Assembly (NCBI GenBank): GCA_030697705.1 | Contig: JAUYPE010000002.1 | Coordinates: forward strand, 4,312-68,311 | DNA length: 64,000 nucleotides | Direction: 5' to 3' | Source: a bacterium | Lineage (GTDB): Bacteria; Patescibacteriota; Minisyncoccia; Sungbacterales; HO2-52-23 | Shown here: piece by piece, positions 1 to 64,000 of the stretch | Position numbering within the stretch: position 1 is the first letter of the stretch | Layout of the letters: every line of letters begins with the position of its first letter | Program-made: the position numbers and the translations under genes | The notes under the pieces: generated by a model | Told to the model about the DNA's origin: nothing | What the model saw: only the letters and a program-made list of their open reading frames with translations | Databases searched by the model: none

Positions 1-682
1 GCATGGAGTCCAGCGCGGCATTAAACACTTGTATGGGATACCAATGCCATTCTTCTTTGTGTGTGTAAACACTTCCACGAAACTCATGTGCCGAAAACAG
101 ATGAAATGCGATATGATCTTTATCAGCAGACGCCCGCTCTACCATGTGATAAGGGGCAAAACCGACATAACAGAGGTTAGTAGTGGAGGCCAGAAAATCT
201 TCCGCACAGGTGCGAAAAACGCCTATCAAGGCCTGGATAACAGGACTCACGCCGCACTCCCGTTCAGCCCGATCAACTAAAAAACTTTCAATTGAACGGT
301 AGGAGTGAATCGCCCCGCCCTGCATCCACCACTTTCCTCCAAACGGTTTACCAAGCGCCCGTTTGACGGCAAGGAATCCCGCCTCACCATCCGGCATTCG
401 TGTCGTGATGACCACATCTGCGCACGCGCTATCCAGCCCCTGCCGATACCCGTCGTATATATCTGGACTTACCCCTCCACTGCGATGTCCGGGAGGAACA
501 GTAATGTCAACCTCACCTGCGTGGACATATCTTAACTTCCGTTCCTTTGTCAGATCAGATACATTACGCATCCAAATGACCGTATCGGTCAAAAATCTTT
601 TTCCGGAGAGTGTTTCTTCCGACACATCCAACTCCTTTTCCGTTGTGAAATAACACAAGAACTCCCATAAAAACCCACACAT
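1..682 (-). CDS. hypothetical protein, partial (runs off window start; start codon uncertain, 682 or 571)
   Basis: Open minus-strand frame with no stop from ~682 to position 1 (hand translation ...MRNVSDLTKERKLRYVHAGEVDITVPPGHRSGG...FGGKWWMQGG...); absent from the ORF track only because it lacks a stop inside the window. No family recognised. Confidence 0.3.
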   Translation of the reverse strand, partial: MCGFLWEFLCYFTTEKELDVSEETLSGKRFLTDTVIWMRNVSDLTKERKLRYVHAGEVDITVPPGHRSGGVSPDIYDGYRQGLDSACADVVITTRMPDGEAGFLAVKRALGKPFGGKWWMQGGAIHSYRSIESFLVDRAERECGVSPVIQALIGVFRTCAEDFLASTTNLCYVGFAPYHMVERASADKDHIAFHLFSAHEFRGSVYTHKEEWHWYPIQVFNAALDSM

Positions 683-712
683 CTGACACGAAGCAATATA
701 GCAAATAAATAC

Positions 713-1816
713 CTATTTGTCCAGACATCGGTAAAGTTCTTGATATTCTCCTATTCGTTTTTCCCACGATGAGGCGCGAGCAAATGCGCGTGAGGCATCT
801 GACATTTTTTGGCGGAGTTCTTGATTGGCAAGAATTTTTTGCAAGGCGGCGGCAAAGTCGTCAGGATCACGCGTAGGAACGAGAATACTGTTTTCGCCAT
901 CGCGCACCGCATCGTCAATCCCGCAGTTTTTGCTTCCCACCACCGGAAGACCTGCGGCGGCGGCTTCCAGAAATACTAAACCAAAACCCTCTACATCATG
1001 ATTCACATTTTGTGAAAAAAGACAAAAGAGTTCGGCTCCCTGATAGATATCGCTCAACGCCTCGCAGTTTTCTATACCGTCCAAAATAATAACGCGCCCT
1101 TCGAGTTGTAATTCCTTGATAAGTTTGGTAAGCCGTTCGTCATAGTCATGTTTATACCTTTTACCGACGATGACATAGTTCAGATGAGGAAATGCTGTAG
1201 CTATTTTCGCAAACGCACGGATGCTGAAATGGTATCCCTTCCGCCAGCGGATCGTACCCACACCGAGAATATAATCCTTGAGTCCCGCCGTGTCATATGC
1301 GCCATAAGGTTTGGCAAAAAAATCAGCATCAACACCGTGGTTGATGACGCGAATTTTCAGGTTGGGTATTTTTTTCAGAATCTCGTCTCGCGTAAATGAG
1401 CTGATAGCGGTAACGGTATTCGCCCGGGCGTAGGCATACCGAACCGGCCAAGAGTATAGCCAATGATACAGCGGTAAAATTGAACCGCTCCCCGTTGCGG
1501 TAATGATTATTTTTTTCCTAAGACCGAGTGAGGCGAAAACCGCGATGATCCCGTACGGAAACGCATCAAGCGCATGAATAATATCCGCGTTTTTCAGCGT
1601 GCGGCGAATACGGGGAAGAGCGCGAAACAACCGCCACTTGTTGGGATAGAGAATCGCTTCTTCATAATCCTCTCCGGTTCTAACCGTCGTGAGAACGCGC
1701 ACGTGACTCCCCACATCCGCACGCACAGCAGAAATCAACCGGCGCGAGAAGACGCCGGCACCGTTGTCAGTATGAATATTGTGCGTCAGGAAGACGATCC
1801 GCATACTTTTTTGCAA
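713..1816 (-). CDS. glycosyltransferase family 4 (GT1-fold, retaining)
   Basis: C-terminal EGFGLVFLEAAAAGLPVVGS motif (E-x7-E GT4 signature); 367 aa. Confidence 0.75.
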   Translation of the reverse strand: MQKSMRIVFLTHNIHTDNGAGVFSRRLISAVRADVGSHVRVLTTVRTGEDYEEAILYPNKWRLFRALPRIRRTLKNADIIHALDAFPYGIIAVFASLGLRKKIIITATGSGSILPLYHWLYSWPVRYAYARANTVTAISSFTRDEILKKIPNLKIRVINHGVDADFFAKPYGAYDTAGLKDYILGVGTIRWRKGYHFSIRAFAKIATAFPHLNYVIVGKRYKHDYDERLTKLIKELQLEGRVIILDGIENCEALSDIYQGAELFCLFSQNVNHDVEGFGLVFLEAAAAGLPVVGSKNCGIDDAVRDGENSILVPTRDPDDFAAALQKILANQELRQKMSDASRAFARASSWEKRIGEYQELYRCLDK

Positions 1817-2874
1817 ACCGCCGTCATCTCACGACCGGCTTTGTGCCATGAGAATAGTTTCGTCCGCTCATGACCTTTTTTAATAAGCTCCTCGCGCACA
1901 CCCGGCTCATCCGCAATCCGCGCCATCGCACCGGCTATCGCTTCAGGACGGTGCGGATCAATCAAAAGCGCCGCATCTCCACCGACTTCAGCAAGCGAGG
2001 ATTGATCGGATGTAACGACGGGAATGCCGCAATCCATTCCCTCTAAAACCGGATAGCCAAAACCCTCTATAAAACTGGGAAAAACGAGAGCCATGGCGCG
2101 GCGATACATATAAGAAAGCTGACCATCATTCATGTGCCCGGGGAAGATAATTTTCTCTTCCAGTTTCTCTGCCGTGATATATTCGCGAATCGCGTCCGCA
2201 TAGGGACCGACCGCATTTCCGGCAATGACGAGGTGATAGTCGCGATGTGTTTTTTGAAACGCGTTGAATCCGCGCACGACATTGAATACATTCTTACGCT
2301 CTTTCACGATACCGACAAAGAGGAAGAAATTTTCCGGCAGAGCAAGCCGCGTTTCGGGAACGGCGCAGACACGCTTGAAACCGCACCGCACGACATCAAT
2401 TTTTTCCGCCTGCATATGAAAAATACGCATCGTCTCTCGCTTGGTTGCTTCGGAAATGGCGACGATACGGTCGGCGCGCCAAAGCGAACGGCGATGATAC
2501 CAATAGGTTATGGTATTGAGAATCCTGCCAAAAAATCCGTGCGGGGGAAAATCAAGATAGGCGAAATCAAGAGCAAGCGCGATGGATTTAGGCGGTCGCC
2601 AGAACAGCGGCAGAACGGGCGTGTTAAAAACATACACATCGGCACGAGGCGCGGTTTTCAGGCGATCAAGCCAAAGATAGCCGCTCCCCAAGATTTCAAT
2701 ACGCCAATTTTTTCCGGAGAATTCCGGCAAAACGCGTGGCTTGTTTTTGAGAAAAATGATATAGTCGTTTTCTCTGTCCTCCGCGATCATGCCGGTCGTC
2801 AATTCAAAAATCGTCCGCGCGAGTCCGGCGGGCTTATCCTCACCGTAGGGATGGAGAACGATGCCGATTTTCAT
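1786..2874 (-). CDS. glycosyltransferase family 4
   Basis: FIEGFGYPVLEGMDCGIPVVTSD GT4 motif; 31-nt overlap with the downstream GT. Confidence 0.75.
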   Translation of the reverse strand: MKIGIVLHPYGEDKPAGLARTIFELTTGMIAEDRENDYIIFLKNKPRVLPEFSGKNWRIEILGSGYLWLDRLKTAPRADVYVFNTPVLPLFWRPPKSIALALDFAYLDFPPHGFFGRILNTITYWYHRRSLWRADRIVAISEATKRETMRIFHMQAEKIDVVRCGFKRVCAVPETRLALPENFFLFVGIVKERKNVFNVVRGFNAFQKTHRDYHLVIAGNAVGPYADAIREYITAEKLEEKIIFPGHMNDGQLSYMYRRAMALVFPSFIEGFGYPVLEGMDCGIPVVTSDQSSLAEVGGDAALLIDPHRPEAIAGAMARIADEPGVREELIKKGHERTKLFSWHKAGREMTAVCKKVCGSSS

Positions 2875-4022
2875 ACAAGTTGGCTCTCCATAAAGTGTAC
2901 TATGCGTAGTGCCCGCTCACCCCATGAAGAGTGCAAATGCTGATAAGCTTGATTGACCTTATCCTGTGCCTCATCGGGATGTTCAAAAATATATCTGATC
3001 CTTTCTGGAATGTCTGCGGCCTTATCTGCCGGATAAACGAACGCTTCATTGTTGGAAAGAATACTCGCAATCGCCGGCGTCACGCTTGCAAGAATCGGAC
3101 GACGCGCCGCCGCATACTCAAATATCTTCATAGGCGAAGTATAAAAATATGAATAGTCATCCTTCTCGGTTCCCAGAACGATCAAGACATCAGCCGCCCA
3201 AAGCCAACGGGGAATTTCCGCAAAAGGTTTTTGCCCGACACACACAAGATTTGCAGGTTGTTCGTTTATTAAACCAACGGTACGCAATTCTTCAGCAGTT
3301 CCTCCTACGAGATAAAAGAGAATATTCGGCATAAGGATTGCCGCTTCAACAAATTGTCCCAATCCTTTCCATGGATAGACCTTGCCGATATACATTACCA
3401 TTCGCCGGTCAGATGAAAGACCGAGAAGAGTACGGGCAACTTCTTTGCTTTCCGGCTTATCAAACAAAGCACGGTCAACCGCATTCGGTTCAACTATATT
3501 TTTTTTGTTAGGAACATGAAAACGATAACACAACTGCGCCTTGATAATTTCGTTAATTGATATGACGCCGGATGCATATCGAAAGAGAAGAATGAATTGC
3601 CATAACTTCTTTTTCGCATCGTGCATTTCAACGAAATACGGCACACCAAGGAACGGGATGAGAAAAAAAGAAAACTGGTCAAGATCGGTCGTGTAGATAA
3701 CGAACTTCTCGTGGCGTACCCAGTGCTTCCAACCGAGATAAAAAAAATATCCCACCGCAAAGCTCAATGAACCGAGAAAAAAACCGAACCGGCCGAATGT
3801 ATAGAGCGGCAGGATGCGGAGCCGTTTGAGCGGAATGTCCACACGCAAACCGTAAAAATCTTTTACGCTTCGGGTATCTGTTTCTCGTCGCGGCACGACC
3901 AACTCAAGGTTAACACCCACCTCCAAAAACGCCTCGCACATTTTGGCAAGTTGAATACCGTGCGCCCGTTCGGTTGGCATGCGCGCGTTGGCGATATAAT
4001 AAATTTTATAGGGAAAGTCCAT
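2871..4022 (-). CDS. glycosyltransferase (GT4-like)
   Basis: N-term MDFPYKIYYIANARMPTERAHGIQ (GT4 N-domain), C-term FEYAAARRPILAS; 4-nt overlap with the upstream gene. Confidence 0.6.
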   Translation of the reverse strand: MDFPYKIYYIANARMPTERAHGIQLAKMCEAFLEVGVNLELVVPRRETDTRSVKDFYGLRVDIPLKRLRILPLYTFGRFGFFLGSLSFAVGYFFYLGWKHWVRHEKFVIYTTDLDQFSFFLIPFLGVPYFVEMHDAKKKLWQFILLFRYASGVISINEIIKAQLCYRFHVPNKKNIVEPNAVDRALFDKPESKEVARTLLGLSSDRRMVMYIGKVYPWKGLGQFVEAAILMPNILFYLVGGTAEELRTVGLINEQPANLVCVGQKPFAEIPRWLWAADVLIVLGTEKDDYSYFYTSPMKIFEYAAARRPILASVTPAIASILSNNEAFVYPADKAADIPERIRYIFEHPDEAQDKVNQAYQHLHSSWGERALRIVHFMESQLV

Positions 4023-4041
4023 AAGGGAAACACATTCCCCG

Positions 4042-5079
4042 TTACGCCATCAACCGGCGGATGAGCTTTTCCTCATCAAATACCCAGCGCACGAGTTTGG
4101 CGGCACCGTGTTCAAAATCAATGCGCGGCTCCCAACCCAGATCTTTTTTAATCCGCGCAAGATCGGAGATATACACTTTTTGATCGCCCGGACGCCACGC
4201 GGCGAAGGAATAAGCGATTTTGGTCTGCATGATCTTCTCCAGCACGGCAATCGCCTCAAGGAGCGAGAAGGTATTTCCCGCGCCACCACCGATATTATAA
4301 ATTTTACCGCTAACTTTGGCGATATTTTTAATCGCCAACTCGTAAAGCGTGCACACATCGTCAATGAAAACAACATCACGCACCTGTCGTCCGTCACCGT
4401 AAATCGTCAGCGGACGATGAAGGAGTGTGGAAATAACGAACCAGGCAATCCATCCCTGATCCTCCACACCGAACTGGTGCGGTCCGTAAATGCACGACTG
4501 ACGAAAAACAACCGTCTTAAGACCATAGATGCGCGCATAGTCGCGGACGTATTGATCCGCAGCACCCTTACTGCAACCGTAGGGGGAATGAAAATCAACC
4601 GGCGTCGATTCGGAAACGCCCCGAGGCAGATCACGATACCAGTAGCCGGCATCGGTGAGTTCCACCGCCGCGTTTTCCAAATTGCCATATACCTTATTGG
4701 TGGAGGCGTAGAGCACGGCAGGTCTACGAACAGAACGGCGCACCGCCTCAAGAACATTGAGTGTCCCCTCGGCATTGACTTTGAAATCATGGTGAGGATC
4801 CGCCATGGAGTGTGTCACGGCAACCTGTGCCGCCAGATGCAGTACCGCGTCCACCCGTTCCATAAAACCGACCATGGCATCCGCGCCATCCGTGATATCA
4901 TGCTCAACTATCTTGCACCGCCCGCCCCATTTTTTCTTGAGCCAGAGGGCATTTTCGCCCGACCCCTTGCGGGAGAGATCGTCCACTATCGTCACTTCGT
5001 ATCCTTTACCAAGAAAATAATCGGCGCTGTTCGTGCCGATAAATCCAGCCCCGCCGGTAATGAGTATGTGTTTTGCCAT
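4042..5079 (-). CDS. NAD-dependent sugar epimerase/dehydratase, CDP-paratose 2-epimerase (RfbE/Prt)-like
   Basis: ILITGGAGFIGTN Rossmann motif, DDLSRKGS, YASTNKVYG; the layout matches CDP-paratose/tyvelose epimerases as recalled from memory. Confidence 0.65.
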   Translation of the reverse strand: MAKHILITGGAGFIGTNSADYFLGKGYEVTIVDDLSRKGSGENALWLKKKWGGRCKIVEHDITDGADAMVGFMERVDAVLHLAAQVAVTHSMADPHHDFKVNAEGTLNVLEAVRRSVRRPAVLYASTNKVYGNLENAAVELTDAGYWYRDLPRGVSESTPVDFHSPYGCSKGAADQYVRDYARIYGLKTVVFRQSCIYGPHQFGVEDQGWIAWFVISTLLHRPLTIYGDGRQVRDVVFIDDVCTLYELAIKNIAKVSGKIYNIGGGAGNTFSLLEAIAVLEKIMQTKIAYSFAAWRPGDQKVYISDLARIKKDLGWEPRIDFEHGAAKLVRWVFDEEKLIRRLMA

Positions 5080-5140
5080 GTGAAAAAAGGATCGCCGCGA
5101 GTCCTTGTTCCGAAGTAGAACCCGCTACCCCACACGCAAG

Positions 5141-6202
5141 TTACGCCCTGCACTTTCGCACCTCGGTCTCAATGAGGGTTCCCAGGATCTCAACGGTATG
5201 GGCTAGGCTGTGATGCGCAAGAACGATATCGCGCAGTGCCCGGTTGGGACGCGGCTCAAGGGCAAGTTTTTTAATCCGCGTCGCAAGAAACTCGGCGTTT
5301 CGGTGTTCAAGAAAATACTCCGCTGGAACAACCGTACGGTACGCATCATTCGCGGTAATAACGGTAAGCCCGGTCGCCATCGCCTCCAGAACGGCCTTAT
5401 CAAGCGATCCCGTCCGCGACGCGTTCAGAAACAGGTCATGCTCCGCAAGAAGTGAAGGAATCTCTTCATAACCGCGCGGACCGGCAAAGATGATTTTTCT
5501 TTCCAGTCCCGCGCCCATGACAAGATGCTTGAGACGGGAAAAGTATTCATGGTCGCGTGGCAGGATCGGCCCACCGACAATCGTGAGACGCCACTCCCCG
5601 TCCCATGCCGCGTCCAATAGCTTGCATGCGCGAATAATCGTCTCGTAATCCTTCACCGGCGCGATTCTCCCGATACTGATCATGCGGAGCGGCCGACCGG
5701 ACGCTTCAGCACTCTGTCCACGCAAACGAAAAAGATCCGTATTGACCGCCTGCCCGAGATACAGCACTTTTTTTGAAGGCAAGCGGAATCCTCCCGCCGA
5801 CGAGGTGAGCACAAAATCAACCAGACGCTCCGCCCACGCAAGACGCCGGCTGACCGCTCCATGCGCATACCACAAAAAAGACGGGCGGCGAAGCGAAACA
5901 AGAAAAGGCGCGGCCGCCAGAACAAACTCGGGAATCATATGAAAAAAAACCGCATCCGTGCGTGCATAGTAATACGAAAAAAGCTCCCAAAATCGCCAGA
6001 GCCGGCGCATACGACCGATACCTTCTTCTTTCCCCAATGTCACCACGGTGATATTTGCAGGCAGATGTGCCGACTCCCCCGCCGCATCCGCAATGATAAC
6101 CACCTCTTCAAATCGAGTGGCGAGTCCTATAAACCAATAGTAAAAAGCGCCAAGATTTTCATCACTCCGATGCACCCGCTGGGTAACAATAAGTAATTTC
6201 AT
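5141..6202 (-). CDS. glycosyltransferase family 4
   Basis: GT4-like C-domain (GSLDKAVLEAMATGLTVI); 353 aa. Confidence 0.65.
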   Translation of the reverse strand: MKLLIVTQRVHRSDENLGAFYYWFIGLATRFEEVVIIADAAGESAHLPANITVVTLGKEEGIGRMRRLWRFWELFSYYYARTDAVFFHMIPEFVLAAAPFLVSLRRPSFLWYAHGAVSRRLAWAERLVDFVLTSSAGGFRLPSKKVLYLGQAVNTDLFRLRGQSAEASGRPLRMISIGRIAPVKDYETIIRACKLLDAAWDGEWRLTIVGGPILPRDHEYFSRLKHLVMGAGLERKIIFAGPRGYEEIPSLLAEHDLFLNASRTGSLDKAVLEAMATGLTVITANDAYRTVVPAEYFLEHRNAEFLATRIKKLALEPRPNRALRDIVLAHHSLAHTVEILGTLIETEVRKCRA

Positions 6203-6219
6203 AATATTGTCATCCGTTG

Positions 6220-7380
6220 TTATTGCAACGCGCGATTCCTTAGGGCACCGACGAGGCGCAAAAAACTTGCACGATAGTCCGCAAGATATTTTTCCCGTGA
6301 ATTATCCAGATGTCCACTGACGGCATCCTGTGCGCGCTCACCCATGCTGGTACGGAGCGCGCGGTCGCCCGCCATCGTCGCGAGTGCACCGGCAAAACCG
6401 ATCTCATCATCAATCGCAACGACAAGACCCTCGCGACCATTGTGCACAAGTTCTCCGGCAAGACCGACATCCGTCATGATGACGGGCACGCCCGCCGCCA
6501 TCGCCTCAACCACCACCCTTCCCCACCCCTCAAAATACGACGAGAGCGCCAGACAATCAAATGATTTAAGAAAGACGGGCAGATCGGTACGCCATGGTTC
6601 AATGATAATATTTCGTTCCAGTTTGCGTGAAATGATTGCGCGCCGATAACGTGCCTCATCCGGACCCGCACCGACGAGCACCAAGAGCGCATAGGGATTT
6701 TTTTCGACCAGCCGCGCCATGGCACGAATAAGAAGGAAAAAGTTTTTTTCCCGCTCCACGAAACGGCCAACAGCAATTATCTTGAAAGAAAAATTGCTAA
6801 AACGGCGCGTCAGTTCGGAATCCGGCACGGCAGAAATAAAACGACTGATATCGGTAGCGACGGGAAGGATACTTATGCGTTCTCGCGGCACGCACATCGG
6901 CTGTCCGGTAAGCGAGCGCGCGATGCGCTCCGAAACGACGCGAATGCCATCCGCACGTGGCAAAAGAAACCGTGCAAAATAATAACACGCCCGCTCGCGC
7001 CACGACGCGCGGCGATACCACGGACTCATGATATCGGCATGGACCTGCACCTGCAGGGGTATGCCATACACACGCGCAAAGAGATACATAAGTAATCCCA
7101 TCTCATCCGGCGCTTGCACGGTTAGCGCGTCAAACCGCCTGCGGCGGCACAGCGTACGCACCATGCGAAATGCCCGCCATCGCCGCAAAAATGGCGAGCG
7201 CGCGGCGGCCGCATACCACGTGAGAGAATCCATCGCACCCATTCCTCGCACGGCGGCATCCGCGGTAAGAACGACGACCGTCATTTCACCGCACACACGA
7301 GCGTACTCTCGCACCCGTTCGTGCGCCTCGCTCCCCGGCACGGCAAGGACCGGATCTTCGGACAGCATGAGAATGTTCAT
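6220..7380 (-). CDS. glycosyltransferase family 4
   Basis: EGWGRVVVEAMAAGVPVIMTDVG motif. Confidence 0.75.
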   Translation of the reverse strand: MNILMLSEDPVLAVPGSEAHERVREYARVCGEMTVVVLTADAAVRGMGAMDSLTWYAAAARSPFLRRWRAFRMVRTLCRRRRFDALTVQAPDEMGLLMYLFARVYGIPLQVQVHADIMSPWYRRASWRERACYYFARFLLPRADGIRVVSERIARSLTGQPMCVPRERISILPVATDISRFISAVPDSELTRRFSNFSFKIIAVGRFVEREKNFFLLIRAMARLVEKNPYALLVLVGAGPDEARYRRAIISRKLERNIIIEPWRTDLPVFLKSFDCLALSSYFEGWGRVVVEAMAAGVPVIMTDVGLAGELVHNGREGLVVAIDDEIGFAGALATMAGDRALRTSMGERAQDAVSGHLDNSREKYLADYRASFLRLVGALRNRALQ

Positions 7381-9644
7381 AATGAATTGAGAATGTCTGC
7401 TGTCTCGCGGATCATCCGCTCGCGCGAAAAACGGCGAACCGATGCCACAGCGCGGACAACCGTGGTACGACGCAATATCTCCCGTTCATTGTGCACACGA
7501 AGAATCGCGGCGTGCCACGCGGCACCGTCATTATAACCCGCAACAATGCCCGTCTCACCGTCTCTAATTAGCTCGGGATTCCCGCCCGCCGAAGTCGTAA
7601 CAATGGGAATGCCGGCTCTCATCGCTTCGGCAAGCACATGCGACATTCCTTCATAGCCCGTGTTGAGAAGAAACGTGTCGCCGCCCGCAAGATACCGCAC
7701 AAGCACCTCATGCGGCACCGCGCCCGCAAGCATCACCACGCGCCCCAGATGCAGAGCGGTTATTTTTTCTTCAAGACGGGCGGCATCGGGGCCGGACCCA
7801 ACAATGATAAGCCGCGCATCAGGAATCTCGCGTACTATTTCCGGCATGAGACCGATCAAGAGCTCAAATCCTTTCCACAGAACCAGCCGCCCCGCGGAGA
7901 TGAGGACAAATCCGGAGAGATCAAGCTTGGCGCGCGCTTCATCGCGGGATGACGGCGTAAAGACAGGGAAGGCATTATGCACGACACGAATACGGTTCTT
8001 CTCAACCCCCCACCGCACCACGACTGTTTTTAAATATTCGCTCGGAACAATGACGATACGAGCGCGACGCGCGCTCCAACGCTCCAACCGCCGCAAAAAC
8101 TCCACACGCACACCGTATTTTTTTTCCAAAAACTCGTCAAGTAATCCCGTGACCCCGAATCGTTGAACGCTCTGCTCCCAGGCATAGTCGCCGACTATTT
8201 TCATTACCAATGGTTTTCGCAAAAAAAGAGCAACCAGCGCCGCAGGCACGCCCACGCTTACCGGATCTTGCGCAAAAATACTGTCCGCGCCACACGCCTG
8301 CATGGCTATGGCCACAAGATAGCGGAGATGCCGCACGCCCGGCGGAAGACGGCGAAATGCACCGAAATACGCGACACGCACAACAAATTTTTCAGCGGGC
8401 AGCGCATCAATAAGCGCCTCCGCATAGGTTGCCGGACCGCCAACATCCGGCGGGAATATTCCCGCGGCGACGACAACCGTCCGCCGCACCGCGAAACATT
8501 GGGCAAAAAGCGCGCCATAGGCCGTAGCAATGGCATCCCATGAAAAATTCTGCGCCACATGTTCACGTCCGTTTTCGACCATCATCGCCGCCCGGTCCGG
8601 ATATTCAAGCAGAGTGCTCACGCATCGCGCTATATCAGCCGGTTCGTCAACACGCGCAAAAAGTCCCGTCACACCCTCTGTGATTATGTCGGGAATGCCG
8701 CCCACCCGAGTTCCCACAATCGGGACACCCGCCGCAAGCGCTTCTACGAAAGCATTCCCCATTCCTTCGCTCCGCGAGGGACGCACAAACACATCCGCAT
8801 CGTGAAGGAGAACAGGAATACGCTCATACGGCACCTCGCCGATGAACGAGACGATATCGGCAACTCCCGTCTCGCGTGCAACCGCCATGAGATGTCTTCG
8901 CTCCGGACCGTCACCGATAATAATACCGCGAATTTCCGGCGTTTTTTTTCGCACCTCCGCGATTGCGCGGATAAAGCTGTCGATGCCGTTTTTATGAACG
9001 AGCCGCGAGACGGTAATAACAATTTTCTCACTGTTGCGTTTTTTTTCACTATCCGCCTTTTGCCCGCCCGGATTCTGAAACAGCACCGCATCAACGCCGT
9101 TGGGAATCAGGCGCAGAGGACCGCAATAACCTGCACCACGTACCGCCGCGGTAAGCGAGCGAGAGATTGCCGTCACCGCATCCGCACGCGCAAGCATAAG
9201 ACGAAATGCCGCACCAATAAACCCTTTCCGTCCCCGCCGCAGGCGCTCCTCTCCTTCGCCATACTGGACGGTCAGTATAAACCGTGTCCGCGGGGCGAGC
9301 AGTTTTATCAAAACACCCGCAAGCGCGCCGTGCGAGATATCAACGCCCCACACCATCGGCCGCACCGCGCCTTGCCGCCGTGCCGAACGCGCTATCATAA
9401 AAAACTGCCGCGCGCCAAGAAAGGGTAGAAGCCACTTATCCCCTGATACAGATAAGCCCACGCGCGTGATAACCATCCCGTCCCGCACTTCATGTCGCGG
9501 CAGTGTGCGACGGAATCGCGCCGTTACGATATGAAAATCAAACCTTGGCGCAAGACGCCGCACGGTTTCCTGAATGGCAATCTCCGCTCCGCCCACAAAC
9601 GGAACATAACTCGTAGAAAAAACAACAATAATCGGCTTTGGCAT
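7377..9644 (-). CDS. tandem (fused) double glycosyltransferase, two GT4 modules
   Basis: 755 aa with two separate GT4 C-domain signatures: EGMGNAFVEALAAGVPIVGTRVGG (first half) and EGMSHVLAEAMRAGIPIVTTSAGG (second half). Confidence 0.7.
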   Translation of the reverse strand: MPKPIIVVFSTSYVPFVGGAEIAIQETVRRLAPRFDFHIVTARFRRTLPRHEVRDGMVITRVGLSVSGDKWLLPFLGARQFFMIARSARRQGAVRPMVWGVDISHGALAGVLIKLLAPRTRFILTVQYGEGEERLRRGRKGFIGAAFRLMLARADAVTAISRSLTAAVRGAGYCGPLRLIPNGVDAVLFQNPGGQKADSEKKRNSEKIVITVSRLVHKNGIDSFIRAIAEVRKKTPEIRGIIIGDGPERRHLMAVARETGVADIVSFIGEVPYERIPVLLHDADVFVRPSRSEGMGNAFVEALAAGVPIVGTRVGGIPDIITEGVTGLFARVDEPADIARCVSTLLEYPDRAAMMVENGREHVAQNFSWDAIATAYGALFAQCFAVRRTVVVAAGIFPPDVGGPATYAEALIDALPAEKFVVRVAYFGAFRRLPPGVRHLRYLVAIAMQACGADSIFAQDPVSVGVPAALVALFLRKPLVMKIVGDYAWEQSVQRFGVTGLLDEFLEKKYGVRVEFLRRLERWSARRARIVIVPSEYLKTVVVRWGVEKNRIRVVHNAFPVFTPSSRDEARAKLDLSGFVLISAGRLVLWKGFELLIGLMPEIVREIPDARLIIVGSGPDAARLEEKITALHLGRVVMLAGAVPHEVLVRYLAGGDTFLLNTGYEGMSHVLAEAMRAGIPIVTTSAGGNPELIRDGETGIVAGYNDGAAWHAAILRVHNEREILRRTTVVRAVASVRRFSRERMIRETADILNSL

Positions 9645-9670
9645 GATAACGCATGAGAGGATACGACACG

Positions 9671-11323
9671 CTACACTTTCATTTTCAAAAATAAGAAACC
9701 AAGCGCCGCACCCAAAGCGATAACACCCGCCGCGGCAAAGAACATCCAGGGCGGGACAGCATCCTTTATAATTCGTGTGCTTTCGGGCAACGCATCTACG
9801 ATCAGCGATGCGGCGTGCGCGGCAGAATATCCTCCGTTTTCATCATGCAACACGGCAGAGGCGGGAACGGTTGATGCCACACCGCCCGTAGTTATTTTAT
9901 ACCCACCTCCTTCGGACGCATGTCCTTGCGCGGTAATTCTTGGGATTTCTTTGCCCACCGGTAACGCATGTGATTCCGGCAAAGGCACCGGGACGGAAGA
10001 CGATGTCATAGCAACGCGCGATACAGGTGGCAACGCAGAAGTTGCAGACACATGCTCCGCGGGTGGTGTGATGCCACGAATCCCTCCGGAAAATGTTTCC
10101 GCAGGAATTCCGTTGGCATAGCGCAAGACAATCTTCGGGAGGATATCCGAGACAACACCCGCCAAGCGTGTTGTTTCATTCGGCAATGCCGCGGCGGCGT
10201 GCGGAGCGATGCGAGTACCGGACGGCAGAATGAAGCTCATTGCGCCATCTTCCAGCCGCCATCCGCCGACATCAATCGCCACCGCCGAAGGATTTTCAAG
10301 GCGAATAAACCCTCCACTCCCCGGTACAACCTCGACGATACGGAGTTGGTTAGGCGCCACTACCACCGTTGCGTAATCAGATGCGGCATACTCACCCGAA
10401 GCCACATGAAGACCAATGAGATACGTTCCCGGAAATCTAAAAATATGCTCAACCGCCCGCCCCTCCGCGGTCTCACCGTCACCGAAATTCCAGAGAAAAC
10501 GCGCGCTCTCAATCGGCTTGTCGGTAAGACCGATGCCGTAGCCCAGAAATGAAACAATCGATCCGGCAACGGTATTCCGGTCCTGACCCGCATATGATTT
10601 TATCGTCGGTATCGGCGGAACCGCACGAACTTCTTGCCCCGCCGCGCCTGCACTATCTAATGACGCCATGCCGGATGAAGAAGAAGTTGCCGTCACCGAT
10701 GATACCATTAAAGTGCCACCGCTTTTATTGGGCTGTCCGATCGTCGGCCGCCCGATGACTTCCCATGCCCCGCTCCCATCTTCCGTTACGCCGTCTTCTT
10801 TGAGCGCGATGGAATTTCCTTCCGCCATATTTGCACTACCGACAAATGTTCCCCGCGACCACAATCCCGCATCACTCGCCGCGCTCTCCCAGGTCTCTCC
10901 CCCCTTCCCCCACTCCACAAAACTTTTTATCGTTTCTTTGCCCCGCGGCTCGGCAGAAAAGAGTGCCGCCGAACCGGAGGTATTGCCCATATTGGTTTTT
11001 ATCGTGGAAGACGCCACATACAGGTCGCTCTCCGTATCATTTCCCGCCTCCCGCAAATGCACCGTGAGTACGCTATAGGGCTTAAGCACAAAATGAGCCG
11101 GGAAGACAATATAACCGATACCGTCCGGATACAGTTCCCATCCGGAGAGATCGTCCGCTGTGGCACTGCCGTTATAAAGCTCAATCCGCTCGAGACCGGT
11201 GTCGGCCCCGAGCGGATCAAAGAGCACTTCATTGATAACAGTACCGCTCGCACCCACCCATGCGGGAGAGATCAAAAAGAGGAGAAGCGAGAACGACGCA
11301 GTAATGTTGGCGTACGCTCGCAT
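9671..11323 (-). CDS. secreted lamin-tail-domain (LTD) protein with C-terminal TM anchor
   Basis: Signal peptide MRAYANITASFSLLLFLISPAWVGA. LTD motif VINEVLFDPLGADTGLERIELYNGSATADDLSGWEL and a second LTD-like LRIVEVVPGSGGFIRLENPSAVAIDVGGWRLEDG. C-terminal hydrophobic WMFFAAAGVIALGAALGFLFL. Confidence 0.7.
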   Translation of the reverse strand: MRAYANITASFSLLLFLISPAWVGASGTVINEVLFDPLGADTGLERIELYNGSATADDLSGWELYPDGIGYIVFPAHFVLKPYSVLTVHLREAGNDTESDLYVASSTIKTNMGNTSGSAALFSAEPRGKETIKSFVEWGKGGETWESAASDAGLWSRGTFVGSANMAEGNSIALKEDGVTEDGSGAWEVIGRPTIGQPNKSGGTLMVSSVTATSSSSGMASLDSAGAAGQEVRAVPPIPTIKSYAGQDRNTVAGSIVSFLGYGIGLTDKPIESARFLWNFGDGETAEGRAVEHIFRFPGTYLIGLHVASGEYAASDYATVVVAPNQLRIVEVVPGSGGFIRLENPSAVAIDVGGWRLEDGAMSFILPSGTRIAPHAAAALPNETTRLAGVVSDILPKIVLRYANGIPAETFSGGIRGITPPAEHVSATSALPPVSRVAMTSSSVPVPLPESHALPVGKEIPRITAQGHASEGGGYKITTGGVASTVPASAVLHDENGGYSAAHAASLIVDALPESTRIIKDAVPPWMFFAAAGVIALGAALGFLFLKMKV

Positions 11324-11335
11324 AAGCGAAGCTGA

Positions 11336-12187
11336 TTATGGATTAAGCTTTTTTTTAAGCGAGTCTATTTCTGCGGCGACAGCGGCGTTACCCGGCTCAA
11401 GTACTAACACTTTTTGCCACCACAAGATCGCCTCCATGTAATTTTTCACTTCTTCGTAGCGCCGCCCAAGCATCTTTATGACATCAACACTTGTCGGATT
11501 CGCCGTATTGCCTTTGAGTAAGATATCAATCGCATCTTGCACCCTTTTTTCGGCACTGTAAAAATCAGAGAGGGTAATATATGCCGCCGGCTCGTCAGGT
11601 TTATTGGCAATGGCAATCTTGAAATTTTTCTCCGCCTTTGCGGCGTCCTTGAGATAACTCGCGTAGATCTCGCCAAGGTTTGCAAACGAGACGACGTTTT
11701 TCGGACGAATCGCTCCCGCATACTCCCACGCATCGCGTGCGCCTTCATAGTCGCCAATTGATTTTTTCAACAGTCCCAGTTCAATCCAAATATTAAAAAG
11801 ATTCGGATCGCTTTTAACCGCCGCCCCGTCATTTCGGATGGTTCCGTACAGCTTCTGCCGCTGATCCTCGCTGTATCCCGCAACTTCTATCGCAACCGGG
11901 CGCACTTCGTCCGCAGGACGACCGCGATAAGGAACGGAGACAGGAGGCGGAGCGGGATTGTCTTCTTGTACCTGCACCGTGGGCGAGGCAGAAATGGAGG
12001 GTGGTGCCGGGGCGTTTGAGTTATTTTTCTCTCCACTCGCACTTCCAAATACGGATGATCCGGGCTCCTCTGCCGACATGTCGGGCGCAGGAATCTGACG
12101 GCGCAGAACAAAAAGACCCGCACTCGCAACAAGAACGATACCGAGTGCGATCACCACTATTTTCCTTTGCGATAATAAAAATGCCAT
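11336..12187 (-). CDS. TPR-repeat protein with N-terminal TM helix
   Basis: N-terminal TM (IVVIALGIVLVASAGLFVL), Pro-rich linker, C-terminal TPR-like repeats (WEYAGAIRPKN..., YITLSDFYSAEKRVQDAIDIL..., WQKVLVLEPGNAAV). Confidence 0.55.
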   Translation of the reverse strand: MAFLLSQRKIVVIALGIVLVASAGLFVLRRQIPAPDMSAEEPGSSVFGSASGEKNNSNAPAPPSISASPTVQVQEDNPAPPPVSVPYRGRPADEVRPVAIEVAGYSEDQRQKLYGTIRNDGAAVKSDPNLFNIWIELGLLKKSIGDYEGARDAWEYAGAIRPKNVVSFANLGEIYASYLKDAAKAEKNFKIAIANKPDEPAAYITLSDFYSAEKRVQDAIDILLKGNTANPTSVDVIKMLGRRYEEVKNYMEAILWWQKVLVLEPGNAAVAAEIDSLKKKLNP

Positions 12188-12213
12188 AGCAGAACCATCC
12201 TAAATCAGCTCCC

Positions 12214-13233
12214 CTACCGTGTCAATGCGAAACGAAACCCCCCAACCGGGGCTGTTGCGCTCGTCACATACGATTGATAGAGCTCAACTATTAACGAGCC
12301 ATTGACTACATAATCAAGCGATTCAATCCAGAGACCGAAGCTTTGATTCGTTGCACTTGCCAATGTTATAGGAAATGACAACTTGACCTGACGGCGAAAT
12401 GACCCCCCCACCGGCGGCGGGTCGTTGTTAATGACAAAATTAGTTTTACTGATGAGCGTATCACTCGTGGATGTCCCATTGCGTACGATAAACTCAACTG
12501 TTTTATTCCGGTTAAGCGTTGAATTCATCCCGTCATGAATATCAAGCTCTAATTGTACAAACGCGACCGGATTCGCAGTAGTATTCGCAATAGCGATATC
12601 TCCAATTTTGAGGGGCGTTATCATCGTATTCGGAAACAACTGCTCAAATGAGCCGCTGATGCGAACTTCGGAAACCAGAATGGGAGCGGGAGACGCGAGC
12701 GGTGTTGAAGACGCGACGGGAATCGGTGACACCACGTGAGTGGTTGTCGCCTGAACGGGGGGCGTTTGTTGCTCCGCCGCCAGTTGCGCGCGCAACACAA
12801 CGAGACGTGCCTGCAATACCAGGATTTGCGACAAAAGATCATTTTGAAGCATGGTTGCGGTATCGTCCCCTCCTTGAACTACTTTATCCTGAAGCAAAAC
12901 ATTTATCCGCGCCCGTGTCAACGGACCAAAAAAACCACTCGCCGGCATGATCCCCTCTCGCTTCTGCAGTAATACGACGGCCCCGCGCGTCGCAACACCG
13001 TAATAACCTGTGATTTTCCCGCCCAAGTAGATTTGAGGATCCTGCGCCAGCCACTCCTGTAACTGGCGGACATCATCCCCTTGTGCACCCAATGACAAAT
13101 TGCGGTCAAATACCGCTCCCGCCGCAAGGGGAACGAAGAGCGCCAGCATCACGAGACAACAAAAGAAATAGTGCTTTCTAAACATGCTCCAATAATACCG
13201 CAACACGGAGACAATCGCAAGAAAGAAAGCCAA
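12214..13233 (-). CDS. membrane-anchored peptidoglycan-binding (PG_binding_1) domain protein
   Basis: N-terminal TM, then LSLGAQGDDVRQLQEWLAQDP...GYYGVATRGAVVLLQ (PG_binding_1 pattern), coiled-coil, beta-rich C-terminus. Confidence 0.6.
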   Translation of the reverse strand: MAFFLAIVSVLRYYWSMFRKHYFFCCLVMLALFVPLAAGAVFDRNLSLGAQGDDVRQLQEWLAQDPQIYLGGKITGYYGVATRGAVVLLQKREGIMPASGFFGPLTRARINVLLQDKVVQGGDDTATMLQNDLLSQILVLQARLVVLRAQLAAEQQTPPVQATTTHVVSPIPVASSTPLASPAPILVSEVRISGSFEQLFPNTMITPLKIGDIAIANTTANPVAFVQLELDIHDGMNSTLNRNKTVEFIVRNGTSTSDTLISKTNFVINNDPPPVGGSFRRQVKLSFPITLASATNQSFGLWIESLDYVVNGSLIVELYQSYVTSATAPVGGFRFALTR

Positions 13234-13405
13234 AGACCGAGAGAATACATGAACACCTGAATTCTTATTGCATCATCCGGAGTCCCCGCCCGCCGGCGGG
13301 CGTGGCGCCCGGGACGGACGAATAACCCTATAAACAACCACCTCCCGTCGCACAAGGCACGGGAGGTGGTGAGAATTCCTATTACACAACCATTACAGAA
13401 TCCAT

Positions 13406-14575
13406 TTACGGAGTCACTCCGGATGATCCGCTTGAAACCTCAAGGAGTTTTGCGCGGGTTTTCGGCCCCACATATCCATAGGCAAACTCGCCTTCTTGGG
13501 CGATACCATACCGCTCCTGAAATCGCCCGACTGCTTTACGAGTCAGTGGTCCGAAGTAACCGCTTATAATGCCTTCTGGGTAAAGAGTTGAATCAGAGGC
13601 GAGATATTTTTGAAGAGCGCGAACATCATCACCCTGAAAACCATCGTCTATATCCCGTCCGAGAGCGAGCGGGGCGGCCACTTCTGCAGAAACGGGTGGG
13701 TTCGCGACAGGAACGACCGACTGATCCGGAGTAGCGACATCTTCGGATCCGGAAAGTTCAGCAAGTTTCATCCGCGTCTGCGGACCAACTCTCCCTACCG
13801 GCGGCAAGCCGTACTTCGCCTGAAATCGACGCACCGCCGCGCGGGTCAGAGCACCGTAGTAACCAGTAACCCTTCCTTCGGGATACATTATAGGATCTTT
13901 TGCGAGCCACTCCTGCAACTGCCGGACATCATCTCCTTCAGCGCCCAACGAGAGATCACGGGTCAGCACCAGTGTCGACCCTAAGGAACTTTCCCGTGAA
14001 GTACCATCAGGAGAAGACAAGACCGTCGGTAGAACAGGTGGGACGGCAAGAGGAGCTTGAGCGACCACACTCACAGACGAGGTTGCGGTGGATGAGGTGG
14101 CAGTGCTCACAGCAACTGGCGAGGATGTTACCGATCCACCGCCCCCGCCACCCCCTCCTCCACCACCGCCACTACTGCTAACACCCGAACCACTGTCTCC
14201 CCCGCCACTGGTAGTGCAGGTACCCGAAGGCGTTACCGTAACGGTCTCCGTTGCCGAACCCGAAGGCACAGAGAGGAACACGCGCGATTCACTTGCTTTG
14301 CACTCTGTTGCAACACTCTTTGAGTTTGTCAATGTTTTCTTACCGGCAGACGACAACTCCACGCTACTGCCCGCTGACAAAACGAAAGTAAAAGTGCCGT
14401 TATTAATGTCAACCGAATCAAAAGTACCCGACACAATTGTGTACTCCGATCCGTCCGATGGCAGAACGAGCGTCGGACCACCCACCGCCGTCACGGCGGC
14501 GGCAAGCACCCCGAGCGGCAGAATCACGACGACACTGCATAAAACAGAAATGATTCGTTTCATTGTGATGCGCAC
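13406..14575 (-). CDS. secreted protein with poly-Gly/Ser linker and two PG_binding_1 domains
   Basis: Signal peptide; G13 run; LSLGAEGDDVRQLQEWLAKDP...GYYGALTRAAVRRFQ and GFQGDDVRALQKYLASD...GYFGPLTRKAVGRFQ. Paralogous to the domain in 12214-13233. Confidence 0.6.
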   Translation of the reverse strand: MRITMKRIISVLCSVVVILPLGVLAAAVTAVGGPTLVLPSDGSEYTIVSGTFDSVDINNGTFTFVLSAGSSVELSSAGKKTLTNSKSVATECKASESRVFLSVPSGSATETVTVTPSGTCTTSGGGDSGSGVSSSGGGGGGGGGGGGSVTSSPVAVSTATSSTATSSVSVVAQAPLAVPPVLPTVLSSPDGTSRESSLGSTLVLTRDLSLGAEGDDVRQLQEWLAKDPIMYPEGRVTGYYGALTRAAVRRFQAKYGLPPVGRVGPQTRMKLAELSGSEDVATPDQSVVPVANPPVSAEVAAPLALGRDIDDGFQGDDVRALQKYLASDSTLYPEGIISGYFGPLTRKAVGRFQERYGIAQEGEFAYGYVGPKTRAKLLEVSSGSSGVTP

Positions 14576-14627
14576 ATTAGATGAATCCTGTTACTGCGGG
14601 TTTACGAACCGCAACAACGGGACAAGA

Positions 14628-15344
14628 TTAGCGACACGAACCTTCCTCAATCCGCAAGCTTGAACTTGCAGCTTGCACCAGAGTGCCGCCAGTAACGATG
14701 TACACCCGATACATCACTCCGTCAGAAGCCCCGCGCATGTTGATACAGCCGCCTTTGCCACGCGGAGATGTCACTATCGGTGAACTTGAAGCATCAATCG
14801 TGAGCGTCGTGGTGGCTGAACTGTTGTTACCAATGATTACCGTGCCATCACCTCCAACGGCGAAAGCTGCTCCTGGAGTACCCGTACCAATGCCTACTCT
14901 ATATGTTGCGGCATCAAGACCGAAGAACGCATGAGGCGCAGAAGAGGTCGCCAGCTGAAACGCATTATTAGTCGTACCGATCGTAGAAGTTCCCGCATTC
15001 CAGGTGATTGCATCGGTTACCGCATCCCCTAGCGTAATGGCACCATTTAATACCGTAGCGCCTGTTACCGTAGCCGCAGTGAGCGTGCCGTTTACGGTAA
15101 TCGTGTCTGCCGCCGCATCCCCAAGAGTAACACCACCATTTAATGTTGTGGCGCCTGTCGTCGTTAAGGTACCCGTTACCGAAACATCACCTCCAATACT
15201 CGTCGCATACACTGAAGCGCCTAGACCCACAAAAACTCCCAATGCGAGAGCAAGCACGAACACGAACTTTTGGTAAACAGATCTCTCTAAATGGATACGA
15301 AACATAGGAAATAAAAAGATTAACTTGAAACTGAAGAAAAGCAA
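14628..15344 (-). CDS. secreted repeat protein (Gly/Thr-rich beta-helix-like repeats)
   Basis: Signal-like N-terminus; repeated V(T/N)G(T/A)LT..TGATxLNGxxTLGDA units; start could be the internal Met at 15305. Confidence 0.4.
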   Translation of the reverse strand: MLFFSFKLIFLFPMFRIHLERSVYQKFVFVLALALGVFVGLGASVYATSIGGDVSVTGTLTTTGATTLNGGVTLGDAAADTITVNGTLTAATVTGATVLNGAITLGDAVTDAITWNAGTSTIGTTNNAFQLATSSAPHAFFGLDAATYRVGIGTGTPGAAFAVGGDGTVIIGNNSSATTTLTIDASSSPIVTSPRGKGGCINMRGASDGVMYRVYIVTGGTLVQAASSSLRIEEGSCR

Positions 15345-15540
15345 CTGCCTTTTCTACGGTCTCATCTATGATTAAGAAAAAGAGGTAACGCGCAGGAACC
15401 AAACGGCTTCGACCAGCCCTGCGAACGGGACACCTCTTCATAAAAACAACTTATGTTCTCATAATACATCTTTTGTACAATTACTGCATATTCTCCACCT
15501 GTGGATAACTTTAGGACTTATGCGTTTGCCCCCCAACCCC

Positions 15541-15630
15541 GTCATTCCGATCCGCCCTAGGCGGAGAGGAATCCCGCTAACATTCAGAATGCTGAAATCG
15601 TACGGGATTCCTCACTCTGTTCGGAATGAC
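15541..15630. repeat. MITE-like palindromic repeat, copy A (TIR gtcattccga...tcggaatgac)
   Basis: Perfect 10-bp terminal inverted repeats. Internal motif ctgaaatcgtacgggattcc shared with copies at 21928, 26232 and 45824. Lies just downstream of the 1206-aa surface protein gene. Confidence 0.7.
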
Positions 15631-15730
15631 GACCGAATAAAACACACTGGTATGATTCACATAAAACAAAAAGCCCTCGCCCGAAGACGGAGGACTTTTT
15701 GCTAGCCACAAGGAAGCTATGAGTATCGCG

Positions 15731-18700
15731 TTACTTGGAGATCGTCTGGGGAGACATCTCTGTTGCTGGCAATCCGGGCAAGAGGTAGCCGTTCAACCAG
15801 TCATTCGTGGTAGTTGCCGATGTCGTTGTAGAGTTCGGCGACCATACGAAGTTACTGCTTGATGCCGTGCTACTCCCTACCGCGAGCGTATCTTGCGAAA
15901 TACCACCCATGTTACCGCTACCCTCGCTCGTTCCCGTACCACCCAACATTGTAGAGAGTGTTGGGAAGAAGACACTGTCACCCACAAGAGCCACCGTGAT
16001 GGAGTCCCCTGTTGTGGTACGCGCAACAGTACCAACCAACTTGAAGTAGCGCGTCGTCCCGGCAGGAACATTGATCGCCTCTGAATTCGGTGCGGACGCA
16101 CTATTCGTCACCGGATCAAAGAAGACCGATATATTCGTGGTGGATGCGGCAACATTCGTATTGGCAGTACATGCCTGGGCGGTAGCAGTCTGGAGCGACC
16201 AAGAACCGACACAGTTAACGGCGTTCGCGTTGATCGGATTAGCAGCATACGCCGCCGTGGAGAACGCTGAATCGGTGTACGCGAAAACTTTAAAGGCCGA
16301 TGTTGTTGCAATTGATGTGGAGGAGATGCGGAAGGTAAACTTGTACAGTCCGATATCTCCATCCGTCGGCGCCGTCACGCTGAAGCGATACAGATCCATG
16401 GCCGTGTTGGAGAGCGTGTTTGTCGGCAAGGCCAATGAAGCAAGTGTCGGATGTGCCTTTACCAGACGGATACCCTTCGCCGCCGTATGGGATCCGAGAG
16501 CCGTGTCAATCGTCGTACCGGACGACTGACCGATACCTTTGGCAAGCCCCCTTCCGTCATAGTCAAGAACGATCAGATGACCGGAGTCAGCACCGTTTGT
16601 CGCCGCCTTACCCAAAGGTCCGCTTGTTCCCGCCGCAATAAGATCAACTTTAACGGTCAAGAGCTTATCAGCATCCTTTGGAACAATGAAGTCACTCGTC
16701 AGCGTTGAGGTTGCCTGGAAAATGCCGTTCTGGAAGGTCGCATTACCAACCTTCGTTGCGCCATCCCACAACGATACATTATTCACATCGGTCGTGGAAG
16801 CCGTAGCGGTAGCCATTACCAAGGTGAATTTCGTGAGCTTAATCGCCTCATTATCAGCGTGCAATTTGAACACGGTGGCAAGAACATCCGTCTTACCCGC
16901 CGTTCCAAAGCGCTCTGAAGGAGATGAAGCATCCAAAGTAACCGTCAGTACTCCGCCCGTCTTTATCGTCATCGTCTGACCAGCACTCGTTGTGACCGTC
17001 TCCGTTACCGTCACTCCCGTATCTTTCCCCACAACCGTCGTATCGTTGTTTGTTGAGGTAAGACCGATAGAGAATGTTCCGTTTGACTGGGCACCCGAAG
17101 TAATATTGCACTTCACATCAACCGTCTTGCTCGTTCCTTTCGGAACAATCAGCTGATTGTCAAGTGTGAAGGTCGCCGCCGCTTCGGAAGTAGACGAATC
17201 CGGGTTAATAACATTGGAACCCGTGTTCAATGCTAGTGTGCCGTCAAACATCTGACAATTGTTGAGCTGGTTTGCATTCGCGCTTGCACCCGGAGTAATA
17301 CCAACCTTCTGGGCGGTTACGCGAACATCCTCTCCCGCATTAGACGCATCGTAGATGAGTCGGGCGAAGAGAAAGCCATTGATACCGCGAACTACGGACT
17401 GCGCCGAGGGCGTTCCCGAGACGGAAACCGAAAGCTTTGCCGTCTTAACCGTCTGAATGTTTGCAGAAACCGCAACAGACGGGGTCGGGGTAACCGTCAA
17501 ACCAGTCGTTTGACCGCGCGCCGTTATGTTTGACGCCGTCGTACTCGCCTGCAAGGTATCCTCGGCCTCAAAGTCAGTCGTCAGCTTACCTTTAATGGTA
17601 AAGACATGGTAACCAACAGGCACTGTCCATGTATCAGTGAAGGTGACCGTCTCATCCGAACCGACATCTTTCGGTCCGGCGACGATCACGCCGTTCTCAT
17701 TGAAGATTGCCACATTGTCAATCTGCGTTCCATCCTCGGCACTGTCGGTCAGTGAGAAGACGAGGGGGAAGGAGGTAATCTGAATCTCCTCGCCTTTTGC
17801 CTCAAAGCCGAAAGAACCAAGAGAGGTGTTGGATACGCTGACCGCAACATTCCCTGCGGGAATAGCATTGTTTTTCTCTACGCGAAGCGTACCTTTTGAG
17901 ATCGTGTGATCATACGCGTCGTAGTAGGGCTCCGCGCTGGAGAATGCTCCCGTGTCATCGGTCGGATCGCTTGTTCCGTTCGCGGGAATAATGACATAGC
18001 CAAATGTCTTACCGCGCGCTACGACATCCGTTCGGCGCTGGACATCAAAGTCAACCGTGCGAGCGGACCCGGAAATAATATCCGTCTTAATTGCAAGATC
18101 CATCGTGTCTCCCTTGGCAAACTCAATGCTTGGGGAGAATTTCGCGACATAGAACTTACCATCAGATGAAACAGCCGTCGGGTAATCAACTCCTTTCACA
18201 TTCACCACTACATTGCCGAGGTCGCCCGAAGCAGCAGACCCTGACTGATACCATCGTATCTGCTCCAAGAGCAACGGCTCCGCCGAACCAACCGTCCAGC
18301 GAGCACCCGATGCTACGAAGGCCTTTGTGCCAACCTCAAGAGCGGATCGTGCTGCTCCCGGATCCAACGCACCGCGCTGGGGTGAGGCAAGCGTACCGAT
18401 CGTCAGCGTTTCGTTAATAGTGAAACCATTGCCGACGATGGGAAGCGGTCCGCTTACCACAGCCGTACCAGCATCAATTGCCGTTACCGCAAAACTTACT
18501 ACTTGACCGCCGTTTGAACCGGCCGCAGGACGATTGAAGGCAATCGTCATCGTCTGTGTCGTTCCTTTTGCAATCGTGAACGACTGGCTCAATTTTGCTT
18601 CATGGTTCGCGTTAAGCGTCTTGGAAAGCCCAATCTGGCTTCCCGTTGAATCCAAGAGGACAACGCCATCAACGGAGCTGTCGTCCGCTAATCCCTGCCG

Positions 18701-19351
18701 TTGTACCGTGATGCTCTGCACGACGACATCACCGTCATTGGAAGCGGTCAGAGTAATGTTCGTCGCCGGAATGCGCGAGGCATTAAACGGAGCCAAAGCC
18801 GAAGCTGGCTGGGCTGGCGAGGTTACCGTCAAGCCCGTTCCTGTTCCTACCGCCGTCGTTGTAGTTGTAGGAGGAGGAGTAGGAGTTGTCGTGGTTGTCG
18901 TAGTCGTGGTTGTGGTCGTACTTGTCGTCGTTGACATTGACGCAAATTTCGCTCGAGATATTGGACCGAAATATCCCGCCGTCGGCGAGACGCCGTTTGC
19001 CGCCTGCCATGCCGACACCGCCGTCCTTGTTATCGGACCGAAGTACCCCGTCGCTCCACCTGAATAGGTGAAGAGACCCGCTGCTATCAGCGTCTCCTGA
19101 AGACAGGTGACATCTGCACCGCGCGAACCAATCGTCAGATCACGCGTAAAGGTACAGTTGCTTGCAGATGTGCTACTGGAACCGGATTTGAGCGCGGCAA
19201 GCTGTTTTGTAAGTTCAGCCACCTGCGCTGTTAACTGATCAATAAGATCCTGCGTCGTAACTTGTGCTACCGCCACAAACGGAACGAACGCGGCCGCACC
19301 CGAAAGTGCCAGCGCGGTCGCCACCGCCGCGACTCTGAATTTGATACTCAT
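15731..19351 (-). CDS. large secreted surface protein (1206 aa) with PG_binding_1 domain and poly-Thr linker
   Basis: Signal peptide, coiled-coil (LIDQLTAQVAELTKQLAALK), PG_binding_1-like CTFTRDLTIGSRGADVTCLQETL...GYFGPITRTAVSAWQ, T-run TTTSTTTTTTTTTTTTPTPPPTTTTT, then ~1000 aa beta-rich repeat region. Confidence 0.65.
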   Translation of the reverse strand: MSIKFRVAAVATALALSGAAAFVPFVAVAQVTTQDLIDQLTAQVAELTKQLAALKSGSSSTSASNCTFTRDLTIGSRGADVTCLQETLIAAGLFTYSGGATGYFGPITRTAVSAWQAANGVSPTAGYFGPISRAKFASMSTTTSTTTTTTTTTTTTPTPPPTTTTTAVGTGTGLTVTSPAQPASALAPFNASRIPATNITLTASNDGDVVVQSITVQRQGLADDSSVDGVVLLDSTGSQIGLSKTLNANHEAKLSQSFTIAKGTTQTMTIAFNRPAAGSNGGQVVSFAVTAIDAGTAVVSGPLPIVGNGFTINETLTIGTLASPQRGALDPGAARSALEVGTKAFVASGARWTVGSAEPLLLEQIRWYQSGSAASGDLGNVVVNVKGVDYPTAVSSDGKFYVAKFSPSIEFAKGDTMDLAIKTDIISGSARTVDFDVQRRTDVVARGKTFGYVIIPANGTSDPTDDTGAFSSAEPYYDAYDHTISKGTLRVEKNNAIPAGNVAVSVSNTSLGSFGFEAKGEEIQITSFPLVFSLTDSAEDGTQIDNVAIFNENGVIVAGPKDVGSDETVTFTDTWTVPVGYHVFTIKGKLTTDFEAEDTLQASTTASNITARGQTTGLTVTPTPSVAVSANIQTVKTAKLSVSVSGTPSAQSVVRGINGFLFARLIYDASNAGEDVRVTAQKVGITPGASANANQLNNCQMFDGTLALNTGSNVINPDSSTSEAAATFTLDNQLIVPKGTSKTVDVKCNITSGAQSNGTFSIGLTSTNNDTTVVGKDTGVTVTETVTTSAGQTMTIKTGGVLTVTLDASSPSERFGTAGKTDVLATVFKLHADNEAIKLTKFTLVMATATASTTDVNNVSLWDGATKVGNATFQNGIFQATSTLTSDFIVPKDADKLLTVKVDLIAAGTSGPLGKAATNGADSGHLIVLDYDGRGLAKGIGQSSGTTIDTALGSHTAAKGIRLVKAHPTLASLALPTNTLSNTAMDLYRFSVTAPTDGDIGLYKFTFRISSTSIATTSAFKVFAYTDSAFSTAAYAANPINANAVNCVGSWSLQTATAQACTANTNVAASTTNISVFFDPVTNSASAPNSEAINVPAGTTRYFKLVGTVARTTTGDSITVALVGDSVFFPTLSTMLGGTGTSEGSGNMGGISQDTLAVGSSTASSSNFVWSPNSTTTSATTTNDWLNGYLLPGLPATEMSPQTISK

Positions 19352-20107
19352 AATGTATGCGTTAACTTTTCTTCATACGATACCCGTGCGCTTTCAGATG
19401 AGGTAAGCCCCTCTGCAACCACCGCAGGCACCGCATGTCGGAAACCTCTTTTCATCTTCCGCAGTTGCAGATGATGAAAGAGCTTTCCTTGCCATGGGAA
19501 CGCTCGTTTTTTATCTGTCGACGTCTAAATGGCTAATAATGGGTTCAGATAAGAAAACGGGCGTTAACTAACTTCAATGTTTAATGACCTAACCGAAGCA
19601 ATGGAGCCATGTCGTTTCTTCTCGCCTCCATCACTTACCATTCGCATGAGCGAATATGAGGTGAAGTGGCAAGGAATCGACCCGACCTAAACTCCAGATA
19701 AATATCTTGGTAATTTGATAAGGGAATGATTGCGCACCCCCTGTTCTTAAATTTTCAAAGTACGGTCATGCGGCGACACCAGCGAACAATACTCTCTCCT
19801 TTCCCCTATTGCAAATCGGATGTGAACGAAGACGGGAAAACAAACTCCTCGCTCGCATCAGATTTTCAACCTTTTAACGAGAGAAACCAACCAAAAAGGC
19901 GTTTTTTCGGCGGCACATAAAGCACTAAAACAAACCACATTACTTGCAAGTATAACTCATCATCCTGTTACCACAAGGAGAGTTTTCCACAAGGGATTTC
20001 AAGGTCATCCACAAGACACACGGTACTCTGGGTAAGTATAGACCGATATGCGCAACTCATCAAACGGACACCATGTGGAAAACTTTTTCACGCCTCCTCC
20101 GGACATA

Positions 20108-20983
20108 TTATTTCTCCTTCAGCACGCTTTGAAGATACTCCTGAAACTCTCCACCGACCTCCTGGTGCGCTATGCCAGCCGCCACGGTAGCTTTCAGAAA
20201 ACCGAGCCGGTCGCCACAGTCGTAACGCGTACCTTCATACAGATATCCATAAATCTCGCCGCCGCTTCTCATCCGCTCCTCCATCGCCACAATATCATGG
20301 AACTCTCCCGATTCGGGCCGATTCGCCCGCTCAAGAAATTCTAGAATATCAGGGGTAAGGATGTAGCGCCCTATCCGTATGATATCCGACGGAGCGTCTT
20401 CCACGCGCGGCTTTTCAACAACTCCTTCAACTTTGTACAATCGCGGTGAAATCTCACTTCCTTTTACCACGCCATACCGCGAGAGCGTTTCGGGCGGCAT
20501 GCGCGTCAGTGCCAACACCGGAGCCCGATAGCGTTCATAGATCGGCATCAATTGCGCCAGGCATGACTCGCGTCCCATCACCAAATCATCTCCGTAAAAA
20601 ACTGCAAACGGTTCGTCGCCGATAAGATGCCGTGCGGCCAAGAGAGCATCCCCCGTTCCGCGTTGCTCATGCTGGCGGACAAAAGTAAACGTCGCCATCT
20701 CTGCGATCCGGCGGACATCATCCGCAAGATGTCCTTTATTGTGTTGTCGCAGAAAGGCCTCCAATTCTCCCGCAACATCAAAATGATCTTCCAACGATCG
20801 TTTCGCTCGGGATGTCACGAGTATAATCTCTTTTATCCCCGCGTCAACCGCCTCTTCCACCAAATATTGAATAACCGGCTTATCTACAAGCGGAAACATC
20901 TCTTTTGGTTGTACCTTTGTCGCCGGCAAAAATCTTGTGCCCAAGCCCGCAACCAAAAATACCGCTTTTTTAACAATACTCAT
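20108..20983 (-). CDS. galU: UTP--glucose-1-phosphate uridylyltransferase
   Basis: KAVFLVAGLGTRFLPATKVQPKEMFPLVDKPVIQY N-terminus typical of GalU; 291 aa. Confidence 0.85.
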   Translation of the reverse strand: MSIVKKAVFLVAGLGTRFLPATKVQPKEMFPLVDKPVIQYLVEEAVDAGIKEIILVTSRAKRSLEDHFDVAGELEAFLRQHNKGHLADDVRRIAEMATFTFVRQHEQRGTGDALLAARHLIGDEPFAVFYGDDLVMGRESCLAQLMPIYERYRAPVLALTRMPPETLSRYGVVKGSEISPRLYKVEGVVEKPRVEDAPSDIIRIGRYILTPDILEFLERANRPESGEFHDIVAMEERMRSGGEIYGYLYEGTRYDCGDRLGFLKATVAAGIAHQEVGGEFQEYLQSVLKEK

Positions 20984-21053
20984 AGATCTTATTTGTAAGA
21001 TGTCCTCTCTATAATAAATGTCCTAAATAATGTCCTTTATTTGAATTTATGTC

Positions 21054-21815
21054 CTATATATCACCGCCTGAAATCTCGTACAGGGCACCCTTTTTATCTC
21101 CCTCTCGCAGTATAATCTTTCGCTCCAAAAGATCTTGCAAATCACGCTGGATCGTCTTCACGCTTACTCCTGAAAAATGAGGCGTGAGATCGCCAAGCTT
21201 CGCCTGTGTAGCTTTTTTGAGAACGGCAAGTATCTCCTCTTGGCGGCTCGTCAGCCCTTCCGGTTTTTTATCAAAAACGCTATGCAACTTTTCTCTTATC
21301 TTTGGAGATGGTGGGACATGCGCGGAAACGGAGGGTTTCTTTTCTCCATAATCCTTTTTTTTCTCCTCACTTTTTTGCGATGATGATTTTACCGCAACGG
21401 ACTGTTCCAGTATAGACCCATCCGCAGGTGCATGGAAAGAGTCGGTGACCGAGGTACCCTTTTCAGGCGTGAGTTCATCCAAAAAATCAGAAAGCATACC
21501 CGCTAACGCCCGGTACTCCCGTTCAAGAACGGTAATGTTAACAGCCCTGACAAACACCAAAGAACGGGCGATTTTGAGATATCCCAAAATCGTCTCAACC
21601 TTCCCGCATACGCCAAGCAGTACTCCTTCGACATAATCCGCAAAGGCAGCTTCAGCAATACCGGCAAAAACACCGTTTGCCGATTCGCGGAGCGCGCGGC
21701 GCAGAACCTCATCGCGCGGAAAAAAATCCGTCACGCGATAAAGCGCCAGCGTCACTTCTATCGCCCTTTTGTGAAGTTCATAGGGCACCTGCATGCCCCG
21801 AAAGTTGGCAGCCAT
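21054..21815 (-). CDS. four-helix-bundle (23S rRNA IVS-protein-like) domain fused to C-terminal winged-HTH domain
   Basis: N-terminus FPRDEVLRRALRESANGVFAGIAEA resembles the four-helix-bundle/IVS protein family. C-terminus LTSRQEEILAVLKKATQAKLGDLTPHFSGVSVKTIQRDLQDLLERKII is DeoR-like HTH. Lys/Glu-rich linker. Confidence 0.45.
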   Translation of the reverse strand: MAANFRGMQVPYELHKRAIEVTLALYRVTDFFPRDEVLRRALRESANGVFAGIAEAAFADYVEGVLLGVCGKVETILGYLKIARSLVFVRAVNITVLEREYRALAGMLSDFLDELTPEKGTSVTDSFHAPADGSILEQSVAVKSSSQKSEEKKKDYGEKKPSVSAHVPPSPKIREKLHSVFDKKPEGLTSRQEEILAVLKKATQAKLGDLTPHFSGVSVKTIQRDLQDLLERKIILREGDKKGALYEISGGDI

Positions 21816-21927
21816 AATGCAAACAAGAATGAAATTTTTTTAACCTCAAGCGACAACAGCATATAAGACATCAGTCCTTTCGTCAACTAAAGATAAAGGA
21901 CATTGGTATGCTTTATGCGCATTATCT

Positions 21928-22010
21928 GTCATCCTGAACGAAGTGAAGGATCCCGTACGATTTCAGTATACTGATATAGTAGCGGGATTCCTCGTTTCAC
22001 TCGGAATGAC
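21928..22010. repeat. MITE-like palindromic repeat, copy B
   Basis: gtcatcctgaacgaagtgaagg...cgtttcactcggaatgac with internal ggatcccgtacgatttcag; in the divergent intergenic region between 21054-21815 and nth. Confidence 0.7.
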
Positions 22011-22076
22011 GGAATGGGGTGGGACGAATAAACTCCATTGCCTCTCACTCCTACCCCTAGTACAATAGAATCCTCC

Positions 22077-22805
22077 ATGATGATGAAAAAAAATCAATTT
22101 TCTCGCGCACAAAAAATCGTCACCGCGCGAGGCCGCGCCATTATCCGCCGGCTCAAAAAAACATACCCACACGCGGGTATGATGCTGAACTTCTCCAGCC
22201 ACTGGGAGCTCCTCGTCGCCGTCATTTTATCGGCACAGTGCACGGATAAAAAAGTAAATCAGGTAACGGAAAAGTTATTCCAAAAATACCGAACTTTAGA
22301 GGACTATATCGCCGCCGATCCGCGAGAGTTTGAGCGCGATATTCATGCGACGGGATTTTTTCGGTCTAAGACAAAACATATTCTCACGACGGCAAAGTTG
22401 ATAAAAGAAAAATATAATGGCAAAATTCCCCGGACGATGGAGGAGATGCTCACGCTCCGCGGCGTTGCGCGCAAGACGGCAAATGTCGTTCTTGGCAACG
22501 CACACAATATAGTAGACGGCATTGCCGTAGATACGCATGTCCGCCGCCTCTCACAACGCCTAGGACTTACGACCAAAAACGATCCCAATAAAATAGAGCA
22601 GGATCTCATGAAAATCCTGCCTAAAAACGAATGGTTTAAAACGACCTATTTACTCATAGAACACGGCCGCAGTATCTGTACCGCAAAAGACCCCCGTTGC
22701 GACCTCTGCCCCCTCCGTGATATCTGCCCCTCGGCATTTCAGTTTCCAAGGTTTAAAAAAGATGATGCGAGACAAAAAAATTGCACTACTCCCCAAGGGA
22801 AGTAG
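22077..22805 (+). CDS. nth: endonuclease III (DNA-(apurinic/apyrimidinic) lyase), [4Fe-4S]
   Basis: LNFSSHWELLVAVILSAQCTDKKVN, HhH (LRGVARKTANVV), C-terminal CTAKDPRCDLCPLRDIC cluster motif. The ORF-track frame opens at 22038; start chosen at MMMKKNQ. Confidence 0.85.
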   Translation: MMMKKNQFSRAQKIVTARGRAIIRRLKKTYPHAGMMLNFSSHWELLVAVILSAQCTDKKVNQVTEKLFQKYRTLEDYIAADPREFERDIHATGFFRSKTKHILTTAKLIKEKYNGKIPRTMEEMLTLRGVARKTANVVLGNAHNIVDGIAVDTHVRRLSQRLGLTTKNDPNKIEQDLMKILPKNEWFKTTYLLIEHGRSICTAKDPRCDLCPLRDICPSAFQFPRFKKDDARQKNCTTPQGK

Positions 22806-22828
22806 TGCAAGAACTCGCGAAGAACAAA

Positions 22829-23302
22829 TCACTTTTCAACTTCCTTGTAGGTCTCGGCAAACTCTCTAGCGGCAATGAGATAGGGTTCATTTCCTCTTTT
22901 TTCCCCGTTTTGGTCGCAGATATCGGCAATCAAAACATTCTCATCGCCGGTTTGCGGCTCGCCCCATTCCGCCATAATCTCAATCGGCTTACCGAATGGG
23001 TTTCTTATGGCACGGCAGTAAGCTCTTGCCCCATAGACACCTTGTTCGTCAGTCGAATCATAGCGACCCAGAAACTTCGCTTCAGAGATGGCGTATTCTT
23101 CGCCGGACGGATTCGTTACAATCCAATCTCCGTCCTTGGCGGTATTAGTCGTCTCCTGCGCGCCACTTTGCAGAGTCGTCGTGATATTCTCGCCTGCTAC
23201 TGCCGGCCGTGCATGCACGCGGCCCTGTTTTTTGAACACGGGCGCGGTTGCGAGAGCTGTCATAATCTCCGGCGCTTTGCGGTCTACTTTTGTGAAGACC
23301 AT
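22829..23302 (-). CDS. hypothetical protein
   Basis: Start placed at MVFTKVDRK because it has an aaaaggag SD 7 nt upstream. The longer ORF-track frame would run through repeat copy F. Confidence 0.4.
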   Translation of the reverse strand: MVFTKVDRKAPEIMTALATAPVFKKQGRVHARPAVAGENITTTLQSGAQETTNTAKDGDWIVTNPSGEEYAISEAKFLGRYDSTDEQGVYGARAYCRAIRNPFGKPIEIMAEWGEPQTGDENVLIADICDQNGEKRGNEPYLIAAREFAETYKEVEK

Positions 23303-23404
23303 TTCTGACTCCTTTTCTTGATTAACTCCGCTAAATAACTCTCGGTTCATAATACTATAGTTATTTAATAATGTCAACTCCTTGCCATGTATCCTCCCCC
23401 ACAC

Positions 23405-23480
23405 TGTCATTGCGAGGAACAGCAGTGACGAAGCAATCTCAACTTTTGGCATAGAGATTGCCGCGCTTCGCTCGCAATGA
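23405..23480. repeat. palindromic repeat, copy F (variant subfamily, TIR gtcattgcgagg...ctcgcaatgac)
   Basis: Perfect 11-bp TIR plus internal cgaagc/gcttcg palindrome; immediately downstream of the clpB stop (possible terminator hairpin). Confidence 0.55.
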
Positions 23481-23506
23481 CGAGTAGGAGCATTTTACTA
23501 AATGTG

Positions 23507-26179
23507 TCAACTCTTCGCCGTTATTGCAACGCGGGAGGGAAGTCTTTTGACCTGTTTTGAGAATGAAACAACATCATCGCGGACATCAGCGAGAAGCGAT
23601 TCGCCGTCCACTATTTTATTTGCGATAAGCTCGCCCGCAAGCGGGTCAAGAATGTATTGCTGAATCGCCCGTTTGAGCGGCCGCGCACCGTATTGCGGGT
23701 CATACCCCTTCGTGCCGATGAATTTTTTGAGTTCTGACGTAAAGGCGATGGTAATATCCCGCGCAACTATGCGGCGGCGCACCATTTCAAGCTGAATATC
23801 CACGATGCGCTGAATTATCTCAACTCCCAAAGATGAGAAGATGATAATCTCATCCAGACGATTCAAAAATTCCGGACGGAAGTGACGCTCCAGCGCTTTA
23901 CGAATCTTGTCCCTCATGCTTCCTTCTTTCTCCTCATGCGTGTCCTCGCCAGAACCCGCAAAACCGAGCCGCCCCATTTCTTTGACATACTCGCCGCCAA
24001 TATTGGAGGTCATGATGATAATCGTGTTTTTGAAATTCACCACACGACCCTTGGCATCCGTGAGTCGGCCGTTATCAAGAATTTGCAAGAGAATGTTAAA
24101 CACCTCTGGATGAGCTTTTTCTATCTCGTCAAAAAGAATGACGGAGTACGGACGGTGGCGCACGAGTTCGGTCAGCTGACCACCCTCTTCATAACCGACA
24201 TAACCGGGCGGCGAGCCGACGAATTTGGAGGCGGTGTGACGCTCCATATATTCGCTCATATCCATGCGGATAAGCGCTTTTTCATCGCTGAACAAAAACC
24301 CGGCGAGCGTCTTGGCAAGCTCGGTCTTCCCCACACCCGTCGGTCCGAGAAACATAAACGACCCAATGGGGCGGTTTTCTTCACTGATACCTGCACGCGA
24401 TCGGCGCACCGCGTGGGCGATCTTGGTAATCGCTTCGTCCTGACCGATAACGCGAAGCCGCAGTTCGTCCTCCATGCGGATGAGGCGAGACATCTCGGTC
24501 TCCAGCATCTTGGTAACGGGAATGCCCGTCCAGCGCGCAACGACGGCGGCGACATCCTCCTCCCCCACCTCGCCGCGCGGCGAAGATCGCGTATGCTGAA
24601 GCGCGGTGAGCCGCTCCTCAACTTCTTTTAATTTTTTTTCGGTCTGGGGAATCTTGCCATAACGGTACTCGGCAACCGCGCCGAACTCTCCCGAGCGCTC
24701 GGCAATATCGGCTTCCTGCCGGAACGAATCAAGCTCTTTTTTGAGCGTACGCACTTCAACAAGTCGCTCCTTCTCCTCCTGCCATGCCGATTCTGACGCC
24801 GCAATGCCCGCCTGCAGTTCCGTAACATCCTTTTCCACTTTTTTGAGCCGTTCTTTGGCACGGCGGTCGGTTTCTTTTTTCAATGCCTCGCGTTCAATTT
24901 CAAGCTTCATAATGCGCCGACGCGTCTCGTCAAGCTCCTTGGGAATACTGTCCATTTCCAATCGTAACGAAGACGCCGCCTCATCAATCAAGTCCACGGC
25001 TTTGTCGGGCAAAAATCTATCGGCGATATAGCGCGCCGAGAGGTTCGCCGCCGCAATTAGTGCGCCATCGGTAATTTTAATCCCATGGTGCGCTTCGTAT
25101 TTCGGCTTGAGTCCGCGCAAAATCGCCACAGCATCCTCCACGCTCGGCTCGTCCACATACACCGGCTGGAATCGCCGCGCAAGCGCCGGATCGCGCTCAA
25201 TATGGCGCTGATATTCGCGCAGGGTGGTAGCACCGATAGCATGAAGCTCACCGCGCGCGAGCGCCGGTTTGAGCATATTTGCAGCATCAATCGCGCCCTC
25301 CGCCGCACCCGCACCAACAAGCGTGTGCAGTTCGTCTATGAAAATAACATACTTGCCCGCCCCGCGCTCTATTTCCCGCAGTATCGCCTTCAGCCGATCT
25401 TCAAACTCGCCACGGTATTTCGTCCCGGCGACAATCGCCGCCAGATCAATGGAAATGACTTCTTTTTCTTTTAATGTCTCGGGTACATCGCCTGCAACAA
25501 TCCGCTCGGCAAGCCCCTCAACGATGGCGGTCTTGCCCACGCCTGCCTCGCCTATGAGGACGGGATTGTTTTTGCTCCGGCGCGAGAGTACCTCCATGAC
25601 GCGGCGAATTTCGGCATCCCGCCCGATGACGGGGTCAAGTTTCTCCGCCCGCGCGAGGCGGGTGAGGTTCTTGGCGTATTTTTCCAAAACATTATACTTC
25701 GTTTCCGGTTCGGCATCGGTAATCCGCTGACCGCCGCGAAGTTCCGCCAGCGCACGCATGACAACTTCTTTATTTAACCCTTCACGCTCCAAAAGCTCTT
25801 TGGCACGCGTCGGTATCTCCAGGAGAGCGAGAAAAAGATGCTCCGTGGAGATGAATTCATCTTTGAGATGCGCCGCCTCGCGGTGTGCCTGCTCAATGGA
25901 CTTCGCCAAGTCCTGCGTGAGATACACCTGCCCCATCGGCGTAGAAACCGAAGCGCCGCGCGGCATCCCGTCAAGCGTTTCAAATAAGCGATCCATAAAC
26001 GCCGAGATGTCAATCTCCAATTTTTCCAAAATCGCGTCAACCGTCCCCTCCTCTTGCAAGGCAAGGGCGGCAAGCAAATGGAGCACATCAATCTGTTGAT
26101 GTGAGCGTTCAAGCGCCAAGTCATGCGCTTTTTTGAGCACCTCTTGAGCTTTTATCGTAAATTGTTGGAATGGCGGCAT
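23507..26179 (-). CDS. clpB: ATP-dependent chaperone ClpB
   Basis: Clp N-domain; two AAA+ modules ([30 protein letters not shown]); long coiled-coil M-domain between them; no ClpP-binding loop. Start at [15 protein letters not shown] (26179). Confidence 0.9.
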
Positions 26180-26231
26180 AGATATAAATAATAACGAGAG
26201 CAATGTTTAAGTTGTTTTCTTTTCTTTGTTT

Positions 26232-26358
26232 GTCATTCCCGTCCCCGCTTTTGCGAGGATAAACTCCGCGAGGAATCCCGTTAGTTTTCAGTCCCCACAA
26301 GGGGGATACTAGCTATATGCTGAAATCGTACGGGATCCTTCGCTACGCTCTGGATGAC
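26232..26358. repeat. MITE-like palindromic repeat, copy C (longer variant)
   Basis: gtcattcccgtcc...tgctgaaatcgtacgggatcc...tggatgac; sits in the clpB upstream region. Confidence 0.65.
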
Positions 26359-26673
26359 GGACGATAGAGAAGACCGAAACCTAGACCCTATTTGCTTTAA
26401 TATCTTATCAGAAAACAGAGACAAAATCAAACAAAAACGCCTATTACTTCAAAATAAGAGTATTGGATGAAGTTAGAACCACCCCCCTATATTTTCCCAA
26501 TAAAAACTGAAACGAGATACGCTGTCATTGTGGAAACAACGCTGGACTTTCTAACATATTAGCTTTCCACGCTCAATCTTCAATAATCTCGCCTCAATGT
26601 CCTTTAGTGAGGAGGGTCCGGAATAATCAAGAACATATTCATCTTTCGATTTTTGTTTTATTTCCATTTTCCA

Positions 26674-26789
26674 TCAAAAAGTCAACACGCGGAATGATTC
26701 GGCATACTTAAGGTGTTTTTTCTTGCCCTCACTCTTGGCACGAATGCGAATCCTCTCCTTTATTTTTTTGATGTCTGGAATCTGGAATT
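26674..26789 (-). pseudogene. relic of the 3' end of an LmbE/PIG-L family deacetylase gene (~38 codons)
   Basis: Minus-strand translation ...EFQIPDIKKIKERIRIRAKSEGKKKHLKYAESFRVLTF* aligns with the C-terminus of the intact LmbE-like gene at 27535-28272 (...ESQIPDVKKMEERIRTRAKNEGKKKKMRYAETFRRLMF*). The frame is closed by a stop upstream. Confidence 0.6.
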
Positions 26790-26889
26790 CGTAGGCACAC
26801 ACTGCTCAAATCTTTTTCCCACTTGTTTTTGTACGAGCATCCCTACGCACGCATTGACCATAGCCCTTACTCAATGCTATGATCATCAT

Positions 26890-27102
26890 ATGAATAGTAT
26901 CACACCAACTCGTATTTATAATAAATTGACGCGTCTTGAGCAAGAAATCCAACGACTCAAAGCCCAAGCGTATCTTACGCTCCCCCACAAGACACGCACT
27001 ACTCCGCGGTATACGGAAAAAGCGATTATGGAGGCGGTGCGCGGAGTACGCGACACTATCTGGAACGAACGCTATGCCAAAAAGATTACGCGTATTCGTT
27101 GA
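26890..27102 (+). CDS. putative antitoxin (small ORF overlapping PIN gene start)
   Basis: 71-aa ORF (MNSITPTRIYNKLTRLEQEIQRLKAQ...) whose 3' end overlaps the PIN start by 29 nt; family not recognised. Confidence 0.4.
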   Translation: MNSITPTRIYNKLTRLEQEIQRLKAQAYLTLPHKTRTTPRYTEKAIMEAVRGVRDTIWNERYAKKITRIR

Positions 27103-27499
27103 TACGAGCGCGCTTCTTGCCGGACTCAATTCACCTAACGGCGCGGCAGGAGCCATCCTTGCCGCATGTTTTTCGAAACGGCTCATACCCGTTATTTCAC
27201 GGCAAGTCATTGAGGAGGCGGAACGGAATATTGAGATGAAATTCCCCGCGCTTCATCGTGCATGGGAAGCGTTTCTTCGTATCCCGCCAGAACTTGCTCC
27301 GGATCCGTCGTTACGCCAAATCCGCAAAGTACACCAAATCTTGCCTACGAGTGATGCGCCAATTCTTGCAAGCGCGCTCAAAGCGCATCCCGATGCATTG
27401 GTAACATGGAATACTCGGGACTTCCTCCGCAAGGAGGTTATGTTACGCACTCCCTTCCCCATTTTCATCCCACGGGATTTTCTCAAACAATATCTTTAG
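27074..27499 (+). CDS. PIN-domain protein (VapC-like toxin)
   Basis: RVFVDTSALLAGL (first acidic residue), TSDAPILASAL, TWNTRDF - PIN acidic-residue pattern. Start MPKRLRV at 27074, not the extended ORF-track frame. Confidence 0.65.
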   Translation: MPKRLRVFVDTSALLAGLNSPNGAAGAILAACFSKRLIPVISRQVIEEAERNIEMKFPALHRAWEAFLRIPPELAPDPSLRQIRKVHQILPTSDAPILASALKAHPDALVTWNTRDFLRKEVMLRTPFPIFIPRDFLKQYL

Positions 27500-27534
27500 G
27501 AATTAGGAACTCTAGTTACAGAAGCTCCACGGGA

Positions 27535-28272
27535 TTAAAACATCAACCTTCGAAATGTCTCCGCATACCGCATTTTCTTTTTCTTGCCCTCGTTTTTAGC
27601 GCGAGTACGGATGCGCTCCTCCATTTTTTTGACATCGGGAATTTGGGACTCATGTGCCCGCAGAGCCGCAAGTTTTTTTCCAATGGTTTTGGAAATGTCT
27701 ACAAACATATTCGGTCGGTCGGTACCAAAAAACCACACCCCTTGCATCTGGTGCGGCAAAAGATCCTCCTGTTTGAGTTCGGGGAAAAATGCGTGCGAAG
27801 CGGTCGCCGGATAAATCGCGTCAAATACCGCCTCGGCGGTAATCCGATGGTCGCGGTGAAATCGCCCAAAACTATCAAAGAGATGGTTTCCCGGATCGGC
27901 CGAGAGGACGACATCCGGTTTTACCTCGCGCATAACGCGGATGAGGCGCCGCCGAAGCTCTGCAGTATGCTCCAAATCTCCATCCGTCTCGCGCAAGAAA
28001 TGAATGTCTGAAACGCCGACAATCGCGCCCGCCGCGCGCTGTTCTCTCTCGCGCATAGCTATCATTTCTTCGCAGGTCTGACTGACTTTGTGCGTTCCCT
28101 TCTCGCCGTTCGTTATAATGCAATAGGCGACTTCGTTGCCCTTTGCCGTCAGCGTAGCAATCGTCCCCGCACAGCCGAAGTCAAGATCATCCGGATGCGC
28201 CGAAAAGACAAGAAATTTTCTCGGTTTTGATTTTTTATTTGTCGTACTTTTTACCCTATACGCCATAGACAT
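27535..28272 (-). CDS. LmbE/PIG-L family N-acetylglucosaminyl deacetylase (BshB-like)
   Basis: FSAHPDDLDFGCAGTIATL and HxDH-type motifs (FHRDHRITAEAV). Confidence 0.75.
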   Translation of the reverse strand: MSMAYRVKSTTNKKSKPRKFLVFSAHPDDLDFGCAGTIATLTAKGNEVAYCIITNGEKGTHKVSQTCEEMIAMREREQRAAGAIVGVSDIHFLRETDGDLEHTAELRRRLIRVMREVKPDVVLSADPGNHLFDSFGRFHRDHRITAEAVFDAIYPATASHAFFPELKQEDLLPHQMQGVWFFGTDRPNMFVDISKTIGKKLAALRAHESQIPDVKKMEERIRTRAKNEGKKKKMRYAETFRRLMF

Positions 28273-28320
28273 ACAGACCCAATATCCTTAATTGGGTGAG
28301 GAGACCTTGACCCTTAATAA

Positions 28321-28686
28321 CTACACCTCAATGATCGTGATTTCTTTGATTTTCTGAAACTGGCGATCACGGGTAACGAGCGACACATTTCGGATCATGG
28401 CGGTTGCCGCAATCCCTGCGTCGGGAATCGCAAGCGCATAATTTCTCCGTAGCCGTGCGGCAATTTCCGCAATCGCATCATCAAACGGGATAGATATGAA
28501 ATTGGCGAGAAATGCTTTCGCCTTTGCACTATCCTCTTCCGTGAGTCCGGGAAATGCAAGAGTTTCTGCGATGGTGAGTGAAGAAATAAGGAGAGCTCTT
28601 CCCATCTGTTTCCACTCAGAAAGAGCGTATACCGCTTTTGGCTCGGCATTGAGACACGCAATAATGATATTCGTATCAACGAGCAT
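28321..28686 (-). CDS. PIN-domain toxin VapC
   Basis: MLVDTNIIIA..., ...IAETLAFP..., ...VTRDRQF PIN signature; start at 28686 one nt after the upstream antitoxin stop. Confidence 0.75.
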   Translation of the reverse strand: MLVDTNIIIACLNAEPKAVYALSEWKQMGRALLISSLTIAETLAFPGLTEEDSAKAKAFLANFISIPFDDAIAEIAARLRRNYALAIPDAGIAATAMIRNVSLVTRDRQFQKIKEITIIEV

Positions 28687-28687
28687 G

Positions 28688-28900
28688 CTAAGAAGAAACA
28701 CTCTTGAGTTGTTTTTGCATGCGTTTATTCCACTCTTGACGAATCCGGCGTTGATACCCTACTGCGTCAACTTTTTTTCCTTTCAGTATGCCGATTGCAT
28801 TAGTCCAACTCTTGGGGAGCGGATAGCGCACAGAGTCCACTATTTCAGAAGCCACAATCCCTGCTCTATTTGTTTTTGTCTCTCTTGCTTTTGTTGGCAT
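28688..28900 (-). CDS. putative VapB-type antitoxin
   Basis: 70-aa ORF MPTKARETKTNRAGIVASEIVDSVRYPLPKSWTNAIGILKGKKVD... directly upstream of the PIN gene (SpoVT/AbrB-like swapped-hairpin flavour). Confidence 0.5.
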   Translation of the reverse strand: MPTKARETKTNRAGIVASEIVDSVRYPLPKSWTNAIGILKGKKVDAVGYQRRIRQEWNKRMQKQLKSVSS

Positions 28901-29009
28901 GGATTGCAGTATAACATATATTAAAAAATAAAACAAGAAAAAGCGAGGGTACTGTCCGAGCCGCTCTATGCGCGGGGCAATATAACTGTCACACACAAAT
29001 CAATCATCA

Positions 29010-30085
29010 CATTTCCATCCCGAGGCGTTTTTTAATCTCTGCCACAAGTTCAGGGGAATAACGCTCATACACCCGGTTTCTTGTATTCCGCTGTTGCTCA
29101 AACCATTGAGGATGTACTCTTTATGTATTGCTCGACTATTCTTTTCACCGCAACATCACCAAGTTTACACACTTGTTTTAACTCGTTAAGCCCAAGCCAT
29201 TCAGACCGGACATCAGGAATTGATTTCATTTGAGAGATCCTTTGCTTAATTTCTTGGACTAATTCCGGAGCATAATGTTCAGCCTTTTGGTGTGACTTCT
29301 TAACCTGACGCTTCCCCAGCCATTCGGGATGTTCTGCGCGATATTCTTCAGCAATTTTTCTAATATACTTTGAATAACGAAATGCACCTCTCTGTACACT
29401 TCAAACAAGCCGCAGGCGGTGCGGTTATGACGAGAACATACTCAAAACAAGGAAACTCGAACTGGAACGAACTGAGGAGACCAATGGATCATACGGCGAT
29501 GATTACACGACAAGATACGCTGAAATTGCAGACAGGTAGTGGGTAAGATAGCCGTCAATGGATCGGGGGAACGAGGTGACCAGTCCATAGCAGAGCTTGA
29601 GAATGCGGAAGTGGATCTCAACCCGCATGCGCAGATTGAGTAGCACGATATGGATAGGGGTTGAGAGAATCCACGAATTTCTGATACGAGAGAGGGGGCT
29701 CCATGATCTCCCAGAGTGATTTCTTAGTGGCAATATTTTGCTTCTGCTTCAGGATTGCGCAGGTTACGGCTTCGCTGTTGGTAAGGGCTGATTTCCGACC
29801 TTTGGGATGTTCCCGATCTTTGAGTTTCAATGAATGGAATAGTTGTGATACTCTTGCTTTGAGGGTGTAATAGATTGTAAGGAAGGTGTTCATACAAGTG
29901 GCGGCGTAAGCCGTCCCTTGTATTGTAGCAGAAAAGGTGATGTGGTGCATTTCGTTATTCAAAGTATGGTAGTCATCATACAGCTCGTGGCGTTGGATCG
30001 GGGTTAATCGGGTGCGTTTGTGGATGGTCATGTTGTTTACCGTACCGCCGATAGCCATTCCGGCAATGGCGGAGACTGTAAACAA
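29010..30085 (-). mobile_element. degenerate transposase pseudogene, possibly IS630/Tc1-like, frameshifted
   Basis: 155-aa ORF (29618-30085) with HTH-like RLTPIQRHELYDDY and HPKGRKSALTNSEAV (cf. IS630 N-terminal GRP motif). Downstream frames are broken but translate to ...EHYAPELVQEIKQRIS... and ...RYSPELVAEIKKRLG... (cf. the YSPDLNPIE tail of IS630/Tc1). GC is visibly lower than in flanking genes. Confidence 0.3.
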
Positions 30086-30110
30086 CGCTAGGGATTCTTA
30101 CAAGTAAAAC

Positions 30111-31394
30111 CTACTTCCTCTCATCAAGCTTCACCTTCACGCTTATTTCTTTACCGGCACGGAATACGGTCAAAGTAATTTCCTCACCAACGGCGTGGTT
30201 TTGGACAATAGCCGACAATGCGCGATTCGCATCAATCCGCTCGCCGGCAACGACAAGAATAATATCTCCTTCTTTCAAACCCGCACGGTCAGCCGGACCG
30301 CCGGGCACGACTGCAGGACCGTCGGTATTTTTACCAAGCAATGCGCCGTAATTCCTGCCGAGATTCAAGCTTTTGGCAAGGTCGTCGGTAACGGGCGCGT
30401 ACCGCACACCAAGGTAGGGATAGATTATCTTGCCGGTTTTGCGTACACTCTCAATATCACGTTTAACTTTATTGATGGGAATGGCAAAACCGATGCTCTG
30501 CGCGCCGCTCGCCACGGCGGTATTGATGGCAACCACCTCGCCGTAGACATTGATAAGCGGTCCGCCGGAGTTGCCGGGATTAATTGCCGCATCGGTCTGC
30601 ACCAATTCCTGCAATGCCTCTGGACCGTCCGCTCCGCCATTAGCAACGATGGAACGCTGAAGACCGGAGACGACGCCAACTGAAACGGTATTGCGGAATT
30701 CGCCGAGCGCATTACCGATGGCGATGACGGTCTGCCCGATTTTAATTGCTGAAGAATCGGCAAGTTTAAGAAACGGCAAGTTTGAGCCGGTTATCTGCAG
30801 AATCGCCAGATCCTGCACGGGATCGCGCGCCAAGACCTTCGCGGGCAATTTTTTGCCGTCGTTCGTGAGAACGGTAAAGTCCGCAGTTACATCGGCGACG
30901 ACATGTTTGTTCGTCACAATAAACCCATCGGCTGATACGATGAATCCACTTCCCGCAGAAACTTCTTGCCGTTTCGTCCCGTTTTGGCGAAGTTGCGGCA
31001 CTTGAAGGTTTGGATTCTCACCAAAAAATTGCTTAAAGAATGGGTCATCGCCGAATGGATCCACAAAATACCGCTCAATAATGGGAACATCTTTACTCGC
31101 CACTATACTGACTACGGCGGGTGAGGCGTTTTTGACCACCTGTACCACCAGTTCATCGGAGCGAACGATGCGCTCAATAGCCTCTTTTGTTTCGGGCGTT
31201 ACCGGCTTATCGCCCGACTTTTGCCGCGGGAAAAAATAAGATGGAATAATCGCCTCCTGGCTTACCATGGAACCGCGCCCGAAAACGCCAAGCACAAGCG
31301 TTGTGCCGATGAGCGAGGCGAGAAAACTTAACACGACGGCGAAAATAACCATCTGGCGCATGGTCGGCTGGGGTTGTTGTTGATGATCGGGCAT
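30111..31394 (-). CDS. htrA: HtrA/DegP-family serine protease with PDZ domain
   Basis: N-terminal TM; trypsin-like catalytic motifs (TNKHVV, DLAIL, GNSGGPLINVYGEVVAINTA); C-terminal PDZ. Confidence 0.85.
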   Translation of the reverse strand: MPDHQQQPQPTMRQMVIFAVVLSFLASLIGTTLVLGVFGRGSMVSQEAIIPSYFFPRQKSGDKPVTPETKEAIERIVRSDELVVQVVKNASPAVVSIVASKDVPIIERYFVDPFGDDPFFKQFFGENPNLQVPQLRQNGTKRQEVSAGSGFIVSADGFIVTNKHVVADVTADFTVLTNDGKKLPAKVLARDPVQDLAILQITGSNLPFLKLADSSAIKIGQTVIAIGNALGEFRNTVSVGVVSGLQRSIVANGGADGPEALQELVQTDAAINPGNSGGPLINVYGEVVAINTAVASGAQSIGFAIPINKVKRDIESVRKTGKIIYPYLGVRYAPVTDDLAKSLNLGRNYGALLGKNTDGPAVVPGGPADRAGLKEGDIILVVAGERIDANRALSAIVQNHAVGEEITLTVFRAGKEISVKVKLDERK

Positions 31395-31514
31395 AGGAAA
31401 AACTTTACATTTGAAACTCTGACAAGACCCTCCCTACTCTACCATACGGAACAACAATCGCAAAAGGTGCCTCACAAGGATATGCGCGGCATGGACTCTC
31501 CTAAAAAATACCCA

Positions 31515-31739
31515 TTACACCGCCTCAACACATCGCACCTCGGGCACGGCTTGTTTGAGCATCTCCTCAACTCCCGCTTTGAGCGTCAATTGCGAGAGCG
31601 GACAGCCGTGGCAAGTCCCAAGAAGTTGGACGAAAACCGTCCCCGTCCCCTCCTCAAACCGCACAAACTCAATATTCCCCAAATGCCTCGCCAGCATCGG
31701 CCTGATCTGCCCAAGCGCTTTTTCAATTTGTTCGATCAT
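31515..31739 (-). CDS. Nfu/NifU C-terminal-domain Fe-S cluster carrier
   Basis: 74 aa, GTCHGCPLSQLTLKAGVE CxxC motif typical of the Nfu domain. Confidence 0.7.
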   Translation of the reverse strand: MIEQIEKALGQIRPMLARHLGNIEFVRFEEGTGTVFVQLLGTCHGCPLSQLTLKAGVEEMLKQAVPEVRCVEAV

Positions 31740-31792
31740 AAAAGCCCTTATCTTAGCACTAACAGCCCAAGTTTTTCTTTGGCAATAAATTC

Positions 31793-32467
31793 TTACTGAC
31801 TACCACTCCTTGCAGATTCATCAACTAGTCTACTCTGAAGTTCTTTAGCTACTTTGAGTAGTTCTTCCATAGGATAGTCTTGTCGTCCAAGAAAGCCCCT
31901 TTCCGCACCCTTGTCTTTAAATTCCTCATAACGATCAATGAAATACTCCTGAATAAAACTAATCATCTCACTGGCAGGGAACCCCCTCATCCTCTCTCTA
32001 ACTTGTTCGTCAGTTAGTTTTTCTCCTCTACTTTGAGCATCTTGCGTTATCTTTTTTTCAACTATCAGGGAGAGGTTGTGGTCATCAAGCATGGATCGCT
32101 CCATTTTTAACTTTTCTATCAACTCCATTTTCCGACTATCTGTCGGCTTATTTTCTCTCTTCGCTTTCTCTATGGTCTCCTCATTGACGAATATTGCGTT
32201 ACGCAGGTTATACCATACCATGCTTGAAGTGCCCGCTTTTACATCAGCGGGTATCTCCAATTTTTTAGATCTTTCTAGTTTTCTATCCTGTTCTGCTTTT
32301 TCAAAACCCCTCGCTATTTTTCCTTCGGGATCATCCATTGTCATCGCTTTTGAATAATCCATCGTACCGTCAGGATTTCTTTTTGCACCAACAAAAATCC
32401 GGCTCTTTGGTTTTTCCTGCTCTGAAGGTTGTTCGGGTGTAGACCCACCCATTTCAGGACTTTTCAT
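31793..32467 (-). CDS. hypothetical Lys/Glu-rich protein
   Basis: ORF only; charged low-complexity sequence; no family recognised. Confidence 0.35.
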   Translation of the reverse strand: MKSPEMGGSTPEQPSEQEKPKSRIFVGAKRNPDGTMDYSKAMTMDDPEGKIARGFEKAEQDRKLERSKKLEIPADVKAGTSSMVWYNLRNAIFVNEETIEKAKRENKPTDSRKMELIEKLKMERSMLDDHNLSLIVEKKITQDAQSRGEKLTDEQVRERMRGFPASEMISFIQEYFIDRYEEFKDKGAERGFLGRQDYPMEELLKVAKELQSRLVDESARSGSQ

Positions 32468-32522
32468 AGTTTTTGTTGACCATACTCTTAGGATTAAATA
32501 TGCGGTTTACGACTGTATAATG

Positions 32523-33122
32523 TCACTCTCTAAACTGCTCAAGCTTCATCCGCTCAATCACGCCATTCACCTGCTCCCAGTTCAGATTCTTGAAAAATAC
32601 CTCAATGTACTCCTTGCGCGCCGTGGCAAAGTCCAGAAAATACGCGTGCTCGTACACATCCATAATAAAGAGTGCGACTGCTCCCCACACACCGCCCTGA
32701 TTGTGCGAGTCACAGAGGTAGTTTCGCAATGTGCCGTCTTCTAAATCAAAAGCGAGAATCGCCCACCCCCGCGCCGCAATACCGAGCGCCTTGAACTCTT
32801 CCATCCACTTTTCGTATGAACCAAAATCCTCCTCAATCCACTGTTTGATCATACCCGTCGGTTCGCTCCCGCCCGCTTTCATATTATCAAAATACCCCTC
32901 ATGGAGGCGGATGCCGTTTAACGCGAATGTCTCTTCGCGCTTGAGCTCGCCGAACTCCGAATAGGTCGCATTTGCCGCCGCGTGGTCAGTGACTTTTAAC
33001 TTCTCCTGTATCTCGTTCCATTTTTTGACATACCCCGCATAGAGCACATCGTGGTGCTCTTTTAACTGCTTCTCGGAAATCCCCTCCAACTGCGTATACG
33101 GCAATGGTTTTTGTCCTTTCAT
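32523..33122 (-). CDS. sodA: Fe/Mn superoxide dismutase
   Basis: KPLPYTQLEGISEKQLKEHHDVLYAGYV (N-terminal SOD signature) and DVYEHAYFLDF (C-terminal D-x-W/Y-E-H-A-Y-Y motif). Start MKGQKPLPY (33122) has an aagagg SD. Confidence 0.85.
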   Translation of the reverse strand: MKGQKPLPYTQLEGISEKQLKEHHDVLYAGYVKKWNEIQEKLKVTDHAAANATYSEFGELKREETFALNGIRLHEGYFDNMKAGGSEPTGMIKQWIEEDFGSYEKWMEEFKALGIAARGWAILAFDLEDGTLRNYLCDSHNQGGVWGAVALFIMDVYEHAYFLDFATARKEYIEVFFKNLNWEQVNGVIERMKLEQFRE

Positions 33123-33132
33123 AATCCTCTTC

Positions 33133-33242
33133 GTCATCCCGAACGGAGTGACTGCCAGCAGGCGTCCCGTGAGGGAGGGATCCCTCACAGCTTCAGTATA
33201 AACTGAATGTTAACGGGATTCCTCGCTCACGCTCGGAATGAC
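33133..33242. repeat. MITE-like palindromic repeat, copy D
   Basis: gtcatcccgaacggagtgactgccagcaggcgtcccgtgagggagg...ctcgctcacgctcggaatgac. Its first ~45 nt are near-identical to the reverse complement of copy E (45824-45929). Abuts the SOD ribosome-binding site. Confidence 0.75.
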
Positions 33243-33254
33243 ACGAAAAATATA

Positions 33255-33503
33255 TTACGGAAAAATCTGATTCCCTTCTTCGTCAAAAATCAAAATCGCC
33301 TGCGTGGGGCATGATTTCGCGGCGAGGAGAATCGTCTCGTCGTCCGCCCCGTGGTCATTATACACCACCGCCTTATTCTCGCCATCCAGCTCAAACACGC
33401 CGGGCGCCACGGCAATGCACGACGCTGCCCCAATGCAGAGATCGCGATCCACAACGATCTTCCCAATCTTTAAGGGCTTTGATTCTGGTTTTTGGTCATC
33501 CAT
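33255..33503 (-). CDS. ferredoxin (single [3Fe-4S]/[4Fe-4S] cluster type)
   Basis: 82 aa, CIGAASCIAV...KSCP Cys pattern. Confidence 0.7.
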   Translation of the reverse strand: MDDQKPESKPLKIGKIVVDRDLCIGAASCIAVAPGVFELDGENKAVVYNDHGADDETILLAAKSCPTQAILIFDEEGNQIFP

Positions 33504-33524
33504 AACAAGTGCGAGACAAACTGC

Positions 33525-33731
33525 TTAGCGAACAGATTTTAATACCCCTTCTTTGCGAGTATGCTTTTTTGAGAAACGCTTGCTTGCGTCAAGTATCTCA
33601 ACATACAAGGGAATCCCCTTGCTATCAAGATCAACCATAATGCCGGGAGCGATTTCGCGCGTTTCAGCCACCTTGCCCCTCTTAAAGGTCAGGTTTACGG
33701 CATCAGCAACAGGATCATAAGAATAGTTCAT
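33525..33731 (-). CDS. DUF2283-family protein (putative antitoxin partner)
   Basis: 68 aa MNYSYDPVADAVNLTF...GIMVDLDSKGIPLYVEILDAS, pattern of DUF2283; overlaps the upstream gene by 4 nt. Confidence 0.55.
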   Translation of the reverse strand: MNYSYDPVADAVNLTFKRGKVAETREIAPGIMVDLDSKGIPLYVEILDASKRFSKKHTRKEGVLKSVR

Positions 33732-33970
33732 GGAAGTGAGTTTGTAAAGTATTGGGTAATAACAACGATTCTATCATCTTCTCGCACAAAAATGACTTTG
33801 AGATATTTTTTACCAACCTTGTAAAACGCAAGAAACTTGTCTGATTCCATGATGAGCTTCTCCGGTGCGTCTATCGCACTATACACCATTTCCCGGGAGA
33901 TACTTCGTTGCCCTAATTTTTCTAATGCGTGCCGCGTAAAAATAATTTTCACCATGGAACGGAAAACCAA
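33728..33970 (-). CDS. DUF4258-family protein (putative toxin partner)
   Basis: 80 aa, IIFTRHALEKLGQRSISREMVYSAI...; DUF4258/DUF2283 are a known co-occurring pair. Confidence 0.5.
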   Translation of the reverse strand: MVFRSMVKIIFTRHALEKLGQRSISREMVYSAIDAPEKLIMESDKFLAFYKVGKKYLKVIFVREDDRIVVITQYFTNSLP

Positions 33971-33972
33971 TG

Positions 33973-35097
33973 CTACCCATAATACTTCTCCTTGTAGAAT
34001 CTGATCAACTGTTCAACTTCCGTGATAATTTCGGGCGAGCCGACGCCGACTTTGAGTTTTTTCTGCACCGTCTCCAGATCAACCGCGCCCTCAAGCACCG
34101 CCTCTTCTATGTCTTTGTCGGTAATGTTGAGTTTGACATCAATCACCTTCGCTCCCTCTATCATAACCCGTTCGTTCTGATTTGTCCTGCGAAAATAATC
34201 ATTCGCCGCTTTGCGAAACGCCTTGTCCGCCAAAACAGAACAGTGAATTTTTCTATTTGGTAAACCACCCAACCGATCCATAATGTGCTGGGGTTTTATT
34301 TTTAATGCTTCGCCCAAAGGCAGGCCGCCGTTTTCCGTTACCATAACCGAAAACATAGATGTCGCCGCAATCGCCGAACCGCAGCCAAAAGTTCTCCATT
34401 TCATCTCCGCGACTTTTTCGGTTTGCGGTTCAATTTTTAGCCACATCTTCATCATATCGCCGCAATTATGGACAAGAAACGCACTCGTCGCGTAGGTATG
34501 AGAGTCTGCAACTTCAAAATTATACAGTCGTCCACCTTCAAACGACATAGTCTCTACATGCTCAATCGGTAGCTCAATGTGGTGACGCTCCCCCACAACC
34601 GGATAAAGGCAAATATCTTTCGCCTTAAGATCTCCGGCATGCGCCCATGTAATAGGCGCATATGCGTTCGATTCAGACATATATTGCTTTGCATAGATGA
34701 GATGGTCGGGTGTCGCAATAATTTCCCCTTGGAAATTCTTGATTTTTATGAGTGAACCCGCTTGATACCTCACACGAAACGCCTTCTCAACAGGATAGTA
34801 TCCAGAATCATGACTCAATACTTTTTCACCAACTTGAATGTTGGGAATCTCTTTCAGACCAGCCCCCGTCAACACTAATGTTTCAGGCGCAAGGCAGGCG
34901 GGCGAGCCGACCATCCCCGTCGCGTCATAAGCATTTTCATCCGGCTCCTCAAGCATGAGATTGCGCGGATTGAAAAAATGCTCTTTGACGATATCCGAAT
35001 AGTACCACCGCTCGCCGGTGAATTGGTTGACCACATCCCCCGCCGCGAGCCCCCCCTCGGGAATCGGTTTCTTTTCTTTAACTTTTTGATTATCCAT
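33973..35097 (-). CDS. IscU/NifU-type Fe-S scaffold protein interrupted by a mini-intein
   Basis: N-extein ...YSDIVKEHFFNPRN...GMVGSPA | intein | CGDMMKMWLKIEP...FGCGSAIAATSMF...LPNRKIHCSVLADKAF (IscU signature with all three Cys); C-terminal BFD/NifU-like tail without Cys. Confidence 0.8.
   Translation of the reverse strand: MDNQKVKEKKPIPEGGLAAGDVVNQFTGERWYYSDIVKEHFFNPRNLMLEEPDENAYDATGMVGSPACLAPETLVLTGAGLKEIPNIQVGEKVLSHDSGYYPVEKAFRVRYQAGSLIKIKNFQGEIIATPDHLIYAKQYMSESNAYAPITWAHAGDLKAKDICLYPVVGERHHIELPIEHVETMSFEGGRLYNFEVADSHTYATSAFLVHNCGDMMKMWLKIEPQTEKVAEMKWRTFGCGSAIAATSMFSVMVTENGGLPLGEALKIKPQHIMDRLGGLPNRKIHCSVLADKAFRKAANDYFRRTNQNERVMIEGAKVIDVKLNITDKDIEEAVLEGAVDLETVQKKLKVGVGSPEIITEVEQLIRFYKEKYYG
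34465..34896 (-). other. mini-intein (144 aa, no homing-endonuclease domain) inserted at the GSPA^CGD active-site Cys of IscU
   Basis: Block A CLAPETLVLT, block B GEIIATPDHLIY (TxxH), block F/G YNFEVADSHTYATSAFLVHN followed by +1 Cys (CGDMM). Confidence 0.8.
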
Positions 35098-35120
35098 AGT
35101 GAGGCGTTGTTTAGCGTTAT

Positions 35121-35790
35121 TCTGTCATTCCCGACTTAATCGAGAATCTATGATTCCTATCTTGCGTCGTAAACGATATTAGAACCATATTCCATCTGCA
35201 AATTGGATCATTTTGCCCATGAGGACACCGCAAAAATTACCCAAAATGGGGGTAAAAGTGTGAAGATACCTATAACTACAGAGGGCAAGAGGTATAAAAG
35301 GTTAAGGAGTAGCTTGAGCTTTTTTCCGGTTAGATCACCAATCCTAATTTTTGCCCCATCTTTATAGTGCTTCAAGTTTTCTTTGAACTCATTATCAATG
35401 GACTCCGATAGATAAATGTACAAAGCAAGAAAAACTATAGCAGGAATCATCACAAGGGTAGCATAGGGAGCGACTCTTAAAAGAATGGGGTGTGGATAAT
35501 TGAATGTTTTGTATAACTCATTAAGCGTCGGATAAAGATAAAGATGAACATACAAAAGGAGCAAGCTATCCGCAATTGCAATAAAAAGTGCTACATTTTT
35601 TATACGCTTTAGCACCGTCCACGCCTTCTCTTTTTCTATAGTACGATTCCTACGCTTCATAGCTATTAATACGGATAGGATAGGGACCAGAATTAACAGG
35701 CCATATATATAGGAAGTACTCATAGTTTTTATTTACGATAACTTTATAAAATCCTCTGCTTCTGGATTCCCGCTTTCGCGGGAATGACAG
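35121..35790. mobile_element. segment bounded by a perfect 12-bp inverted repeat (ctgtcattcccg / cgggaatgacag) carrying a low-GC passenger gene
   Basis: IR arms at 35122-35133 and 35779-35790 share the gtcattcc TIR core of the MITE family. The enclosed membrane-protein gene is much more AT-rich than flanking nifS/iscU. Confidence 0.5.
35208..35723 (-). CDS. hypothetical 4-TM membrane protein (passenger within IR-bounded segment)
   Basis: ORF with 4 hydrophobic segments; AT-rich codon usage. Confidence 0.45.
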   Translation of the reverse strand: MSTSYIYGLLILVPILSVLIAMKRRNRTIEKEKAWTVLKRIKNVALFIAIADSLLLLYVHLYLYPTLNELYKTFNYPHPILLRVAPYATLVMIPAIVFLALYIYLSESIDNEFKENLKHYKDGAKIRIGDLTGKKLKLLLNLLYLLPSVVIGIFTLLPPFWVIFAVSSWAK

Positions 35791-35800
35791 GATTAAGATT

Positions 35801-37075
35801 TCACTTATAATTCTTCCCGCCTACTTTTATTTTAGACCCTTGACCGGCAAACGCCTCCGGGTGGGACACATCCATCTGCCCCATTTCCAGCCGTACGGGA
35901 GAGATTTGGCGCAGTTTTTCTACAATACCAGGAAAAACTTCCATGACATAATCCAAATCCTCCTTCGTCGTACGGTGGCCGAGCGTAAAGCGGAGCGATC
36001 CGTGCGCGTACTCATACGGTCGTCCAATGGCGAGAATGACATGCGAAGGGTCGAGCGTCGTAGAGGTACACGCCGAACCGGTGGAGATGTAAATGCCCTT
36101 TGAATCCAGATACAAAATAACCGCCTCGCCTTCAATATCCAAAACCGACATATTCACATTATTAGGCAGACGCTTTATCGGATGACCGTTCAAGACAACT
36201 TTTGGAATCTCGGTTATGAGTCGGTGCGTTAAGTAATCGCGAAGTTCAATCAAACGCGCGTTTTCTTTTTCTTTCTCCGCATGCGCGAGTTCAAACGCTT
36301 TGGCAAAACCGATAATACCCGGCACATTTTCCGTCCCAGAACGGAGATTATTTTCCTGCCCGCCGCCGTGGATAATGGCCTTGAGCCGTGTCCCGCGCTT
36401 TACATAAAGACACCCGACACCTTTGGGACCGTACATTTTTGAGCCATTTATCGCGAGCAGATCAACGCCTAATTTTTCAACATCCATCTCAAGCGCGCCC
36501 GCCGCTTGGCACGCGTCGGTATGGAAATAAATCGGCGTCGCGTTTCCGGCAATTTTACGCTCCGCGCGGATATCTTTTATAACTTTGGCAATCTCCGGAA
36601 TCGGTTCAATGGTACCGATCTCGTTATTGGCATACATGATAGAAACAAGAATCGTATCCGGTTCTATCGCGCGGCACACCGCTTCCGGATCAACGAGTCC
36701 GTCCTCATCAACCGGCAGGTAGGTAGTGCGAAACCCTTCTTTTTGCAGTGCTTCACATGAGTGCAAAACGGCGTGATGCTCAATCGCGGAGGTGATAATA
36801 TGCCTCCCCTTATCTCCGTACATGTGGGCTATACCAAAAATTGCCAAATTAATCGCCTCCGTTCCTCCGCCGGTAAAAATCAACTCCTCCGACTTGCAAT
36901 GCAAAATGTGAGCGACCGTTTCGCGCGCCGCGTCTAGTGCCTCTTTTGCGCGCCTCCCCGGACGGTACAAAGACGAAGGATTGCCGAATTCACCTTCCCA
37001 AAACGGCTCCATCGCCGCTTTTACGCGCGAGTCAAGGTAGGTCGTCGCCGCATGATCTAAATACACTTCTCGCAT
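35801..37075 (-). CDS. cysteine desulfurase (NifS/IscS, class V aminotransferase)
   Basis: YLDHAATT, PLP-lysine region (INGSKMYGPKG), catalytic loop SGSACTS. Confidence 0.85.
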   Translation of the reverse strand: MREVYLDHAATTYLDSRVKAAMEPFWEGEFGNPSSLYRPGRRAKEALDAARETVAHILHCKSEELIFTGGGTEAINLAIFGIAHMYGDKGRHIITSAIEHHAVLHSCEALQKEGFRTTYLPVDEDGLVDPEAVCRAIEPDTILVSIMYANNEIGTIEPIPEIAKVIKDIRAERKIAGNATPIYFHTDACQAAGALEMDVEKLGVDLLAINGSKMYGPKGVGCLYVKRGTRLKAIIHGGGQENNLRSGTENVPGIIGFAKAFELAHAEKEKENARLIELRDYLTHRLITEIPKVVLNGHPIKRLPNNVNMSVLDIEGEAVILYLDSKGIYISTGSACTSTTLDPSHVILAIGRPYEYAHGSLRFTLGHRTTKEDLDYVMEVFPGIVEKLRQISPVRLEMGQMDVSHPEAFAGQGSKIKVGGKNYK

Positions 37076-37247
37076 AAAAAATTATTACTCTTGCCATCCA
37101 GTATACGGTATGCCCCACCGTTGTCAATAAAAGTATTGACAACGGTATAAAATAAATGTATACATAAGGGGAGGCCGTGCCCTTTGACATCAGTCGCGCG
37201 TCTTCTGCCGCGACTTCACCATCCGCAAAACCGCGAAGGAGTACGAC

Positions 37248-38444
37248 ATGCCGCTCAATCCTTTCAGGTTCTCTGAAAAAGCTCGCACCTATTATGGCAG
37301 AGTATTCCCACGCATTGAGCTTGTTGCGGCCCATATAGATGAAGAGTATAGCATTTCAGCCGCTGCGAGAGAGGAGATTATGCGTGATCTTGCCAAACTC
37401 CCCAAAAAAATCGCTGCATCCGCCTCAACTCTGGGAAATGATGCCGCTCAACTCCGCGCCGCTTATGCGCACCTTAATGGGAGGGATAGAGAAAAATGGG
37501 AAGAGATGATGGCACACGATCATGCCATTACGCGCCCTCTGAAAAGATTATTGAAAGACGGCATCACGACATGGGAGCAGGTGAAAGAACGGGCGACTGC
37601 GCAACAACGCCTGAATGAACAAGAACCGCCGCTTGATGATTCAACAGCACGTGAGACGGAACAAGAAACACCACCGGAGCCGGTACAATATGATGATCCT
37701 CGCCCAGCGTCACCAATGGATGAGCGATCATCAACTACCCACCCCTTCCTTTTCCTTAAAGCATTAGCGTCGGCAAGCGCAACAGTGCTGGGAGAATTGG
37801 GGCGGGTAGCCGAAGAGGTGACCTATCTTCTTGATGCCCGAGCTCGCGACCAGCGCCTTCTGGTACGCCAGAGCGAGCTTGAGACACGAAACGCACAACT
37901 CACAGAGCAGATCGCTCTCCTAGAGGAGACAAGGCGAACAACACAGAAGCGGCTTGCCGGTGCAGAGCACCGCATCCAGATACTCACCCAACAAGTAAAG
38001 GAGCTCGCGCCACGGCGTTTGGAAGAACTTGCGGAACTTTTTCCAAGTATCCCGGCACTGTTCAAATGCGCCGACGACATCCGTGAGGAGATGCGAAAGC
38101 GTGAGGATATAGTCAACTCGTTGCCCACAAAGCTCCTTTGGCTCGGAAACCATGACGGCAAACCGAAAGAGATGGTGTCCATGGTCTATCATCCCCCTTT
38201 TAAAGCGTATTTCAGCGACGCGGATCACGAGATTAGAGAGGCGGTCATAAAACAAATTCACTTCCTGTGCGAAGAGGGACCGCATCACAAGTCCCTTGAT
38301 ACCAAACGGAACAAAAATCCAACTCCTCCCCACACGCCGGATGAGCATATGTATATCCGGATAAAAATCGGCCTGCGGGCCACCTGCTCAAAGGAAGGAT
38401 CAGAACTTCACTTTTACAATATCATTCCGCGAGGTGATCTATGA
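37248..38444 (+). CDS. hypothetical coiled-coil protein with possible RelE/ParE-like C-terminal domain
   Basis: 398 aa on the plus strand, a rare orientation here. Acidic linker, heptad-like central region (LLVRQSELETRNAQLTEQIALLEETRR). C-terminus ...HMYIRIKIGLRATCSKEGSELHFYNIIPRGDL is reminiscent of a RelE-fold tail. Confidence 0.35.
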   Translation: MPLNPFRFSEKARTYYGRVFPRIELVAAHIDEEYSISAAAREEIMRDLAKLPKKIAASASTLGNDAAQLRAAYAHLNGRDREKWEEMMAHDHAITRPLKRLLKDGITTWEQVKERATAQQRLNEQEPPLDDSTARETEQETPPEPVQYDDPRPASPMDERSSTTHPFLFLKALASASATVLGELGRVAEEVTYLLDARARDQRLLVRQSELETRNAQLTEQIALLEETRRTTQKRLAGAEHRIQILTQQVKELAPRRLEELAELFPSIPALFKCADDIREEMRKREDIVNSLPTKLLWLGNHDGKPKEMVSMVYHPPFKAYFSDADHEIREAVIKQIHFLCEEGPHHKSLDTKRNKNPTPPHTPDEHMYIRIKIGLRATCSKEGSELHFYNIIPRGDL

Positions 38445-38580
38445 TATGAGATGATGCTCACATAGTCATTCATGGGCGCAGAAACATTATACGTACGGAA
38501 CCAAAACCCATCAAACTTTGTTTGATGGGTTTTTCATGCACAATCAAAAAAAGATATCTGGTTGGTACCACACAGCTCCC

Positions 38581-39108
38581 CTATCCCTTCCCCAGCGTAT
38601 TCTGTCCCGGTTCCCACTCAACTGGACAGCGCTCACCCGTTTGAAGCGCCTGAACCGCGCGAAGTACCTCTTTGACCGAACGACCGACAGCATTATCCGA
38701 AACCATAAACCATCGCAGGTTACCCTCCGGATCAATGATAAATGTCCCTCGTTCGGAGGCGCCGTCCGCGGCGAGCACGCCGTACGCGCGCGAGATATCG
38801 TGAGTGGTGTCCGCCACAATGGGATACTTTACCATCGCTAAATCCCTTTCAAACCAATTTTTATGCGACCACTCGCTGTCCGTTGAACAGGCAAGAATAG
38901 CCGTATGATATTTTTCAAATTCTTCTTCCAGCCGCGCAAACTCCTTCAGCTCCGTCGGACATACGAAGGTAAAATCCCGCGGATAGAAAAACAAAACCAC
39001 CCACTTTTTCCGATAATCGGCAAGCGAGACGCGCACAAAGTCATCCCGTCCCGCCTGATAGGCGATTGTTTTATCAAACTCCGGCGCTTGTTGGCGTAAG
39101 CTCATCAT
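38581..39108 (-). CDS. peroxiredoxin (AhpC/TSA family)
   Basis: FTFVCPTE peroxidatic Cys motif. Confidence 0.8.
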   Translation of the reverse strand: MMSLRQQAPEFDKTIAYQAGRDDFVRVSLADYRKKWVVLFFYPRDFTFVCPTELKEFARLEEEFEKYHTAILACSTDSEWSHKNWFERDLAMVKYPIVADTTHDISRAYGVLAADGASERGTFIIDPEGNLRWFMVSDNAVGRSVKEVLRAVQALQTGERCPVEWEPGQNTLGKG

Positions 39109-39181
39109 ATTTTTTTATCCCGTGAAAACGGCTACCATCCACCTCCCTATCCTACGGGAAGGGGATATTTTTTACAAGCGT

Positions 39182-39805
39182 TTATCTGTAGGAACGCGAT
39201 CGCCGCCGCCGGCGCCACCCCCGGACAAGCGGAAGCGCTCCGGGGAGCAGGGAGAGCGCGATAATACCGAGAACGATAGGCAGAAGATACCGGTCAATAT
39301 CGGGAATGACACTCCCTAAAAAATAGCCCACTACGGTCAATCCGGCGCCCCAAATGATTCCGCCGAGTATATTATAAAAAAGAAATGTGCCATAGGGCAT
39401 CTTGCCCACTCCTGCAATAATCGGCGCGAATGTACGGACTACCGGTATAAAGCGCCCGAATATAATCGCCCGCGGACCGTGCGTATCGTAGAATACTCCC
39501 GCCTTTTGCACATATTCGGGACGAAAAAAACGTGAACGCGGGCGCGTGAAAAGCCGCGCTCCAGCCCGCCGCCCGAACGCATAGCCGACATTATCACCCA
39601 GAATCGCCGCGACCGTGGCAAGCGTGGCAAGTGGAATGATTGCAAAAAATCCTTGAGCCGCGAGAAATCCGGCCGTAAAGAGCAAAGAGTCGCCCGGTAG
39701 CGCTACACCGATAAGCAGACCGGACTCGGCAAAAATCATGGCGAAAACACCAAGATATCCTCCCGCGGTGACAAGCGCCTCGACACTGATACCGAAGATA
39801 TTCAT
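39182..39805 (-). CDS. DedA/SNARE-associated family membrane protein
   Basis: FAESGLLIGVALPGDSLLFTAGFLAAQG DedA signature. Confidence 0.75.
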   Translation of the reverse strand: MNIFGISVEALVTAGGYLGVFAMIFAESGLLIGVALPGDSLLFTAGFLAAQGFFAIIPLATLATVAAILGDNVGYAFGRRAGARLFTRPRSRFFRPEYVQKAGVFYDTHGPRAIIFGRFIPVVRTFAPIIAGVGKMPYGTFLFYNILGGIIWGAGLTVVGYFLGSVIPDIDRYLLPIVLGIIALSLLPGALPLVRGWRRRRRSRSYR

Positions 39806-40341
39806 GGGAGGTGCTGCATCACTCGCGGCCGCAGAAAGGGAATTCGTACGACCACATACCCCGATGCAAGACCTACGAGCAGACCGGCAAGAATATCCGT
39901 TGGATAATGCACGCCCGCCGCGATGCGCCCGACACCGATAAGCGCACTTACAAGAAACAATGTCACGCCGATTTTTTTGTCATACGCATAGACGGCTGCC
40001 GAAAGAGCGAAAAAAAACGCCGCATGCCCTGAAGGTAGCGACCATGAGGAATCAAAAAAAAGCGCCTGCACCGGCAAAACGGCAAACGGCCGCGGCTGAT
40101 GGATAAAAAAACGGATAAGCGGCGTTATGATACCACGCGCGAGAACCACTGCCACACCGGCACCAAAAAAAATGCGCCATCGCTCACCATTGAGTCGCCC
40201 GGCATGCCATACCGCCCACAAAAACCATACTACCGCGATAAAGGAAAGGTGCACGGCAAAAAACCCTATGATAGCATCGCCCCATGCCGAGCGCCCCAGA
40301 AATCCATTCAGAAAAAAAATAATTACAGTATCCCATGCCAT
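39802..40341 (-). CDS. PAP2-family phosphatase (undecaprenyl-diphosphatase-like)
   Basis: SLPSGHAAFFFA and GVHYPTDILAG PAP2 motifs; overlaps DedA by 4 nt. Confidence 0.75.
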   Translation of the reverse strand: MAWDTVIIFFLNGFLGRSAWGDAIIGFFAVHLSFIAVVWFLWAVWHAGRLNGERWRIFFGAGVAVVLARGIITPLIRFFIHQPRPFAVLPVQALFFDSSWSLPSGHAAFFFALSAAVYAYDKKIGVTLFLVSALIGVGRIAAGVHYPTDILAGLLVGLASGYVVVRIPFLRPRVMQHLP

Positions 40342-40422
40342 ATGCTTCCCACTCTACCACAATTCAATAACTCTCGCACCTTGGCGGGATATCAGGCAGA
40401 CCCATACCTGCGGTCTGCTTTT

Positions 40423-41070
40423 TTATTTTTTGCGCGCATGGGCATCGGCTTCACGATCCTCGTCCGCCGCACGCCACAAGTACCACGAGGCAACGGATGC
40501 ATGCGCCCGCCACGGCACGGCAAGTTTTTCCATGCGCTTTTTATCCGGCAATGCTTTCAGTCCGTAGACAATCTGAAACCCTTTGCGAATACCGAGATCG
40601 CCAGTCGGCAGGATGTCGGGACGATTCATGGTAGAAATCAGAAACATGTGTGCCGTCCACTCGCCGATGCCTTTTACCCGCGTCAGATGCCGGATAATCT
40701 CTTCATTTTTCATTTTTTTGATCGCGCAATGGCGGATCGTCCCGTCGGAAAACTTCTCCGCCAGATCGCGGAGAGAGCCCGCCTTTTGCGCGGAAAGCCC
40801 GCTTGAGCGCAAGAGCTCCACTGGCAGAGCGCTCACCTCCTTCGGTGTGGGAAATTTTTTCTTATTTCCAAAAAGAGAGAGGAAGCGGGTATAAATCGTC
40901 TCCGCCGCCTTACCGGATAGTTGCTGATGGATAATGGAACGTACCAGCGCCTGAAACGGATTTTTTCTCACCGCCATGTCGGGAACGCCGTGCTTTATGA
41001 TCAGTCGGGCAAAATATCGGTCTTGCTTGAGTATCTTTAACGATTTGTTCGTTTTGTGTATTTTCTTCAT
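40423..41070 (-). CDS. HhH-GPD DNA glycosylase (AlkA / 3-methyladenine glycosylase II-like)
   Basis: HhH + GIGEWTAHMFLI...PTGDLGIRKG. Start chosen at MKKIHKTNK; the ORF-track frame extends to 41121. Confidence 0.7.
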   Translation of the reverse strand: MKKIHKTNKSLKILKQDRYFARLIIKHGVPDMAVRKNPFQALVRSIIHQQLSGKAAETIYTRFLSLFGNKKKFPTPKEVSALPVELLRSSGLSAQKAGSLRDLAEKFSDGTIRHCAIKKMKNEEIIRHLTRVKGIGEWTAHMFLISTMNRPDILPTGDLGIRKGFQIVYGLKALPDKKRMEKLAVPWRAHASVASWYLWRAADEDREADAHARKK

Positions 41071-41190
41071 AAGAACTCTTGCATGCTCTCCCACGACATG
41101 GCAGCATGACTTCGTTAACAAAAGACCTCATCCATCGCGGGTGAGGTCTTTACAACAAAACAAAGCTGGTTCAAAAACACTCCGGAACTG

Positions 41191-41730
41191 TTACATCATC
41201 TGCTTCGGAGGCATCATCTCCTGCCCACCGGCATCCGGACTCTTTGATGGTACCGAACAAGTACGATAGAATTTGAAACCGATATAGAAGCCCCACAAGA
41301 CAACTGTACCAAAAAGATTCAAGAAGAAGTGAAGCCACGCTAAGTCAACGAAATTACCAAGAATACCAGGTGTTCCCTGCATGCCCGTCTGAAGATGCTG
41401 ATAATATTTAATGATATGTTCAAAGAAATGATAACTCTGGAGAATGGTCGCGAAGAAAAAAAGCTTGTAAAGAACTTTTTTATTCCTAGCTTCTTCCGGC
41501 AATCTTTGCAGGATAAGCCAGAATCCTAACGTGAACAGAAAGTCGTAAAAAAAGTGCACCGACTCAAGATCAAACTGACCGATTAACCCATGCGATCCGT
41601 CTATGCCAAGATCCAGGATGGCATACTGATAGATAATGGTGAAGTGTTCCATCATGTGCGCCGTCTGCGTAATAAGAACGATTCCATAAATAGCACAGAA
41701 CATACCTATGCTTTTATTTTTCATAATCAA
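41191..41730 (-). CDS. small membrane protein with two HxxEH motifs (paralog 1)
   Basis: HMMEHF and HFFEHI motifs in predicted TM helices; ~60% identical to the 42159-42689 product; shares a 100% identical ~95-bp tract. Confidence 0.5.
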   Translation of the reverse strand: MIMKNKSIGMFCAIYGIVLITQTAHMMEHFTIIYQYAILDLGIDGSHGLIGQFDLESVHFFYDFLFTLGFWLILQRLPEEARNKKVLYKLFFFATILQSYHFFEHIIKYYQHLQTGMQGTPGILGNFVDLAWLHFFLNLFGTVVLWGFYIGFKFYRTCSVPSKSPDAGGQEMMPPKQMM

Positions 41731-42158
41731 GAAAAAACACTTTTTATTTGGATAATTACATGTCTGATGTTAAGGATATCATGAAATTTTTTCCCCTGCC
41801 AAAAAAGTTATCCACAAGGAACAACAGGGACTGCCTACTAAGGGATGGGGGAACAGATTCGCGCGAGGGAAGCAGTCGTATGAAAGAGCGCATCTATCAC
41901 ACCGATGGACGACACGGGCACTACACCCATAAACGAATCTGCTGATGTACAGAAGCATTTCTACCAACCTTCCCTACCGGCTCATTCAAGAAATTCTTTC
42001 TTAATCATCTCTACATTTTTACTATTAACCCAAATTAGGGGAAACGAGTTTCAAAGAGATGGTGTACAAGAGGAGAACGCTAACAAAAATGAAAGGTCTC
42101 ATCCATTACGGATGAGACCTTTCTATAAACGCCGGTTCAGTAATATTCTGATACACGA

Positions 42159-42689
42159 CTACATCTGCGCTGGAGGCGTCATTTCCTGTTTGTCCATACT
42201 GAAACTTTTTGATTCCGCTGAGCAGGTGCGATGAAACTTAAGGCCTATATAGATAACCCACAAGATAACCGTACCGATGAGATTCAGAGTGAAATGGAAC
42301 AATATTAGGTTGATGTGGTTTCCCAGAAAACCGGGGGTTCCTTGCATACCCGTTTGAATATACTGATAATATTTAATGATGTGTTCGACCATGTGGTAGC
42401 TCTGGACAACGACCCCAAAGACAAGAAGATTATACAAGAATTTTGAGGAGTCCTTGGCTTCTTCCGGCAATCTTTGCAGGATAAGCCAGAATCCTAACGT
42501 GAACAGAAAGTCGTAAAAAAAGTGCACCGACTCAAGATCAAACTGACCGATTAATCCGTGCGCAGGATCCACGCCAATGGCATACTGATAAACTTGGACG
42601 ATGTGCTCCAACATGTGAACCGATTGCACGATAAGCGTGAAACCGAATAGAGCACAGAACATACCTATACTTTTATTTTTCATAATCAA
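42159..42689 (-). CDS. small membrane protein with two HxxEH motifs (paralog 2)
   Basis: HMLEHI and HMVEHI. Upstream 60 bp (tttttcataatcaagaaaaaacactttttatttggataattacatgtctgatgtt) is duplicated with paralog 1. Confidence 0.5.
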   Translation of the reverse strand: MIMKNKSIGMFCALFGFTLIVQSVHMLEHIVQVYQYAIGVDPAHGLIGQFDLESVHFFYDFLFTLGFWLILQRLPEEAKDSSKFLYNLLVFGVVVQSYHMVEHIIKYYQYIQTGMQGTPGFLGNHINLILFHFTLNLIGTVILWVIYIGLKFHRTCSAESKSFSMDKQEMTPPAQM

Positions 42690-43391
42690 GAAAAAACACT
42701 TTTTATTTGGATAATTACATGTCTGATGTTGATGTTAAGGATAGCATGAAATTCATGTGCTCGCTAAAAAAGTTATCCACAAGGGATACTAATGCTCATC
42801 CGCCGGAGTTCTATGAAACCTTTTTCTCTATTGGCTCATGCTCAACTCCAAAATCTCCCGCCAAACAGGATAAGAGTTTCCAATCGTCAAAACGGCGAAC
42901 CGTTTCGACCCGCATTTTCCCCCTGCCTGTGTCATAAATACTTTCGGGCCGTGGGGTTTTCTATAAGAAACACTAAAGTTTAAGGAACCCATATCTGAAA
43001 CATGGTATAGAACCAGTGCCAGCTAGCGGAGAGGCCAATTAATATGGCAGTCGCGATCAAAATATTTCTTAAGCTAAACATAAGAGTTGAGGAAGCCCCA
43101 TTATGAGCTTCACTGAAGAAGTTAGTGTAAGTTAATTGCGTGCCGCACTATTTTTTGTGAGATATGAGACGTATGACCCGATCACCCGTGGGTGATCTAC
43201 GCACATATCACCTGCACCAGTATACCACAAAAACACGGCATCTTGGTAGAAGCACACAAACACAAGGGAACTATTTTGAGTAAGAAGACCGCGGAGGCGC
43301 TGGACTGCATGAGGACCACTTTGGTGCGAAAAAGGTCTCTTTCTTCCTTCAACAAAGGCCCTTTTTGATTTCATCCCTCATGCTACCGCTC

Positions 43392-43901
43392 TTATACCTT
43401 ATCCCGTCGCGCCTCTTGCGCTTTGCGAATGTTTTTCTTCTGGGCGCGCCGCTGTGCAAGGGTCGGCTTTTCTTTCTCCGGCACGTTTCTGCGGGATAGC
43501 GCCATGAACACATCGCCTTTCTTGTGGACAACCGGACCCCGAATCTGCTTCAAAAAAGAGTCCTTTAGCTTCGGATTATCAATAACAAGCTTGCCACCAC
43601 TCACATGAGCGTCTTTTTTGGCAATGAGCCACGTTGCTGTATCCCAGCTGCCGCTCGAGCGCCTACCCGCTATACGCTCCAAATGCCCTTTTACTCCCAC
43701 ATCTTGGGTTCTAAACCTTATAAACTCCCCTTTTGGCCGAACTTCAATCCGATAAAATTTCCCGCCACCCGCACCGGGACGCTTTCGCGCCCACCCACTC
43801 GGTTGCGCCAGACTATGTTGCCGGTGGGACATGCCGCGCCATCGCGCCTGTGCTTTTTTGATGTTTTTTCTCGCCGCACTTTTTTGTTGTGCCGTAGTCA
43901 T
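43392..43901 (-). CDS. hypothetical basic protein with repeated termini
   Basis: 169 aa; N-terminal AARKNIKKAQARWR and C-terminal AQKKNIRKAQEARR repeats; no family recognised. Confidence 0.35.
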   Translation of the reverse strand: MTTAQQKSAARKNIKKAQARWRGMSHRQHSLAQPSGWARKRPGAGGGKFYRIEVRPKGEFIRFRTQDVGVKGHLERIAGRRSSGSWDTATWLIAKKDAHVSGGKLVIDNPKLKDSFLKQIRGPVVHKKGDVFMALSRRNVPEKEKPTLAQRRAQKKNIRKAQEARRDKV

Positions 43902-44035
43902 GGTAAGAAAAAATAACGCACGAAAGTTGCTATTCAGACGAAACTGCTGTTAGCATGCGCGACCTTTAATGCTTTGCTTTGACTCTAGAATAGCACTAAC
44001 CGCAAAACTTTTCATTTCCCATTCATACCATGTTG

Positions 44036-44106
44036 CTGCGGGACTAGGATTCGAACCTAGATTAACGGATTCAGAGTCCGTCGTCCTACCGTTAGACGAT
44101 CCCGCA
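44036..44106 (-). tRNA. tRNA-Gln (anticodon CUG)
   Basis: Cloverleaf folds by hand: acceptor UGCGGGA/UCCCGCA, D-stem GUCU/GGAC, anticodon stem ACGGA/UCCGU with loop CUCUGAA, T-arm CUAGG-UUCGAAU-CCUAG. U1-A72 is typical of bacterial tRNA-Gln. Confidence 0.8.
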
Positions 44107-44138
44107 AATATTATGCTGACATTTCTCCCCCGATAAGA

Positions 44139-44161
44139 GAAAAAGCGTCACGAATGACGCT
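44139..44161 (-). terminator. rho-independent terminator
   Basis: Minus-strand hairpin agcgtca-ttcg-tgacgct followed by TTTTT; downstream of 44208-44864. Confidence 0.55.
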
Positions 44162-44207
44162 TTTGACTATAGCACGGGAAGGAAGGATTTCAACCTTTCT
44201 CCTCCGC

Positions 44208-44864
44208 TCATTCCGATTGGTTCGTCTCTCCGACTTTTTTCTTGAGCTCCTCCCATCTGCGAGGACTCATGAACTCAAGCTCCGTTGGAAAGCGACTACC
44301 GTAGCCCCGCTCCTTCTCCTGCCATTCTTGTAGTTTATGGGCAACCACGCGGTCTATGGCAGTAAAAAACGAAGTGTCCTCAAGGTCTCTTCCACTGCGC
44401 CTGTTCTGCATCGGTGGCAGGTTTGTAGGACGCAGATCAAGGATCTTTTCTATCTCATGGGCGATTTTTTCCGCGGGGTATGCATAGTCCCCCACTCCCC
44501 GCCCCATGATCATCTTCACATCATTCTCAATTTGCCGAATATGCTCATACTTTGAGGCGGACTCCTCAAGCCACTCCCCCATTTTGCAAAAAAAAGCCCT
44601 GACCGCCTCGGCTTCTTCCCGCGTCTCCGCCTCCAGTGCCGATTGTATCTCTTCAACGCTCCTTCCGCTTCGTGCGGCAAATTTTTGCCTATCTTCCTCA
44701 AATCCCTCTGCAACATCTGCTAGCCCCTCTCCACGATACTTCTCCGCCGCATGTCCAAACAACAACGCAAGCTGCTGGTCCGACCTCGCCATCTCACCAA
44801 GCTCTTGAGGGTTCACTTGTCTCTCCCCGTAGAGTTCATGTTTTTCCATAGTGGGAAATAACAC
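44208..44864 (-). CDS. hypothetical acidic protein
   Basis: ORF only; no family recognised. Confidence 0.35.
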   Translation of the reverse strand: MLFPTMEKHELYGERQVNPQELGEMARSDQQLALLFGHAAEKYRGEGLADVAEGFEEDRQKFAARSGRSVEEIQSALEAETREEAEAVRAFFCKMGEWLEESASKYEHIRQIENDVKMIMGRGVGDYAYPAEKIAHEIEKILDLRPTNLPPMQNRRSGRDLEDTSFFTAIDRVVAHKLQEWQEKERGYGSRFPTELEFMSPRRWEELKKKVGETNQSE

Positions 44865-44901
44865 CTACTTATATGATAATACTATTTTTTATTTATGTCA
44901 A

Positions 44902-45810
44902 CTATACTTTCAGATATCGGCGAACGGCGAATACGCTGGAGAGTGAACCGAGGATGACGCCAAACGCGGCGAGAAGCCCAAAGAACTGGAGAAAATTGGC
45001 AGCAAAATAATGATAAAGGTCAAATGAGGGCACCAGAAGAAGTAGCTTGGGTGCGATCAGCCAGGTAATCGGGAGGAAGGCGAGCACCGTCGCGACGGCG
45101 GCAACCACGCCGTAGAGCACCCCGTTCACTAGAAACGGCCCGCGGACAAACCACGAGGTGGCGCCGACGAGGCGCATGATGCTGATTTCTTCGCGCATGG
45201 TAAAAATGGCGATGCGAATGGTATTAAACGCCACAAGCACGGCGATGAAAGCGAGAAAGAGCGCTATCAATGCTCCCCCACCCCGCACGGAGGCAAGAAT
45301 AGAGGAGAGGCGATCAATGACCGTTTGATTCTCAAAATAATTAATTTTCTCTACAATCGGATATTTTTTATTTACCAAAAAATCGCTGATGGCGGCGTAG
45401 TGCCTCGGATCCGTCGCACGGATATTAATACTCGCCTCCAGCGGATTCTCACCCACCTCCTGCAAGGCGGAGGCGATGAGTGCGTTATCCTTGTGCGCCT
45501 CCTGAAATACCGCAAGCGCGGCGTCACGGGAGACGAAGGTGACGGCTTTAACGTCGGGTAGTTTTTCCACATCTTGTTTGACCGCAAGCATTTGGTCGTC
45601 CGTCGCGCCCGGCATGAAGTAGACGGTAATATCAATCTTTTGCTCAAGCGAGGTGATAACGGAGTTCATCAGCGCGTTCACAAACAACAAACTCCCCATG
45701 ACGAAGAGCGTCAACGCCATGACCATAATAGTCGCCATAGAAAGCCAGCCATTGCGCCAGAAGCTGACGAGACCCGCATGAATTGTCCGTTTGAGGGTAG
45801 TGAAAAGCAT
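44902..45810 (-). CDS. ftsX: cell division ABC transporter permease FtsX
   Basis: FtsX N-terminal pattern (TIHAGLVSFWRNGWLSMATIMVMALTLFV), periplasmic domain, 3 C-terminal TMs. Confidence 0.8.
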   Translation of the reverse strand: MLFTTLKRTIHAGLVSFWRNGWLSMATIMVMALTLFVMGSLLFVNALMNSVITSLEQKIDITVYFMPGATDDQMLAVKQDVEKLPDVKAVTFVSRDAALAVFQEAHKDNALIASALQEVGENPLEASINIRATDPRHYAAISDFLVNKKYPIVEKINYFENQTVIDRLSSILASVRGGGALIALFLAFIAVLVAFNTIRIAIFTMREEISIMRLVGATSWFVRGPFLVNGVLYGVVAAVATVLAFLPITWLIAPKLLLLVPSFDLYHYFAANFLQFFGLLAAFGVILGSLSSVFAVRRYLKV

Positions 45811-45823
45811 AGATTATTATTCT

Positions 45824-45929
45824 GTCATCCCGAGCAGAGCGAGGGATCCCGTACGATTTCAATATACTAGTATTGACGGGATTCCTCCCTCACAGGACGC
45901 CTGCTGGCAGTCACTTCGTTCGGAATGAC
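45824..45929. repeat. MITE-like palindromic repeat, copy E, in the ftsE-ftsX intergenic region
   Basis: gtcatcccgagcagagcgagggatcccgtacgatttcaatatac...cgttcggaatgac. Reverse complement matches copy D over ~45 nt. Fills most of the 147-bp ftsE/ftsX spacer. Confidence 0.75.
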
Positions 45930-45957
45930 GGAATAGAGACAACTACACAAGGCCTCC

Positions 45958-46638
45958 TTACAACAAATACTTTCCGTTCTGCTCGTCGCTGATAATCTCG
46001 CCGTGGTCTAAAACAACCAACCGCTTGCCGATGGCATTGACGACCTCTTTGTTGTGCGAAGCCAGAAGTATCGTCGTGCCAAGCTCGTTGATTTTCTGAA
46101 GTAGTTTCATTATCTCCCAGGTATTGACAGGGTCAAGATTGCCCGTGAGCTCGTCTGCCAGAATCACATCCGGACGATTGACCAGCGCCCGTGCGATGGC
46201 AACGCGCTGTTTTTCGCCGCCCGAGAGCTGGTGGGGATAGTTTTTCATCTTGTCGCCAAGACCAACCACATCAAGTGCTTGAGGCACATCCTCCTGAATT
46301 TCTTCGTCCAGCCGCCCCGCCGCCTCCATGGCAAACGCAACATTCTCGTACGCCGTCTTCATCGGCAATAATTTATAATCCTGAAAAACGGTACCGATTC
46401 TCCTCCGCACATGATGCAATCGCCGCCGTGGAATAGAGGTAATGTCAATCCCGTCAAGATAGACATGTCCCCCGCTCGGGTCTTCTTCGCGCAAAAGCAG
46501 GCGCAAAAGCGTCGTCTTCCCCGCCCCCGACGCGCCCACGAGTGAGACGAATTCTTTGGGCTCAATGCGCAGATTGATGTTTTTTAGCGCAATCGCGTCG
46601 TGGCTGTAAATTTTAGAAACATCATCAAAGAAGAGCAT
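45958..46638 (-). CDS. ftsE: cell division ATP-binding protein FtsE
   Basis: Walker [15 protein letters not shown] signature [15 protein letters not shown], Walker [12 protein letters not shown]. Confidence 0.85.
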
Positions 46639-46680
46639 GAAGAATGCTGAATGACAAATGTAAAATGCTGAATAGAGAAG

Positions 46681-47037
46681 TTATTTCTTGGAGTTTAGAA
46701 TAATTTTTGAGAGGATTCGTACGATCTGATCATACTCATCCAACATTTTCACATGTTGATCCTTGGAAATCAAACAAAGATCGGAAACGAGACGGATCCA
46801 AAACATCATTTCTATAGCAGATTTTCTCGCTAGGGAGATGAACTGAATAAATTCTTTCTTTGAGACTCCACCACTTCCCTCAAAGAGATTTGCAGGAATA
46901 GAACTTGCCGCCTTTACCATTTGTGACGACAGTACAAAACCTTCACTGTTTCTTGGAAAATTCCTTGTCGCTAGGATAATAGACAGAGCAAAAGTATAAC
47001 ACCTCTCCTGAATATTCTCTGCCTTATTATTCAGCAT
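46681..47037 (-). CDS. four-helix-bundle protein (23S rRNA intervening-sequence protein family)
   Basis: SSQMVKAASSIPANLFEGSGGVSKKEFIQFISLARKSAIE matches the family signature; gene is markedly AT-rich. Start chosen at MLNNKAEN; the ORF-track frame opens at 47058, inside the prfB 3' end. Confidence 0.6.
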   Translation of the reverse strand: MLNNKAENIQERCYTFALSIILATRNFPRNSEGFVLSSQMVKAASSIPANLFEGSGGVSKKEFIQFISLARKSAIEMMFWIRLVSDLCLISKDQHVKMLDEYDQIVRILSKIILNSKK

Positions 47038-47047
47038 TTTGCATTTA

Positions 47048-48152
47048 TCATTTATCATTCTCTCTTATCTCCGCATCTATAAACTCATCCAAGTCGCCGT
47101 CAAGGACTTTATCAATTTGGGAGGTTTCTATCTCTGTGCGGTGGTCTTTGACCATTTGGTAGGGATGCATGACATACGAGCGAATCTGGCTTCCCCACTC
47201 AATCGCCACCTTTTCATTGCGCACGCCACGGCGTTCTTGTTCCTGCTGGAGTAATTTTAACTGATAGAGCTTTGCCCGCACAAGCTCCATCGCCGTGTGA
47301 CGGTTTTGATCCTGCGATCGCTCGGATTGCGATGCGGACTGCAGTCCCGTGGGAAGATGGGTAATGCGAACTGCCGTCTCGCGCTTGTTCACATTCTGCC
47401 CGCCCGGACCTGAAGAACGGAAGAAATCAATCTTCAGATCTTCGGGTTTGATTTCAACCTCTTCAGCCGCGACGAATCCCGGCATCACGTCCACCAGCGC
47501 AAATGAAGTATGGCGCAAATCTTGCGAAGAAAAAGGGGAGATACGGACTAAACGATGCACTCCCGCTTCTTTTTTCAAATACCCGTACGCGTAGGGCGCT
47601 TCTATTAACAATGTGGCGTTCTTAATCCCCCATCCTGAAGGCCCACCCTGCTCGCCGAAGTGCTCGTGGATTACTTTGGTCCTCCACCCTCGATGCTCGC
47701 AAAATCTCCCGTACATCCGCCACAAAATCGCCGCCCAATCCTCCGCATCACGCCCACCGGCTCCGGCATAAATGGACAAAGCCGCGTTGCCCTTATCGTA
47801 TTTTCCCGCAAAATAAAGCTCCGTCTCCACATCCTTCATCTCTTTCGCTAAAATTTCCACCCGGTCGGCGATTTCTTTCTCCAGCGCGGCATCTCCGCCG
47901 CTCACTGCCAAAAGCTCCTGCAAACTCCCCGCCTCGCTCGTGAGCCGATCCCACCGCTCTATTTCGCGCTTGAGCACGGACAACTCCTGCGCGCGCTCCG
48001 TCGCATACTCGCGACGATCCCAGAATCCCGCCTCCTGCATCTCATGTTCTATTTTCAGAACTTCTTCACGCTTTTTGAGTACCTCAAAGCCGGTCCCGAT
48101 ACATCGGGATGTCAGCCATTAATCGCTCAAGTTTTTCCCCTGTTTCCTGCAT
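47048..48152 (-). CDS. prfB: peptide chain release factor 2 with programmed +1 frameshift
   Basis: SPF and GGQ motifs. The main frame begins at 48085 with no N-terminal domain. Upstream frame-0 ORF MQETGEKLERLMADIPMYRDRL ends at CTT TGA (48089-48084); a +1 slip continues as EVLKKREEVLKIEHEMQEAGFW..., the classical RF2 autoregulatory site. Confidence 0.8.
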
Positions 48153-48217
48153 GAGGACAAGTGTACCACACCGTGAGAAAACAAAAAAGGGCGCACAGAA
48201 TCTCCGGCGCCCTTGTC

Positions 48218-48688
48218 TTAACTGTTTTTACTGCGGTATGGGGGGAAATATTCCTCAAGCGTTTGACGAATCCACTGTTGTTGTGCTTGAGAAAAATTTT
48301 TCATCCGTGTTTCCCACCGATGCTCCTTCTGCTCTATAAGCTCCCCTAATACTCGGGTATACACCTGCAAGGTTCTTGGAAGCCTCCTCAACACCCAACT
48401 GCTGTGCAGACTCCCTTCCGTGAAAAGCACCCACGCCATTGCGGTAAAAAGGTGCCTATCGCGGCAACTCGCCATGATACGGGTAACCTCCTTCCACTGT
48501 CCCCCACGCCAGAGATACAGAAACTTCTCATCCGGCACGATACCTCGTTCTTTTATCTCGTTCAGTGTCATGTGCCACACAATAAAAACCGCATCTTCTC
48601 CTCTAATCACCGCGTACAAAACACTCTCAAACTTCCCAAAATCTATTTCTCCTGAGCCGCTCATTGCATCCATCTCCTCTAATAACAA
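48218..48688 (-). CDS. hypothetical protein
   Basis: ORF only (156 aa); no family recognised. Confidence 0.35.
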   Translation of the reverse strand: MLLEEMDAMSGSGEIDFGKFESVLYAVIRGEDAVFIVWHMTLNEIKERGIVPDEKFLYLWRGGQWKEVTRIMASCRDRHLFTAMAWVLFTEGSLHSSWVLRRLPRTLQVYTRVLGELIEQKEHRWETRMKNFSQAQQQWIRQTLEEYFPPYRSKNS

Positions 48689-48786
48689 AGAACCTTAAGC
48701 CAACCAGTACGCGGAAATCATCATTTTTCAGGTAAGAAAATAATCGCCTCCCCGACCGCGAGTTCACAGGACGAGATTATTCTCAA

Positions 48787-48857
48787 GCCGGAGGGGAGGA
48801 TTGAACTCCCGACCTACGCGTTACGAATGCGTCGCTCTACCACTGAGCTACTCCGGC
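48787..48857 (-). tRNA. tRNA-Thr (anticodon CGU)
   Basis: Acceptor GCCGGAG/CUCCGGC, D-arm GCUC-AGUGGUA-GAGC, anticodon stem ACGCA/CGCGU (one A:C at 31-39) with loop UUCGUAA, T-arm GGGAG-UUCAAUC-CUCCC. Confidence 0.75.
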
Positions 48858-48887
48858 GTTAATTTTACCGTATACTCACTCCTACTA

Positions 48888-49505
48888 CTATACAATACCG
48901 TGGCCGGAAAGAAAGTCCTGCACGACGGCAAACAACTTCTCATGCCCGACGGCGTTGGGGTGAAGTCCGTCCTCCAAGTCCTTTTTCGCATCTATAACAC
49001 TCCATACCGGCACATAATGCACTCCCGCCAAAGCCGCGCATTTCTGCAGACCCGCATCATAGCGCTCAATATTCTTCTGCGCAAAGAAAATATCATCTTC
49101 AAACGGCATTGTTCGCGCGTCATCCACCGGTGTAAGCCCGACCACCACGATGTTTCTGGCAAGCCGCTTCGCCTCGGTAAGAATTTTTTTCATGTTCTCA
49201 ATGAACACGGCGTAGGGAACATGCGGCGTGCCGGCAGGGTCCCGATACCGCGCATCGTTAATACCCACGGCAAACATAATCACATGCGGCTCGCGCGCCA
49301 TCGCCTCGGTTGTGAGGCGGTGCAGAATATCGCGCGTGGTGTTGCCGGGAATCCCCAGATGATACACGAAAAAGTAGTCCTGAAAGCGCGAGGCGAGTGT
49401 GCGATCGTGCAAAAAAGACCGCAATCGATCCACCCATCCGCCAGATGCGTCCCACGCGCCGTAGGCAATACTGTCGCCGAAAATACAGATGTTCGTGGTG
49501 TTCAT
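48888..49505 (-). CDS. SGNH/GDSL-family hydrolase
   Basis: ICIFGDSIAYG (GDS block), GINDA, and DGLHPN (catalytic Asp/His block). Confidence 0.75.
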   Translation of the reverse strand: MNTTNICIFGDSIAYGAWDASGGWVDRLRSFLHDRTLASRFQDYFFVYHLGIPGNTTRDILHRLTTEAMAREPHVIMFAVGINDARYRDPAGTPHVPYAVFIENMKKILTEAKRLARNIVVVGLTPVDDARTMPFEDDIFFAQKNIERYDAGLQKCAALAGVHYVPVWSVIDAKKDLEDGLHPNAVGHEKLFAVVQDFLSGHGIV

Positions 49506-49617
49506 TGAAGGTAAAAACATCAAAAAAGCTCATAGGTACCGCCTGGAAATACCAGAAACACTATAGCACACGGAAAAAAATTGCGCGAGTCGCGGGAAGC
49601 GCAGTATACTAGCAGAA

Positions 49618-50013
49618 ATGGCTATGGTCTTTCTCATCCGCGACTATCTCCGCTGGCACTATACCGCCGCCGTGCGTGAGCTTTTGGGCATTCTAGGAAA
49701 TCTCCTCTGGTTTTTCGCCCACCTTTTTTCTCTCCGTCTGCTCCTCGCTACTCTCTTTTCACCATTTTATAGAATCCATGAGGATTATTTCAGTGTCGCT
49801 GATATTGAAAAAACGCTTGCCAGCATCGCCGCAAATCTCGTTTCCCGCGTTGTCGGATTTTTATTGAGGATTATCGTCATCGCTCTCGGCATTATTACGG
49901 AAGGCGTACTCATTGTACTCATCTTGCCGATTTTGCTTGTCTGGATTTTTCTGCCCGCTATTATCATTGGTTCTTTGGGACTGGGCATATTCGGATTGTT
50001 GCATAATCTATGA
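49618..50013 (+). CDS. small hydrophobic membrane protein (co-transcribed with Clp-like ATPase)
   Basis: 131 aa, 3-4 TM; stop overlaps the start of the next gene (ATGA). Confidence 0.45.
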   Translation: MAMVFLIRDYLRWHYTAAVRELLGILGNLLWFFAHLFSLRLLLATLFSPFYRIHEDYFSVADIEKTLASIAANLVSRVVGFLLRIIVIALGIITEGVLIVLILPILLVWIFLPAIIIGSLGLGIFGLLHNL

Positions 50014-52550
50014 AAACGCCTTTTTTGGATTTCAAAAAAAATAAATTCTTCGGAGCGCTCGTTCTTGAGCGTTATTTCCCGCGGCAATGGCGACGGACGA
50101 TTAGAGTGCTCGCGGATATTGGTCTCGTCATTGCCGTGCTCCTCGTCGGCTATAGTGCTGTCGCTTTTGCTGTCGCCCATCAGAAAGGTGTGGCTGTGGG
50201 CGGGATGCCCCCCTTTAGTGAGCTTCCTCCTTACAATGAGCTTGTTGGCACGGGAATACTTATATTTTCTCTCGGCATACGCCTCTGTATTCTTTCCCTC
50301 AACGCCTATATACGCTCGCTGACGCTTGAGAAAAAGGGGGATCCCACGGACAAGAATCTAGCCGGACGGATGGATTATTATGTCGCGACACTCGCCTATA
50401 CCGCCTCTCGCACGCGTGGAGGGGCGAGCGTTGCAACTATAGCCAAAGCGCTTCCCCGCACTGCCATTGGTCGCGAGTTTCTCAAACGACTCGGCATGAA
50501 CGCTCAAGAATATGCCGCGCGAACCGACATAAAAAAATCCGAGCGGCCAGCGTATCTTGAACCGCAAAAAACTTTCGCTAAACCCCCACTCCTTGCCGAC
50601 ACACTTCCTGCAAACGGCGAGATCACATTCGTGCATTGTGCCGACATCCTCTGGGAGCATGACGAATATTTTCAAAAGCTCTGTTTCGCACGCGGACTCA
50701 CCAAGGACGATGTTACGGGTACGGCGGAATGGGCTTCGGGCGCGGCGGACGAGCAGGACCGTGCGGCGCGGTGGTGGCGGCGCGAACGGTTGGCGCGAAT
50801 TCCGGGATTTGCCAAAGGATGGGCGTATGGCAGGACCTATCTCTTAGACCGGTTTGGTACCGAGCTTACTACAAATAATAATATGGCCGCCGAACGCATC
50901 ACTGGCAGAGAGAGCGAGGTTGAAAAAATTGAAACGGCTCTGCTCAAACGATCGGGGGCGAATGCGCTCATCATCGGCGAGCCGGGAGCCGGAAGGCATG
51001 CCATTATCGCCGCGTTCGCGGAGCACATGCGCGAGGGGCGCGTCCATCCCGCGCTTGAGCATAAGCGCATTATTGAACTTCAGTTCTCAACCGTAACGGG
51101 CGCAGGAAAAACCAAAGGCGAAACGGAATCACTCCTCATCACACTCTTCAATGAAGCCGTGCGGGCGGGTAATATTATTCTCTTGATAAGCGACCTGCCC
51201 GCATTTGTATCCTCCCTTGGAGCACTCGGCATCGGCGCGGGTACGCTTCTGGCACCCTACCTAGAACATTCCGGTTTGCATCTTATCGCCACAGCAGACA
51301 CCGCGCGCTTCCGCCAAGTACTGGAAAGCGATGCAGGACTCATGAAATACTTTGAACGCGTAGAGCTCACCGAGCCGGACCCGCACCGCCTCCTCGCTAT
51401 TCTTGAGGACCACGCGCTCGTACTTGAAACAACATACCGCAACCGCATCATCATCACTTATTCCACGCTCATTAAAGCAGTTGACGGAGCAGTCAATCAT
51501 ATTGTCATCGGCGCACTTCCCCAGCGCGCGATTCAACTTCTGGAAGAGGCGACGGCACACGCGGTTGCGTCACATGCGCCTTTTCTCATACCTGAACACA
51601 TCAACGCCATTGTTTTACAAAAAACAAACATGCCTTCGGGCGCCATTGGCAAGGAAGAACAAGGCGCACTGCTTGATATGGAAGAACGACTCTGCACGCG
51701 CGTCATCGGACAAGACGAGGCAACGGCGGCGATTGCCGACACGATTCGCCGCGCGCGTACCGGCATCCGCAATCCAAGCCGCCCCATCGGCTCATTTCTT
51801 TTTCTCGGACCCACAGGTGTCGGAAAAACAGAAACGGCGAAGGCATTAGCCGCCGTGTATTTTGGCAACGAGGAGGCGATGCTACGCTTTGATATGAGCG
51901 AGTATGCGACCCAAGCGCAGGCCAAACAGCTCCTCGGCTCATTCGCCAAGGGCGAGCCGGGGTTACTCGCAAGCCGCATCCGCCGCGCGCCCTACGCCGT
52001 CCTGCTTTTGGACGAGTTTGAAAAATCGCACTCCGATGTGCGCAATATATTCCTGCAAATTCTTGATGAGGGCTTCTTTTCCGACCATTTGGGGAAGCAT
52101 GTCAATCTCCGCAACGCCATCATCATCGCTACCTCAAACGCCGGCGCGCTTGAGATTTTGGAGCTCGTTCAAAAAGGAGGCGATCCGGTAGCCGCGCGCG
52201 AGACGCTTATCGCCCATATTGAACAAAAAGGCATTTTCTCGCCGGAACTTTTGAATCGGTTTGATTCACTCGTGATCTTCCGCCCGCTTGATGAGAATGC
52301 GCGACGCGCCGTGGCAAAACTACTGCTGGAAAAATTGGTGGCGCGGCTTAAACGGCAAAATTATCTCCTCACAATTACGCCTGAACTCATTGATACGGTC
52401 GCAACGCGCGGCTACCATCCGGAGCTCGGTGCGCGCCCCATGCAAAGATTCATTCAAGACAAGATAGAAAAAACAATCGCCAACCGCATGATCAAAGGTG
52501 AGCTCACTTTCGGCACCCCCTTCTCCCTCTCCCCTGCCGATATCGCGTAA
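50010..52550 (+). CDS. membrane-anchored Clp-like AAA+ ATPase with degenerate D1 and intact D2
   Basis: N-terminal TMs; two Clp_N-like repeats. D1 Walker A GEPGAGRHAII (K->R, T->H) and Walker B ILLISDLP (DE->SD) are inactivated. D2 has [25 protein letters not shown], sensor-2 GARPMQR. No IGF/IGL ClpP loop and no long M-domain. Confidence 0.7.
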   Translation: MKTPFLDFKKNKFFGALVLERYFPRQWRRTIRVLADIGLVIAVLLVGYSAVAFAVAHQKGVAVGGMPPFSELPPYNELVGTGILIFSLGIRLCILSLNAYIRSLTLEKKGDPTDKNLAGRMDYYVATLAYTASRTRGGASVATIAKALPRTAIGREFLKRLGMNAQEYAARTDIKKSERPAYLEPQKTFAKPPLLADTLPANGEITFVHCADILWEHDEYFQKLCFARGLTKDDVTGTAEWASGAADEQDRAARWWRRERLARIPGFAKGWAYGRTYLLDRFGTELTTNNNMAAERITGRESEVEKIETALLKRSGANALIIGEPGAGRHAIIAAFAEHMREGRVHPALEHKRIIELQFSTVTGAGKTKGETESLLITLFNEAVRAGNIILLISDLPAFVSSLGALGIGAGTLLAPYLEHSGLHLIATADTARFRQVLESDAGLMKYFERVELTEPDPHRLLAILEDHALVLETTYRNRIIITYSTLIKAVDGAVNHIVIGALPQRAIQLLEEATAHAVASHAPFLIPEHINAIVLQKTNMPSGAIGKEEQGALLDMEERLCTRVIGQDEATAAIADTIRRARTGIRNPSRPIGSFLFLGPTGVGKTETAKALAAVYFGNEEAMLRFDMSEYATQAQAKQLLGSFAKGEPGLLASRIRRAPYAVLLLDEFEKSHSDVRNIFLQILDEGFFSDHLGKHVNLRNAIIIATSNAGALEILELVQKGGDPVAARETLIAHIEQKGIFSPELLNRFDSLVIFRPLDENARRAVAKLLLEKLVARLKRQNYLLTITPELIDTVATRGYHPELGARPMQRFIQDKIEKTIANRMIKGELTFGTPFSLSPADIA

Positions 52551-52599
52551 AAAAGCGGGAAGACCATGCGTCTTCCCGCTGATATGCCTGAACACAAAT

Positions 52600-52836
52600 C
52601 TAAGGATCTCGTTCTTTTTGTTGTTCTTTTTCTTCTTTCAGCTCACGGAAGGCAGGAAGATCAAGGAGATGATTGAGGATCATTCTATAAATTTCTCCTT
52701 GACTAACCTCCTCACTGATTTCCTCTTCTGAAGCTTCAGATTCTTCCGTATCCCCTTCATCCTCCTCTTGAAAGAAAGGAAGCTCAAGGATTTCGGAGAC
52801 GAACGGGGGGAGCTTCTTATCGTTCAACTCGCACAT
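52600..52836 (-). CDS. hypothetical small acidic protein
   Basis: 78-aa ORF rich in Glu/Asp; uncertain. Confidence 0.25.
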   Translation of the reverse strand: MCELNDKKLPPFVSEILELPFFQEEDEGDTEESEASEEEISEEVSQGEIYRMILNHLLDLPAFRELKEEKEQQKERDP

Positions 52837-52904
52837 GGTACCCTCCTTTACCTCTGTTGATTCTTGGAGACACGATAGCGTTTTCTGGTGATTCTGTCAA
52901 AAAC

Positions 52905-54287
52905 CTATTCTGCCTTCAATGCCGATTCGGTATATACATTAGAAGCATTCCAGAGAAGCCAGCCATGACCCGATGACTTCTCCGCCGCATCCGCCTGCAG
53001 TCGGACTTTGAGCTCGCCTGACGGCCTGCCCGCAACACGATCCGCCTCATGAAAAAAGTCCTCCAGCCACGGTCGCAACCGAGCGTGGCGGGGCGTCGTT
53101 GAACTTACTCCCACCGCGGGAACCGTTGAGCTCGCCGCCACCGCGACAGATGAGGATGCTGTGCGCTTATTCAGCAAGTCCTCCGCAAAAAACATAGCCC
53201 GTTCAACGAGTATTCCGGGATTTGTCCGCGCCTGATTCACATTCCAATTGATTGCCGGAAGTTTCCGCACGGGATCGGGCGGCAAGACAAGCCCGCTGTA
53301 GTAGTGCGACGGATACACCATAAGCGAGACGAAATCAAAATTATCCCCCACATCTTCCAATCGCTGACCGATACCCACATCGCTCCCACTCGTTGCGACA
53401 TAACCAAACAAGTCGGCCGAGAGGATCAGCTCCGGCTTGTACGCCTTAAGATTGTCGTGCAGAAACTCAAAAAAACTTTTCATCACAACATATTTGGGCG
53501 TCTTTCCATCCCATGCGGGATACATCGCCTTGGCAACATCGCCGTCCGAGGGAAAGCGCACATAATCAAACTGAACTTCGTCAAACCCGAGATCCGCCAT
53601 TTTTTTTGCCAACGCGAGAATATACTGCCGCGCGCCCGGGGACGCCGGATCCATCCAGTAGCCACCTTTATTATCCTGCCAGAGCGGTATGGACGGCGTA
53701 ACTCCCGCGGGAGCTGGAACGCGTAGATATTTCTTCCGGGCGCATCCCGCATTGGGAATCGCTTTGGCGGACGCGTGCTTGAGGTACCATTCCGGATGCG
53801 CATTGATCTGCGAGGCATCTTTGAACGCCACAATGCGCGCAATCGCCCAAATGTTTTTTTGGTGCAACTCGGTGAGCAGACTACCCAAATGTTTTTCGTT
53901 GTAGTCGGGACCACATACCTCTTTGACATCAACGACGATGGCATTGATCTCCGTCTTTTCGGCAAGCGCAATGATATTATTCCGCAAACCGATCGCGCCA
54001 CGCCCCTGATCGTTCGCGACATCAGCGGTCATATAGAGCCCCTTGATATTCGCCGCGCGCATCTCGGCTTCTCGCATCCGCTCCGCAAGAGGTTTTTCTT
54101 CTTTTTGTGGCGCGAGAGCCACCCCGTGTGACAAGGACGTTGAGCTTGCTATTGATCCCACCATACCCGCAATTTCTCGCGACATTCCCCCACGCCAAAC
54201 AAGCCCGCCCAGAGCGGCAAGAGTGATGACGAGCGATCCTCCTAGGATCAAGTATTTTTTAGCAAAGCGAGAAAACCAAACAAACAT
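52905..54287 (-). CDS. putative glycoside-hydrolase-like protein (GHL/DUF4015-type TIM barrel), membrane anchored
   Basis: N-terminal TM; ...AIVVDVKEVCGPDYNEKHL..., ...GGYWMDPASPGARQYIL..., DEVQFDYVRFPSDGD consistent with the GH-like hypothetical family; assignment tentative. Confidence 0.45.
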   Translation of the reverse strand: MFVWFSRFAKKYLILGGSLVITLAALGGLVWRGGMSREIAGMVGSIASSTSLSHGVALAPQKEEKPLAERMREAEMRAANIKGLYMTADVANDQGRGAIGLRNNIIALAEKTEINAIVVDVKEVCGPDYNEKHLGSLLTELHQKNIWAIARIVAFKDASQINAHPEWYLKHASAKAIPNAGCARKKYLRVPAPAGVTPSIPLWQDNKGGYWMDPASPGARQYILALAKKMADLGFDEVQFDYVRFPSDGDVAKAMYPAWDGKTPKYVVMKSFFEFLHDNLKAYKPELILSADLFGYVATSGSDVGIGQRLEDVGDNFDFVSLMVYPSHYYSGLVLPPDPVRKLPAINWNVNQARTNPGILVERAMFFAEDLLNKRTASSSVAVAASSTVPAVGVSSTTPRHARLRPWLEDFFHEADRVAGRPSGELKVRLQADAAEKSSGHGWLLWNASNVYTESALKAE

Positions 54288-54508
54288 AGTCCGAGTGTAG
54301 CATCTGCCGCGTACTGTTTCTAGAGCGAGACTTTTCCAGCAGGAAAATATCCGTGACTTGGGAAGGAATCTTCCGCTTGCTCCGCTATTTTCTTTTGGCG
54401 ATTTTCGGGCGGGCAGTTATCTTTTTTCTAATCTTTTTACTCTTTCTTCCACCAGCGAACATTCCAGCGAAATAAGCCATCTGCGCGAGGTATGTAACCG
54501 ACCGTTAT

Positions 54509-57298
54509 CTACTTTAATTGTTTAAGAATATCTCCCAGTCGCCGCTGTGCCTCGCCGTAGCGTGTCCAATCACCATCCCTTTGCGCTCGGAGCGCCTCTT
54601 CATATGCGGCGACTGCTCTTCGTATGCGCTCCTGAACATCTTGAGTGGGCGCCACTTGCGGTCTCGCTGTCTGGGACCCCTCTGATCTTATTCCTGTTCC
54701 GCCACCAAAGATTCTCATTAACCCCTCCTCCAGCGTCTCTTCCATGGCAATTTTATTTTCATACGCCACAACCACTCGTTTTAACTCCGGAATTTTTCCG
54801 GCCTCAGCTTTGAGATAGAGCGGGCGCACATACAGAAGAGATTCTTCAATCGGGATAACCAAAAGCGGACCTTGAATTACTTGCGACCCGCCTTGACTCC
54901 AAAGCGAGATCTGCTGGCTAATCTCGGGGTCTTGGTTAATTCTACCTATAATTTGTTTAGGTCCGAACACGAGCTTATCTTTAGGAAAACGATAGACCAA
55001 CAATTTACCGTAGCTTTCCCCATCGTTACGGGCGACCATCCAAGAGGACAAATTGTCTTTTGCGCGGGGAGTAAAAGGCAACATCAAAACATATTCCTCT
55101 TTTTTCTCTCCCGGCAACTTCATAATAATATGCCGCGGTTGCATCGGCGGAATCGCGCCTGTGCGGGATGCCCCCTCACCCTCTGCCGCAATGGCCGGAA
55201 TTTCCCACTGGTCTTCTTTGTTGTAAAAAATCTGCGGATCGTCCATGTGGTAGACCGAATACGCGGCAGTCTGCAGGGTGAAGATATCTTCGGGATAGCG
55301 CAAATGGGAAACGAGACTTTTTGGCATCTCCGAAAGCGGCCGGAATGTTCCGGGGAAAATCTTAGCGTATGTTTTTATTATCGGATCCTCTCTATCCGCC
55401 TGATAGAAGACGACACTGCCACTATACGCATCAACCACTACTTTGACCGAGTTTCTGATGTAGTTTATATTTCCGCCGTTTAACCGTATCAGTTCCGAGT
55501 AAGGATAACGATCGCTCGTGGTATACGCATCGGCGATCCAATACACCTTGCCGTCGGCAATGACGATATAGGGGTCTCGGTCAAAGGTCAAAAACGGCGC
55601 GATCTTGGCGACCCTTTCGGCAATGGTGCGGTAATACAGAATACGGCTCTCGCTGGTTATGTCATTGGACAAAAGCAGTTTAAGCGACTGGAATTTCACT
55701 GCGTAAAAGACGCGCCTTAAAAACGAGTTTATCGCCACTCCGCCTTTGCCTTCATATGTTGCGTAGACATTTTCTTCACCCTTGGGATAATCAAACTCAC
55801 GGGACTTTGTTTTGACGATAACATAGTCATTTGAAAGTTCACCAAAGTAGATTTCCGGGCGCGAAATTTCAAGCTCTTTCATATTTGCCTTTGGCGGCAA
55901 ATCCTTAACGAACAAAACCGGCAAACCTTCGGGAGTAACTTGATTCACCGGTCCGGCCGCCACACCGTATCCATGCGTAAATGTCAGCCGTTCGTTAATC
56001 CAATTTCTATTCGGGAGACTCTCTGAAGCCAACTCCCGCGGAGAGAGCATGATCTGGCGAATCTCGCCATCTATGATATAGCGATCGTTATCAACTTCGG
56101 CAAATTCGTAATAGGTTCTGATTTCTTGTATCTGGGAAAACGTTGATAAAAGGGGTTTTCTATCCCACAGCCGCACATTTTTGACCGTGAGATTATTGTT
56201 CCCGATATCAGACGCGGTGAGCGGCTTATCTCCGGAGATTTCCCGTTCCTCAATTTTATCAAGCGCAAACCCCTGCCGAGTGGCGGCAATATTATACTTA
56301 ATAAATGGCGTTTCCTTCACGAGTTCATTGGGAGCAACTACGAGTTTTTGGACAAGGGACGGGATCACCGCTCCGACGAATCCCACGACAACATACAAAG
56401 AAACTGCTCCGATAAGCGGCGCCAATTTTCCTTTCCACGCCCAAAAGGCAGCCGAAACTGCCGCGAGTGCTGCCGCAGTTATTGAAATCCACAGCATGAA
56501 TATTCTCACGGTTGCGTCTGTGTATGTCGCGCCAAATACTAAACCGCTCTGACTCGTCAGGAGTGCAAAGCGGGAAAGATAGACTCCGGCGACAATGGTT
56601 GAGAGAAAAATGGCGAGCAGGATACCAAGATGAATTCTTGCCCCGTTAGAAGTAAAGAGACGACTGCTGATACGTAAACGCATCGGACTTCTAACGGGGC
56701 GAGCCGCGCTTTCTGTCTGCTCGGGTAGACCTCCGAACTGAAGACTGCCTCGCAAAAAATATATAATCGCGGAACCGGCAAGCGATAACAGAACAAGAAA
56801 TTTTATCAACCCCAATCCTATTTGAAAGACTGGGAGAGAGAACAGATAAAAGCCGACATCTTTACCGAAGATAGGATCTGCTGTGCCGAAAGCCACACCT
56901 GAAATAAATTTTAAGACCTCCTGCCAATTGGCTGCTGTCACGAGTCCGAAAAAAACCGCGATTACTACACTCAACACAACGGCTAATTTTTTAACAATGC
57001 GACTGTCCACATTCACTACCTGTTGACCAGTTAAGGCCGCCGGTAAAACCGGCATCCAAGAGATTTTTGAGCGGAGCGCCACGGAGAAGTTGATGAGCAA
57101 AAAAACCGCGGCAAAAATTCCCGCTGATGAAAACAATGCTATTTTAGCGATGAGAGATTTAAAAAAGATTTGAGTGTGGCCAACCTCGGAAAACCACCAC
57201 CAGTCAGTAACAAAGCCAACAATACCTGAAAAAAGGAAAAAGATAACAAAAAGCCCGATAAAGAAAAATCGTGTAAGATACTTTGGGATAGCAGTCAT
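54509..57298 (-). CDS. UPF0182-family large membrane protein
   Basis: N-terminal multi-TM region with WWWF motif (FVTDWWWFSEVGHTQIFF), ~930 aa. Start taken at MTAIPKY; the ORF-track frame extends to 57409. Confidence 0.7.
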   Translation of the reverse strand: MTAIPKYLTRFFFIGLFVIFFLFSGIVGFVTDWWWFSEVGHTQIFFKSLIAKIALFSSAGIFAAVFLLINFSVALRSKISWMPVLPAALTGQQVVNVDSRIVKKLAVVLSVVIAVFFGLVTAANWQEVLKFISGVAFGTADPIFGKDVGFYLFSLPVFQIGLGLIKFLVLLSLAGSAIIYFLRGSLQFGGLPEQTESAARPVRSPMRLRISSRLFTSNGARIHLGILLAIFLSTIVAGVYLSRFALLTSQSGLVFGATYTDATVRIFMLWISITAAALAAVSAAFWAWKGKLAPLIGAVSLYVVVGFVGAVIPSLVQKLVVAPNELVKETPFIKYNIAATRQGFALDKIEEREISGDKPLTASDIGNNNLTVKNVRLWDRKPLLSTFSQIQEIRTYYEFAEVDNDRYIIDGEIRQIMLSPRELASESLPNRNWINERLTFTHGYGVAAGPVNQVTPEGLPVLFVKDLPPKANMKELEISRPEIYFGELSNDYVIVKTKSREFDYPKGEENVYATYEGKGGVAINSFLRRVFYAVKFQSLKLLLSNDITSESRILYYRTIAERVAKIAPFLTFDRDPYIVIADGKVYWIADAYTTSDRYPYSELIRLNGGNINYIRNSVKVVVDAYSGSVVFYQADREDPIIKTYAKIFPGTFRPLSEMPKSLVSHLRYPEDIFTLQTAAYSVYHMDDPQIFYNKEDQWEIPAIAAEGEGASRTGAIPPMQPRHIIMKLPGEKKEEYVLMLPFTPRAKDNLSSWMVARNDGESYGKLLVYRFPKDKLVFGPKQIIGRINQDPEISQQISLWSQGGSQVIQGPLLVIPIEESLLYVRPLYLKAEAGKIPELKRVVVAYENKIAMEETLEEGLMRIFGGGTGIRSEGSQTARPQVAPTQDVQERIRRAVAAYEEALRAQRDGDWTRYGEAQRRLGDILKQLK

Positions 57299-57461
57299 AC
57301 TATTGGTCAATAATAGCACTATTTCTTTGACATAGCCACAAGTCGCGCGCTCCAGAAACTTATGCCGAGAAAACGTGCGACAAAAAATGAATCTCCCCGA
57401 TGCAAGCATCGGGGTAAGTAATGAATATATAAAATGATTTTTTTAGGAATCAAGATATTTT

Positions 57462-57587
57462 TTACCTTTTTCTTTTCTTTGTTTCTAGCGCGCGAATTTC
57501 TTTTTCGTCAAAACCCAAGTGATGGCCGACTTCGTGCCGCACTACCTCATAAATCAATTTAATTACACAAGATTCCAAAATATTACA
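57462..57587 (-). pseudogene. C-terminal fragment of a small zincin-like metallopeptidase (HExxH)
   Basis: Hand translation ...LIYEVVRHEVGHHLGFDEKEIRALETKKRKR* right after the stop of 57583-58164; no ATG; resembles the tail of DUF1025-type minimal metallopeptidases. Confidence 0.3.
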
Positions 57588-58164
57588 TCAGTCCTTTGGC
57601 GAATAAGCCGATAGCCAGTATCCCCAGAAAATTAAGTGCAAATGATATCGGTATAAATACTGATGTTTTCATTTTTGAGAGTCCCATCATTGCAAGGCCA
57701 GCTTCGTCCGGTAAAGGAGATGCGATGATTAAGGCGCCGATAAACGGGATGAGCCATTTAAAAAGCTTCGGGCGAAAAATGGAAACCAACCTCTCTTGTT
57801 TAGTCTTTCGCATGAGCCAGTGAATATCTTCTGAAATACTGTCTTTGATGAAACGAAAAATGAGGAGATCGCCGATGAGCGCGCCGATTCCGCCAAATAA
57901 TGCCACTTCCCCTATTGAATTGGCGGCCGCTATTTCAAAGAGTACTACACTGGCTGGCGCCGCGGTAAATATCGATACAAAAAATATGCCAGCAATAAGA
58001 CTTCCCAGCAGTTCCCATTCCTGCGTGCTCGTCAGAATTTCCGCCAAAGCGCCGGTTTTTGCCAGAATGACGGCAATAACAATACTCAGAGCCACGACCC
58101 CCAAATCTCGCATTACATTATTTTTCTCATTTTGTGTATTCATCTCCGTGGTATTATTTTTCAT
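57583..58164 (-). CDS. hypothetical membrane protein
   Basis: 193 aa, several TM segments; no family recognised. Confidence 0.4.
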   Translation of the reverse strand: MKNNTTEMNTQNEKNNVMRDLGVVALSIVIAVILAKTGALAEILTSTQEWELLGSLIAGIFFVSIFTAAPASVVLFEIAAANSIGEVALFGGIGALIGDLLIFRFIKDSISEDIHWLMRKTKQERLVSIFRPKLFKWLIPFIGALIIASPLPDEAGLAMMGLSKMKTSVFIPISFALNFLGILAIGLFAKGLM

Positions 58165-58180
58165 ACTTATCTGTATCTTT

Positions 58181-58339
58181 AGACCTACTGCGTAATAATT
58201 TTCGTCATGAGATTTTCAAATTGTAGGCGAGGCGAAGGAAAAATTATGAAGCATATACAGCGTATATGTTGAATAATTTTTACCAAGCCGTAGCCAGAAT
58301 TTGGAAATCGGAATAGGAAGGTTATTACGCAGTAGGTCT
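58181..58339. repeat. perfect 18-bp inverted repeat (agacctactgcgtaataa / ttattacgcagtaggtct) with 123-bp spacer
   Basis: Arms at 58181-58198 and 58322-58339; lies between the P-type ATPase stop and the next gene's start (left arm 17 nt from the ATG). Confidence 0.7.
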
Positions 58340-58366
58340 CTTGTACTTATCCGGCAATCCCCACTG

Positions 58367-61000
58367 TCACCGCGGCTTTTCACCTCTTTTATTTATTTTA
58401 CCTGAATTAATTTGTCTGCTTCTAAAAAACCATTTTGCCATCTCAATCAGCACAATATTCAATAAACCGATTAGTACAACGCCGATCAACCAATTGAGAG
58501 GCAGTGCCACCGTATTGAAAATCGTTTGCAGTCCTGGGAGATAAATGGCTACTGCCATAAGGACAAGACCGATCAAAATACCGCCATTAAGATACTTGTT
58601 TGAAAATAGCGGATACGAAAGAATACTTCTGTCCAAGCTTCGCACCGAAAGAGCGACGAGTAATGTATAGGTACCGAAAGCGGCAAAGATAAAGGTACGA
58701 ACAATGGATTCATCATAGCCGAGTCGCATCAGAACGTAATAAATAACGAAGAGCAGGATGCTGGTCGAAAGACCAATGGCAAGAATCAGGAATTTCATGA
58801 CTGGATCGAAAAGTTTTATTTTACCTCTCTTCAACGGCTTGTGCTTAAGACCGTCCGGCTCTGTTTCAAACGCGTACGAAACAGCCGGAAAACTGTCGGT
58901 AAAGAAATTGACCCAAAGGATCTGGAGCGGATTTAAAGGCAAAGGCAAGCCAGTGAGAAGTGATCCGCCGATCAGAATGAGACCATCGGTCACGTTAGAA
59001 AGGAGGTACACGAGCACCTTACGAATGTTGCCAAGAATCTGCCGGCCTTCCTCAATGGCCGCAACAATGGTCTCGAAGTTGTCATCGAGAAGTACCAGAT
59101 CTGCAACGCTCTGTGCCACTTCCGTACCTGAACCCATAGCAATGCCCACATCGGCTTGTTTGATGCTAGGGGCGTCGTTCACACCATCACCAGTCATGGC
59201 CACCACTTCTCCCATTTCCTGATAGAGTTTGGCGATGCGAAGTTTGTCGAATGGCGTGACACGGGAAATAACAGCAAGATGCGGTAGACGAGCTTTCAAC
59301 TCTTCCTCTGAAAGTTTCGAGAGTTCGAAAGCATCCAGCACCGACTGTTCATCAACTTTCATACCAACCTCTTTGGCCACGGCTATAGCCGTTCCCCGAT
59401 GATCGCCGGTGAGAATGACTGTCTTGACGCCAGCGTCTTGTACACGACCTATGGCATATTTGATGCCGGGACGAATAGGATCACGGAATGTAATAAGGCC
59501 GCTCCACGACAAGCCGGAAAGGGATAAGTTTTTTGAAATAGAAAAGTTTTCCGTGTGAGTAATCTCTTTAGTGGCAACACCAAGCACTCGTTCTCCAGAG
59601 AGTGCAAGTGAGTCAATCTGCTCGAGCAATGCCCCCTTTTCTTTTGTGCCAAGCGAGGAATGACTTAGTAAAATATCAGGCGCACCGAAAAAGACGAGCA
59701 GATGTTTGCCAGATTCATTCACCAAAGATACTGAAAATTTCTGCACCGCATTAAACGGCATGGTTTGGAGAACATGCTCTTTGCCGGTGATTTCGGCAAA
59801 TGTCATTCCTCGAATACCGGCCGACCGAACAAGAGCCGTTTCCATAATTCTGCCGTTCATTCGCCAAGAGTCAGGATGGTCATGCGGATTTTCTATAAGC
59901 ACATTTGCGTTAGTGAGAGCCCGGGCAATTAACCTCTGTTCGCCTATGTCAAAAGGGATGATCTTTGACATCACCATTTTTGCCATCGTCAGCGTTCCGG
60001 TTTTGTCGGTAAGAATGACGGTCGTACTGCCCAGAGCCTCGGCCGCAACAAGTTTTCTCACCACACCCTTCCGCTTTGCCATTCGCTCTACTCCAACAGC
60101 AAGGATGACAGTCATGGATATTGGCAATCCTTCTGGAATGGCGGATACCGCGATAGCGACGGAAGTGAGGAACATATCAAAGGGAGAGTGCCCAGCAAGA
60201 ATACCAATACCGAATACCACAAGCGTCAACACGCCGAGGACAATACTTGAATAGATGCTGAAATTGGTGATGGCTTTCTGAAGCGGAGTTTTCTCGTTCT
60301 CGGAAGTTGCGATAAGCGATGCAATCTTGCCGAGCTCGGTGCTTGCATCGGTGCGGCAAACAATGGCGGCGCATACCCCTTGAGTTACAAGCGTTCCGGC
60401 AAAGATCATGGAGTTTTGATCCGAAAGCCCTGTTGATTCCGGTGACTTATCTGTTGATTTTGAGACCGGCAAAGATTCACCGGTAAGCACCGCTTCGTCG
60501 ACTTGGAAGTCGTTGATAAACATGACTCTCGCATCAGCTGGCACACGATCACCCTGTGCTAGTCGGATGATATCGCCCGGTACAAGTTCTTCCGCATCAA
60601 TCTCCCGTTCTTTACCATCCCGAATGATCCGCGCTCGCTGTTTGAGATAGGTCTTAAGTTCCGAAAGTGCACGCTCGGCTTTATTCTCCTGATAGAAGCC
60701 CAAAGCAGAATTGACAATAACGGCAACGAAAATAAAGATAGCGTCACGGTAATGCGAAATAGCCAGCGTAATGATGCCAGCAACGATAAGAACGAGTATC
60801 AGAGGATTGGTAAGCTGATTGAGAAATATTTTTAGCCCGACCACTTTTCTGGACGTACTGATCGTGTTTTTCCCAAACGCCAAAAGACGATCTTTAACCT
60901 CTTGTGCAGACAAACCTTTTTCTGTGTCCGTTTCAAATAACCGTGCCGTTTCTTCGGATGATAGATGCCAGAAACTTTTGTTTTGTATGTTTAAATCCAT
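58367..61000 (-). CDS. P2-type cation-transporting ATPase (Ca2+/Mg2+-ATPase-like)
   Basis: DKTGTLT phosphorylation site, PEGLP in M4, TGDGVNDAPSIKQADVGIAMG hinge; start at MDLNIQNKSFWHLSSEE. Confidence 0.85.
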   Translation of the reverse strand: MDLNIQNKSFWHLSSEETARLFETDTEKGLSAQEVKDRLLAFGKNTISTSRKVVGLKIFLNQLTNPLILVLIVAGIITLAISHYRDAIFIFVAVIVNSALGFYQENKAERALSELKTYLKQRARIIRDGKEREIDAEELVPGDIIRLAQGDRVPADARVMFINDFQVDEAVLTGESLPVSKSTDKSPESTGLSDQNSMIFAGTLVTQGVCAAIVCRTDASTELGKIASLIATSENEKTPLQKAITNFSIYSSIVLGVLTLVVFGIGILAGHSPFDMFLTSVAIAVSAIPEGLPISMTVILAVGVERMAKRKGVVRKLVAAEALGSTTVILTDKTGTLTMAKMVMSKIIPFDIGEQRLIARALTNANVLIENPHDHPDSWRMNGRIMETALVRSAGIRGMTFAEITGKEHVLQTMPFNAVQKFSVSLVNESGKHLLVFFGAPDILLSHSSLGTKEKGALLEQIDSLALSGERVLGVATKEITHTENFSISKNLSLSGLSWSGLITFRDPIRPGIKYAIGRVQDAGVKTVILTGDHRGTAIAVAKEVGMKVDEQSVLDAFELSKLSEEELKARLPHLAVISRVTPFDKLRIAKLYQEMGEVVAMTGDGVNDAPSIKQADVGIAMGSGTEVAQSVADLVLLDDNFETIVAAIEEGRQILGNIRKVLVYLLSNVTDGLILIGGSLLTGLPLPLNPLQILWVNFFTDSFPAVSYAFETEPDGLKHKPLKRGKIKLFDPVMKFLILAIGLSTSILLFVIYYVLMRLGYDESIVRTFIFAAFGTYTLLVALSVRSLDRSILSYPLFSNKYLNGGILIGLVLMAVAIYLPGLQTIFNTVALPLNWLIGVVLIGLLNIVLIEMAKWFFRSRQINSGKINKRGEKPR

Positions 61001-61001
61001 A

Positions 61002-61430
61002 TTATTTGCTGATAAAATTATTCTTCCTGGCCGAGTCGTCAAGCACTGCTCGTATCTCTTCACTTACAAAATTGTTATCCAGAATTCGTTTGAGCGCATT
61101 GAGTTGTCCTGGGAGGATAGATTGGCCGCATAATTCCTGCGCTCTATCTGCCACTTTCCCGATATCATCGAAAGAGATGACCATATTTGCCAAACCCACC
61201 TTCTTCAAAATTTCAGCGCAACCCATCTTGTCGCTTACCAGAACCGGAATGCCTAGACACGCCGCTTCCATAGGGACATTCCCAAATGTTTCAAAAGTCG
61301 AAGGGCATAGAATCAACCCTTGGGCTAGGTAAAACTTCTTCAACCCTTCAGCTAAACCAAAAATGTTCACAATGGTCACGAAGTTGATATAAAAAAATAG
61401 GCGAAAATATTGCACATGCTGGGCTCTCAC
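61002..61430 (-). pseudogene. glycosyltransferase family 1 C-terminal fragment (truncated remnant)
   Basis: Only the C-terminal GT1 motif (STFETFGNVPMEAACLGIPVLVSD) is present. The ORF begins directly after a terminator and lacks the N-terminal Rossmann domain. Confidence 0.45.
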
Positions 61431-61444
61431 GTAGGATTTTTAAG

Positions 61445-61489
61445 CAAAAAGAAAGAGTGACCTCTATAAAAGTCGCTCTTTCTTTTTTT
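61445..61489. terminator. bidirectional rho-independent terminator
   Basis: gaaagagtgac-ctctataaaa-gtcgctctttc stem-loop flanked by A-run on one side and T7 on the other; terminates 61496-62275 on the minus strand. Confidence 0.6.
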
Positions 61490-61495
61490 AATATC

Positions 61496-62275
61496 CTACA
61501 ATCCTTTTGCCTTTTGTGCGATATTTCGGAATTTCTGGTATGCTCCTTTCAAATCTTCATTTGCTTCCTTGAATGCCTTTCGCCCAATGGCTACCCGCGC
61601 GGCATCAACATCTTCCTCCGCATCTTTGAGATCGGATTCTACCTCGGTTGTGTTTTTGCCTTGAACTTTCAATTCACCAACCTTCGCCCCCACGGCGGCT
61701 GCGCGTTCTTCTGCTTTTACTACGGCATCGTTTGCGCGAGAGGCGTGAATAGCGTCAACAATACTTTTGACCAATTCGCGTTTGGACTTAAAGAGGTCTC
61801 GGATTTCTTTGGCAAGAGTCTTAATAGCGTCTCGCCCGGAAGCCGCTTCAATCTTTGCCTTCTCGGCATTTAAGTTCTGGATGGCAGTATCAACCGCATT
61901 GGCAAGTTGGGTTTTCAACTCATCGGTGATGTTTGGCATTCGTTGGATACGCTCTTTTGTGCGCTCCATCCATTTAATTTGAATGTCAACCAACTTGAGA
62001 AGAATCTCTTTTCTTTTGGTTTCCATTTTCTGTCGAGCTTCTTCTTGTTTCTGTTTGGCGGCTTCACGCCTTGCCTGAGCTGTTGCCCCGCGCTCTTCCG
62101 CAACCTGATTCCTTTCTTCATCATGAGCGTCTTTGAACGCCTGCCGTTCTGCGCGCAGTTGGTTGAGAGCATTTTGGAAATCGCCATCCGTAGTTTGCGC
62201 AACGCCCACCGATGGCGATCCTACGAACACGAAAGCGACAAAGATCGGCAAGAACGATAATAATAGTTTTTTCAT
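61496..62275 (-). CDS. secreted coiled-coil protein
   Basis: Signal peptide MKKLLLSFLPIFVAFVFVGSPSVGVAQ; remainder Lys/Glu/Ala-rich helical repeats. Confidence 0.45.
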   Translation of the reverse strand: MKKLLLSFLPIFVAFVFVGSPSVGVAQTTDGDFQNALNQLRAERQAFKDAHDEERNQVAEERGATAQARREAAKQKQEEARQKMETKRKEILLKLVDIQIKWMERTKERIQRMPNITDELKTQLANAVDTAIQNLNAEKAKIEAASGRDAIKTLAKEIRDLFKSKRELVKSIVDAIHASRANDAVVKAEERAAAVGAKVGELKVQGKNTTEVESDLKDAEEDVDAARVAIGRKAFKEANEDLKGAYQKFRNIAQKAKGL

Positions 62276-62296
62276 GGTTTTAGTGTTTAAAGAAAA

Positions 62297-62674
62297 TTAC
62301 TGCGAAACTTCGCCCAACGCTTGGTCAAGTTCCGAGAGAGCGGCGTCATCGGCCGCAAAAGCATTTAATGTTTGCCCGAAATCTGCTTGAGAGGATTCTT
62401 GGGCGATCGACGATTCGTCCAGTGCCTCAACCGCGCTGATTCCCGAGGTCTCATCCAAAATATCGCTGAAGGTTTGATTTAATTCCTCAAGAGCGACATT
62501 GTCTTTTGAGAACGCATCGAGATCAGCCGATATACTGTCCAGCTCTCCGACATCGCGATCCAAGCCAGGAACATCAAACGCTTTATCTCCTCTAAAAATA
62601 AAGAATGCTCCCACCACCACGACAAGAACGACAGCCACAACGATACCGATAACTGCGTTTTTATTCATATTCAT
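62297..62674 (-). CDS. membrane-anchored acidic protein
   Basis: N-terminal TM (VIGIVVAVVLVVVVGAFFIF) followed by a Asp/Glu/Ser-rich domain. Confidence 0.4.
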   Translation of the reverse strand: MNMNKNAVIGIVVAVVLVVVVGAFFIFRGDKAFDVPGLDRDVGELDSISADLDAFSKDNVALEELNQTFSDILDETSGISAVEALDESSIAQESSQADFGQTLNAFAADDAALSELDQALGEVSQ

Positions 62675-62804
62675 ATGCGTATATTTAAGTGGTGGATATT
62701 AACTTCACCAAGTGGCCGACCTTTGTTGAATCTTATATCCGACTTGGATTTCAACATTAAGAATATCACGAAACTTAAAGACGAGCAATTTTTTTTGAAA
62801 AAGA

Positions 62805-62874
62805 GCGGGTGAAGGGAATCGAACCCTCGCATCCAGCTTGGGAAGCTGGTGTACTGCCACTGTACGACACCCGC
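62805..62874 (-). tRNA. tRNA-Gly (anticodon CCC)
   Basis: Acceptor GCGGGUG/CACCCGC, D-arm GUAC-AGUGGCA-GUAC, anticodon stem CCAGC/GCUGG with loop UUCCCAA, T-arm GAGGG-UUCGAUU-CCCUU. Confidence 0.75.
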
Positions 62875-62920
62875 AATGCCATTATCCTAAAACCGAACAT
62901 GCGCTTTGTCTATAGTAAAC

Positions 62921-64000
62921 TTATACGGATTCTTTCTTCCGAAACTTCGGGGTAACCCAGAAGCCGAGGCGGGCACAGCCGCCGATGAGCAGGCGCGTTT
63001 GCGCCTCCAGCGCGGGGATCGCACCGAAGATGATAAGCGTAACGGGAAGCATGAGCCACTGTACAAAATATAGGACATAATGCCGCCGACGAAACCACAC
63101 GGGCTTGGGCGGCAAGAGCAGGATGCTCAAAATCGCCGAGGAGGTGATGCCGAGTATCGCCAAACTTGTGATAATGCGCGTGATGCGCGGAAGATTATAA
63201 GACAGCACCGAGCTCTGAAACGTCGAACCGCCGAGCGCGACGGGAAGCCAGCCAAGGAGGAATATCATGACCGCATTCGTCGCCCACGAGTGAAAACCTT
63301 CTATAATGTGGAAGCTCCAATAGAATTTTTTCCGCAGGGAAATTTTTTTATTGCGCATAAATCCGCACAAAAAATATGGAATATTCTCGCATCCCCACGC
63401 CCAGCGCCGCTGTTGTTTGTAAAGATTTTTCATCGTTGTCCAAAACTTCGGGGCGACATTGGCATCCATGGAGACAGGATACAGGATTGGCACGACGCGC
63501 CAATCGCCGCCGTAATGAAGGTAGCACTGCCAGAAAATTTGCGAGTCCTCCGAAACGATGGCGCGATTCCAGAAGCCGACTTCCGTGAGCGCTTTAAACG
63601 GCATGGCATGGGAAGAAAAAGTCGTCAGCCGTTCCGGGCGCGACTGTTGGATCATATGCCAAAAACTTGAGGAGAATGCGATAACGCGTGCGAGTAAAGG
63701 TGCGGTGAAAATATTGTTCGTAAAAAGCGGTATGGGCTGATAACTTGTGCGCTGGGGATTTTCCACCGTCAAAAATTGATAGGTAAGAATACCGAAGTAT
63801 TCGGGTAAAACCTGCGTATCCGCATCAAAAACGGAAACAAGTACCCGTTCATAAGGAATACGCATACCGTCAATAAGTACGCGTTGCGCCTCGCGCCCCG
63901 CCCATGCTTCATTGGAACCCTTGCCGGGAATCTCACTGGCAATCCCCGCCGGATGGACGGTCACAAGGAAGGCGCCGAACATCCCCTCAAACTCATGTCG
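62921..64000 (-). CDS. GT2-family processive beta-glycosyltransferase (cellulose/chitin-synthase-like), N-terminus beyond window
   Basis: DAD (DxD) and QQRRWAWG (QxxRW) motifs, multiple C-terminal TMs; frame stays open to the window end. Confidence 0.7.
   Translation of the reverse strand, partial: RHEFEGMFGAFLVTVHPAGIASEIPGKGSNEAWAGREAQRVLIDGMRIPYERVLVSVFDADTQVLPEYFGILTYQFLTVENPQRTSYQPIPLFTNNIFTAPLLARVIAFSSSFWHMIQQSRPERLTTFSSHAMPFKALTEVGFWNRAIVSEDSQIFWQCYLHYGGDWRVVPILYPVSMDANVAPKFWTTMKNLYKQQRRWAWGCENIPYFLCGFMRNKKISLRKKFYWSFHIIEGFHSWATNAVMIFLLGWLPVALGGSTFQSSVLSYNLPRITRIITSLAILGITSSAILSILLLPPKPVWFRRRHYVLYFVQWLMLPVTLIIFGAIPALEAQTRLLIGGCARLGFWVTPKFRKKESV

Follow-up and report, generated by a model that had tools for sequence, protein, structure and literature searches.

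The window analysed here, a stretch of 64,000 nucleotides, comes from a Sungbacteria-like Patescibacterium, an ultra-small groundwater bacterium, and its intergenic regions, among them those at sod, clpB, ftsE-ftsX and nifS-nifU, hold six palindromic repeats (copies A to F) and two solo units. They are listed below, with coordinates counted from the first letter of the window, together with an open reading frame (ORF) lying between the solo units.

Copy A, 15541-15630: HH (tags-outward) dimer; left unit 15541-15573 (+), 32-nt spacer, right unit 15606-15630 (-); both tags CGTC, the distal stem of the left unit lengthened to TCCGCC/GGCGGA.
Copy B, 21928-22010: HH dimer with 33 nt between a TGTC-tagged left unit (21928-21952, +) and a CGTC-tagged right unit (21986-22010, -).
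Copy F, 23406-23481: ATTGC/GCAAT-subtype HH dimer with 17 nt between a long, TGTC-tagged left unit (23406-23438, +) and a short, CGTC-tagged right unit (23456-23481, -).
Copy C, 26232-26358: HH dimer; left unit 26232-26277 (+, TGTC), 56-nt spacer, right unit 26334-26358 (-, CGTC).
Copy D, 33133-33242: HH dimer with 34 nt between a long, CGTC-tagged left unit (33133-33182, +) and a TGTC-tagged right unit (33217-33242, -).
Degenerate solo unit, 35124-35148 (+): TGTC-ATTCC...AGAAT-C, with one basal-stem mismatch, on one side of the 171-aa ORF.
171-aa ORF, 35208-35723 (-): predicted membrane protein with no Pfam match, between nifS and nifU.
Canonical solo unit, 35762-35788 (-): GTCATTCCCGCGAAAGCGGGAATCCAG, preceded by T at 35789; 8-bp stem, GAAA loop, CCA tail.
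Copy E, 45824-45929: HH dimer with 31 nt between a short, TGTC-tagged left unit (45824-45848, +) and a long, CGTC-tagged right unit (45880-45929, -).

All six copies named in the original prediction were found, F being shifted by one nucleotide from the position first given (23405-23480), both solo ends are present, and the recurrence in intergenic regions holds for 14 of 14 units. The data support a genuine family of non-coding, intergenic, palindromic repeats. The internal motif GAAATCGTACGGGATCC was correctly placed in B, C and E and, with one mismatch, in A, and the reverse-complement relation between D and E, put at about 45 nt, proved to be longer, extending over 53 nt with 92% complementarity between the left arm of D and the right arm of E, two arms that also have a nested hairpin insert in common. 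The picture of simple palindromic elements needs revision, since the repeats are indeed palindromic but each arm is itself a hairpin, which had gone unnoticed, and for this reason a copy is a dimer of units and not a simple element with terminal inverted repeats. The family unit is the tagged hairpin, found singly as well as in dimers.

Each unit is composed of a (T/C)GTC tag, a palindrome opening with AT and a tail beginning with C, and the order YGTC-AT...AT-C is kept in all 14 window units, while the tags point outward in all six dimers. The stem of most arms reads ATYCY, GA, a variable distal stem-loop, GA and RGRAT. Short arms have 5 bp, the GA/GA pair and then 2 bp closing a loop of 3-4 nt, nine stem positions being reached only when the GA/GA positions are counted, and bigger distal inserts are present in the long arms (those of A, C, D, E and F). 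In copy C, additional sequence is inserted in the distal stem of the left unit, the spacer contains a small hairpin of its own, and the right unit has one basal-stem mismatch; in copy F, the change from ATTCC to ATTGC is common to all four half-stems. The tail is CCC in the arms of A to E, CTC in F and CCA in the solo unit at 35762-35788. The sequence GTCATTCC occurs 11 times in the window against 2.07 expected, a count reached in none of 100 shuffles, and a strict search for tag, hairpin and tail, whose definition leaves out the right arm of C and the degenerate solo (one stem mismatch each), returned 12 units, compared with 1.56 on average and at most 6 when the sequence was dinucleotide-shuffled 200 times.

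The placement of the copies relative to genes, namely at sod, between ftsE and ftsX, on both sides of clpB and by the large surface-protein gene, is as first described, and the distances have now been measured. Copy D takes up 110 of the 132 nt separating a ferredoxin gene and sod (genes assigned by Pfam) and leaves 10 nt, including GAGGA, before the sod ATG, and E takes up 106 of the 147 nt separating ftsE and ftsX. Copy C is found 28-52 nt upstream of a clpB-like ORF (23507-26203), and F 25 nt past the clpB stop and upstream of a promoter-like site (23377-23349). Additionally, A comes after the terminator-like hairpin (15673-15688) of a 1206-aa gene, and B lies between divergent genes, flanked by promoter-like sites at 21886-21858 (-) and 22038-22066 (+).

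Outside the window, the hairpin unit is present in at least 11 phyla, beside unrelated genes. In 140 units from other genomes, GTC is preceded by T in 107 cases and by C in 27, with no conservation further out; 69 of 145 such units are partnered, with a total length of 56-249 nt, and about half of the units in the genome scan are single, having no partner within 250 nt. A search of 72,556 plasmids gave no match to the repeats. At ftsE-ftsX, copy E is identical in L001-L003, contigs of the same strain; the spacer is 3 nt and 27 nt long, without the motif, in the relatives L126/L127 (62-63% FtsX identity), and a dimer of the ATTGC subtype takes the place of E in L124 and in L125, the 95% relative. 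This subtype occupies three spacers in L124. The absence of E at 62-63% FtsX identity and the presence of another subtype at 95% indicate that the elements turn over quickly. No clean empty-site junction was recovered in alignments of filled with empty sites.

Two published families resemble the window units. The CGTC-tagged REP superfamily (Di Nocera 2013, BMC Genomics, PMC3733652) includes Neisseria dRS3 and Rickettsia RPE-4 and RPE-6 and is distributed over five phyla, Proteobacteria, Chlorobi, Bacteroidetes, Spirochaetes and Thermotogae. Its members have a CGTC or TGTC tag, stems of 8-9 bp opening with A-T pairs, loops of 4-5 nt and a 3-nt tail with the consensus CCA, and occur predominantly as HH dimers with 20-100 bp spacers and without transposase association (PMC3733652). 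The (C/T)GTC tag, the A-T stem opening and the 3-nt tail are common to the window units, and the window dimers have in common with these REPs the HH arrangement, often as heterodimers, the spacer range (17-56 nt against 20-100 bp) and the nested or structured spacers; both are intergenic and lack a flanking transposase. On the other hand, only the solo unit at 35762-35788 fits the 8-bp stem and 4-nt loop exactly, the window arms having 5 bp, GA/GA and a variable stem, and their tail is CCC, not CCA.

The second family consists of the NTS/SRM (Ssn-related motifs) hairpins, which are recognised by the GIY-YIG nuclease Ssn (Chenal 2025, Nat Commun, PMC11893778). Ssn is a single-domain GIY-YIG protein of about 94 aa that binds the folded hairpin and cuts ssDNA only, not dsDNA or RNA; binding depends most on the C that follows the palindrome, and cleavage is governed mainly by GTC, the three bases before the palindrome, with the cut falling a few nt 5' of the tag (PMC11893778). 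The SRM motif lies on the flanks of genes encoding such single-domain GIY-YIG proteins (about 94 aa), and in Neisseria the action of Ssn lowers the integration of motif-carrying transforming DNA (PMC11893778), a published role to which the early idea of the repeats as recombination substrates comes close. The solo unit at 35762-35789 (-), TGTCATTCCCGCGAAAGCGGGAATCCAG, differs from the Neisseria NTS consensus CGTCATTCCCGCGMAVGCGGGAATCYRG at a single position (27 of 28 agree), one mismatch being allowed by the authors of that study (PMC11893778), and the other 13 of the 14 window units do not match it. The same solo alone among the 14 units (shuffle mean 0.39) matches the SRM pattern HGTCWYN(0-2)YYVSBRHN(0-5)WNVSBRGN(0-2)RNCYNB, a search heuristic drawn from 29 genomes and not a functional definition; no match is seen for the 12 dimer arms, which the GA/GA interruption puts outside the pattern, or for the degenerate solo. 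One extra match to this pattern, at 39283-39311, lies inside a coding region and is probably a chance occurrence.

The window units have the HGTC tag, the AT-started hairpin and the C directly after the palindrome in common with NTS/SRM hairpins, and both are interspersed, multi-copy and intergenic. The differences are the GA/GA-interrupted stem of most window arms, with its variable and sometimes nested distal stem, and the occurrence of nuclease-less dimers, of a subtype known here from sequence alone. The host differs as well, since Patescibacteria are absent from the text of Chenal 2025, whose survey covered NCBI reference/representative RefSeq genomes (PMC11893778).

A link with the nuclease comes from other genomes: of the genes enclosed by such units, only that for the single-domain GIY-YIG nuclease is met repeatedly. 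In L006, L064 and L069, GIY-YIG genes (PF01541, E about 1e-16) are enclosed by units or adjoin them. Moreover, among 80 metagenomic loci, each encoding a relative of 93-100 aa, units are found within 250 nt upstream of the gene in 62 (67 loci extend that far) and downstream in 64 (72 extend far enough), and they stand on both sides in 55 of the 59 loci that extend far enough both ways, the background being 0.45 units per kb. These flanking units include both window subtypes and NTS-like ones, and the ATTGC/GCAAT subtype of copy F flanks GIY-YIG genes at four loci (L146, L151, L154 and L162). The flanked proteins give weak NCBIfam matches, and their nearest solved structures are UPF0213 proteins (E = 1.9e-8). 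Homologues of the nuclease occur in other Patescibacteria lineages, the named matches including Pacebacteria, Parcubacteria and Harrisonbacteria, and neither the 64-kb window nor 47 kb of sequence from close relatives showed an ssn-like gene.

The repeats are probably (about 0.72) HH dimers and two single copies of a tagged DNA hairpin of the CGTC-tagged REP / NTS-SRM family, with the window dimers as nuclease-less derivatives. An ultra-small groundwater bacterium would then possess a kind of hairpin that is known from other bacteria as the site recognised by Ssn. The unit would fold when the DNA is single-stranded, and Ssn would bind the hairpin and cut a few nt 5' of the tag, steps that others have shown for this enzyme. 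By analogy with REPINs, which stand in this relation to REP-RAYT-REP, the window dimers may derive from unit-ssn-unit modules. Each strand of a dimer carries one correctly oriented unit, so that a cut site is expected at each outer boundary. Spread and turnover within the lineage would proceed via a route involving ssDNA, and if the organism makes a cognate Ssn, the dimers could be its cleavage and recombination-modulating sites. We know of no mechanism by which a GIY-YIG nuclease copies such elements to new sites.

In single-stranded DNA, folding energies are -32.1 kcal/mol for A (z -9.4), -15.1 for B (z -3.3) and -24.2 for C (z -4.2), and the corresponding RNA values are -51.4, -34.2 and -53.3 kcal/mol; as RNA, D reaches -57.4 kcal/mol (z -7.5) and E -46.7 kcal/mol. 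The solo unit at 35762-35788 forms an ssDNA hairpin of -9.0 kcal/mol (z -5.8) and that at 35124-35148 a weak one (-2.4 kcal/mol, z -1.4). The stable predicted ssDNA hairpins, like the Watson-Crick-only covariation described below, are indirect support for binding and cleavage of the units as ssDNA. The very stable predicted RNA hairpins make side effects on mRNA possible, and those of transcribed copies, such as E inside ftsEX and D before sod, are probably of this kind. A primary role at the RNA level, in which transcribed hairpins would terminate, attenuate or stabilise the mRNAs of sod, ftsEX and clpB, draws on the folding of the minus-strand dimers at -34 to -57 kcal/mol (z -4.5 to -8.4), the minus strand being the coding one for most neighbours, on the location of E within the ftsEX operon and of D against the sod ribosome-binding site, and on the argument of Di Nocera 2013 that many REPs are transcribed (PMC3733652). 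It is nevertheless unlikely. In a set of 59 distinct units drawn from 185,579 scanned species genomes, Watson-Crick pairing holds at the three free stem pairs in 57, 56 and 56 units, with about 30 expected, and only one G-T pair is seen at each, no commoner than C-A pairs, which RNA would not tolerate; this lack of G-U tolerance argues for selection on DNA rather than RNA. Furthermore, no copy of the six is followed by a T-run, none of the four copies (A, B, F and C) in the scanned stretch 15400-26500 was called terminator-like, B sits between divergent promoter-like sites, and the polarity of the dimers with respect to transcription, read from arm-specific spacer motifs, is mixed. Rfam gave no match even with the threshold relaxed to E = 10, relatives have the same operons without the elements, and the RNA form is not bound by SsnA (Chenal 2025, PMC11893778).

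A similar logic governs the REPINs of gamma-proteobacteria (BIMEs), mobilised by RAYTs (REP-associated tyrosine transposases of the IS200/IS605 Y1 HUH family): they too are tagged hairpins recognised as ssDNA, arranged as inverted dimers and in intergenic clusters, with an associated small gene bracketed by its own repeats, and the borrowing of such enzymes by CGTC REPs was raised as a possibility by Di Nocera 2013 (PMC3733652). The tag here is, however, CGTC or TGTC and not GTAG, the same authors found no RAYT gene flanked by CGTC repeats (PMC3733652), and the gene flanked in 55 of 59 loci encodes a GIY-YIG nuclease, which acts hydrolytically, unlike HUH Y1 transposases with their covalent intermediates. 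REPs are also species-specific, whereas the window-type unit is nearly identical across phyla, and mobilisation of the window repeats by a RAYT is quite improbable.

Of the original reading, the intergenic repeat family is borne out, and the MITE-like label finds no support in the usual sense of the term. Classical MITEs would be deletion derivatives of an IS with a DDE transposase, here with 27-nt terminal inverted repeats, moved by cut-and-paste and leaving target-site duplications. Like bacterial MITEs such as Correia elements, RUP and Nezha (about 80-130 bp, intergenic, occasionally co-transcribed with neighbours), the copies have a typical length (76-127 bp) and termini that are inverted repeats, TG...CA in most copies, and differ in presence between relatives. 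By contrast, none of the six is flanked by a direct repeat of 2-10 nt, each terminal repeat is a hairpin with internal covariation, a property not required of DDE terminal repeats, single arms are common, and plasmids gave no match. No recognisable transposase was seen in the window. Among 15 inverted pairs 0.3-6 kb apart (about 120 loci), eight were inspected by reading of translations, not with Pfam, and no parent transposase element was recognised; seven enclose unidentified ORFs or ordinary genes such as PRPP-synthetase-like, L9 and DnaB-like ones, and in the remaining pair (L115) there are only tangled, overlapping ORFs. This origin is disfavoured and very unlikely.

The comparison of insertion sites with relatives shows gain and loss of the repeats on short time scales, in line with the original view of them as mobile, and refutes almost completely an ancient shared operator conserved with its flanking genes, a reading invited by the motif recurring before stress and division genes in the window but contradicted by the motif-free orthologous spacers of relatives and by the unrelated neighbours of the unit across phyla.

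Returning to the tagged DNA hairpins as Ssn-type sites, the 171-aa ORF is bracketed by both solo units, tags outward, in an architecture like that of unit-ssn-unit loci with a different cargo. That hairpin pairs bracket and move non-nuclease cargo genes, with this ORF, absent from the 95% relative, as the candidate, is a speculative and rather unlikely proposal. Ultra-small Patescibacteria are thought to depend on DNA uptake. If the proposal were true, Ssn-type hairpins would define an ssDNA-based system of gene-cassette exchange in these bacteria, and the dimers without a nuclease gene would flag the points at which incoming ssDNA undergoes trimming or recombination. The genes nifS and nifU are contiguous in L126 and 176 nt apart in L125, where the gap holds an unrelated palindrome, and the exact 171-aa protein is found on one other contig only, in the same context.

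All six palindromic repeats (copies A-F) and both solo ends described in the original prediction are present at their positions in the window sequence, and that description was correct overall, including the match between copies D and E, which is longer than given there (53 nt at 92%), and the internal motif shared by A, B, C and E, which corresponds to the spacer motif CCCGTACGATTTC common to these four. The sequence GTCATTCC occurs 11 times in the window against 2.07 expected. A strict search, in which a unit was defined as tag, 5-bp closing stem and tail, returned 12 units, whereas 200 dinucleotide shuffles gave 1.56 on average and never more than 6; with two units carrying one stem mismatch the total rises to 14, spread over 15.5-46 kb, and all 14 are intergenic. 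A unit-like stretch in galU (20798-20829, GACATCCCGAGCGAAACGA) encodes the conserved GalU motif VTSRAKRSLEDHF and is thus a chance look-alike, which motif scans will detect. Rfam, searched at gathering thresholds and at E = 10, returned only tRNAs and no match for the repeat family, a full-text literature search with 10-19-mers of the repeat gave only coincidental primer matches, and none of 72,556 plasmids gave a blastn hit to a consensus dimer.

Every arm of every copy is a hairpin by itself, so that each "copy" is a dimer of two inverted units. The order within a unit is (T/C)GTC, AT-Y-C/G-Y, GA, a variable distal stem with a 3-4 nt loop, GA, R-G/C-R-AT and C, as in TGTC ATCCT GA AC GAA GT GA AGGAT CCC, and the distal stem is longer or carries nested inserts in the left arms of A, C and D and the right arm of E. 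The tags point outward in all six dimers, the spacers measure 17-56 nt, and flanking direct repeats were found at none of the six copies. In copy F, ATTGC/GCAAT replaces ATTCC/GGAAT in four of four half-stems, a four-way compensatory change showing that each arm pairs with itself and also with its partner arm. Folded as single-stranded DNA, the dimers reach -15 to -32 kcal/mol (z -3.3 to -9.4). The spacer motif CCCGTACGATTTCAG was found in none of the other loci compared and is therefore lineage-specific, while the arm-specific CCCGTACGATTTC occurs outside the window only in three contigs of the same strain, which indicates a recent common origin of A, B, C and E within the lineage. The two units standing alone are:

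35124-35148, solo unit
35762-35788, solo unit with a perfect 8-bp stem, a GAAA loop and a CCA tail, unlike the dimer arms

This anatomy, matched to the literature, replaces the earlier "MITE-like" label with a more precise identity: the hairpin repeats belong to a known family, the recognition hairpins of the Ssn single-strand nucleases. The CGTC-tagged REPs, whose members include Neisseria dRS3 and Rickettsia RPE-4/6, have a CGTC tag (often TGTC), stems opening with A-T pairs and a 3-nt tail, and they occur predominantly as tags-outward dimers with 20-100 bp spacers and without a dedicated transposase (Di Nocera et al. 2013, PMC3733652). The 94-aa GIY-YIG nuclease SsnA binds and cuts the 28-nt NTS (CGTCATTCCCGCGMAVGCGGGAATCYRG) and related SRMs only as single-stranded DNA, with the C after the palindrome weighing most in binding and the three bases before it in cleavage, which falls a few nucleotides upstream; SRMs typically bracket ssn genes, and Neisseria SsnA reduces transformation by NTS-bearing DNA (Chenal et al. 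2025, PMC11893778). The solo unit at 35762-35788 agrees with 27 of the 28 NTS positions and fits the SRM search pattern, into which the dimer arms do not fit.

The family is conserved across phyla. A scan with the pattern GGGATYCYTC-N7-TCRGRATGAC, taking one genome per species, gave at least 120 stretches from Acidobacteriota, Chloroflexota, Patescibacteria, Bacteroidota, Bacillota, Proteobacteria, Verrucomicrobiota, Gemmatimonadota, Elusimicrobiota, Hydrogenedentota and Binatota, and the matches listed include cultured Flavobacterium, Pedobacter and Bacteroides. The pattern leaves three stem pairs unconstrained; in the 59 distinct units among the matches listed, these follow Watson-Crick pairing 57, 56 and 56 times, against about 30 expected, and each of these pairs shows one G-T and one or two C-A exceptions, a symmetry that argues for selection on a DNA hairpin and not on the RNA of one strand. 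In the same listed matches, 107 of 140 units have T before GTC and 27 have C, conservation ends sharply at that base, and an inverted partner accompanies about half of the units, giving elements of 56-249 nt. Some loci hold clusters that resemble BIMEs: in Pedobacter frigidisoli (L069, 1600-4350) a 2.7-kb stretch surrounding two GIY-YIG genes, one intact and the other disrupted, has about 20 units, and a Clostridiales metagenome-assembled genome carries a 125-bp tandem array of three dimers (L081, 5479-5755).

Units of the window type are tightly associated with single-domain GIY-YIG genes. Small GIY-YIG ORFs (PF01541, E ~1e-16) stand between units or next to them in a Gracilibacteria locus (L006), in a Patescibacteria locus with the order unit-gene-unit (L064) and in the Pedobacter locus, and a metagenome scan with an alignment of these ORFs yielded 80 loci. 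A tags-outward unit is found within 250 nt upstream in 62 of the 80 (67 reach that far) and downstream in 64 (72 reach that far), and of the 59 loci having enough sequence both ways, 55 are flanked by units on each side, compared with a background density of 0.45 units per kb. These loci carry both the ATYCY-GA...GA-RGRAT and the ATTGC types seen in the window, together with NTS-like units, and an unbiased tabulation shows TGTC or CGTC preceding the palindrome and C following it. Nuclease homologues are annotated in several Patescibacteria lineages (Pacebacteria, Parcubacteria, Harrisonbacteria). No ssn-like GIY-YIG gene was found in the window or in the contigs of close relatives, and in viral contigs the motif occurs in only 37 stretches, none of which encodes a nuclease relative.

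Orthologous sites in relatives show rapid turnover. The same strain is represented in GCA_034376815.1 and in runs SRR26726066 and SRR13727529. An identical FtsX protein is encoded in GCA_034376815.1 and in two assemblies of sequencing runs, and its homologues are found in Sungbacteria and other Patescibacteria. The ftsE-ftsX spacer, filled by copy E in the window, measures 3 nt in a complete Sungiibacteriota genome (L126, 62% FtsX identity) and 27 nt in a second distant relative (L127, 63%), and neither contig has a unit anywhere in about 21 kb. In two relatives at 95% (L124 and L125) an ATTGC-subtype dimer occupies the spacer in place of copy E; the longer contig, L124, has two further dimers of this subtype, one of them also present on L125. 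The two solo units bracket a 171-aa ORF between nifS and nifU, which is missing from L125, where an unrelated palindrome lies at that site, and nifS and nifU are contiguous in L126. The comparison of insertion sites thus gave no support to an ancient conserved operator, since sites differ between relatives: with spacers of different length and units absent or exchanged, the elements are not conserved regulatory sites but undergo quick gain, loss or replacement, and the presence of different subtypes at one intergenic site in close strains points to recent activity. Alignments of filled against empty sites (ftsE-ftsX and upstream of the lipase gene) did not resolve exact insertion junctions because the spacers were too diverged.

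The window dimers are probably nuclease-less derivatives of unit-ssn-unit modules. They would serve as Ssn sites provided that the enzyme comes from the organism or from a donor, and their spread would involve single-stranded DNA. That binding and cutting are specific for single strands, and that transformation is affected, is taken from the literature. Effects at the RNA level are possible as by-products for copy E inside ftsEX and copy D, 10 nt from the sod start codon, because the hairpins are stable (-34 to -57 kcal/mol for the dimers folded as RNA). As the level under selection, however, RNA is opposed by the position of copy B between divergent promoter-like sites, the absence of T-runs after the copies, the mixed polarity of the dimers and the DNA-like covariation. 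An autonomous element was rejected after inspection of 8 of 15 inverted pairs lying 0.3-6 kb apart: the units of seven pairs surround ordinary genes or ORFs without an identification, with nothing recognisable as a transposase, and in L115 there is just a tangle of overlapping ORFs. On inspection the CUGA...GAA core fails as a hammerhead-like motif or a K-turn, as conserved hammerhead positions are missing and covariation is strand-symmetric.

The assignment to Ssn recognition hairpins provides a specific, testable identity in place of a vague label and extends the family, almost unchanged in sequence, to Patescibacteria, unmentioned in the published text, and to at least 10 other phyla. New here are the Patescibacterium host, the GA/GA-interrupted subtype missed by the published pattern, the subtype swap seen in relatives of 95% identity, and the occurrence between two units of an ORF that is not a nuclease. 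The GA/GA-interrupted stem is the commonest subtype and escapes the published search pattern, so that pattern-based surveys likely undercount the family. For annotation, long operon spacers and one kind of spurious short ORF in metagenome-assembled genomes are explained by these hairpins.

Several other features stand out in the window and in its relatives. The window nifU/iscU gene (33973-35097, minus strand, 374 aa) contains a Hint-type insert, a mini-intein with a weak PT-HINT match; its 610-aa counterpart in L125 (11340-12715) matches LAGLIDADG_3 and apparently holds a full intein with a homing endonuclease, and more distant relatives have an intein-less NifU of 221-223 aa (e.g. L126, 19974-20639). 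Between prfA and ftsE lies a 23S-rRNA-intervening-sequence-protein gene (46641-47061, PF05635, E = 1.6e-25), surrounded by 34-nt inverted repeats of 88% complementarity; this arrangement suggested a link of the main family to such genes, which was rejected because the repeats are unrelated to that family. A different 109-aa ORF occupies this position in the 95% relative, and an apparent strain polymorphism there was merely different gene calling. Between two minus-strand ORFs (58181-58339) the window has the single copy of an imperfect palindrome of 159 bp whose 18-bp termini AGACCTACTGCGTAATAA are perfect; it looks like another, unrelated element. A third kind (GGAATTCATGCGTTCCCGAC...GTCGGGAACGCATGAATTCC) takes up the nifS-nifU spacer of L125 (11164-11339). 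In this lineage, palindromic elements of several families appear common in intergenic regions. The clpB-like gene and another Clp/AAA+ gene, on the opposite strand, share a 93-nt inverted match at 72% (24068-24160 and 51981-52073), which is paralogous coding sequence and not a repeat element. Finally, a tandem duplication of about 960 bp (41390-42790; 81-93% identity over blocks of 120-160 nt) contains two adjacent small paralogous minus-strand ORFs.

Follow-up and report, generated by a model that had tools for sequence, protein, structure and literature searches.

In an ultra-small bacterium of the Patescibacteria, a toxin-antitoxin (TA) cassette in the window (the whole stretch of 64,000 nt that was analysed) lies between an intact PIG-L/LmbE-family deacetylase gene and a dead, diverged copy of the end of that gene. 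This layout of gene end, cassette and gene end is general and occurs in many related genomes; a literature search of limited scope found no earlier description of it in Patescibacteria. We think it probable that the cassette was acquired horizontally through recombination anchored in the end of the LmbE gene, which would have regenerated an intact gene and displaced the stub. The features of the locus are as follows.

26674-26832, minus strand: dead displaced stub, the last 52 LmbE codons and the stop codon (tblastn)
26727-26740 and 27578-27591, no strand assigned: 14-nt exact match TTTTTCTTGCCCTC, the longest identical run between the LmbE copies
26854-26883, plus strand: predicted cassette promoter, TTGACC-18-TATGAT with a TG extension, its end 6 nt upstream of the antitoxin ATG
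26890-27102, plus strand: 70-aa antitoxin-like ORF, overlapping the toxin start by 29 nt
27074-27499, plus strand: predicted PIN_3-domain toxin of 141 aa (PF13470, E = 6.6e-11; score 43.5 bits, cut-off 27)
27535-28272, minus strand: intact PIG-L/LmbE-family deacetylase gene, 245 aa (PF02585, E = 4.7e-31)
28321-28900, minus strand: second TA-like pair, made up of a VapC PIN gene (28321-28686) with a 70-aa ORF upstream of it (28688-28900)
29506-29893, minus strand: internally deleted IS982-type (DDE_Tnp_1_3) transposase remnant (phmmer matches and Pfam scans of these)

The LmbE gene, its displaced end and the cassette

A tblastn search of the 245-aa LmbE protein against the whole window returned one second match, at 26677-26832 on the minus strand, in which residues 194-245 align with 33 of 52 positions identical (63% aa) and 44 of 52 positive (E = 7e-16). 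The counterpart in the intact gene is its last 52 codons (27538-27693), and the two ends are 67% identical over 156 nt. The sequence-only reading had described a PIN TA cassette with diverged copies of the LmbE 3' end as direct repeats on its two sides, with about 65-70% nucleotide identity, and both statements hold; the E value lies far below the 0.01 that it had named as the limit for a chance resemblance. Its estimate of about 38 codons for the relic was too short, as an in-frame TGA at 26806-26808 interrupts the stub and had shortened the ORF that was seen (26674-26802). The identical core ttcttgccctc (11 nt) that it had pointed out is present inside the 14-nt match TTTTTCTTGCCCTC, and this run (26727-26740 in the stub) is a possible crossover point. 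The similarity ends at both stop codons on one side and at 26832/27693 on the other.

Both copies belong to the PIG-L family, the intact gene by its domain match and the stub by alignment of the C-terminal extension, and 616 homologues of the window protein were found. At 20 family-conserved columns the intact copy retains every residue and the stub 16, and in the AHESQ motif the conserved A, H and S of the stub are gone. An independent Logan assembly (SRR13727529, locus L117) is 100% identical across 26333-32499, so that the structure does not depend on one assembler.

The differences between the two LmbE ends are distributed unevenly over the codon, with 14, 8 and 29 at first, second and third positions in 52 codons, which corresponds to a divergence of 0.15 at second and 0.56 at third positions. 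By these two values, no more than about a third of the divergence could have arisen by neutral drift of the stub. As the differences are mostly at third positions, both copies were probably coding for most of the time over which they diverged, and one of them would be xenologous. The best explanation of this pattern is that the copies are unlikely to stem from a duplication in place, one end being the resident one and the other probably derived from a diverged relative. Counts of 75, 47 and 216 differences by codon position in 486 codons were obtained for 14 coding repeat pairs from other loci, the most extreme of which has 75% nucleotide but 98% amino acid identity. A chimera test of the N-terminal against the C-terminal part of the intact protein, over 112 homologues, gave the same correlation for both ends (0.32 for the intact end and 0.29 for the stub), and a mosaic test against the gene of a syntenic Sungbacteria locus gave a weak, non-significant pattern around the 14-nt core. 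The GC profile shows a higher AT content in the accessory parts but does not tell where either LmbE copy came from.

Several lines of evidence point to a TA unit in the DNA between the two ends. The module of small ORF and PIN gene that had been proposed at 26890-27499 was recovered as the PIN_3 gene and the 70-aa ORF, and 160 homologues of the toxin were found, with identities of up to 85%. In a set of 37 of these, the acidic residues D10 and E48 never vary and D94 and D107 hardly do. The 70-aa ORF has no family match in Pfam, NCBIfam or PADLOC, and thus no recognised antitoxin family; it is conserved and co-linear with the PIN gene at L085, L005, L081, L108, L007 and L125, as in a type II system with a small, overlapping and co-conserved upstream gene. 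PADLOC and PDB sequence searches with both proteins gave no match. Homologous cassettes show the same TTGAC...TATACT/TATAAT arrangement upstream, and the homology with the sister cassette at L125 reaches into the promoter region. The features and their conservation are best explained if the cassette is a self-contained type II TA unit with its own predicted promoter, an antitoxin-like ORF and a putative PIN_3 nuclease toxin. A specific association of this cassette with LmbE was considered and rejected, as none of the 112 PIN_3 loci checked contains LmbE.

Synteny and recurrence of the layout

The window LmbE gene is syntenic with that of another Sungbacteria locus (L118), in which NifU, HtrA, a single PIG-L/LmbE gene and ClpB are found; the spacer there measures 169 nt, and cassette and stub are both absent. 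This shows that a single LmbE gene at the HtrA-ClpB locus is the ancestral synteny, with L118 being a distant relative only (63% aa identity in LmbE). No second LmbE fragment was seen in nine other loci fetched with LmbE homologues, and no genome was found that is near-identical and has an empty site. Likewise, the stub peptide was used to look for a live C-terminus nearly identical to it, in a donor or in the resident lineage, and gave no candidate; within the protein set the stub matches the intact copy in cis best (63%, with the next at 61.5%). The sister cassette at L125 adjoins clpB without an LmbE stub. Third-position divergence between L125 and the window is 0.37-0.41 in the cassette, lower than the 0.53 in clpB, and both observations speak for mobility of the cassette. 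As a point against the acquisition proposed here, LmbE-TA adjacency is absent from every sampled donor, and the L125 cassette does not lie beside LmbE.

Direct flank repeats (threshold E <= 1e-5) were detected at 15 of 55 dereplicated loci of the cassette family (27%), compared with 15 of 391 control positions (3.8%; Fisher p = 1.4e-7), and several of the control repeats are themselves TA cassettes in the same layout. Repeats of a gene 3' end with the intact gene adjoining occur at L021, L036, L040, L052, L058 and L096, and a repeat of a gene 5' end at L079/L072. L072 and L079 had been considered as one cassette in two contexts; they represent one ancestral insertion in which the stubs have eroded unequally. 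At L090 and L091 the repeated sequence is the 3' part of a tRNA gene (tRNA-Ile and tRNA-Glu), beginning in the region of the anticodon or of the T-arm and reaching the 3' end. Closely related cassettes differ greatly in their targets, which include LmbE, fusA, a kinase, DHFR, tRNAs and a gene 5' end. The repeats also differ in their degree of identity: some are near-identical (97% at L007, 100% at L093 and L090), and the longest exact match between the copies measures 14 nt in the window, 35 nt at L090, which is a perfect repeat, and only 3 nt at L096.

On three contigs, copies of the 3' end of fusA or of a histidine kinase gene lie between different TA cassettes. At L076, fusA is followed by three different TA cassettes with a fusA 3' copy after each; L054 is a second fusA array, and L088 holds five histidine-kinase 3' copies. 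In the arrays, only the last 30-250 nt of these genes are repeated, in 3-5 copies; the stubs of a single array range in length from 32 nt up to about 250 nt, there is a near-invariant core of 30-45 nt with mosaic arms, and some non-TA accessory genes are also present as cargo. L088 and L026 are colinear (77% over 764 nt), and at L026 no intact kinase gene lies alongside; from these alignments, gene-end fragments appear to travel together with the cassette.

Origin of the arrangement and comparison with known systems

In the account that we consider probable, a cassette was inserted at the 3' end of a resident PIG-L/LmbE gene by recombination anchored there, and the outcome would be one complete LmbE gene and a useless copy of its last 156 nt on the far side of the cassette. 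The favoured route, homology-facilitated illegitimate recombination, would combine a one-sided homologous anchor with an illegitimate joint; it has been proposed for C-terminal displacement in Rhs and T6SS genes (PMC5361080) and is rare in experiments (PMC5361080). Alternatively, a cassette circle bearing a copy of the gene end could have undergone Campbell-type integration. Either route would likely be supplied by natural transformation, and Patescibacteria are reported to retain genes for competence and homologous recombination (PMC12455944). With 67% identity and a longest match of 14 nt, the LmbE copies are too different for an ordinary RecA crossover within the repeat. As such a crossover is unlikely, also in view of the 3-nt match at L096, the anchor, if any, would lie upstream or in a closer, unsampled donor. 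Loss of the cassette by recombination between the repeats would kill the cell, so that TA cassettes may persist between them.

Recombination at a short core offers a different explanation, in which a cassette, or a larger element since eroded, carried an attP-like LmbE 3' end and was integrated by a tyrosine or serine integrase, the arrays having accumulated in tandem from CIME-like remnants without an integrase. Insertion of this kind, at a short identical core, is seen with islands whose target is a tRNA gene or the 3' end of a protein gene. The 14-nt core of the window, the cores and mosaic arms of the fusA and kinase arrays and the tRNA repeats that run to the 3' end, including the perfect 35-mer, speak for such integration; the array cores and the L090 repeat count against our favoured route, as they would also fit a site-specific recombinase acting in trans, and a replacement gene end borne by the element would account for the coding-type divergence too. 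Nevertheless, we regard this explanation as rather unlikely. No mobility gene lies between the two LmbE copies, and no recombinase was found in the window region, in the arrays or among the 25 Pfam families listed for 150 neighbouring ORFs, which contain no transposase family either (the list comprises families matched by at least two ORFs and the best-scoring single ones, with 108 single-ORF families outside it). A k-mer search for a motif common to the cassette borders returned only promoter and T-rich elements, related cassettes have highly diverse targets, the L096 repeat lacks any exact match above 3 nt, and stub lengths vary widely inside one array.

Two further explanations were weighed. 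The sequence-only reading had taken the relic for the rest of a second, tandem LmbE paralog, such that the cassette landed between or in two paralogs and the downstream one was deleted to its last 52 codons. Long coding-type divergence is as expected of old paralogs, and the intact copy in cis is the best match of the stub. The comparison with related genomes that it had called for gave a single LmbE gene at L118 and no second copy at any fetched LmbE locus, and the same layout is seen at unrelated genes, at tRNAs and in multi-copy stub arrays; given this recurrence, it is implausible that tandem paralogs were truncated again and again to similarly short stubs, and we consider the paralog origin highly improbable. 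A long target duplication in place, in which the 156 nt were identical at birth and diverged later, perhaps aided by allelic replacement of the intact gene, has a precedent in addiction-type modules with target duplications of 46-420 bp and no mobility genes (PMC2853133), and the near-identical repeats at L007, L093 and L090 are in line with it. For the window it appears improbable: neutral decay of the stub should affect the codon positions equally, against the 0.15 and 0.56 observed, and should match the synonymous divergence of the live copy, and the allelic replacement has to be added as a second event to rescue it.

Returning to the recombination anchored in the gene end, there is a likeness to the C-terminal (sequential) displacement arrays known from effector-immunity loci of the Rhs, CDI and T6SS types (Jackson, 2009; Poole, 2011; Kirchberger, 2017, PMC5361080), in which an intact gene is likewise followed by orphaned copies of 3' ends, small protective genes lie between the ends, and incoming DNA pushes older ends downstream without an integrase. 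An intact gene, orphaned 3' ends and cargo are present here too, with one stub in the window and several in the arrays at L076, L054 and L088. There, variable toxin domains are what is displaced, and the cognate immunity gene is carried between them, whereas here no polymorphic toxin-domain ends paired with immunity genes are seen: the displaced sequence is conserved and of the housekeeping type (LmbE, EF-G, kinase, tRNA), and autonomous TA cassettes unrelated to the gene make up the cargo, with some non-TA accessory genes in the arrays. The long target duplications of restriction-modification units (Nobusato, 2000; Furuta, Abe and Kobayashi, 2010, PMC2853133) are also of the addiction type and lack mobility genes, with direct repeats above 30 bp that are single-copy in the insert-free genome and that in some cases overlap gene 3' ends or tRNAs; they occur mostly in naturally competent species, by a mechanism that is not known (PMC2853133). 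In agreement with this, the repeat in the window measures 156 nt, the unit contains no mobility gene, and the sequence is single-copy at the same site in the insert-free L118, which is a distant relative (63% aa). In contrast to the about 90-100% identity of those repeats, for which arrays are not described, the window repeat is not near-identical, at 67% with coding-type divergence.

Integrative elements that target gene 3' ends, and their CIME remnants, share repeats of the 3' part of a gene, an intact gene, a diverged copy on the element side and tandem arrays. Here, the unit and its surroundings revealed no integrase (in the window region and the 25 listed families; an enzyme acting in trans is possible), the unit is only about 0.7 kb, the targets are very diverse, and some repeats have no identical core. 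Chromosomal integrons, including those with TA cassettes (PMC11023631), and the pdif modules of Acinetobacter plasmids likewise consist of small cassettes, with or without a promoter and often TA pairs, that are separated by repeats, and the TA cassettes stabilise the array. Unlike these, the present loci have no attC-like or dif-like sites, no intI and no border motif except the promoter; the repeat is the end of the adjoining host gene and is specific to the locus.

The layout points to a route of cassette acquisition that needs no integrase of its own. More tentatively, and with considerable doubt, it could be an integrase-free counterpart of the integron in Patescibacteria, in which copies of conserved gene ends would serve as portable homology arms for cassettes. 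The ends of fusA, histidine kinase, tRNA, LmbE and other genes would then move TA and small accessory cassettes between species by natural transformation and host recombination. Every arrival would regenerate the host gene, displace the previous end and so build an array, which the TA cargo would guard against repeat-mediated deletion, the window being a one-cassette instance. If true, this would explain how bacteria with tiny genomes and few classical mobile-element genes still acquire and stack accessory and defence-type cassettes beside intact essential genes, and would tie together the long target duplication of restriction-modification units, polymorphic-toxin C-terminal displacement and gene-end att sites. 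For annotation, a short diverged copy of the end of a neighbouring gene would be a signature that marks the border of a recently acquired cassette and flags which gene end may be foreign. For the window alone the consequence is modest, namely the scar of a TA cassette insertion.

The accessory islet around the locus

A further PIN gene, of the VapC type, and the remnant of an IS accompany the cassette, in agreement with the small accessory islet that the first inspection had proposed. The gene at 28321-28686 was confirmed as PIN/VapC (PF01850, E = 1.1e-19), as expected from the VapBC pair suggested at 28321-28900. This pair is missing from the syntenic L118, and no direct repeats flanking it were found. 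Two control repeats in the window, at 12958-13984 and at 41191-41730/42159-42689, proved to be tandem paralogs or repeated domains of the ordinary kind. In Rfam scans, the window region and the non-coding flank repeats yielded only tRNAs and one group II intron domain.

An IS remnant had been placed at 29010-30085; a remnant is indeed present and is of the IS982 type, in a narrower interval (29506-29893). Using tblastn with an IS982 protein (P0247), residues 4-79 match at 29887-29660 and residues 210-268 at 29682-29506, such that the N-terminal and C-terminal parts of the transposase are kept and the catalytic middle is missing.

The LmbE locus and its two gene ends

With its single cassette, the locus exemplifies a recurrent variant, apparently not described so far, of gene-end displacement or of long target duplication in Patescibacteria. 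The host contig belongs to a Patescibacteria (Parcubacteria-type) MAG, and positions 26333-32499 are identical in an independent Logan assembly of SRR13727529. The following features are found in the window:

31739-31515, minus: NifU
31394-30111, minus: HtrA-like protease
29893-29506, minus: internally deleted IS982-type (DDE_Tnp_1_3) transposase pseudogene, keeping residues 4-79 and 210-268 of the homologue used as query (P0247), catalytic middle gone
~29410-29000, minus: decayed, frameshifted ORF in which the motif HP(E/Q)W...Y(A/S)PELV.EIK.R is internally repeated
28900-28321, minus: 70-aa ORF and VapC PIN gene (PF01850, E=1e-19)
28272-27535, minus: intact PIG-L/LmbE gene (PF02585, E=4.7e-31)
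26854-26883, plus: promoter-like site of the cassette, TTGACC-18-TATGAT
26890-27102, plus: 70-aa ORF of the cassette
27074-27499, plus: PIN_3 gene of the cassette (PF13470, E=6.6e-11)
26832-26674, minus: LmbE stub
from ~26183, in minus-strand reading order beyond the stub and a 490-nt spacer: clpB

The toxin-antitoxin (TA) pair of the cassette is of an ordinary PIN_3 type, its antitoxin being unclassified. The second VapC gene and the IS remnant named in the sequence-only reading are both borne out; the called 155-aa ORF at 29618-30085 is the N-terminal part of the transposase joined to unrelated upstream sequence. No family match was obtained for the parts tested of the decayed ORF (29000-29410). 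The product of the intact LmbE gene matches an NCBI "PIG-L deacetylase family protein [bacterium]" with 100% identity, and its nearest other homologues, among them proteins named Kaiserbacteria and Sungbacteria, show 68-69% identity.

When the LmbE protein was compared with all 64 kb by tblastn, the sole match besides the gene itself was the stub, which aligns to residues 194-245 with 33 of 52 identical (E=7e-16). The diverged repeat of the LmbE 3' end claimed beside the cassette is thus real, and its estimated nucleotide identity of 65-70% agrees with the 67% measured. The stub contains one in-frame TGA (26806-26808) and zero frameshifts; the longest run identical between the copies is 14 nt, and their similarity is bounded exactly by both stop codons and by 26832/27693.

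The two copies differ at 14, 8 and 29 sites in codon positions 1, 2 and 3, with dN about 0.2 and dS saturated. Had the stub been a neutral pseudogene ever since the copies separated, change at its second positions should roughly equal that at the synonymous sites of the live copy, but divergence is 0.15 at the former versus 0.56 at the latter, indicating that both copies resided in working genes during most of their divergence and that the stub died recently. The stub is already decaying: out of 20 family-conserved columns it retains 16 (the live copy all 20), and from the AHESQ motif it has lost the A (now a stop), H and S. This coding-type divergence rules out that the sequence was simply duplicated in place and then decayed, and implies either a xenologous origin or old paralogy for one LmbE copy.

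The sequence-only reading had explained the stub as the remnant of a second, deleted LmbE paralog. Its proposals of a cassette insertion and of an accessory islet stand, but the deleted paralog is not supported: relatives show no second LmbE. The syntenic Sungbacteria contig (L118; L-numbers denote comparison loci fetched from other genomes) matches the window in gene order (NifU, HtrA, a single PIG-L, ClpB), with amino acid identities of 67% for HtrA, 63-65% for LmbE and 71-84% for ClpB, and its 169-nt LmbE-ClpB spacer holds neither cassette nor stub. No second LmbE fragment was found in the other fetched LmbE loci (L001-L004, L120, L122, L124). Relative to L118, the window carries two insertions, the IS982 remnant with VapBC upstream of LmbE, and the PIN_3 cassette with the stub downstream of it.

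The closest sister cassette, from a related genome (L125; Logan SRR22387757_3850832, 1-1408; PIN 85% identical in amino acids, 81% in nucleotides), sits upstream of clpB at a distance of 103 nt; this clpB and that of the window share 84% identity. No LmbE stub is present there; the other flank of the cassette is the end of a different gene. Third-position divergence from the window is 0.37-0.41 for the cassette and 0.53 for clpB, and this lower divergence suggests an exchange of the cassette at this one locus once the host lineages had separated. The stub-clpB spacer of the window (26184-26673) is AT-rich (36-42% GC), gave no match in Rfam, and may contain remains of older insertions.

Gene-end repeats around related cassettes

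From 112 loci encoding PIN_3 homologues, subsequently dereplicated, the 600 nt on either cassette side were compared by tblastx, with 391 pseudo-cassette positions as control. Direct flank repeats were detected in 15/55 cassette loci versus 15/391 controls at E<=1e-5 (Fisher's exact p=1.4e-7), and in 11/55 versus 11/391 at E<=1e-8 (p=9e-6). Several control matches are themselves TA cassettes with the gene-end repeat layout (L048, L096, L054), so that the real background lies below the control rate. L048 has a VapC gene flanked by repeats, and L096 a VapBC pair enclosed by a stub and a convergent DHFR gene's 3' end, just as the cassette of the window is arranged. Two control matches in the window are ordinary duplications: tandem paralogous membrane-protein genes (41191-41730 and 42159-42689), with some 40 nt of conserved sequence downstream of each, and neighboring genes sharing peptidoglycan-binding-like repeats (12214-13233 and 13406-14575).

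The repeated sequence is the 3' end of the adjacent intact gene, with the relic keeping its own stop codon, in L021, L036, L040, L052, L058 and L096; the 5' end of the downstream gene in L079/L072; the 3' part of a tRNA (tRNA-Ile, with a perfect 35-mer, and tRNA-Glu); or, for some, a non-coding repeat with hairpins (L007, L065). As LmbE occurs in 0/112 PIN_3 loci, the cassette is not LmbE-specific. When 14 coding repeat pairs are taken together, the differences by codon position are 75/47/216; one pair shows 75% DNA versus 98% protein identity, and in another the longest exact match is only 3 nt. The stubs are thus, in general, once-functional gene ends of diverged origin that fell silent recently.

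In L072 (3764-4549) and L079 (181-1055) the duplicated part belongs to a Zn-ribbon gene, whose intact start codon overlaps the PIN stop codon (ATGA); the upstream relic measures 111 nt in one genome versus about 30 nt in the other, which demonstrates stub erosion. An element some 100 nt long is conserved directly 3' of the PIN stop in L006 (915-1013), L087 (4432-4531) and L100 (5760-5858 and 7979-8060), with a pair of hairpins and changes that appear compensatory (GGTGTGC...GCCACACC versus GGTGCGC...GCCGCACC). It has no match in Rfam, is found away from cassettes too in L100, and is absent from the window. A group II intron catalytic domain (RF00029, 61.9 bits) occurs in L031 (25-97), just upstream of a repeat-flanked PIN_3 cassette.

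Cassette arrays and mobility

Some loci carry several cassettes in series. In L076 (array 124-4626) an intact fusA (124-2265) precedes three cassettes, consisting of two small ORFs, an RHH/MazF pair (NCBIfam E=1e-10) and an antitoxin/PIN_3 pair, each with a copy of the terminal 110-150 nt of fusA behind it (96%, 82% and 88% identical to the gene end). A second, independent fusA-end array (L054, 1-2141) contains a Phd/RelE-like pair and a Fic-like gene, as judged by eye from sequence motifs, without a family-library scan. L088 (1-6193) holds five copies of a histidine-kinase 3' end, separated by a 3-kb segment, a PIN_3 pair, a 168-aa ORF, a VapC gene and one more ORF; the copies (32 to ~250 nt) have an invariant core of ~30 nt in common, with mosaic arms. 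Near-invariant cores of 30-45 nt characterize the fusA and histidine-kinase array copies.

The unit of kinase end, promoter, antitoxin, PIN_3 and short kinase end is common to L088 and L026 (77% over 764 nt), and L026 lacks an adjacent intact kinase gene; pieces of gene ends can therefore move along with the cassette. L052 and L056 are 95% identical across cassette and relic, and diverge exactly past the relic stop codon. Apart from the promoter, cassette borders have no common sequence motif. When 150 ORFs lying no more than 4 kb from a cassette were assigned to Pfam families, no recombinase or transposase family was among those listed, namely all families with at least two ORFs and the best-scoring single matches; the 108 single-ORF families outside this set might include an integrase. 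The commonest families were AbiEii (6/150) and PIN_3 (5); with AbiEii-type (type IV TA) nucleotidyltransferase toxins as top neighbors, the cassettes cluster with other TA modules.

Possible routes of acquisition

The observations agree with a cassette gained through gene-end-anchored recombination, which regenerates the intact gene and displaces the other end copy. This could occur by one-sided homologous anchoring combined with an illegitimate joint, as has been proposed for Rhs C-terminal displacement and T6SS effector-immunity arrays (PMC5361080). The incoming unit would be a gene end with its downstream cassette, and the stub the former end of the resident gene; variable stub lengths, repeats without an identical core and the break just after the relic stop codon fit this route. 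Alternatively, a circle carrying the cassette and one gene-end copy could integrate in a Campbell-type event, with either host recombination or a trans-acting recombinase as the driving activity. In line with this second route are the conservation of cores, a tRNA repeat that is perfect and a weak mosaic pattern about the 14-nt core of the window, where the syntenic gene matches the stub at 32 and the live copy at 27 of the 43 nt on the 3' side, and the live copy at 60 and the stub at 54 of the 96 nt on the 5' side, neither difference being significant.

Patescibacteria reportedly retain comEC/pilus competence and homologous-recombination genes (PMC12455944), and competent species are enriched for a related phenomenon that involves restriction-modification units (PMC2853133). 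That TA pairs predominate in the cargo, beside some non-TA genes in the arrays, would most simply reflect survivorship; deletion of a TA cassette via the repeats would lead to post-segregational killing.

What the first reader, a model, noticed from the sequence alone, without database searches (positions are those of the whole stretch)
31515..37075. Essential Fe-S assembly gene string invaded by four different selfish or foreign elements
Reading 5' to 3' on the minus strand, the string is:
- nifS
- an IR-bounded low-GC passenger gene
- iscU carrying the intein
- a DUF4258/DUF2283 toxin-antitoxin-like pair
- ferredoxin
- MITE copy D
- sod
- a hypothetical gene
- nfu

This is an unusually high density of parasitic DNA inside a housekeeping operon. 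It may reflect addiction: insertions in essential transcripts are hard to lose. It may also point to regulatory co-option.
Basis: inference. Interest (0 to 1): 0.6.

Follow-up and report, generated by a model that had tools for sequence, protein, structure and literature searches.

The report
Fe-S operon with variable selfish inserts
The iron-sulfur cluster assembly operon of an uncultured groundwater CPR bacterium really is interrupted by a degenerate intein, a toxin-antitoxin-like pair, small palindromic repeats and two orphan genes, but relatives show this is normal, fast turnover of spacer DNA in this lineage and not a special "addiction".

Summary
On the minus strand the order is nifS, a low-GC orphan membrane gene, iscU with a 144-aa mini-intein, DUF4258/DUF2283, ferredoxin, a MITE-like repeat, sod, an orphan gene, and nfu.

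About 45% of the 5.56-kb string is not backbone. Eleven related loci share the backbone nifS-iscU-fdx-sod-nfu(-htrA), and one of them (L083) is fully compact. The inserts have different ages:
- **Intein:** old and clade-wide. Most relatives carry a full LAGLIDADG form at the same site, just before the first cluster-ligand Cys. Here the endonuclease is deleted.
- **MITE D:** shared with the nearest relatives, L163/L164 (about 85% DNA identity).
- **TA-like pair:** sits in the same slot in two other genomes but is missing from the nearest relatives. The same two-gene module occurs on Thermus and Microvirga plasmids.
- **Two orphan genes:** lineage-specific.

Relatives fill the same slots with other cargo (GIY-YIG, Fic, HicB-like genes, other MITEs). 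Junctions outside the string are just as variable.

So "invaded" is right. "Hard to lose" is contradicted for the spacer inserts, and co-option is untested. The most noteworthy item is the IscU intein family, which I did not find in the searchable literature.

The parts
37100..37127 (-). Promoter-like site upstream of nifS: TTGACA, 16-nt spacer, TATACT. A 10-nt perfect palindrome at 37118-37141 overlaps the -35 element.
   Evidence: scores it 11 of 12. A matching TTGACG...TATACT is visible by eye upstream of nifS in L164 (sequence printed).
35801..37075 (-). nifS, the cysteine desulfurase and first backbone gene.
   Evidence: It is 92% identical at the amino-acid level in L163/L164.
35767..35793 (.). 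Upstream MITE-end-like hairpin, CTGTCATTCCCGCGAAAGCGGGAATCC, lying between nifS and mem171.
   Evidence: Sequence read. It folds at -13.6 kcal/mol with z = -4.0. An independent unitig, L172, breaks inside it.
35208..35723 (-). mem171, a 171-aa orphan protein with four predicted transmembrane segments. GC is 0.38. It is a lineage-specific insert.
   Evidence: No hit in Pfam, NCBIfam, PHROGs or PADLOC. Only one homologue was found among 5.8 billion sequences, at 52-55% identity. It is absent from all 170 related loci.
35121..35148 (.). Downstream MITE-end-like hairpin, GATTCTCGATTAAGTCGGGAATGACAG, inverted relative to the hairpin at 35767-35793.
   Evidence: Inverted repeat I11. Sequence. It folds at -9.0 kcal/mol with z = -2.7.
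33973..35097 (-). iscU/nifU-type scaffold precursor of 374 aa. The spliced product would be 230 aa and carries a Cys-less BFD-like C-terminal extension.
34465..34896 (-). Class-1 mini-intein of 144 aa. It has Cys1, a TPDH block B and a C-terminal HN, followed by the +1 Cys, which is the first Fe-S ligand. It has no homing endonuclease.
   Evidence: The alignment with full-length LAGLIDADG alleles at the same site (P0003/L164, P0013, P0016, L129) is.
33728..33955 (-). DUF4258 protein of 75 aa, a candidate toxin of the RelE/ParE (BECR) superfamily.
   Evidence: PF14076, E = 5.2e-9. Family placement is from PMC11980606. The start codon was revised.
33525..33731 (-). DUF2283 protein of 68 aa, a candidate antitoxin. 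Its start overlaps the DUF4258 stop by 4 nt.
   Evidence: PF10049, E = 7.2e-12. The same DUF4258-then-DUF2283 module occurs on Thermus and Microvirga plasmids. On an Acidiphilium plasmid DUF2283 is paired with a RelE/ParE toxin.
33255..33503 (-). Single-cluster 4Fe-4S ferredoxin, a backbone gene.
   Evidence: It is 100% identical at the amino-acid level to L163/L164 over residues 9-82.
33132..33245 (.). MITE-like palindromic repeat, copy D, in the fdx-sod spacer.
   Evidence: Family copies are at 15541-15633, 21927-22012, 23406-23481, 26231-26362 and 45823-45931. As RNA on the transcript strand it folds at -59.9 kcal/mol with z = -5.6. A shorter orthologous copy is present in L163/L164.
32523..33122 (-). 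Fe/Mn superoxide dismutase, a backbone gene.
   Evidence: It is 94% identical in L163/L164 and about 60% in L083 and L129, but only 36-41% in L037, L081, L161 and L165.
31793..32467 (-). hyp224, an acidic helical protein from a rare family. GC is 0.41 and GC3 is 0.36. It is a lineage-specific insert in the sod-nfu slot.
   Evidence: No family hit. The family has 87 cluster representatives among 1.84 billion proteins. Homologues sit elsewhere, downstream of an HTH_3 gene. The AF2 model has pLDDT 82.8 with no match in PDB or BFVD. L164 has an unrelated 191-aa ORF in this slot.
31515..31739 (-). nfu (NifU C-terminal-type carrier), the last Fe-S gene of the string.
   Evidence: PF01106, E = 1.4e-24.
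30111..31394 (-). htrA-type serine protease, the conserved downstream neighbour of the string.
   Evidence: The synteny is seen in L037, L083, L161, L163, L169 and L171.
37082..38595 (+). Window-specific 1.5-kb segment between prx and nifS that holds orf398 (37248-38444, plus strand). This is a sixth insert, just outside the stated coordinates.
   Evidence: The blastn blocks against L163/L164 show only 150 nt at this position. No Pfam family was found.

Best explanation
**What it is.** This is the minimal NifS/IscU-type Fe-S assembly operon (nifS-iscU-fdx-sod-nfu, followed by htrA) of an uncultured CPR/Patescibacteria bacterium. Its labelled IscU relatives are Candidatus Sungbacteria.

**What happened to it.** In this clade the operon's intergenic spacers behave as permissive, fast-turnover slots. 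Small promoter-less genes, TA-like modules and MITE-like palindromes are repeatedly gained, replaced and lost there. The iscU reading frame carries an old intein allele.

**How each part works**
- **Intein.** Shown from sequence: it interrupts IscU immediately before the first cluster-ligand cysteine, which serves as the +1 nucleophile. It retains every residue needed for class-1 protein splicing. It has lost the LAGLIDADG endonuclease that its relatives keep. Inferred: it must splice to give functional IscU, it can no longer home, and only a precise deletion could remove it.
- **TA-like pair.** Shown: DUF4258-then-DUF2283 is a translationally coupled two-gene module that also occurs on plasmids of unrelated phyla. 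Inferred: it acts as a RelE/ParE-superfamily toxin with its antitoxin.
- **MITE-like copy and flanking hairpins.** Shown: they are non-autonomous repeats. Inferred: they form strong stem-loops in the transcript. No U-tract was seen by eye after MITE D or the two mem171 hairpins, although the consensus scan lists weak terminator-like sites inside coding regions.
- **mem171 and hyp224.** Shown: they are low-GC accessory genes of unknown function, inserted co-directionally. Inferred: they are expressed by read-through from the single nifS promoter.

**Overall reading.** The density of inserts reflects tolerance of co-oriented spacer insertions plus general intergenic flux in this genome. It does not reflect a retention mechanism specific to essential transcripts.
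For: - **Gene identities:**
- **Conserved backbone with variable slots** in L037, L081, L083, L129, L161, L163/L164, L165, L169, L170 and L171.
- **Spacer ranges:** nifS-iscU 22 to 2062 nt; iscU-fdx -8 to 716 nt; sod-nfu overlap to 783 nt.
- **Other cargo in relatives' slots:** GIY-YIG (1e-10), UPF0150/HicB-like (1.3e-11), Fic (2.8e-7), other MITE-like palindromes and orphan ORFs.
- **Block-wise DNA comparison with L163/L164:** homology breaks at gene ends. It stops 5 nt after the iscU stop and resumes about 27 nt inside fdx. Nine of 11 junctions across roughly 28.0-41.8 kb are variable.
- **Intein:** same site and clear homology with full LAGLIDADG alleles. The endonuclease has been deleted independently in different genomes, because P0004 has different deletion boundaries. 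The spliced sequence aligns seamlessly to solved IscU.
- **MITE family mobility:** there is a filled site in the L163/L164 nfu-htrA spacer where the window is empty. Copy D is orthologous. The family is enriched only in the window and L163/L164.
- **TA module on plasmids:**
- **Composition:** the inserted genes have GC 0.38-0.44 against 0.50 for the window.
- **Transcription signals:** one strong promoter-like site lies upstream of nifS, and terminator-like sites are no more frequent than in shuffles.
- **Assembly:** an independent unitig, L172, is 100% identical over mem171-iscU-TA-fdx.
Against: - No transcript data exist, so the single-transcript idea and read-through expression of the inserts are inferences.
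- A weak terminator-like hairpin lies inside the 3' end of mem171 (35237-35255) and could make that insert polar.
- The nearest relative available is only about 85% identical in DNA. 'Lineage-specific' is shown; 'strain-specific' is not.
- Within the 64-kb window the string is roughly 5-fold richer in such elements than the remainder. For example, 0-15 kb is compact. Some local preference therefore cannot be excluded.
- The TA pair recurs in the same slot in three genomes, always next to an intein-bearing iscU. Pure random flux does not predict that.
- The functions of mem171 and hyp224 are unknown, and they could contribute to the operon's role.
Confidence: 0.7

Rival explanations
1. Selfish elements accumulate in this operon because insertions inside an essential polycistronic transcript cannot be deleted without harming the host, so they ratchet up over time.
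For: - The intein sits at an essential cysteine of an essential scaffold and persists even after losing its endonuclease.
- A TA-like module is addictive by nature.
- MITE D has persisted since the split from L163/L164.
- The string is about 5-fold richer in such elements than the remainder of the window.
Against: - Slot contents differ completely between genomes about 15% diverged, so they are replaced and not accumulated.
- Compact operons exist in the same clade: L083 throughout, and the iscU-fdx-sod part in L161 and L165.
- The closest relatives lack the TA pair.
- Junctions flanking the string (dedA|prx, prx|nifS, nfu|htrA, htrA|PIG-L) are equally variable.
Confidence: 0.12
2. The recombination hotspot is driven by the intein's homing endonuclease. 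Repeated cleavage of intein-less iscU alleles and repair from foreign donors co-converts the flanks. This makes the slots next to iscU hypervariable and lets the adjacent DUF4258/DUF2283 module hitch-hike with intein-bearing alleles.
For: - Full LAGLIDADG inteins are common in this clade.
- The two largest and most variable slots directly flank iscU.
- In all three genomes that have the TA pair (the window, the P0002 contig and L129), it begins 2-13 nt after the stop of an intein-bearing iscU.
- The TA pair was never seen next to an intein-less iscU.
Against: - Intein-less relatives L037 and L081 also have large, filled slots.
- Intein-bearing L161 and L165 have no iscU-fdx slot.
- The sod-nfu slot and the slots outside the string vary just as much.
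- The sample is too small for statistics.
- The extein DNA identity to L164 (85-87%) is not unusual compared with nifS at 84%.
Confidence: 0.1
3. Some of the 'inserts' are functional, selected members of the operon and not parasites. For example, the DUF4258/DUF2283 pair or the hairpin repeats might regulate Fe-S assembly, or mem171 and hyp224 might act in metal or oxidative-stress handling.
For: - The TA pair keeps intact ORFs and the same 4-nt overlap in the same slot in genomes whose IscU exteins are only 64% identical.
- MITE D is retained in the orthologous spacer and folds very stably.
- All window inserts are co-oriented with the operon.
Against: - The closest relatives lack the TA pair, mem171 and hyp224.
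- hyp224 homologues sit in unrelated contexts.
- The TA module is found on plasmids of unrelated phyla.
- The inserts have deviant GC.
- MITE D's arms are about as diverged as the coding DNA by my reading, so there is no sign of extra constraint.
Confidence: 0.07
4. The mosaic is an assembly artefact, that is, a chimeric MAG contig joined at repeats.
For: - The string contains repeats at which de Bruijn assemblies break.
- The record is a MAG.
Against: - An independent Logan unitig is 100% identical across mem171-iscU-TA-fdx.
- The backbone is collinear with at least 10 other assemblies.
- The P0002 contig, from another sample, shows the order iscU(mini-intein)-DUF4258-DUF2283-fdx.
Confidence: 0.01

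Closest known systems
Mycobacterial SufB (Pps1) intein in the suf operon
   Same: Both are class-1 Cys inteins inside an essential Fe-S assembly protein, which must splice before the pathway can work. The SufB intein has been studied as a sensor of oxidative and nitrosative stress (Topilina et al. 2015, cited in PMC4760082; see also PMC6034842 and PMC8891592).
   Different: - The host protein is the IscU/NifU scaffold, not SufB.
- The insertion is exactly at a cluster-ligand cysteine, which doubles as the +1 nucleophile.
- The window copy is an endonuclease-less mini-intein.
- The hosts are CPR bacteria and DPANN archaea.
- No splicing or redox data exist.
Homing-cycle decay of LAGLIDADG inteins to mini-inteins
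   Same: Full-length alleles with an endonuclease, endonuclease-deleted alleles and empty alleles coexist at one site among close relatives. The homing-cycle model predicts this pattern (reviews PMC7765530 and PMC8966425).
   Different: Nothing unusual. Independent deletions with different boundaries (the window and P0002 versus P0004) are simply a clear example.
Type II toxin-antitoxin modules of the RelE/ParE (BECR) superfamily, DUF4258 family (PF14076)
   Same: It is a small, two-gene, translationally coupled module. The toxin family is classified within RelE/ParE (PMC11980606). The same DUF4258-DUF2283 pairing occurs on plasmids, and DUF2283 is also paired with an annotated RelE/ParE toxin.
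   Different: - The order here is toxin first. PMC11980606 lists antitoxin-toxin as the usual order for DUF4258 and lists no characterised member.
- DUF2283 is not an established antitoxin family.
- Activity is untested.
Bacterial MITE/REP-like intergenic palindromes (for example Neisseria Correia elements, ERIC, RUP; recalled from my own knowledge)
   Same: The elements are 86-132 nt long with about 30-nt terminal inverted repeats. They are multi-copy, intergenic, co-transcribed with operons and form stable RNA hairpins. They also show presence/absence polymorphism between related genomes.
   Different: - No target-site duplication was detected.
- No cognate transposase was found in the 64-kb window.
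- The family seems restricted to this genome and L163/L164.
LAGLIDADG-encoding insertions in CPR rRNA genes (PMC11270868)
   Same: The same bacterial radiation habitually tolerates self-splicing elements with LAGLIDADG endonucleases inside essential genes.
   Different: Those are RNA-level insertions in rRNA genes. This one is a protein-level intein in a protein-coding gene.

Membership tests
Intein (class 1, HINT fold) | N-terminal Cys/Ser nucleophile, block B TxxH, C-terminal His-Asn, and a +1 Cys/Ser/Thr on the C-extein. | tested here: met
   The sequence shows Cys68, T-P-D-H in IIATPDHLIY, and ...LVHN211 followed by Cys212.
Intein (class 1, HINT fold) | In-frame insertion in a conserved host motif, where removal restores a contiguous host protein. 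| tested here: met
   The spliced sequence reads GMVGSPA-CGDMMK and aligns without a gap to IscU 4eb5_C (E = 2e-27). Intein-less orthologues such as P0057 and P0104 have exactly this junction.
Intein (class 1, HINT fold) | Profile or sequence similarity to HINT/intein domains. | tested here: met
   - PF07591: 29.6 bits, above its 27.7 cutoff.
- TIGR01443 (C-terminal): 17.2 bits, above 15.6.
- TIGR01445 (N-terminal): 20.2 bits, below 24.5.
- PDB matches: BIL domain 2lwy at 3.3e-5 and gp41-1 intein at 2e-4.
Intein (class 1, HINT fold) | Homing endonuclease domain. This defines a mobile intein, not a mini-intein. | tested here: not met
   There is no LAGLIDADG domain in the window copy. Relatives at the same site have PF14528. 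The window copy is therefore a mini-intein.
Intein (class 1, HINT fold) | Protein-splicing activity. | not testable with these tools
   This requires expressing the precursor.
Type II toxin-antitoxin module (RelE/ParE superfamily, DUF4258) | Toxin belongs to a recognised toxin family. | tested here: met
   PF14076 DUF4258 scores 36.7 bits, above its 25-bit cutoff, with E = 5.2e-9. The family is listed within RelE/ParE in PMC11980606.
Type II toxin-antitoxin module (RelE/ParE superfamily, DUF4258) | Small adjacent partner gene, co-directional and coupled, with the pairing recurring in unrelated genomes or mobile elements. | tested here: met
   - The 4-nt overlap is seen here, in L129 and in the P0002 contig.
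- The pair occurs on a Thermus plasmid (adjacent genes) and on a Microvirga plasmid (4-nt overlap).
Type II toxin-antitoxin module (RelE/ParE superfamily, DUF4258) | Toxicity of one product and neutralisation by the other. | not testable with these tools
   No member of DUF4258 is characterised, according to the table in PMC11980606.
Type II toxin-antitoxin module (RelE/ParE superfamily, DUF4258) | Recognised as a defence or TA model in curated defence libraries. | tested here: not met
   Neither protein has a hit in PADLOC or NCBIfam.
MITE-like non-autonomous repeat | Short, non-coding, with terminal inverted repeats. | tested here: met
   The copies are 86-132 nt long. The roughly 30-nt terminal repeat is GTCATYCCGA...GGATCCCGT and its complement.
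MITE-like non-autonomous repeat | Multiple dispersed copies, more than expected by chance. | tested here: met
   There are at least six copies in 64 kb. The end motif is found 13 times against 3.4 expected. GGGAATGACA with up to one mismatch is found 11 times against 3.8 +/- 1.8.
MITE-like non-autonomous repeat | Presence/absence polymorphism at orthologous sites (mobility). | tested here: met
   L163/L164 have a same-family copy in the nfu-htrA spacer where the window has none. Copy D itself is shared.
MITE-like non-autonomous repeat | Target-site duplication. | tested here: not met
   I found no consistent direct repeat flanking copies A-E when inspecting the flanks by eye.
MITE-like non-autonomous repeat | Cognate autonomous element or transposase with the same ends. 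| tested here: not met
   No transposase or integrase domain was found among the roughly 60 window ORFs scanned. The remainder of the genome was not available.
Repeat-bounded mobile unit carrying mem171 | Matching inverted ends beyond chance, and the whole unit found elsewhere or absent from an otherwise identical empty site. | tested here: inconclusive
   - The ends are 12 nt perfect, which is chance-level as a bare inverted repeat, but they are MITE-end-like.
- The unit is absent from L163/L164, yet the whole spacer there is unrelated and holds a different 128-nt palindrome, so no clean empty site exists.
- The only homologue, P0122, has no retrievable DNA.
NifS/IscU-type (NIF/ISC-like minimal) Fe-S assembly operon | Class-V PLP cysteine desulfurase adjacent to a U-type scaffold with three conserved Cys ligands. 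| tested here: met
   - NifS TIGR03402 scores 502 bits, slightly below the equivalog cutoff of 530.75.
- The first ligand motif aligns to 4eb5 as CGD, the second as GC, and the third Cys lies in (I/M)HCS.
- nifS-iscU adjacency is seen in nearly all 160 loci.

The most novel reading that the evidence does not exclude
The inteins at the cluster-ligand cysteines of IscU may be an undescribed family that acts as a post-translational gate on Fe-S assembly.

- Site a, before the first ligand Cys, is seen in many Parcubacteria and in a Woesearchaeote.
- Site b, before the second ligand Cys, is seen in another Woesearchaeote.
- Splicing would depend on the redox or metal state of the very cysteine that later binds the cluster. 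The operon also encodes SOD and lies next to a peroxiredoxin.
- The adjacent DUF4258/DUF2283 module may travel with, or stabilise, the intein-bearing allele.
Probability: 0.12. Interest if true: 0.7.

Novelty: new member of a known kind. Interest (0 to 1): 0.4.

Why it matters
Each component is a known kind of element: an intein, a type II TA-like module, MITE-like repeats and orphan cargo genes.

Three things are worth recording:
1. **An IscU/NifU intein family at the Fe-S ligand cysteines.** It is common in Parcubacteria and present in DPANN archaea. I could not find it in the searchable literature, and the public name lines I saw for these proteins ('iron-sulfur cluster assembly scaffold protein', 'NifU-like protein') do not mention it. 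It parallels the mycobacterial SufB intein, which is studied as a redox-sensitive switch and drug target.
2. **A natural series at one site.** Full, endonuclease-deleted and empty alleles occur among close relatives, which is useful for homing-cycle studies and as a source of small Cys-inteins.
3. **Spacer turnover in reduced genomes.** Even in very small CPR genomes, the spacers of an essential operon turn over quickly and collect co-oriented cargo.

None of this overturns current understanding.

Tried and rejected
- **Phage origin of mem171 and hyp224.** There were no hits in IMG/VR, the INPHARED phage collection, PHROGs or PADLOC.
- **orf398 C-terminus as a RelE-like fold.** The single-sequence AF2 model was unusable (pLDDT 36), so this is left open.
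- **Integron-like cassette idea** (promoter-less ORFs flanked by hairpins). No integrase or transposase domain was found in the window ORFs scanned, and the hairpins are MITE-end-like, not attC-like. Rejected for lack of support.
- **The inverted repeat as proof of a mobile unit.** Simulation shows that 12-nt inverted repeats at this spacing are expected by chance.
- **DNA of the P0002 and P0122 contigs.** Both come from the same ENA sample and might show mem171 next to nifS in a second genome. The DNA could not be retrieved.
- **Structured RNAs.** There were no Rfam matches in 31300-38700 even at E up to 1.
- **Literature.** Searches for intein + IscU, intein + NifU and intein + candidate phyla radiation found nothing relevant.
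- **dN/dS for the TA pair.** Not attempted, because the only retrievable orthologue (L129) is 37-53% identical and synonymous sites would be saturated.

Full report
**1. What is in the sequence**

Window 31515-37075 holds nine co-directional minus-strand genes with short spacers. Profile searches identify them:
- NifS, 35801-37075.
- A 171-aa protein with no family hit ('mem171'), 35208-35723.
- An IscU/NifU_N scaffold of 374 aa, 33973-35097.
- A DUF4258 protein.
- A DUF2283 protein.
- A single-cluster ferredoxin.
- An Fe/Mn SOD.
- A 224-aa protein with no family hit ('hyp224').
- An Nfu-type carrier, followed by HtrA.

Two start codons need correction. SOD most likely starts at ATG 33122, and DUF4258 at ATG 33955.

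One strong promoter-like site (TTGACA-16-TATACT, 37127-37100) lies upstream of nifS. A similar site is visible upstream of nifS in L164. Terminator-like sites are not enriched (15 found against 9.1 +/- 3.3 in shuffles). No Rfam family matches.

**2. The intein**

IscU residues 68-211 (window 34465-34896) form a 144-aa HINT insert. It begins CLAPETL, contains TPDH (block B) and ends LVHN, followed by Cys212. Intein and HINT profiles and solved inteins match weakly but significantly.

Deleting the insert gives GMVGSPA-CGDMMK. This aligns without a gap to Archaeoglobus IscU in structure 4eb5 and to intein-less orthologues. The insertion is therefore immediately N-terminal to the first cluster-ligand cysteine, which is the +1 splice nucleophile.

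A homologue search shows the allele is common:
- About half of the best 120 IscU relatives are about 600 aa long and carry a LAGLIDADG_3 domain. Those that have names are Ca. Sungbacteria, Giovannonibacteria and Yanofskybacteria.
- A few are minis: the window itself, P0002, P0004, P0047 and P0052.
- Many are intein-less, with 85-91% extein identity.

The alignment shows the window copy is an endonuclease-deleted derivative of the full allele found in its nearest relative, P0003/L164. P0004 has different deletion boundaries, so the deletions are independent.

A Woesearchaeote (L003) has the intein at the same site. Another (L010) has one before the second ligand Cys, TFG|C...HN|CASALA.

I found no paper on IscU or NifU inteins in the held library. 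The known Fe-S precedent is mycobacterial SufB.

**3. The toxin-antitoxin-like pair**

DUF4258 (PF14076, 5.2e-9) is placed in the RelE/ParE BECR superfamily, with unknown activity (PMC11980606). DUF2283 (7.2e-12) starts 4 nt before the DUF4258 stop codon.

The same DUF4258-then-DUF2283 module lies on a 7.7-kb Thermus thermophilus plasmid and on a Microvirga plasmid. On Acidiphilium pACRY06, DUF2283 follows an annotated RelE/ParE toxin. That recurrence on plasmids of unrelated phyla supports a mobile two-gene module. Activity is not shown.

**4. The repeats**

The family is 86-132 nt long with terminal inverted repeats of about 30 nt (GTCATYCCGA...GGATCCCGT). It has copies at 15541-15633, 21927-22012, 23406-23481, 26231-26362, 33132-33245 (copy D) and 45823-45931. 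Copy D fills the fdx-sod spacer. On the transcript strand it folds at -59.9 kcal/mol with z = -5.6.

mem171 is flanked by two small hairpins. Their outer 12 nt form a perfect inverted repeat (CTGTCATTCCCG / CGGGAATGACAG) and resemble the family's ends. As a bare inverted repeat this is chance-level, so 'IR-bounded passenger' is plausible but not proven.

No target-site duplication was found, and no transposase or integrase was found in the window.

**5. Synteny test**

The nearest relatives are two groundwater contigs, L163/L164:
- DNA identity is 81-88% in aligned blocks.
- Amino-acid identity is NifS 92%, Fdx 100%, SOD 94%, Nfu 95% and HtrA 92%.
- Their gene order is pap2-dedA-MFS-prx-nifS-iscU(610 aa, full intein)-fdx-sod-ORF191-nfu-htrA.

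Homology with the window breaks at gene ends. The segments compare as follows.

| Window segment | Content in the window | Counterpart in L164 |
|---|---|---|
| 37082-38595 | orf398 | 150 nt |
| 35076-35800 | mem171 | 202 nt holding a different 128-nt palindrome |
| 33480-33967 | TA pair | 505 unrelated nt with a 51-aa ORF and another MITE-like element |
| 31744-32529 | hyp224 | 649 nt with an unrelated 191-aa ORF |
| 28224-30111 | window-specific DNA | 246 nt |

Conversely, L164 has three things the window lacks: an MFS gene, the intein's endonuclease, and a same-family MITE in the nfu-htrA spacer. MITE D is shared, in a shorter form. Overall, 9 of 11 junctions across roughly 28.0-41.8 kb differ, both inside and outside the Fe-S string.

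More distant relatives keep the backbone and vary the slots.

| Locus | Layout |
|---|---|
| L083 | Fully compact, 3.4 kb from nifS to nfu |
| L161 | Full intein, otherwise nearly compact |
| L165 | nifS-ORF319-Fic-iscU(mini-intein)-fdx |
| L037 | No intein; a GIY-YIG gene and others between nifS and iscU; an ORF plus a MITE-like sequence between iscU and fdx |
| L081 | No intein; 1.2-kb and 0.4-kb filled slots |
| L169-L171 | Rrf2-nifS-[0.8-0.9 kb]-iscU(full intein)-[0.3-0.5 kb]-fdx-sod-small membrane ORF-nfu |
| L129 | Full intein, DUF4258/DUF2283 in the same slot (37% and 53% identity), and a HicB-like gene between sod and nfu |

A 2.6-kb contig from another sample also reads iscU(mini-intein)-DUF4258-DUF2283-fdx.

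**6. The orphan genes**

- **mem171.** It has one homologue among 5.8 billion sequences, at 52-55% identity and with conserved motifs, so it is a real gene. It has four hydrophobic segments.
- **hyp224.** It belongs to a rare family of 87 cluster representatives. The homologues that could be inspected lie downstream of an HTH_3 gene, not in Fe-S operons. The model is confident but matches no known fold.
- **Composition.** Both genes, like the TA genes, have low GC (0.38-0.44 against 0.50).

**7. Interpretation**

About 2.5 kb of the 5.56-kb string (45%) is non-backbone DNA. The elements have different ages:
- The intein is old, clade-wide and now immobile.
- MITE D predates the split from L163/L164.
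- The TA pair is patchy but recurrent in this slot.
- mem171 and hyp224 are lineage-specific, as is orf398 just upstream.

The best reading is that this clade's Fe-S operon has permissive spacers with rapid gain, replacement and loss of co-oriented cargo, as part of a more general intergenic flux in this genome. An intein allele is also decaying along the homing cycle.

The 'hard to lose' idea fits the intein, because only a precise deletion could remove it, and perhaps the TA module. It is contradicted for the spacer inserts by their turnover and by the compact relatives. Regulatory co-option is untested. The strongest hint is the very stable, positionally retained MITE D hairpin, and the conceptual parallel with the redox-sensitive SufB intein.

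An assembly artefact is excluded by an independent, 100%-identical unitig and by collinearity with other assemblies.

**8. Limits**

- There are no transcript or biochemical data.
- The closest genome available is a different species.
- The within-window enrichment (about 5-fold) is post hoc.
- The co-occurrence of the TA pair with intein-bearing iscU rests on three genomes.

Noticed in passing
window 37082-38595 (orf398 at 37248-38444, plus strand): A 1.5-kb window-specific segment lies between prx and nifS and is divergent from nifS. It encodes a 398-aa coiled-coil-rich protein with no Pfam family. Its C-terminus looked RelE-like by eye. L163/L164 have only 150 nt at this position.
   Followed up: partly
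window 28224-30111: A window-specific 1.9-kb segment lies downstream of htrA, where L163 has 246 nt. It contains a 24-29-nt near-perfect inverted repeat (29360-29388 / 29944-29972) that brackets most of the small ORFs with no family hit.
   Followed up: partly
window 46641-47061: A low-GC (0.37) gene of the 23S rRNA-intervening-sequence protein family (PF05635, 1.6e-25) is flanked by a 34-nt inverted repeat. It is inserted between ftsE and prfB. It looks like another small mobile cargo gene inside a housekeeping gene row.
   Followed up: partly
L037, L081, L161, L165 versus window 32523-33122: The SOD at the conserved operon position is only 36-41% identical to the window SOD in relatives whose flanking genes are 70-92% identical. 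The more distant L083 and L129 have the window type at about 60%. This suggests in-place replacement of sod by a different SOD lineage.
   Followed up: no
L010 10444-12246; L003 10152-11984: Woesearchaeota IscU proteins also carry LAGLIDADG inteins. L003 has one at the same site as the window. L010 has one at a second site, immediately before the second cluster-ligand Cys (TFG|C...HN|CASALA).
   Followed up: partly
window 37118-37141: A perfect 10-nt palindrome (GTTGTCAATA-CTTT-TATTGACAAC) overlaps the -35 element of the nifS promoter and may be an operator. An Rrf2-family regulator gene precedes nifS in L037 and L169-L171, but not in the window, L161 or L163/L164.
   Followed up: no
window 35720-35740 and 32464-32484: The two low-GC orphan genes, mem171 and hyp224, share an 18/21-nt similar leader that runs into the start codon (…AAAAACTATGA). 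This could be chance in AT-rich DNA, or it could hint at a common cassette type.
   Followed up: no
window 26936-27499 and 26231-26362: A PIN_3-domain protein, a candidate TA toxin (1.4e-10), lies about 570 nt from MITE copy C. It is another TA-like gene outside the Fe-S string.
   Followed up: no
window 41489-41819 and 42457-42784: A duplication of about 330 nt (81-93% identity) is spaced about 960 nt apart. It covers paralogous low-GC ORFs of 176-179 aa with no family assignment.
   Followed up: no
L164 7832-7959 and 10117-10197; L163/L164 nfu-htrA spacer: The nearest relative's Fe-S operon carries its own set of palindromic repeats. It has a different 128-nt element between nifS and iscU, a GTCATTGCGAG-type element between iscU and fdx, and a same-family MITE between nfu and htrA that the window lacks.
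   Followed up: yes
window 33976-34180 (IscU residues ~307-374): The CPR/DPANN IscU has a conserved C-terminal extension with a faint BFD-like [2Fe-2S] domain signal (E = 0.0098) and no cysteines. It may be a degenerate remnant of the NifU middle domain.
   Followed up: no
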